A stretch of DNA of 23,372 nucleotides from Chiloscyllium plagiosum (lineage: Eukaryota), in contig NC_057752.1 in NCBI RefSeq assembly GCF_004010195.1, forward strand, positions 14,061,727 through 14,085,098. Direction: 5' to 3'. Positions 1 to 23,372 of this stretch are shown here, piece by piece. Positions within the stretch are counted from its first letter, which is position 1. Each line of letters begins with the position of its first letter. Position numbers and translations under genes: made by a program. Under the pieces are notes generated by a model. It made no database searches and had not been told where the DNA came from. It saw only the letters and a list, made by a program, of their open reading frames with translations.

Positions 1-39
1 AGCTGCAGATAATGCATCCCATAATCATTTACTGACTGC

Positions 40-607
40 ACTGACGTTAGCAAGGCCTTTGACAGATTCCCCATGGTAGACTGGTTGGTCAGGTTAGATC
101 ACATGGGATCCAGGGAGAGCTAGCCAATTGGATACAAAATTGGCTTCAAAGTAGGAGACAGAGGGTAATGGTAGAGGGTGGTTGTTCAGACTGGAGGCTT
201 GTGACCAGTATTGTGCAACAAGCATTGGTACTAGGTCCACTGCTTTTCATTATGTAAATGATTTGGATGTGAATATAGGAGGAATGGTTAGTAAGTTTGC
301 AAATAACACCAAAATTGGTGGTATAGTGGACAGTGAAGAAGGTTATCGAAGATCACAATAGGATCTTGATCACCTGGGCCAGTGGACAGAGGAATGGCAG
401 ATGGGATTTAATGCAGATAAATGTGAGGTGTTGCATTTTCATGAAACAAACCAGGGTAGAACTTACACAGTTAAAGGTACAGTCCTGGGGAGTGTTGTTG
501 AACAGAACCAAGAGGTTCAGGTATATAGATCCTTGAAAATGGCCTGACAGGTCGACAGGGTGGTGAAGAAGGCATTTGGCACACTTGCCTTCATTGGTCA
601 GAGCACT
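40..607 (+). mobile_element. CR1-clade (HER1-like) LINE fragment, decayed RT region
   Basis: Degenerate DxSKAFD (gacgttagcaaggcctttgac), 'KFA(D)DTKIGG' (aagtttgcaaataacaccaaaattgg), W(Q)M(E)FN..KCEVLHF and VKKAFG motifs with frameshifts; closely parallels the minus-strand copy at 13274-14862. Confidence 0.9.
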
Positions 608-862
608 GGGCAGCAAGGTGGCTCAGTGGCTAGCACTGCTGCCTCACAGCGCGAGGGACCCAAGTTCGATCCCAGCCTCGGGCAACTGTCTGTGTGGAGT
701 CTGCACATTTCCCTTGTGTCTGCATGGGGTTCCTCCCACAATCCAAAGATGTGCAGGTTAGAGTGGATTGACTATGCTAAATTGTCCCATAGTTCCCAGC
801 CATCTCCTGGAAACCTGGACAGGTTGGGCTGGGGGGGCCTGTGTCCGTGCTGTATGACTCTA
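608..862 (+). mobile_element. HE1-type tRNA-derived SINE ending in a HER1 LINE-type tail
   Basis: gggcagcaaggtggctcagtgg (A box), agttcgatccc (B box), central ctgtctgtgtggag...gatgtgcaggttag, tail ccgtgctgtatgactcta. Confidence 0.88.
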
Positions 863-1145
863 TTGCTTGTGTTTCATGTGGCTGAGCTGCATTATTATAC
901 CAACTGAAGGCTGATTTAAAATGAAAAATGGAAATTACTACAATCTCAACTGTGATACAATGCTGTAAGGTCTGCTCTTCAAAATGCACCATTTCCAGCA
1001 AGACTAGAATAGCAGTTCATGCAACCAGCAACTGGAAAGGCATCAAAATCATTGCAAGTTACTCTGCAGCTTTACTTGTGTCAGCATCATCCATATTCTG
1101 CCAACATTTAGTCTCATTAAATCGCCACAAGATGTCAGTGCTGTA

Positions 1146-1243
1146 ACACGAATGGATCATCGAGCTGAAACATTAAGTCTGCTTCTTTCTCTCCACACAT
1201 AATGCCTGACTTGTTCTTTCCTGCGCTTCCTGCTTTTATCACA
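1146..1243 (+). mobile_element. Highly decayed Penelope-like pLTR fragment (possible third family)
   Basis: GAAACATTA at 1167-1175 followed by tctctccaca...tgcctgac(t)tg...ttcc, similar to the tgcctgacctgct...ttccagc tail of the other pLTR copies; hammerhead CTGANGA box not intact. Confidence 0.4.
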
Positions 1244-1323
1244 GCAGTTACCTGCACAGATGAAGATGCACTGAGGGTAACTGTTTGACCCAGGCAAGGA
1301 TACGATTGACATGCAGCTCTTAT

Positions 1324-1572
1324 GGGCAGCACAGTGGTTAGCACTGCTCCTTCAGAGTGCCAGACACCTGGGTTCAATTCGTGCCTCGGGCAACTGTCTG
1401 TGTGGAGTTTGCATGTTATCTGTGTGGGTTTCCTCCCCCAGTCCAAAAATGTGCAGGTTAGGTGAATTGGCCATGCTAAAGTGCCTGTAGTGTTAGGGGA
1501 ATGGGTCTGGGCGGGTTGGTGTGGACTTGTTGGGCTGAAGGGCCTGTTTCCACACTGTAGGTAATCTAATCT
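1324..1572 (+). mobile_element. HE1 SINE (internally deleted)
   Basis: gggcagcacagtggttagcactg head, ggttcaattc B box, tail gggcctgtttccacactgtaggtaatctaatct. Confidence 0.93.
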
Positions 1573-1940
1573 TAGCAAGATGGAGCAATGATGTGTTGAC
1601 TATATCAATAAAGGCACAAAATATCAATAATGTGGCAACTGTGATGAGCTTCCTCACCTTTGATGAAATAAGTGAACATTGGAGAGCACAGAAAAAGTCT
1701 AATCAGGGACAAAGAGTTATTGGAATATGTATGAATGCTTATAGACAAATATTTTACATCAAACCCATGTTTGGACTGACTATTGTAGCACTTTCAAATC
1801 ACCACCGAAGCAAAGTGCCCAGGAGAAATGTACGTGAAAGAACTCCAGACCAGAATTCTGGAAAGCTTTTGAATTACACACTGAGGAGAATGTCCTGTCA
1901 ATAAGTTAGAAGTCTGAAAGAGGGCAGACTTATTTCTCAG

Positions 1941-2066
1941 GAGACAGTGAGGGCTGCAGATGCTGGAGATCAGAGTCGAGAGTGTGTTGCTGGAAAAGCA
2001 CAGCAGGTCAGGCAGCACCCGAGGGGAGCAGGAAAATCGACATTTCGGACCGGAGCCCTTCATCTG
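1941..2066 (-). mobile_element. Solo Penelope-like pLTR (family A) with decayed hammerhead motif and 14-bp TSD
   Basis: Minus strand reads C(A)GATGA-A-GGGC-tccg-GTCC-GAAA-TGTC-gatttt; exact direct repeat GACTTATTTCTCAG at 1927-1940 and 2067-2080. Confidence 0.85.
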
Positions 2067-2123
2067 GACTTATTTCTCAGCCCAGTGGTAAAGCAAGAAA
2101 CTGGAACAATGTCTAATGCTGGT

Positions 2124-2263
2124 GTTCAAATACTGGCTATATACGGTACACCAGAGGTGTGAAACACTGGTGATGTGCTGTGTAGTGGGATGTACAAACA
2201 CTGTCAATGTACTGTTCACTCGAAATGTATAAACGCCGGTGATGTGTTATACACAAGAGATGT
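2124..2263 (+). repeat. Degenerate ~34-bp minisatellite, about 4 units
   Basis: aaa(c/t)(a/g)c(t/c)g anchors at 2128, 2162, 2196 and 2231 (spacing 34, 34, 35). Confidence 0.7.
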
Positions 2264-2911
2264 CCTCCTCCAGCTGGGGAGAGGTAAATTTGCCTTCTGT
2301 CCATCAGCAAAATTATTTGATTTGTTTTTCTATTTTGAGAGAGGCTGTGGTGTTGCCCCTAGATGTGAAGTCAATTTTTAAATGAACCACAACAAATTCT
2401 CTTTCAGATGAAGTGAGATGTATGATTTATTTGTGCAGCCAAACCTGAAGGATGATATACGCAATTGCACATACAAAGAGGAAAAAAAAGAAAGGAAATA
2501 GAATAATGTGAAAACACAGAGATAGATGTCAGAATCAAGAAGGTCCAGTGATGATTCTCTCCTGTAGGAGCTCAGAATAGACATTTCCTCTCCTTGGAGG
2601 GGAAATAGTTGGGCAAGTCGGTCCTGGAGAGATAGTTGCCCCTTCCTTGCCACCTCATCAATTAAACTCTGGGTAAAAAGGTTCCTGTGTGACCTTCTCG
2701 AGCCGTCACCAGTTAAAGCCCTTCAATTTCAGGCTGATGAGAAAAGGAGCTGTCCACTGAGTCATTGGGGTGGGAGAGGTATGCCTCCATTTGCCCCAAT
2801 CTGGGGTCAAGCAGAGGCAAGGAGGGTGCAAAAGGGTGGTCTCTGAAAGCCTCTGATACCTCGATTCCCATGGTCTGTGCCCCAGGACAGAAGGTCACAG
2901 TCACTGGGGAG

Positions 2912-3418
2912 TTGATGGCCTTCTGGTATTATTGCTGGCCTGCTAGTCCAGAGACCCAGGGAATATCTTGGAGACTGGGGTTCAAATCCTGCCACAGCAG
3001 ATGGTGGAAGTTGGATTCAATAAAAAATCTGGAATTAGGAATCCAATAATGACCATTGTCAATTGTTGGGAAACCCCATCTGGTTCACTACTGTCCTTTA
3101 GGGCTCATGATTCGGAGATGCCGGTGTTGGACTGGGGTGTACAAAGTTAAAAATCACGCAACACCAGGTTATAGTCCAACAGGTTTAATTGGAAGCACAC
3201 TAGCTTTCGGAGCGATGGAGTAAGTGTGAGGGATCAGGGTGATGGTGACAGAGTGAGTTCCTTCCTTTAGGGAGGGAAGCTGCCATCCTTACCTGGTTTG
3301 GCTGACAAGTGACTCCAGACCCACAACAATGTGGTCAACTCTTAACTGCCCTCTGGGATGGGCAATAAATGCTGACGCAGCCATGATGCCCTCATCCTGT
3401 GAATTAATTTGAAAAAAA
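2912..3418 (+). mobile_element. tRNA-type SINE (non-HE1 family), interrupted at 3104-3262
   Basis: ggttcaaatcc B box, aaaaatctggaatt, cccatctggttcact...tcctttaggg...tgactccagacccaca...gcaataaatgctg tail plus A-run; same family at 9800-10071, 11669-12092 and 19587-19858. Confidence 0.85.
3104..3214 (-). mobile_element. Penelope-like pLTR fragment (family B), truncated within hammerhead stem II
   Basis: Minus strand tcGCTCC-GAAA-GCTA-GTGtgcttccaattaaacctgttggactataacctggtgttg; insert 3104-3262 is flanked by TCCTTTAGGG at 3094-3103 and 3263-3272. Confidence 0.85.
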
Positions 3419-4065
3419 GGTATCTTCTTTGCACTGGGATCCCATGAGAAGGAGGAGGCCTTGACCCCAATAGACTTTAGGACCCAGTAGCTGCTGGCTT
3501 CTGATTCACCAGTAGCCCAGGTTACCAGTGTCAAGGCCTCTGATGTGGTGAGGCACTCGGCCACGCTCATATAGCAGCTGTTACCCGGTCACCAGCTAAT
3601 CCTGCAGTTTTCTGCGTTGCCACCTCATGCGTTGACCCCTACACTTAGTCCAAAAAGGGGGAGATTCTGCACTCGAATTCAGGGAGGCTCAGCTGGTCAA
3701 GCCAGGAGTTGCAGAATTCCTCTTACAGATGGCAAAGACACAGCGGTGGGAGGTGAGCTCATCAAGACTGCTCAGTCAATTACAAGGGTCCTTTCACAAT
3801 TGGGATTCGAGTGCCTGGACTTGAGGCCAGTTAGCTGTTATCGCAGAGTACTGCTTCCTGTTCTCTCTTTCAAAGGGGAGACTCAGACTTGAGGCAGGGT
3901 CATGGTCAGCCTGAAATGTAGCTGATGTTAACCAGCGTTTCAGCTTGGTCTGTCGAGTGAGCTTCAGAAATGGAGATTTAAAGGTTTTGAAAGGCCTGGG
4001 AAGTTTTGGCCATCTGAAAGGGCCAGTAAGGAGTCAGTTTCAGCTCATCAATTTCTATCGCTCTG

Positions 4066-4401
4066 AGTGGCTCAGCACTGTTGCCTCACAGTGCCAGGGA
4101 CCAAGGTTCGATTCCATCCTCGGGCAACTCAACTGTCTGCATGGAGTTTGCATGTTCTCCCTGTGTCTGTGTGGGTTTCCACTGCGTGCTCTGTTTCCTC
4201 CCACAGTCTAAAGATGTGCAGGTAAGGGTGTATTGGCCAGGCTAAATTGCCTCATAGTATGCAGGATGGGTGGATTAGCCATGGGAAATCCAGAGTTACA
4301 GGGATTGGGGAGGGGGTCTGTTTGGATAGGATGCTCTCTGGAGGCTTGGTGTGGATTCAATGAGTTGAATGGCCTGCTCCCACACTGTCAGAGTTCTATG
4401 A
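4066..4401 (+). mobile_element. HE1 SINE (older, diverged)
   Basis: cactgttgcctcacagtgccagggac, ggttcgattcc B box, aaagatgtgcagg, tail aatggcctgctcccacactgtcagagttctatga. Confidence 0.88.
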
Positions 4402-4404
4402 TAT

Positions 4405-5424
4405 ATAGCAAAGTTACAGCACAGAAAGAAGCCATTCAGCCCATCATATCCATGTGGCTAATTCTGATAGCCTTCCTCTCATCCCACTTTCTAGCCCCGG
4501 CTCTGTAACCCCACAGGCCCTTTTGAAACGGGTTGAGGGTTTCTGTCTCCACTATCAATTTGGACAGTGACCCAGACACCTACCACCCCCTGAGGTAAAG
4601 GACTTTCCTCATGTCCCTCTAACCCTTCCACCAATCACCTTCAATCTGTAGCCCTTGCTAAGTGACCTCTCTGTGAGGGGAAACAGACCTACCTTGCCCA
4701 CTCTGTCCAAGCCCCTCATTATGTTATACACCTCCATTCAATCACCCCCCACCCCCGCCCCACCTCCCCCACCCCAGCCTGTTCTGGGGAAAATACCCCT
4801 CGCCTCTCCAATCGCCTCTCACTCCTGCAATTTTCAAACCTTAGCAATATTCTTGGAAGTGTCCTCTGTAATCTCTCTAGAACAATGATGTCCTTCTTGT
4901 AATGTGGTGACCAGGACTGTGCACACAACCCCAGCTGTGGCCTTGCCAGTGCCTTATGTAACTCCAGCATTACATCCCTGCTCTTGCATTCAATACATCT
5001 CCCATACGTCTTTATTACTACCTTATCCCCCTGTCCTGCCACATTCAGGGACCTGTGGATAGGCTCTCCAAGGCCTCTCACATCCTCCACCCCTCTCAGT
5101 AGCCCTCCATTCATTGTTTATTGATTTGCTCAGTTTGCCCTCATCGCCTCCCCATTTCTTCAGATTGAATTCCATTTGCCACTTTTCCACCCACTTATCG
5201 TCCTGCAGTTAACAGCATCCTCTCCACTATGCGGCTAATTTTTGTGTTGTTTGCAAACTTCCTCATCACACTTCCCACATTTATGCCCAAGTCATTGATT
5301 CATACCACAAACAACAGGGAGCCAACACTGGTTCCCCGTGGAACCCCACTGGAAATCACTTTTTGTTCACAGAAACCTCCATTGATCATTACTCTTTTTC
5401 TCCCTGTCACTGAGCCAATTTTAG
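4405..5424 (-). mobile_element. Old CR1-clade LINE 3' portion
   Basis: ORF 4719-5114 (-) gives RDVMLELHKALARPQLGLCAQSWSPHYKKDIIVLERLQR (CR1 ORF2 C-terminal region); remnants of GVPxG and KFA(D)(D)TK upstream; 3' tail gggctgaatggcttctttctgtgct. Confidence 0.85.
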
Positions 5425-5454
5425 GTCCGGCTCACCATCTTTAAACTGCGTCCC

Positions 5455-5735
5455 ATGTTCCAAACACAGGCGAGGTCCTGTACGCTACAGATTGCTAGCA
5501 CTGGTGATACACCATATACCAGGGGTCCCCAATCACTCACGAAGCACAGTAAACCAGAGATCCCAAACCGCTGACGAGGTCCTGTACATAGAGATTGCTA
5601 GCATTGGTGATATGCTGTATACCTGGGGTCCCCAATCACTCATGAAGCACAGTAGACCAGAGATCCCAAACCACTGACGAGGTCCTGTACATAGAGATGT
5701 AGAAACACTGAAATGGCCAGACAGTGGTGATGTTT
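5455..5735 (+). repeat. Tandem repeat, ~103-bp unit (about 2.3 copies) built from three ~34-bp subunits
   Basis: cgaggtcctgtac recurs at 5471, 5575 and 5678; near-identical copies of ...ggggtccccaatcactca.gaagcacagta.accagagatcccaaacc. Confidence 0.88.
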
Positions 5736-5913
5736 TTGCTCTTGGCTTCTATTACCAACAAGCATGAGGCAAGTCAATTCAAGTTGTATCAATGGGTGTT
5801 GCATGTGGGTTTGTCCATTTTGAAATTGGTGGATTTTTTTTTGTTCATTCCAAACACACTGAACCATCTTTTAGTGTTTGCAGTTGCAATGCTGCCCCGG
5901 ATTTGCATATTTG

Positions 5914-6252
5914 GGGCAGCATGGGGGCTCAGTGGTTAGCACTGCTGCCTCACAGTGCCACGGACCCTGGTTTGATTCCACCCTCGGGTGACTGTCTGTG
6001 TGGAGTTTGCACATTCTCCCTGTGTCTGTGTGGGTTTCCTCCAGGTACTCCAGTTTCCTCCCATGGTCCAAAGATGTGCAGGTTAGGGTGAATTGGCCAT
6101 GCTAAATTGCCCCGTAGTGTTAGGCGCATTAGTCAGGGGTCAATATAGGGTAGGGGAATGGGTCGGGTGGGTTATTCTTCGGAGGGCCAGTGTGGACTTG
6201 TTGGGCCGAAGGGCTTCTTTCCATACTGTAGGAAATCTAATCTATTCTAATC
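5914..6252 (+). mobile_element. HE1 SINE, near full length
   Basis: gggcagcatgggggctcagtggttagcactgctgcctcacag, B box ggtttgattcc, complete central domain, tail ccatactgtaggaaatctaatctattctaatc. Confidence 0.95.
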
Positions 6253-6342
6253 AGTGTTGAGTTACAGACTGTACTGATATCTCAGCGTGCATCGACTCTG
6301 TCAATCACTGGTGAGTGTTGTATTTCAGTGATCAAACCTTCA

Positions 6343-6517
6343 CTTCTGGTCATTAGCTTCTGACTATCTGGGGGAAGCTGCTGTGCACGAATTGGCCATC
6401 GTGTTCCTTACATTACAACTTTTGAGTTCATCATAGAAACAAGGCTTTTCATTGGCTGTGAAGCGATTTGCAACACTTTGAGAATGTAAATGATGCGATA
6501 TGAATGCAAGTCTTTTG
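6343..6517 (+). mobile_element. 3' part of a SacSINE1/AmnSINE1-like DeuSINE
   Basis: gctgtgcacgaattggc...ttccttacattacaac...ttcattggctgtgaagcg.tttg...tatgaatgcaagtctttt resembles the AmnSINE1-type tail as I recall it; not database-checked. Confidence 0.65.
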
Positions 6518-6617
6518 TCCTTTGATGGCATGACATCATTCTCCATAAAAAAACTCAGTTCATCCTAACCCTAGCCACCTTCCTGGGCAATAATCACCTG
6601 TATTCTCCTGTGCATAA

Positions 6618-6788
6618 GGGCAGCACGGTGGCTCAATGGTTAGCACTGCTGCCTCACAGCTCCAGGGATCCAAGTTTGATTCCATCCTCGGGTGATTGTC
6701 TGCATGGAATTTGCATATTCTCCCTGTATCTTTGTGAGTTTCCTCCCACAGTTCAAACATGTACAGGTAAGGATTGGCCGTGCTAAAT
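6618..6788 (+). mobile_element. HE1 SINE, 3'-truncated
   Basis: gggcagcacggtggctcaatggttagcactgctgcctcacag...ggattggccgtgctaaat; no tail. Confidence 0.9.
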
Positions 6789-6821
6789 GATATGCTTTAT
6801 GCTTCCGGGCAATGGAACAAT

Positions 6822-7114
6822 GGGAGTGACGTGGTGGCTCAGTGATTAGCACTGCTGCTTCATAGCACCAGGGACCCAGGTTCGATTCCAGCCTCAGGCA
6901 ACTGTCTGTGTGGAGTTTGCACGTTCTCCCCGTGTCTGTGTGGGTTTCCTCCGGGTGCTCCGGTTTCCTCCCACAGTCCAAAGATGTGCAGGTCAGGGGA
7001 ATTGCCCATGGTAAATTGCCCGTAGCGTTAGGTGCGTTAGTCAGAGAGAAATGGGTCTGGGTGGGTTACTCTTCGGAGGGTCTGTTTCCACACTGTAGGG
7101 AATCTAATTTAATC
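6822..7114 (+). mobile_element. HE1 SINE
   Basis: gtggctcagtgattagc A box, ggttcgattcc B box, central domain, tail ctgtttccacactgtagggaatctaatttaatct. Confidence 0.95.
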
Positions 7115-7133
7115 TCACTGTGGCTTAATTGCT

Positions 7134-7279
7134 GAGTCAAGATTAGAGTGGTGTTGGAAAAGCCCCTGATGAAGGGCTTTTGCCCAAAACATCGATTTTC
7201 CTGCTCCTCGGATGCTGTCTGACCTGCTGTGCGTTTCCAGCACCACTCTGATCTCCAGCATCTGCAGGCCTCACCTCTG
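7134..7279 (+). mobile_element. Penelope-like pLTR (family A) with 5' inverted arm and CpG-decayed hammerhead
   Basis: CTGATGA(7166-7172)-A-GGGC-tttt-GCCC-aAAA-CaTC; 7141-7163 (gattagagtggtgttggaaaagc) is the reverse complement of 7231-7253 (gcgtttccagcaccactctgatc) with 3 mismatches. Confidence 0.85.
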
Positions 7280-7684
7280 CCTGCCTCGCTGACACAAACA
7301 TCCTTCCTCAGGATGACTTTAGCTTTCGATAGGACCTGAAACGACTGGCAGAGGTTCAGGCCCCAGTCGCACTAGCCATCATGTTCACTATCTCTCTTTG
7401 GCAGTCCTATGGATTGCAGGGAATGTCTGCTACGCCTTGCCAGAGGATAAGGAGAAGGAAAGACAGGGATGGGGGGGGAATGTCAGAAAAAGGTAAAGGA
7501 GGTGGCAAAGGGAAAGTAAATAGCTCAGCAAGCAGCAGCATTTCTTTAAACAAACTCACGGTCAGTCTGTTGCTAATGAAAGCTCTCAGAGTTTCTTCAG
7601 CTTTCTTCTTACTCCCACATCCTTCCTTAAGGCCAGTGCTGAGGTCAAACCCACTCTTCTTTGAGCAGGTGACCAGGGTTGCGC

Positions 7685-8002
7685 AGAATCCCTACAGTGT
7701 GGAAGCAGGCCACTTGGCCCATCAAGTGACCACTGATCCTCTGAAGAGCATCTCACCCAACTCTGCACTTTCCATGACTAACCGCCGCCCCCCCCTCCTA
7801 GCCTGCACATCCCTGGTCACCATGAGCAATTTAGCATGGCCAATCCACCCTAACCTGCACATCTTTGGACCGTGTGAGGAAACTAGAGAAAACCCACACA
7901 GACACGGGGAGAACTTACTAACTCCACACAGACAGTCGCCTGAGGGTGGGATCGAACCCAGGTCCCTGACACTGTGAGGCAGCAGTGCTAAAGCCACTAA
8001 GC
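7685..8002 (-). mobile_element. HE1 SINE subfamily carrying an internal CCTGCACATC direct repeat
   Basis: Reverse-complement HE1 head (ggttcgatccc B box) and tail (ccacactgtagggattct); cctgcacatc at 7802 and 7854. Confidence 0.92.
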
Positions 8003-8124
8003 AAGTGCTTGTGTTCTAGCCTATTATAGTCCTTCTTAGATACCCTCATTGCTGCCCCCTACTGTGTTGTTTTGGGTACTCCATTGGCTTCTTTCAGATC
8101 AATGAAGGTGCTCTGTGAAGCAAT

Positions 8125-8303
8125 AAGGGTTAGCTCAATTGGCTGAACAGTTGGTTGGTGATGCCATTTCTGTGGGTTCAGTTCCCATCCCTAACTGAAG
8201 TTACCATGATGATTCCTCCTTAGCCCCCTTGTCCGAGGTGTGGTGACCACCAATTGTCTCTTTTTCTCGAATGAGAAAGTCACCCCATGATGACTTTACC
8301 TTT
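8125..8303 (+). mobile_element. Decayed tRNA-type SINE, distinct family
   Basis: tagctcaattgg A-box-like, gggttcagttccc B-box-like, tail atgatgactttaccttt. Confidence 0.55.
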
Positions 8304-9669
8304 TCCACATGACTATCATGCTCCCCTCCGCCATTGTGAAAAGGTTCCCATCTCTACATTCTCTCAAAGCCGGCAGCTTTAGGACCAGATTTTGAATGTG
8401 GCTCGGTGATGTGATATGTAGACCTATACACAGGAGGGTCAAATCATTGAGATTCGGGCTGATATAAAGGGTCGCACAGTTCTCAAAGCACTGCCGAGCA
8501 ATAAGCATGGGCCTGTGTGTTACCACTTCCCAGCTGTGCTCTGGGGTGAGTCTGGTTTACTTATGGGAAAACCATCCCGCAATGTACCCATGCAGTTGCC
8601 TGATGTTTCATAACAGGGGTTGTAAATAATTGGCTGCAAATCTCCAGGCCACATCTATCACTGTCAGTTTTACTCTTAAAAATAGACTGGGAGTCTTGAA
8701 AGCTTACTCAGCTGTCGCAGGCATGACAGATAGAGGATACTCGACTAAGGGGGCAGAACTGGACTGAAGGACTGGATCTTAATTTAGAAGGGAATTTGTA
8801 AACGCTTAGATTGAGCTGGAGGGTGTCCCCTTGTACTGAAAGTAAAAGATGCACAGATGAGGATTTGCCCTTTTATTCTTAAAAGGCATTCTAATTATAT
8901 GGGACGACAGCTATCATTAAACACAGAGAATAATGCTTTCTATTTAATGAAAACCACTATTTCTACAGCACAGGACAGGAAGCGACCCATAAGTACCTTA
9001 CATTTGTACAACTCCAATGCTACGATAGAATCCTCATCCTAGCCCCACTCCTCCACCAACCATATTGTAGAATTAACAATATATTTCCCAGTTACCAATT
9101 AATGTCTTATACATATCAGGCTTCAAACAAGATATATAAGCCAGGTTTATTAATAACCTCTATTAAGGGCTTATTATCAAAACAAAACTTATTCAATAAA
9201 GATGCAATAATTGATTAACATACTCGGTCAGCAAATGCAACTATAAATACTTATCCCTCTAAAGAACTCAAGCATCCACACTTTAGGGGAAAAATTGGAT
9301 TTCAGCCTGCAGAGATTCACTTTGGAAATAATAAAAACACTTAATGGCCATCAGCATTAGTCTTGAAGGCAAAAAAGATCAAGTATATAATGTTCCAAAG
9401 TCTGTTGCTCCAATGTTGTGACACGGTTGTCACTGGAGTCTTGGTTGACACAGCTTGCTCAGGAAATATAATATTGAGCTGTCAGGTGGTAGTGTGGGGA
9501 AAAATAGAGAGAAAAAAAAAATAAACAGGAGCATCTGCCCTTTGAGAAGAGCACTGCTTGTCACTGGCCACTTGGGTGTTTTCTTTCTTCCTAGTGGTGG
9601 ATTATAAATAAAGATTTGCATGCTTGTTGTTTTTCACTGTGTCCGAAACCTGCAAGAAAACAAAAATAA

Positions 9670-9799
9670 CCAGGAGTGTCAGAGGTTCTGTTCACTCTGA
9701 GATCTGGCTCTGAGGGAGCTGGATCAGTGTCAGGGACTCTCCACATGTAAGTAAAGGGGGACTTGGTGACAAGATACTGGCCTCTACGGTGTTATTTCA
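9670..9799 (+). repeat. Dispersed repeat resembling an LTR 3' end (copy 1)
   Basis: ggagtgtcag.ggttctgtt...catgtaagtaaaggg.ga.ttggtga...tactggcctct..gg.gtta.ttCA is shared with 10985-11113; AGTAAA polyA-like signal and CA terminus. Confidence 0.6.
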
Positions 9800-10071
9800 A
9801 CTGCTTTCATGGCCATTTCAACTGATTAGATTAGATTAGATTACTTACAGTGTGGAAACAGGCCCTTCGGCCCAACAAGTCCACACCGACCCGCCGATGT
9901 GCCACCGTGCCGCCCACAATGAACTGCTTTCATTAAACTTTTAATTCCAGATTTTTATTGAATTCAATACTCATTGTCTCTCTGGTGGGATTCAAACACC
10001 GATTCCCCAGAACATTACCTGGCTCTCTGGATTATTCACCCAGTAACAACACCAAGAGGCCATTGTCTCCC
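9800..10071 (-). mobile_element. 5' half of the non-HE1 tRNA-type SINE, interrupted by a mini-HE1
   Basis: taattccagatttttattgaattcaa...gggattcaaac...ccccagaacattacctgg is the reverse complement of the 2912-3050 head. Confidence 0.75.
9824..9916 (-). mobile_element. Mini-HE1: 5' ~18 nt fused directly to the 3' tail
   Basis: Minus strand gggcggcacggtggcaca|tcggcgggtcggtgtggacttgttgggccgaagggcctgtttccacactgtaagtaatctaatctaatctaatc. Confidence 0.85.
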
Positions 10072-10291
10072 CTAAGTAAATGCTGTAAATGGAAAAAGAG
10101 GGATTGTCCTTAAGGACATTTGGGCTAGGGTAATGATGAGGCAAGACTTCGTGAATCTAACTCTTGGATCCTGCAGTAACCCTGGTCCATTTTCCTGGGG
10201 TGGGTTATATTTGGCATGTAAAGCGTTGTTCTGTTACTGATATGACCATTTTTTCAGTGTCAGTCTAGAAAGTAGACCAAAGGACTGTACG

Positions 10292-10416
10292 ACATAGGAG
10301 CAGAAATTAGGCCATTCAGCCCATTGAGTCTGCTCCACCATTCAATCATGGCTGATAAGTTTCTCAACCCCATTCTTCCACCTTCTCCCCATAACCTTTG
10401 ATCCCCTTAACAATCT
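10292..10416 (-). mobile_element. CR1 LINE 3' tail fragment
   Basis: cataggagcagaaattaggccattcagcccattgagtctgctccaccattcaatcatggctgat...ttctccccataacctttgat; related to 20707-20868. Confidence 0.8.
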
Positions 10417-10581
10417 AGAAAGTGAATAACAGCAAGCTATTCCTTCGTAAGGAACATTCATAATAGGCCTCTGGATAACTGACAGTGAGGATGTCAAGAT
10501 AATTGCAATGCTCATCCTTCAACTGGTTGGGACTAGTTCATTACAAACTGGAAACTGAACTTTCTGGGGAAACATGGACCC

Positions 10582-10785
10582 AGAGTCACAGAGGTGCTGG
10601 GGTGCAGAAGGAAGCCATTAGGGCTGTCATGCCTGCACTGGTTCATTAAATGAGCATCATTGCCAAGTGCCAATTTCCTGCATTTCCCTATTATCTTTGC
10701 ATGCTAGTTCCATCCAAATCACCATCCAATGCCTCAGATGAACCTGCCTCCATCACACTTCCCAACAGTGCATTCCATCAGTATT
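10582..10785 (-). mobile_element. Decayed CR1 LINE 3' tail fragment
   Basis: agagtcacagagg...cagaaggaagccatt...ttccatccaaatcaccatccaatgcc...cctgcctccatcacacttcccaacagtgcattcca. Confidence 0.6.
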
Positions 10786-10984
10786 TCACTCATTGCCTTT
10801 TGTTGAGCCATCACCAGAGTTTCGCCCATACAGTGTAAATCCTTCAGCATTTAGCTGCCATGCCGCAGAAAGCCCTATAAATATATTAAGATTATGCATT
10901 TTTGCATTTTATTACATATTTTTCCCTCGAAAATATCTGAACTTGGTTCATATTTATTTCAGAAGATAGGAAATAAAAAGAAAA

Positions 10985-11113
10985 CTGGAGTGTCAGGGGT
11001 TCTGTTTATCCTAGGTGCTGGCTGCGAGCTAGCTGGGTCAGTGTCATGTGCTATGCGCATGTAAGTAAAGGGTGATTTGGTGATGGGCTACTGGCCTCTG
11101 TGGAGTTACTTCA
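10985..11113 (+). repeat. Dispersed repeat resembling an LTR 3' end (copy 2)
   Basis: Aligns by eye with 9670-9799 and ends in ttCA. Confidence 0.6.
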
Positions 11114-11143
11114 CTTACCAGTCATGTGATTTTCTAGGTGGAG

Positions 11144-11260
11144 TCCACCTGACGAAGGAGCAGCGCTCCGAAAGCTTGTGATTTCCAATAAACTTGTTGG
11201 ACTATAACCTGGTGTTGTGTGACTTTTGACCTTGTCGGCCCCAGTCCAACACCAGCACCT
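11144..11260 (+). mobile_element. Penelope-like pLTR (family B)
   Basis: Hammerhead followed by aataaacttgttggactataacctggtgttgtgtgacttttgac...cccagtccaacaccagcacctc, homologous to the copies at 3104, 12996, 15255 and 21484. Confidence 0.88.
11146..11180 (+). ncRNA. Minimal type I hammerhead ribozyme motif, intact core
   Basis: CAC-CTGACGA-A-GGAGC-agc-GCTCC-GAAA-GCTT-GTG: stem I CAC/GTG, 5-bp stem II, palindromic AGCT stem III, predicted cleavage after CUU (11177). Confidence 0.8.
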
Positions 11261-11327
11261 CGCCCTCTTGGAGATTTGGATGAGAAAAAAGCTCCAATAT
11301 TCCCAATGACCTTTTCAGCGATCTCTT

Positions 11328-11421
11328 TTAAAGAAACTCCAGGTATTTCTGCAAAACTTTCAATAAATCAATTATTCCACAACCCTCCAAAACCGAAGTC
11401 CTCCAAGAAATATGAAGTGTC
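11328..11421 (-). CDS. Possible terminal coding exon of an unrecognised gene (weak)
   Basis: Acceptor ctctttctggagttttacaAG; the frame that is phase-compatible with exon 12155-12309 reads TLHISWRTSVLEGCGIIDLLKVLQKYLEFL*, and the other two frames stop earlier. Confidence 0.15.
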
Positions 11422-11938
11422 CTTGTAAAACTCCAGAAAGAGTGTTTCTATAGCAGTGTGAACTCAGGGCATATAAAGCACTTTACATTTTTTTGATGTG
11501 TAGTGTTAAGGCTACTCACTGGCCAAGGAACCCAAATCTGTCATATTTCCAGACAGCATTCCCCCAAATTGTCAAACTCCTGGGTGTTCTCTTGGTTGGT
11601 TGCAACAAAGGATCCCCCTCCTTTGTGCAATCCCTGTGAATTTGCATTTTGAAAGGAAATTTCTTGAGTTTTTTTTTCATTCATATGCAGAAGAGAGTTG
11701 CTGGATTAGTCAGCATTTAGTACACAGGAACTGAATGTCTTGCGAGGCTATTTTAGATGGTAGTAAAGAGTCAACCACATTGGCTGTGGGTCTAGAGTCA
11801 TGTATAGGTCAGACTGGGTAAGGATGGCAGATTTCCTTTCCTCAAGGATATCGGTGAACCAGATGGAGGTTGAACCAAAATATTAGCTATCATTAGACTA
11901 GCTTCTTATGAAATTGAATTCAAATTTCAGCATCTGCC

Positions 11939-11972
11939 ATCCTGAAGAAGGGCGCATGCCCGAAACGTCGAT
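11939..11972 (+). ncRNA. Minimal type I hammerhead ribozyme motif, intact core with GUC site
   Basis: ATC-CTGAAGA-A-GGGC-gcat-GCCC-GAAA-CGTC-GAT: stem I ATC/GAT, 4-bp stem II, palindromic ACGT stem III, predicted cleavage after GUC (11969). Confidence 0.8.
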
Positions 11973-12031
11973 TCTCCTGCTCCTTGGATGCTGCCTGACC
12001 TGCTACGCTTTTCCAGCAACACATTTTCAAC
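11941..12031 (+). mobile_element. Penelope-like pLTR fragment (family A)
   Basis: Hammerhead followed by gattctcctgctccttggatgctgcctgacctgct.cgcttttccagcaacaca, homologous to the copies at 1941, 7134, 18392 and 18631. Confidence 0.88.
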
Positions 12032-12154
12032 CCTACCCAGAACATTAACCTGGATGACTAACTCAGTAAGATCACCATGATACCACTGCCTTCTGAATCA
12101 CAAGAGTGAGTTCATTAGTTATTAACCACACAGAGAAAGAATTAAGGCACATAC

Positions 12155-12309
12155 AGATCATTCTCTGGGTCATTCATAAAGAGTAGATACTGGGACCTTG
12201 GGTGATACCAGTAGTTTTTGGCTTTGTAGATTAATTGAAATGCTTTTGGCCTGTTTCCTTTGGACAGTTTGCCAACTGGTTTACAGCACTCAGATTGAGA
12301 GTCATTTAT
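12155..12309 (-). CDS. Possible 155-bp internal exon of an unrecognised gene (weak)
   Basis: Acceptor cattgcAG, donor GTATGT, open frame INDSQSECCKPVGKLSKGNRPKAFQLIYKAKNYWYHPRSQYLLFMNDPEND(L), in apparently non-repetitive sequence; no homology recognised. Confidence 0.2.
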
Positions 12310-12789
12310 CTGCAATGTAGGAGTAATTGTTGGATGGTTCTTTGACTGCAACTTTCACAGATGACTAATGCTCAAACCCAAGTTAGTGTGTATATGAAAC
12401 TCACCTCACTAGCACACACAGGCTAGGGTGGAAGCTAGCTTTTAATCCTGGTCCTCATGTCTTCTTGCAAGGTGAATTACAAACACATACCTTGTCCAGA
12501 TTGCTGTCCTTTCTCCCATTATATCCACAGTCTGAGATATCCGTGGAAGATTACAGTTCAGTTTCTCATGAATTTGGTTTTTGAAGCTTCCTTGATGCCT
12601 TCAGACATGATATTCCAGGCTTCCTTTCCAGACAGCTACTGGATTTACATCTGCAGTCATCGTTTGGCCGTAACTTCTCTTTGGAAAAAGACACACCCAC
12701 TCATATTGTAATTAAAGGTTCAGTATGCCAGAGGTAGTCCAGGCTTCTTAACCTTCTGCCTTTCCCCACCCAAGTCTCAATGACATAAT

Positions 12790-12993
12790 CAGATTCGATG
12801 GTGCTTAAAGCAATCTTCGGCATTAACCCTTTCACAACCATTACCGTGTACAGCACGAATGAATTGAAGACCCTGCCTCCGTTACATTCAAATGATCCTC
12901 TGAGAGAAAATATTTCACCTCGTCTTTGTCTTAAAAGGGAGTCCTTCTTACCTTAAACTAGGACTCCGAGTGTTAATCTCCATGCACAAGAGG
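12790..12993 (-). mobile_element. Old CR1 LINE, 3' segment (continues at 15345)
   Basis: ctctgagagaaaatatttcacctcgtctttgtcttaaaaggg...ccttaaacta...cacaagagg, collinear with CR1 3' ends such as 17625-17730. Confidence 0.6.
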
Positions 12994-12995
12994 CA

Positions 12996-13078
12996 GAAGT
13001 CACATGACACCAGGTTTTAGTCGAACAGATTTATTTGAAATCACACAAGCTTTCAGAGCGCTGCCCCTTCGTCAGGGG
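12996..13078 (-). mobile_element. Inverted 5' pLTR arm of a Penelope-like element, with hammerhead core at 13044-13078
   Basis: Minus strand ccc-CTGACGA-A-GGGGC-agc-GCTCT-GAAA-GCTT-GTGtgatttcaaataaa; stem II holds with two G-U wobbles and stem I has one mismatch. Confidence 0.85.
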
Positions 13079-13079
13079 C

Positions 13080-13270
13080 AACCGTGATCTTGGGTTCATG
13101 TCGCCCTACAGGTGACCCCACCACACGTTTCCGTATCTGTAAAATCTTCCTTACTGTCTTGTTCTGACAACATCCCCTTGATAAATTGTTGTGATCTCTC
13201 TAACTTAATTAGTTTGTACAGGTTTGAATTACTTATTACACTCTCTCTCACACACACACACAAATCTATG
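13080..13270 (+). mobile_element. Penelope-like element: ORF C-terminus and start of 3' UTR with (CT)n(CA)n microsatellite
   Basis: 13080-13115 translates NRDLGFMSPYR*, matching the (GL)NRDxGF motif I recall at the end of vertebrate PLE GIY-YIG domains. Confidence 0.7.
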
Positions 13271-13273
13271 CAG

Positions 13274-14862
13274 ATAGAGTCATAGAGGTGTACAGCACGG
13301 AAACAGACCCTTCGGTCCAACCCGTCCATGCTGACCCAGATATCCCAACCCTTTCAAGCTTCACAACACCTTTCCGATAGGAAGGAGACCAGAATTGCAT
13401 GCAATATTCTAAAAGTGGCCTAACCAACATCCTGTACAGCCGCAACATGTACTCAATTCTCTGACCAATAAAGGAAAACATACCAAACGCCTTCTTCACT
13501 ATCCTATCTACCTGCGACTCCACTTTCAAGGAGCTATGAACCTGCACTCCAAGGTCTCTTTGTTCAGCAACACTCTCTAGGGCCTTACCATTAAGTGTAT
13601 AAGTCCTGCTAAGATTTGCTTTCCCAAAATGCAGCACCTCGCATTTATCTAAATTAAACTCCATCTGCCACTNNNNNNNNNNNNNNNNNNNNNNNNNNNN
13701 NNNNNNNNNNNNCAATTTTGGTGTCATCTGCAAACTTACTAACTGTACCTCTTATGCTCGCATCCAAATCATTTATGTAAATGACAAAAAGTCATGGACC
13801 CAGCACCGATCCTTGTGGCACTCCACTGGTCACAGGCCTCCAGTCTGAAAAACAACCCTCCACCACCACCCTCTGTCTTCTACCTTTGAGCCAGTTCTGT
13901 ATCCACATGGCTAGTTCTCCCTGTATTCCATGAGATCTAACCTTGCTCATCAGTATTCCATGGGAAACCTTGTCGAACGCCTTACTGAAGTCCATATAGA
14001 TCACGTCCACCACTCGCCCTCATCAATCCTCTTTGGTACATCTTCAAAAAACTCAATCAAGTTTGTGAGACATGATTTCCCATACACAAAGCCATGTTGA
14101 CTATCCCGAATCAGTCCTTGCCTTTCCAAATACACGTAAATCCTGTCCCTCAGGTTTCCCTCCAACAACTTACCCACCATCGAGGTCAGGCTCACCGGTC
14201 AATACTTCCCTGGCTTGTCCTTACCACCCTCTTAAACAGTGGCACCACGTTAGCCAACCTCCAGTCTTCCGGCACCTCACCTGTGACTATCAATGATACA
14301 AATATCTCAGCAAGGGGCCCAGCAATCACTTCCCATAGAGTTCTAGGGTACACCTGATCAGGTCCTGGGGATTTATCCACCTTTACATCCAGCACTTCCT
14401 CCTCTGTAACATGGACATTTTTCAAGATCTCACCATCTATTTCCCTACAGTCTATATCTTCCATGTCTTCTCCACAGTAAACACTAAGGCAAAATACTTG
14501 TTTAGTATCTCATCCATCTCCTGCGGCTCCACACAAAGGCCACCTTGCTGATCTTTGAGGGGCCCTATTCTCTCCCTAGTTATCCTTTTGTCCTTAATGT
14601 ATTTGTAAAAACCCTTTGGATTCTCCTTAATTCTATTTGCTAAAGTTATCTCATGCCCCCGTTTTGCCCTCCTGATTTCCCTCTTAAGTATACTCCTACT
14701 TCCTTTATACTCTTCTAAGGATTCACTCGATCTATCCTGTCTATACCTGACATATGCTTCCTTCTTTTTCTTAACCAAACCCTCAATTTCTTTAGTCATC
14801 CAGCATTCCCTATGCCTACCAGTCTTTCCTTTCACCCTGACAGGAATATACTATCTTTGGAC
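13274..14862 (-). mobile_element. Young 5'-truncated HER1/CR1 LINE: ORF2 pseudogene with RT core and 3' tail
   Basis: Successive frameshifted ORFs: KENPKGFYKYIK..., KSPGPDQVYPR...VPEDWRLANVVPLFK, SLTSMVGKLLE...SQHGF...SCLTNL, YMDFSKAFDKVSH...GVPQGSVLGP, KFADDTK, WQMEFNLDKCEVLHFG...LVRPLLEYCMQFWSP; tail ccgtgctgtacacctctatgactctat. Confidence 0.96.
13673..13712. other. Assembly gap (40 N)
   Basis: Run of N inside the LINE RT region. Confidence 0.99.
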
Positions 14863-14868
14863 TCTCTT

Positions 14869-15343
14869 TTGTTTATTTGCAGATAAATTCAATTTTGTTT
14901 GAAAAACACATAATTTGTAGTTAGAGTCTGTCAATGTGGCATCTTTTGAATTTCAGCTTTCGGAATAAAACCAGCCTGACTCCAGGTTGAAACTCTGAGC
15001 CAGATTCTGAACAAAGCCTCACACCTACAATTCAGTGTCTGACCTGAGATGTCACTTTTGTCTATTCCCATCGCTCTGCCTGATTGTCATGACAGCGCAG
15101 CACTGACATTGACTTTATAAACACTTTACCCGCCGTCTAACACTCTTGGTGACTTACAGAGATGTATTATCTGACGCTCCACTCACACCAGTTGTATCAT
15201 CTTTTGATCTCTCTGCCAATAAACTCTGTGTCTGTGTGCCCTGCTCTCTCATTGCACCTAATGAAGGGCCTGCACTCCGAAAGCTTGTGTGATTTCAAAT
15301 AAACCTGTCCACCCCAGTCCAACACTGGCACCTCCACATCATG
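14869..15343 (+). mobile_element. Penelope-like element 3' UTR and 3' pLTR (decayed hammerhead at 15255-15289)
   Basis: CAC-CTaATGA-A-gggcc-tgc-actcc-GAAA-GCTT-GTG; 15283-15303 gcttgtgtgatttcaaataaa is the exact reverse complement of 13030-13050; ends ccccagtccaacactggcacctccacatcatg. Confidence 0.75.
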
Positions 15344-15344
15344 T

Positions 15345-16055
15345 ACCCCAAAAGAGGGGGACATGATTCATTCAGCACCTACCCTGCCCAGTCTCTCAAG
15401 TCATTATATATTTCAATAAGATCACCTCTCATTCTTCTAACCTCCAATGGAGAGAGGCCTAACCTATTCAACCTTGCTTCATGAGATAAGCCTTTCATCC
15501 CAGGAATGAGTTGAGTGAAACCTCTCTGAACTGATTCTAAAGGAATTATAGTTTTTTTTCAAATAAGGAGATTAAAAAAAACTTCAGATGCAGTCTCACC
15601 CTGCTTCACTATTCTATTCCTCCGCTATTAAATGTCAGCATTCGCTTTGCCTTCCTCGTCACGCTGTTTTGTATTTCATACACCAGGACACCCAGATCCC
15701 TCGGAACCTCAGAATCCTGCAACCTTCCTCATTTTTTATTTTAAAAAAGTGCTGCTTTTCTATTCTTCCTGCCAAAATGGACACATTTATGCTGACTCAC
15801 ATTATACTCCATCGGCCAAATCTTTGCTCCCTCAGGTAACCTGTCCTCTCTCGCTTTGTAGACTCCCTGCCCCTTCTTGACAATTTGCTTTCCTCCCAAT
15901 CTGGGTGTCGTCAGCAAATTTAGTGGCCACACATTCGCTCCTGTCACCAAATTCATTGAGATAGACTGTAAATAATTGAGGACCTTGCGGCACTCCATTT
16001 GCGAGAGCCCGCCGACTCAAGAAGACCAATTTATCCCTACCTTCTGCTTCCTGCT
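15345..16055 (-). mobile_element. Old CR1-clade LINE RT region
   Basis: GVPQGPQLFTVYLNE...KFADDT (ORF 15832-16029) and AKIWPMEYNV..KC..VHFGRKN (ORF 15741-15998). Confidence 0.85.
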
Positions 16056-16214
16056 AGCACAACATAGAAAATAGGAGAAGAAGTGTTTCCTTCAAGCTTT
16101 GCACCTGCTCAGCTATTCCATATCAGGTCAGAGGCTAGGAATCCTGCTGCAGGCAACTCACCTTGCCAAAGCTAAAATGCTGGGGGACCTTATTGGAAGA
16201 GAATCCTGATGTAT

Positions 16215-16325
16215 TTTTGACAACCCCTATTAAACCTCTCCTTAACCTTCGTTGCTCTAAGGAGATTAATCCCAGCTTCACCAATATTTCCACATAACTG
16301 AACTACCTGGTATTATCCTGCGAAG
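16215..16325 (-). mobile_element. Decayed CR1 fragment split by the LTR; resumes at about 16976-17032
   Basis: tattaaacctctccttaaccttcgttgctctaaggagattaatcccagcttc.cca... then ...ccaggaccttgacac.gctcct...gaggtgccc, collinear with 4730-4915. Confidence 0.55.
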
Positions 16326-16975
16326 TACGGAAAATAAAGAACATGGAAGTATGGGAAGGGTTAAAGCACGAAGACCACTGGGAATCTGTGTTCTGTGGAA
16401 GGCAGGATGGGATAACCACAGTGGAACATTCTTACACCAATTAGCAGAGTAAGGTTAAAGCTGAAAGGTCACTATGGCGAGATGAGATAACATAAGTAAT
16501 AAAGGAAGTTTCTCTGTTAAGTGTTATTATGACAGGATTGGGACAATAAATATCTAATTAATAATTAGTAAAGTCAGCTTGAGACAGGAGACTATTGTAA
16601 CAGATGGAATAGCTAAATATCTATCATGATAGGTTAGTCTGGAATTGAAGATCACTGTAGCACAGTTAGCAATAAATATCTAACCGTGACATTAGAATAA
16701 CATTAAGTAGAATGTACAACTAAAGAGATAATGGGAACTAACCTCACTGGTTTATTGTGTAGCTAGAGTGAGGTACTTTGATTAATATAGTTGAACATGC
16801 TAATAACCTAACAGAAACATTTAAAAAAAGATATAAAAATCCATGGACCCTGAGGTGCGGGGGCATTCGAGAATCTGCTTTCTCAGTGTCACGGTTTTTT
16901 GTTTGCAAATAAAGGACCTACTTCTTGAAGAACTCTCTGTGTCGCCTGGCGGTTCTCTATATTTTCTCCCCAACA
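16326..16975 (+). mobile_element. Probable solo LTR (ERV- or Gypsy-type), 650 bp
   Basis: GAAG direct repeat at 16322-16325 and 16976-16979; TATAAAA at 16832-16838, AATAAA at 16908-16913, CA 3' end, imperfect terminal inverted repeat (gaaaataaagaac / gttctctatattttc); 5' end is TA rather than TG. Confidence 0.65.
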
Positions 16976-17416
16976 GAAGCTTCCTATCTCCCCAATCCAG
17001 GACCTTGACACTGCTCCTGTCATGAGGTGCCCGGTATTTTCGCTGAGGCCTAGTCAGAGATTTGTAAAGATTTTAGCGTGAACCTGTTTCTCTAGTCAAA
17101 GCCCTCGTTGACACCACTGAGTACCCCTGACATTTTCTTGACAGTGCCAACAGCTTGCTCCGTCACCCGTAAACAGTTGTGAATCTTCACCCCTCGGCTC
17201 CCTCTGTTCTTGAACCCCCATCAGAATCGTACAATTTCGACTACACTATGTTTCAAAGTACAGTCCTCTTAACATGGGTTACTTCACAACTGGATAAATG
17301 TCTGCCTCTTTCATCAGTTCAACCTCTGTGTTCCTGCAATCTTCTGCTGAAACCTGCACACAATGACAAGCTTCAAATCATTTACGAACTTTGCACTCCC
17401 TCTACCCAGGTCTCAT

Positions 17417-17818
17417 TTAGAGTCGTACAGCACAGAAACACGCCCTTCGGCCCAACGTGTCCATGCCAACCAGGTTTCCTAAACCGAACGGGTCCCATTT
17501 GCCAGCATCTGGCCCATATCCCTCCAAACCCTTCCTATTCATATACCCATCCAGATGCCTTTTAAATGCTGTAATTGTACCAGCCTCCACCACTTCCTCT
17601 GGCAGCTCATTCCATACACACACCACCCTCTGTGTGAAAACATGGCCCCCTAGATCCCTTTTATATCTTTCCCCTCTCACCCTAAACCTATGCCCTCTAG
17701 TTCTAGACTCTCCTCCCTTCGGAAAAAGACCTTGTCTATTTATCCTGTCCATGCCCCTCATGATTTTATAAACCTCTATAAGGTCACCCCTCAGCCTCTG
17801 ACACTCCAGGAAAAGAAA
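17417..17818 (-). mobile_element. HER1/CR1 LINE 3' end
   Basis: ORF MRGMDRINRQGLFP...TRGHRFRVRGER...FTQRVVCVWNELPEEVVEAGTITAFKRHLD; tail gggccgaagggcgtgtttctgtgctgtacgactcta. Confidence 0.93.
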
Positions 17819-18391
17819 ACAATGGTCCTAATAAAGATCCCTGCGTATCCACTGTATACATATTTCCATATTCATTTATAAAAATCATTTATTTACTTCT
17901 CTGCCTCTTGTTCCTTTGCCAGGTTGCCAATCCCTTTAATGCGACATGTTTCCATTTTCCAAATAACTCTGTTCTGTGGTACCATCACCACCTTCACGTC
18001 TACTACACCATCTTTTTTTCAACTCTCCCTACCACAACATAAAATAACTCAATCAGGTTGGTCAGGCCTAAATTTGCCATTAACACTGGCTGTGCATTAT
18101 GAACCCATGCTTTTCCAAGTGATAAATATTTGGTCTTTGACAATGATCTCTGCTGGTTTTCCCACAGACATAAAACTGACTGACCTGTTGTCTTCGGGGT
18201 AATTCCTCTCCCATTTATTGAACAGAGATGTAACATTGATAGTGTTCTAGTCCTTAGGCATTTGACTGATATATGAGGAGGATTGGAAGATTGAGGTCTG
18301 AATTTCCTCTATCTTAATCCTTGCTTCCCTCTGAAGGGAAAGATACATCCCATCTGGATGTGGTAGTGCTTGTTAACATTAAGTGATGCCA

Positions 18392-18519
18392 GTGTCAAAA
18401 AGTGTGGCGCTGGAAAAGCACAGGAGACCTTGGATGCTGTCTGGCCTGCTGTGTTGTTCCAGTGCCACACTTTTCTGCTCTGATCCCCAGTACCTGCAGT
18501 CCTCGCTTTCTCCTAGTTT
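18392..18519 (+). mobile_element. Hairpin mini-PLE (family A tail plus inverted arm) with 10-bp TSD, no hammerhead
   Basis: Arms at 18398-18423 and 18449-18474; AGTGATGCCA at 18382-18391 and 18520-18529. Confidence 0.85.
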
Positions 18520-18630
18520 AGTGATGCCAACCTCACCAGCACTTATTTTTGTACCTGTGCTTATCCTATCCAAGACTTTTATTTGAGTTCTACAGCATGG
18601 AGGCGGGCCCTTTGGTCCAAACTGGTCCGT

Positions 18631-18972
18631 GAGGAGAAAGTGAGGACTGCAGATGCTAGAGATCAGAGTCGAGAGAGTGGTGCTGGAAAAGCACAGCAGG
18701 TCAGGCAGCATCTGAGGAGCAGGAGAATCGACATTTCGGGCACAAGCCCTTCATCAGGCTGAGAGATAGTTGGGAGAGGGGTGGGGCTAGAGGGAAGGGA
18801 GCAGAGAATGTAACAAGTTGGTGAAGGTGGGGGAGAAGGTGAGAGGTCAGAGAGGAGGATGGAGCAGATAGATTGGGAGAAAGATGGACAGGTCAAGAGG
18901 GCGGTGCCGAGCTGGAGGCTTAGGACTAAGATAAGGTGGGAGGAGGGCAATTGAGGAAACTGGCGAAATCCT
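18631..18972 (-). mobile_element. Penelope-like element (family A) 3' region with hammerhead at 18727-18758
   Basis: Minus strand: pyrimidine-rich UTR, then CTGATGA-A-GGGC-ttgt-GCCC-GAAA-TGTC-gattctcctgctcctcagatgctgcctgacctgctgtgcttttccagcaccac. Confidence 0.88.
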
Positions 18973-18982
18973 GCCTGGGAAT

Positions 18983-19190
18983 GTGGTGGAGGGCAGGTTC
19001 AATTCAGATATTGGATGGTTATTGGTTTCGAAATGGGGTACAGGGATATGGGAGAATGGCAGCAGATTGACTCTCGGTAATGAGGCTCGTTTAATGGGGT
19101 GTAGGTACAATGAGCTGAACAGCCAATTAGAACACAAGAACAGTACAGGGCCCTTCGGCCCACCATGTCTGTGCTGACCATGATGCCAGT
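18983..19190. mobile_element. Two short CR1 3' fragments, tail to tail (+ 18983-19100; - 19129-19190)
   Basis: gtggtggagggcagg...cagggatatgggagaatggcag; agaacacaagaacagtacagggcccttcggcccaccatgtctgtgctgaccatgatgcca. Confidence 0.6.
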
Positions 19191-19586
19191 ACATCGTGGG
19201 AGATCCCAGCCCTACCTCAGTAGGCCACACTCTGGGTGGGGGGAGGTTAGAGTCCCTCTGCAGAGATTTGACTTCAGAATCCAGGCCAACACTCCGAAAC
19301 TACACTATCGGCCACGAAGCCGCACACAGGAGGAGGCTATTCAGGCTGGTTATCCTTGTGCCAGCTCTCAGCTCATCCCACCTTCGTCCCCCGTAGCTGT
19401 GCGGATCTTTTCCCTCCCGATGGGCCTACTCCCGCTACAAGCTTCTGGCTCAGAGCGAGCCGGGCCGATTCCCATCTGGAGAAAGGGAAGCGAATGGACC
19501 GCGAGGAAGATTCTGCCTTCAGGCTGTTACGGCAGTGTCATTGTACCTGGTGGCACAAAGATGGTGGCTCGTTCCAGCTACAAACA

Positions 19587-19858
19587 GGGAGGTAATGGCC
19601 GAGTGGACCCAGGTTCGAACCTCGCTACGGCACCCAGTGGTATCTGAAATTCAAAAATAAATCTGAAATAAAATTGACTGTGAATCCGTTGTCCGAAAAT
19701 CCCATCTGGTTCACTCATGTCCTTTAGCCCTGACCTGGTCTGGGCCTACATGTGACTCCAGACCCACAGCCATGTGTCTCTGCCCTCTGGGCAATTAGGG
19801 ACGGCGCAATAAATGCTGACCGAGCCAGCGACACCCTCAACCAATGTAAAAAGAAAAC
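19587..19858 (+). mobile_element. Non-HE1 tRNA-type SINE (internally deleted)
   Basis: ggttcgaacc B box, cccatctggttcactcatgtcctttag, tgtgactccagacccacagc, gcaataaatgctgaccgagccagcgacaccc plus A-rich end. Confidence 0.85.
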
Positions 19859-20706
19859 AAGAATGTCTCTCAGTGGGGACAAAGGTAAGTTTCGGATAAT
19901 ATACATAACGTGTAGAGTCAGTGACTTGGGAAGGGGATGTCAAGTAAAGAGTTCATACTCAAATCTGTGCACAATCAACTATGTAAGGGATCATTTGACA
20001 GAGTGCAATGCTACTGCACAGAACCTCATGTTTAAAAGATTCTGGAAGGTAGTGTTTATTCCTCAGCTTCTCCGAACTGAAGATTACCTCTTCAGTCGCT
20101 CTGTTTTCACAATCACTCCGCCCCTGGGAGTTTCCATCAACCCTTCTCCTCTGCTCTGCCGTAACCTTCGTTTCTGACTTCTATCACAAAGTCCCAGGTG
20201 AACAACTACAGAACAGTAAGCAATTTCACATCCAGAAATTAGAGAAAAATAAAGGAAACAGGCATACAGATGGCTCAGTAGGAAACCACATTGACGCCTG
20301 CCTGACTAATCCAGGCAAGGCTGCCCCTTCCTGCAATACCAGCGGTGGCCATGGCTCCTGATGGCGCTGCTGGGGTTGAATCAGCAGGAGGTGGGATCCA
20401 AAGACCCAGGAAATGTTAATCACTTGCAGCCAATGAAGTTCAATCCGTTGTGTGGCAGGAGAAACCTGTTTGGGAGGAACGAGCAAATTCTGGGCCTGCA
20501 TTCTCCATTGCTGGGGTGTTTTCCTCCTCTTCTGTTGTTACCGAATTGATAGTAAAAGCTCCATTGTGGTTGTATCTTGCAACAAACTGCGTGTTTGTAA
20601 GCGAACACAATGGGCTCGGGCCTATTTTATTTCCAGATCTTAGGGACATAGGAACCAGAGGAAGCCACTTACTTTGTGGCTCAACTGCATCTTGCCTTGT
20701 AAGACC

Positions 20707-20868
20707 AGAAGAAATAGGAACATGAGTAGGCCATTCGGCCCCTCAAGCCAGCTCCACCATTCAATAGGATCACGGTGAATCCCACATTCCTCACGTCCAC
20801 TTTCCTGCCCTTTCCCCATAACCCTTGATAACCAATTGATCAAGAATCAGTCTATCTCAACCTTGAAT
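20707..20868 (-). mobile_element. CR1 LINE 3' tail fragment
   Basis: gagtaggccattcggcccctcaagccagctccaccattcaatagg...ttccccataacccttgat...tctatctcaaccttgaat. Confidence 0.8.
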
Positions 20869-21130
20869 TCTACCCTTCCTCCATGCTTCCAAGACCCTTA
20901 ACACCTGACAGCAACAGTTGCAAGTTCCAAACAATCTTCAGGTTCAACAATCCTCAGGTTCAAGTTCCAGCTCCCCATTCCTGACTCTGGGATAAAATGA
21001 AACCACCCCTTATTAAGCCTAGCTCAGAATTTCTGTACCCTCGCCCCTCTTCCACACCTCCCACTTTCAGGAGCCTTTGACCAGAGGGAAGTTGCTTCCC
21101 TTCACAAACCACGTTGCATCCTGTCAAGCA

Positions 21131-21249
21131 GGCGTTTGTGGCGCAGTGGTAGTGTCCCTGGCTCTGAGCCAGGAGTTCGAGGCTCAGGCCTCACCTGCTC
21201 TCCAGCCGTGTGCTAAGACATCACTGAATAAGTTCGTTCAAGAACATCT
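21131..21249 (+). mobile_element. Short tRNA-derived SINE-like element
   Basis: tggcgcagtgg A box, tRNA-like gtagtgtccctggctctgagccagga, degenerate B box. Confidence 0.55.
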
Positions 21250-21329
21250 CTCCAGTCGTTTCAAAGCTGCTCAATTCGATGGTCCTCCCTTAAACGTCAA
21301 CGCTTGCAAGGCAAATCTCTGCGAGCCGT

Positions 21330-21450
21330 CCTCATAATGTGGCCCTTTCACCTCAGTACTGGCGTAAGTCTGTGCTGTACCCATCAAAGGCCAATGCATC
21401 CCCCCTGAAAAGGCTGTGCCAAGAACTGGGCATAGTACACCACACAAGAC
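21330..21450 (-). mobile_element. Decayed CR1 ORF2 fragment
   Basis: Minus strand gtactatgcccagttcttggcacagccttttcagggggg.atgcattggccttt resembles (E)YCxQFWxP..RxDxxAL. Confidence 0.5.
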
Positions 21451-21465
21451 ATGACCAGAACAGTT

Positions 21466-21687
21466 CGTGGTGTCGATTGTAGTCGTGATTTGGAGACGCT
21501 GGTGTTGGACTGGGATGGACAAAGTTAAAAATCCCACAACATCAGGTTATAGTCCAACAGGTTTATTTGGAAGCACTAGCTTTCGGAGCTAGTGATCACC
21601 TGATGAAGGAGCGACGCTCCAAAAGCTAGTGTGCTTCCAATTAAACCTGTTGGACTATAACCTGGTGTTGTGGGATTTTTAACTTTG
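21466..21687. mobile_element. Inverted-repeat Penelope-like insertion (two family B pLTR arms) with 14-bp TSD
   Basis: Arms 21520-21589 and 21616-21687 are reverse complements; + arm hammerhead CAC-CTGATGA-A-GGAGC-gac-GCTCC-aAAA-GCTA-GTG (21597-21631); TGACCAGAACAGTT at 21452-21465 and 21686-21699. Confidence 0.9.
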
Positions 21688-22111
21688 ACCAGAACAGTTG
21701 ATGCTGAAGTTACAAGTAATGGAGAAGTCAATGTCAGATCCCTCGAAAGAGGAATTGGTGGGGCAGGAGAGGTGGAAGGGGAAAATGCAGGCAAACAAGC
21801 TCAAAGATAAAAGCCAACTCTGACAAGAAAGGCTGACATGCAAATGTCACGAGTTGAAATAGAACAATGGACTGATAAAATCTGGTGTGCTGAGAGCTGA
21901 GTGCCTAATTGAGGGGAATGTTATGCTTGGTCCCAGAGTAAAGCACAGTGCCGTCAACAGCACTGAGATAGCACAGTGTGATCAATCACAAAGAGTCTTA
22001 TTCTTGGACCAGAGTCACGCTCCGAGTCAGCACGGATTACCAGAAAGCTGCGCCCTTGGCAAGAGCAGGGAAGCTGCATTTGGATAGGGCCTAAACGGTT
22101 CGGCAGTTACT

Positions 22112-22250
22112 GAGAGTCATAAAATCCTGACGTGTGGAAACAGGCTATTTGCCCCAACAAGTCCACACCGACCCTCCGAAGAGTAACCCATCCCAACCCA
22201 ATCCCCTATCATATCACTCGACATTTACCCCGACTCATGCAACTAACCAA
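22112..22250 (-). mobile_element. HE1 SINE 3' portion leading into the tandem array
   Basis: gtgtggaaacagg...cccaacaagtccacaccgaccctccgaagagtaaccca is the reverse complement of the HE1 tail. Confidence 0.88.
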
Positions 22251-23372
22251 CACATCCCTGGACACTATGGGACAATTTAACATGGCCAATACACCCTAAC
22301 CTGCACATCCCTGGACACTAGGAGACCATTTAGCATGGCCAATCCACCTTCACCTGCACATCCCTGGACACTATGGCACAATTTAGCACGGCCAATCCAC
22401 CCTAACATGCACATCACTGGGCACTATGGGACATTTTAGCATGGCCAGTCCACCCGAACCTGCACATTCCTGGGCACTACGGGAAAATTTAGCATGCCCA
22501 ATCCACCCTAACCTGCACATCCCTGGGTACTATGGGAAAATTTAGCATGGCCAATCCACCATAACCTGCACATCCCTGGGCACTATGGCACAATTTAGCA
22601 TAGCCAATCCACCCTCACCTGCACATCCTTGGAAACTAAGGAACAATTAGTAATGGCCAATCCACCCTAACCTGCACATCCCTGGGCACTATGGGACAAT
22701 TTAGCATGGCCAGCCCACCCTAACCTGCACATCCCCGGGCACTATGGGACAATTTAGCACGGCCAATCCACCCAAACCTGCACATCCCTGTACACTATGG
22801 GACAATTTACTATGGCCAATCCACCCTAACCTGCACATCCCTGGGCACTATGGGACAATTTAGCATGGCCAATCCCCCCTAACCTGCACATCCCTGGGTA
22901 CTATGGAAAATTTAGCATGCCCAATCCACCCTAACCTGCACATCCCTGGGTACTATGGGAAAATTTAGCATGGCCAATCCACCCTACCCTGCACATCCCT
23001 GGGCACGATGGGACAATTTAGCATGGCCAATCCACCCTAACTTGCACATCCCTGGACACTAGGGGACAATTTAGCATGGCCAATCCACCTTCACCTGCAC
23101 ATCCCTGGGCATTATGGGACAATTTAGCCCAGCCAATCCACCCTAACATGCACATCACTGGGCACTATGGGACAATTTAGCATGGCCAGTCCACCCTAAC
23201 CTGCACATCTTTGGACACTATTGGACAATTTAGCATGGCCAATCCACCCTAACCTGCACATCCCTGGGCACTATTGGACAATTTAGCATGGCCAATCCAT
23301 CCTAACCTGCTCATCGCTGGGTACTATGGGAAAATTTAGCCCGGCCAATCCACCCCAACCTGCACATCCCTG
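22251..23372. repeat. 53-bp tandem array (about 21 units, continues past the window end) derived from the HE1 SINE body
   Basis: Consensus cctgcacatccctgggcactatgggacaatttagcatggccaatccaccctaa; unit starts at 22300, 22353, 22406 and onward; matches HE1 7802-7863. Confidence 0.97.

Follow-up and report, generated by a model that had tools for sequence, protein, structure and literature searches.

Minimal hammerhead motifs of two Neptune-type Penelope-like element families in the shark Chiloscyllium plagiosum are probably carried by copies of uncut element RNA

Minimal hammerhead ribozymes in the pLTRs of metazoan Penelope-like elements (PLEs) were published in 2014, together with their extra base, their palindrome and the idea that they act as dimers (Cervera and De la Pena, PMC4209133, cited throughout from the available part of the paper). 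CG and GC palindromes both occur in its alignment (turtle, lamprey, fish), and no cartilaginous fish was found in the available part of the survey, supplement file 2 included. The anole element PAc, of the Poseidon clade, has a frame that starts inside the ribozyme, two fixed 3′ ends with the tail between them, a ribozyme near the pLTR-frame junction, a template that is copied uncut and target strands that can both be primed (Frangieh et al. 2024, PMC11167929, likewise cited from its available part). The anole ribozyme is dispensable for insertion in vitro, where unprocessed RNA is the main substrate. In Penelope and Chlamys-3, the transcription start site lies inside the pLTR. EN+ PLEs of the Neptune/Nematis type have an RT with DKG, a CX2-5CxxC linker and, at the C-terminus, a GIY-YIG domain with CCHH, and they form partial tandems with an inverted 5′ copy, a tail of 30-40 bp that is often one-ended, and a variable target duplication (Craig et al. 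2021, PMC8557442; Arkhipova et al. 2013, PMC3846280). What the hammerhead does in PLEs and how head-to-head ends arise are left as open questions in the available parts of PMC8557442, PMC3846280 and PMC11167929. Non-LTR retrozymes, present in the sole chondrichthyan sampled, are non-coding and pLTR-derived with a type I hammerhead, and are by definition tandem, with the ribozyme in consecutive units (bioRxiv 10.64898/2026.07.22.740005).

The window, a stretch of 23,372 nt from the shark C. plagiosum, was described in an earlier note as carrying eight minimal hammerhead motifs and two half motifs of two families, A and B; all ten sites are present where that note placed them. The motif is the published one: it shares with those of PMC4209133 the type I topology, the two boxes (CUGANGA, GAAA), a single additional base ahead of stem II, G10.1-C11.1, the palindromic 15.2-16.2, a short stem I, and occurrence mostly as single truncated copies and as opposite-strand pairs, but it differs in its short stem II (4-5 bp). 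The extra base, the palindrome and the dimer are not unexpected, all three being in that paper already. To a known motif, the shark genome adds insertion junctions that run to tens of thousands in each family and point to an RNA end just before the ribozyme, copying of uncut RNA and paired use of two start sites.

Sites in the window

Element positions are numbered from C3 of the ribozyme core (C3 = 0). The window contains the following features.

1938..2068, minus strand: family A mini-insertion with tail, element -2 to +126, C3 at 2066
3105..3217, minus strand: family B piece with tail, +12 to +124, beginning within stem II (a half motif of the earlier note)
7134..7274, plus strand: family A head-to-head pair, inverted arm 7134-7163 (+65 to +94, short), direct arm 7165-7274 (-1 to +117)
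11146..11261, plus strand: mini-insertion of family B, from -3 to about +114, C3 at 11149
11940..12029, plus strand: tailless family A mini-insertion, -2 to +87, C3 at 11942
12997..13117, minus strand: family B copy with inverted piece, copy 12997-13076 (-1 to +78), C3 at 13075
15255..15343, plus strand: family B copy, decayed and internally deleted, C3 at 15258
18392..18514, plus strand: family A head-to-head remnant lacking the ribozyme, its direct arm from +40 to +125
18632..18970, minus strand: family A copy carrying the tail and about 250 nt of 3′ UTR, -247 to +125, C3 at 18757
21483..21687, plus strand: head-to-head pair of family B, tailed inverted arm (to 21589; the second half motif), direct arm 21595-21687 (-5 to +87)

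The claim that the motifs keep the core holds for four of the eight and fails for the other four, and only two are undamaged. The motif at 11149(+) is intact in its core, 5-bp stem II, AGCU palindrome and CAC/GUG stem I, with a predicted cut after CUU, and that at 11942(+) in its core, 4-bp stem II and ACGU palindrome, with a predicted cut after GUC. The core is also kept at 13075(-), where the stems are weakened (stem II GGGGC/GCUCU, upstream CCC instead of CAC), and at 18757(-), where AUGU is palindromic only via G-U pairs. The copy at 1938..2068 has CAGAUGA (U4 changed) and AUGU for the palindrome; the pairs with C3 at 7166 and 21600 have both changed G12 to A (AAAA for GAAA), the former also having lost the palindrome (ACAU); the motif at 15258(+) has a CUAAUGA core and a broken stem II. 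The sequence GAAACGTC is found at one of the four family A sites.

Target duplications of 14 bp flank the copy at 1938..2068 (1927-1940 and 2067-2080) and the pair at 21483..21687 (21452-21465 and 21686-21699), and duplications of 10 bp flank the piece at 3105..3217 (3094-3103 and 3263-3272, with unrelated filler in between) and the remnant at 18392..18514 (18382-18391 and 18520-18529). The inverted piece 13079-13117, joined to the copy 12997-13076, aligns with the terminal part of the coding region of family B. Two features had been overlooked in the earlier note: the remnant at 18392-18514 and the 3′ UTR joined to the copy at 18757. A CTGACGA within a 103-bp tandem (5460-5698) was rejected as a hammerhead, having no stem II; none of the tandem arrays of the window contains the motif, and 31 of the 60 window frames, when scanned against Pfam, gave no match.

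Abundance, parent elements and motif anatomy

A strict descriptor (full core CUGANGA ... GAAA plus at least four stem II pairs) finds four sites in the window (C3 11149+, 11942+, 13075- and 18757-). In 100 dinucleotide shuffles it finds 0.11 on average and never more than 2; therefore, the motifs are not due to chance. The population was called dense, which is right relative to the shuffles but not relative to this genome: a sample of 133 stretches of 10 kb (1,273,353 non-N bases) predicts 2.3 strict motifs where four were seen (P = 0.21) and 6.5 family pieces where 11 were seen (P = 0.07), so that local enrichment was rejected and the density is genome-wide. The sample contains roughly one intact motif per 11 kb, which places several within long introns. 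Exact matches across the genome number 87,506 and 19,076, with none for the reversed-pattern controls, giving at least 106,582 exact motifs and about 300,000 by extrapolation, as large a population as the earlier note had foreseen; the available part of PMC4209133 reports about 4,000 in coelacanth and 9,000 in Xenopus, obtained by another method.

Each family has a single frame encoding RT, a zinc linker and GIY-YIG, with the ribozyme motif in the repeat on both sides, which bears out the earlier assignment of both to PLE pLTRs. The family A motif is linked to coding frames at loci L042, L057, L135 and L141, and the family B motif at L035, L044, L045 and L145; it sits in the pLTR at L115, L140, L045 and L057. 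L115 has the layout inverted pLTR, direct pLTR, tail, ATG, frame, tailless pLTR, and at L140 a frame lies between two family A motifs on the same strand, 3,135 nt apart. A partial tandem pLTR, an inverted 5′ copy, a tail and a target duplication are all present in these elements. The aligned frames show an RT with DKG and YIDD and, at the C-terminus, a GIY-YIG with CCHH; the Pfam matches to RVT_1 (E 1e-5) and GIY-YIG (E 3e-4) are both under the curated cut-offs. The linker is CX4CxxC (PCHGGRCKTC in B, PCHRRNCKTC in A), a form of CX2-5CxxC, and is absent from the Poseidon-like L043. Families A and B are, judging by these sequence features, 3′ pieces of Neptune-type PLEs, the clade being assigned by the linker. 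They differ from PAc in having this linker and, in family B, a start codon where the tail ends, 121 nt after C3.

None of the 32 long-frame loci examined, many of which have N gaps, showed an unbroken full-length frame, and the frame is broken in every copy seen; long open frames from the genome search were discarded as mostly N gaps or internal repeats. The Pfam GIY-YIG profile gave one match in the genome, a search that was too insensitive, and queries built from the elements themselves returned 53,812 and 88,656 first-look candidates. A PDB sequence search gave one uninformative match (E 0.46).

Among 90 distinct motifs of the genome sample, the first stem II pair (10.1-11.1) is G-C in 57 and G-U in 27, and H occupies position 17 in 89. 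There is no stem III loop, and the 15.2-16.2 palindrome is CG in 31 and GC in 17, with the CpG-decay forms CA in 21 and UG in 13. Stem I has 2-4 bp, its 5′ strand often being lost at the junction; its first two pairs, which lie outside the descriptor, are Watson-Crick in 65 and 74 of the 90, respectively (C-G, U-A or A-U for the first; U-A, A-U or C-G for the second). The covariation analysis proposed in the earlier note does find structure-keeping changes, with a score of 0.438 against 0.186 and none of 500 shuffles as high, in an alignment of 14 hand-picked copies in which four family B rows are misregistered by one column. Compensatory changes are mainly between families and subfamilies; within a family, most changes are CpG-type decay, and G12 and the CpG positions decay freely. 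Core, stem II and Watson-Crick palindrome are all intact in 51 of 130 family A and 16 of 46 family B core-spanning copies.

Insertion junctions and the proposed route of copying

Short copies hardly ever pass -10 and accumulate at -10 to +1. In the genome sample, 77 of 268 family A copies and 35 of 87 family B copies have their 5′ junction within -10..+1, compared with 19 and 4 within -100..-11, making the former interval 30-fold (A) and 66-fold (B) denser per base. Family A has 4,411 junctions at -4 genome-wide, with a further 3,774 at -4 in other subfamilies, and 10 at -18, a ratio overstated by a small factor because the -18 control covers one subfamily with a longer exact match. The A at -4 lies within TCATTCC, which fits the initiator consensus; in family B the limit is spread over two peaks, both softer (-10/-9 and -4/-3), and a clear initiator is lacking. 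The predicted cut site of family A (+28) has 450 junctions, about twice those at +20 (177) or +32 (203), but about 46 of 100 listed are GA microhomology joins (counted by eye), and family B has 57 at its predicted cut site against 187 four bases beyond. Thus there is no cut-site peak in B, and the twofold excess in A is largely microhomology, although some cutting of the family A template may still occur.

Copies stop at one of two 3′ points, about +87 or, with the tail, about +123 to +125, and the commonest products are a piece of 90-135 nt or a head-to-head pair of 200-260 nt. Close head-to-head pairs have exactly one tail in 49 of 54 cases in A and 26 of 27 in B. The dominance of these products and a one-tail rule that is near strict (75 of 81 overall) distinguish the shark families from Neptune/Nematis PLEs. 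The two 3′ ends with the tail between them, and a ribozyme close to where pLTR and frame meet, are shared with PAc, for which no 5′ limit at the ribozyme was found in the available part of PMC11167929. The literature searched yielded no earlier report of the hard 5′ limit, the two-point 3′ ends or the one-tail pairs.

The motifs are probably best understood as minimal type I hammerheads within short insertions of two Neptune-type families, numerous because the RNA would start just before the ribozyme and be copied uncut. By analogy with PMC11167929, reverse transcription probably starts internally at these two 3′ points, some 90 or 125 nt downstream. The 5′ limit would be the RNA 5′ end, likely a transcription start inside the pLTR, off which the reverse transcriptase runs. 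Two primings, one per start site, on two nicked strands would give a head-to-head pair with one tail, and a single priming event a solo copy. The RNA template was probably uncut, since copies span the predicted cut site and their ends form no clear peak at it. Selection on the ribozyme is likely confined to active tandem elements, where it would cut as a dimer or with an element protein, and the dispersed copies would be decaying passengers. Most are therefore likely inert leftovers, probably made from the uncut start of the element RNA, and not working ribozyme pairs. The very high ribozyme counts of the shark should accordingly be taken with caution, as a by-product of insertion and not a regulatory layer.

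Competing explanations

The pile-up of 5′ junctions might not mark an RNA start if the reverse transcriptase, at work on the 3′ pLTR of a long transcript, halted or made its join at the upstream edge of the ribozyme, through ATT microhomology with the nicked target, an endonuclease cut at the ATT of -4..-2, or fall-off after unwinding of the ribozyme. This is unlikely. In its favour, the anole enzyme prefers 5′-ATT-3′ and family A has ATT at -4..-2; five of nine solos that start at -4 and have a target duplication join through AT or ATT shared with the target, which fits the endonuclease preference. In the one raw-read run examined, the family sequences are present in RNA on both strands and 93% of reads continue into unrelated sequence, also on both strands, with no pile-up of molecule ends that could be the putative RNA start. 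Two further runs, X1 and X7, consist of contigs and may be DNA. However, a preference for joining does not by itself give the roughly tenfold scarcity of junctions per base upstream of -10 relative to downstream of +1, another ATT at +29 attracts far fewer junctions than -4, and family B has the same limit without ATT there. The sign given by an extra G is thin: an extra base is carried by three of the nine solos and is G in all three, as a copied cap would give, compared with none of three in a second set; the base before -4 is G in 44 of 100 listed sites of the 4,411 set but in only 13 of 100 of the 3,774 set (by eye). Much less probable is that the short pieces are a SINE- or retrozyme-like family, non-autonomous, beginning at the ribozyme and amplified from short masters, possibly via ribozyme-made circles. 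Animal retrozymes do come from pLTRs, non-autonomous PLE derivatives are known, and short copies far outnumber long ones, but pair junctions and spacers vary from copy to copy, the subfamily marks of short copies match those of long coding copies, and a circle cut at the ribozyme would not set a boundary at -4. The shark copies are non-coding and pLTR-derived with a type I hammerhead, as retrozymes are, but solo or head-to-head; identity with non-LTR retrozymes was rejected on the tandem-unit definition, there being no motif-bearing array in the window and only chance numbers of same-strand neighbours.

The strongest reading of the earlier note, a working population that cuts host transcripts through palindrome pairing with a neighbour, would agree with about 40% of core-spanning copies being still intact, with their spacing in introns and with their presence in RNA, but it is scarcely credible. 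A same-strand neighbour within 4 kb is found for 34 of 130 family A motifs (36 expected) and 6 of 46 family B motifs (5 expected), so an arrangement of the dispersed copies for acting as dimers is not supported, and they likely do not function as such; most partners are inverted (81 of 130 in A, 33 of 46 in B) and predicted to bury the motif in a hairpin. The short and often incomplete stem I and the free decay of G12 and CpG positions also weigh against it, and the anole ribozyme cuts only with protein; published minimal hammerheads are weak cutters even as dimers (PMC4209133, available part). Chance resemblance to a short motif can be practically dismissed: the core alone is short, with 58 core-only matches in reversed sequence, and none of the 14 matches of an Rfam scan at E up to 10 is to a hammerhead family, but the real strand of the sample has 248, stem II follows one extra base in 114 matches and no extra base in 4, the genome-wide reversed controls are empty, and U at 16.1 (84 of 90) and the stem I pairs are kept although outside the descriptor.

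A further reading, which is quite doubtful, is that the ribozyme at the transcript 5′ end is an RNA pairing device: two transcripts would kiss via the ACGU or AGCU palindrome, load on a protein dimer and be copied from separate start sites on opposite strands into head-to-head one-tail inserts, cutting being secondary and protein-gated. If so, such events would be recorded in the shark genome in their hundreds of thousands. The pair at 21483..21687 is predicted to fold as a single long hairpin (-120 kcal/mol), and the Rfam matches to MIR860 and mir-263, both under their gathering scores, were set aside as head-to-head hairpins of this kind.

Hammerhead motifs in the window and in the genome

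All ten sites named in the earlier note are present in the window. Read site by site, the eight that it listed as complete or decayed comprise two undamaged motifs, two that keep the core with weakened stems, and four that have lost a core base; there is an additional family A remnant.

11942, + strand: undamaged motif
11149, + strand: undamaged motif
18757, - strand: core kept, stems weakened
13075, - strand: core kept, stems weakened
2066, - strand: core base lost
7166, + strand: core base lost
15258, + strand: core base lost
21600, + strand: core base lost
18392-18514: family A remnant without ribozyme

A full core with at least four stem II pairs occurs at four window sites, versus 0.11 per shuffle (100 shuffles); an Rfam scan of the window matched no hammerhead family. 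Target duplications of 10-14 bp flank four window insertions, and none was found at the remaining six intervals tried. A 103-bp tandem repeat (5460-5698, 2.3 copies) includes CTGACGA, which was rejected as a hammerhead, having no stem II.

The predicted cut lies before +28 in family A and before +29 in family B (C3 of CUGANGA being position 0). A core-only descriptor matched 248 times, versus 58 in reversed sequence, with stem II following one extra base in 114 matches and no extra base in four. Among 90 distinct motifs, features outside the descriptor recur: U16.1 in 84 and Watson-Crick pairing at the first and second stem I pairs in 65 and 74, the pair types differing from family to family. 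Positions 15.2-16.2 read CG, GC or a product of CpG decay in 82 of the 90. The most frequent form of family A has U-U as its third stem I position, which makes stem I weak. Over 14 hand-picked copies the covariation score was 0.438 versus 0.186 (0 of 500 shuffles), a test that related sequences inflate; four family B rows of the alignment were out of register by one column.

Genome-wide (3.56 Gb), exact patterns matched 87,506 times for family A and 19,076 times for family B, and reversed control patterns 0 times, as expected of the very large ribozyme-motif population that had been predicted; the window itself, described as dense, showed no enrichment over the genome. A sample placed at round coordinates along the 43 largest contigs (133 stretches of 10 kb, 1,273,353 non-N bases; not a formal random draw) held 114 motifs in which both core and stem II were present, a few of which look like chance matches. 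This is about 90 per Mb, which extrapolates to roughly 300,000 per genome. Family pieces in any state numbered 268 for A (related families included) and 87 for B. Two more hammerhead families were found.

Third family (6-7 bp stem II, extra base U), adjoining Poseidon-like RT/endonuclease pieces without the zinc linker: L097:9541+, L097:8929-, L108:3992-, L043:8001-8774
Fourth family (5-bp stem II, U-A stem I pairs, CGUU-type cut site), with downstream sequence in common with family A: L081:7949+, L086:140-, L058:1542+

The motifs of families A and B are real and of a known type, and the families are new, very numerous members. The extra base, the palindrome and the dimer idea are not new, each structural feature being already described in the available text of PMC4209133. 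Our literature search found no study of shark PLE hammerheads; Repbase and Dfam may hold these families, and the supplements of a 2026 preprint (bioRxiv 10.64898/2026.07.22.740005), whose available text has one chondrichthyan sampled for tandem retrozymes, may name shark families.

Identity of the elements

Upstream of both motifs, genome copies reach GIY-YIG frames, which links the flanks to PLE frames as the earlier note had suggested checking. Longer copies encode an RT with DKG, PKIHK/PKVHK, GRPIVS and YIDD motifs, a CX4CxxC linker, and an endonuclease retaining its two cysteines and histidines. The frames of the two families align at 25-34% identity, and by the definitions in the available text of PMC8557442 both would belong to the Neptune/Nematis type. 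Among the best 120 of 1,049 matches to the family B protein, the nearest with names are shark proteins, at 84-88% identity for carpet-shark records and 65-80% for other sharks, followed by turtles, ticks and sea urchins (36-45%).

None of the 32 long-frame loci fetched showed an unbroken full-length frame. L115 is a textbook insertion: an inverted pLTR comes first, then a direct pLTR carrying the ribozyme, the tail (the short 3′ segment after about +87), ATG at +121, the frame, and a final tailless pLTR. Of eight closely spaced motif pairs taken from the match lists, L115 has same-strand motifs that enclose a frame, and the rest of those examined proved to be unconnected short insertions or gaps. 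In L140, a partial tandem of family A, 3,135 nt separate the motifs. Head-to-tail arrays of internal family A frame pieces (L039:2949-5583, L040:5326-6003) give rise to spurious long open frames. Downstream of the family A tail, L077 (start) and L117, both on the - strand, have a sequence in common that probably marks the pLTR-to-frame junction. There the end of the tail resembles a 3′ splice site, with branch point, pyrimidines and AG, and would fit a 5′ UTR intron.

Ends of the copies and their possible origin

The 3′ ends in the sample are bimodal, at about +85..94 and +123..129 in family A and +83..91 and +120..125 in family B, under a filter that required 25 nt of +30..+90 and so left copies ending at the cut site uncounted. 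An anole element has a matching arrangement, with two internal sites at which RT starts and a tail (PMC11167929). The 5′ junctions fall at -10..+1 in 77 of 268 A and 35 of 87 B copies and rarely at -100..-11 (19 and 4); beyond this pile-up, the flanks listed are unique DNA or an inverted partner. Genome-wide, counting four non-matching bases ahead of an exact stretch, family A junctions number 4,411 and 3,774 at -4 (two patterns), 10 at -18, 177 at +20, 450 at +28 and 203 at +32; family B has 57 junctions at its cut site and 187 at +33, the ratios being rough as pattern length and subfamily share vary. Close head-to-head pairs account for 108 of the 268 A copies and 54 of the 87 B copies, and exactly one tail is present in 49 of 54 A pairs and 26 of 27 B pairs. 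One-sided tails have been described in words (PMC8557442, PMC3846280); in the available PLE literature we found no prior description of the near-strict one-tail count or of the 5′ limit at the ribozyme. Tens of copies have recurrent internal deletions of the ribozyme at short microhomologies (TCCT joined to GATTC, TGAA joined to GAAAC).

The simplest reading is that the RNA would begin just upstream of the ribozyme; in Penelope and Chlamys-3, transcription starts within the pLTR (PMC2377424). RT would initiate at whichever copy of its start sites lies closest to that 5′ end, giving products of 90-135 nt that would all include the ribozyme, and both nicked strands would be primed, one from each start site, a two-priming step that we infer to yield one-tail pairs. 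Copies that span the cut site must derive from RNA that was uncut (or rejoined), in agreement with the anole element (PMC11167929). Counting against an RNA 5′ end are the one informative RNA run, which showed no RNA start, the thin extra-G signal and the presence of ATT microhomology: nine solo copies with target duplications, taken from the top of the -4 listings (first 20 and first 30 sites), have an extra G (3), G-AT in common with the target (2), AT/ATT in common (3) or a flush junction (1). Head-to-head ends might instead arise by antisense self-priming, a model proposed in PMC3846280. The junction pattern makes the role of the ribozyme in Penelope transposition testable.

The proposal that dispersed motifs act as dimers found no support in their arrangement: core-spanning copies have such a neighbour on the same strand within 4 kb no more often than expected by chance (34 of 130 A versus 36 expected; 6 of 46 B versus 5), and 81 of 130 A and 33 of 46 B core-spanning copies have an upstream inverted partner. 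The pair at 21483-21690 is predicted to fold into a single hairpin. Motifs of this type are reported to have no activity as monomers and low activity as dimers (PMC4209133). The dispersed copies are probably inactive.

Other repeats in the window

A tandem array (22243-23372) contains 21.3 units of 53 bp with 87% matches. Its unit matches a segment of an abundant SINE-like repeat at 7793-7868, inverted at 733-810 and 4198-4265. The SINE has a tRNA-like head and is presumably of the shark HE1 type; the fragments that translate to LINE protein, which we take to be CR1-type, had no Pfam match in the 31 of 60 window frames scanned.

583-860, 1320-1572, 4070-4400, 5915-6243, 6620-7110, 7793-7991: SINE copies
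64-608, 13266-14850, 17417-17827: LINE protein fragments

A further repeat seems to be split by the family B piece at 3105-3217.
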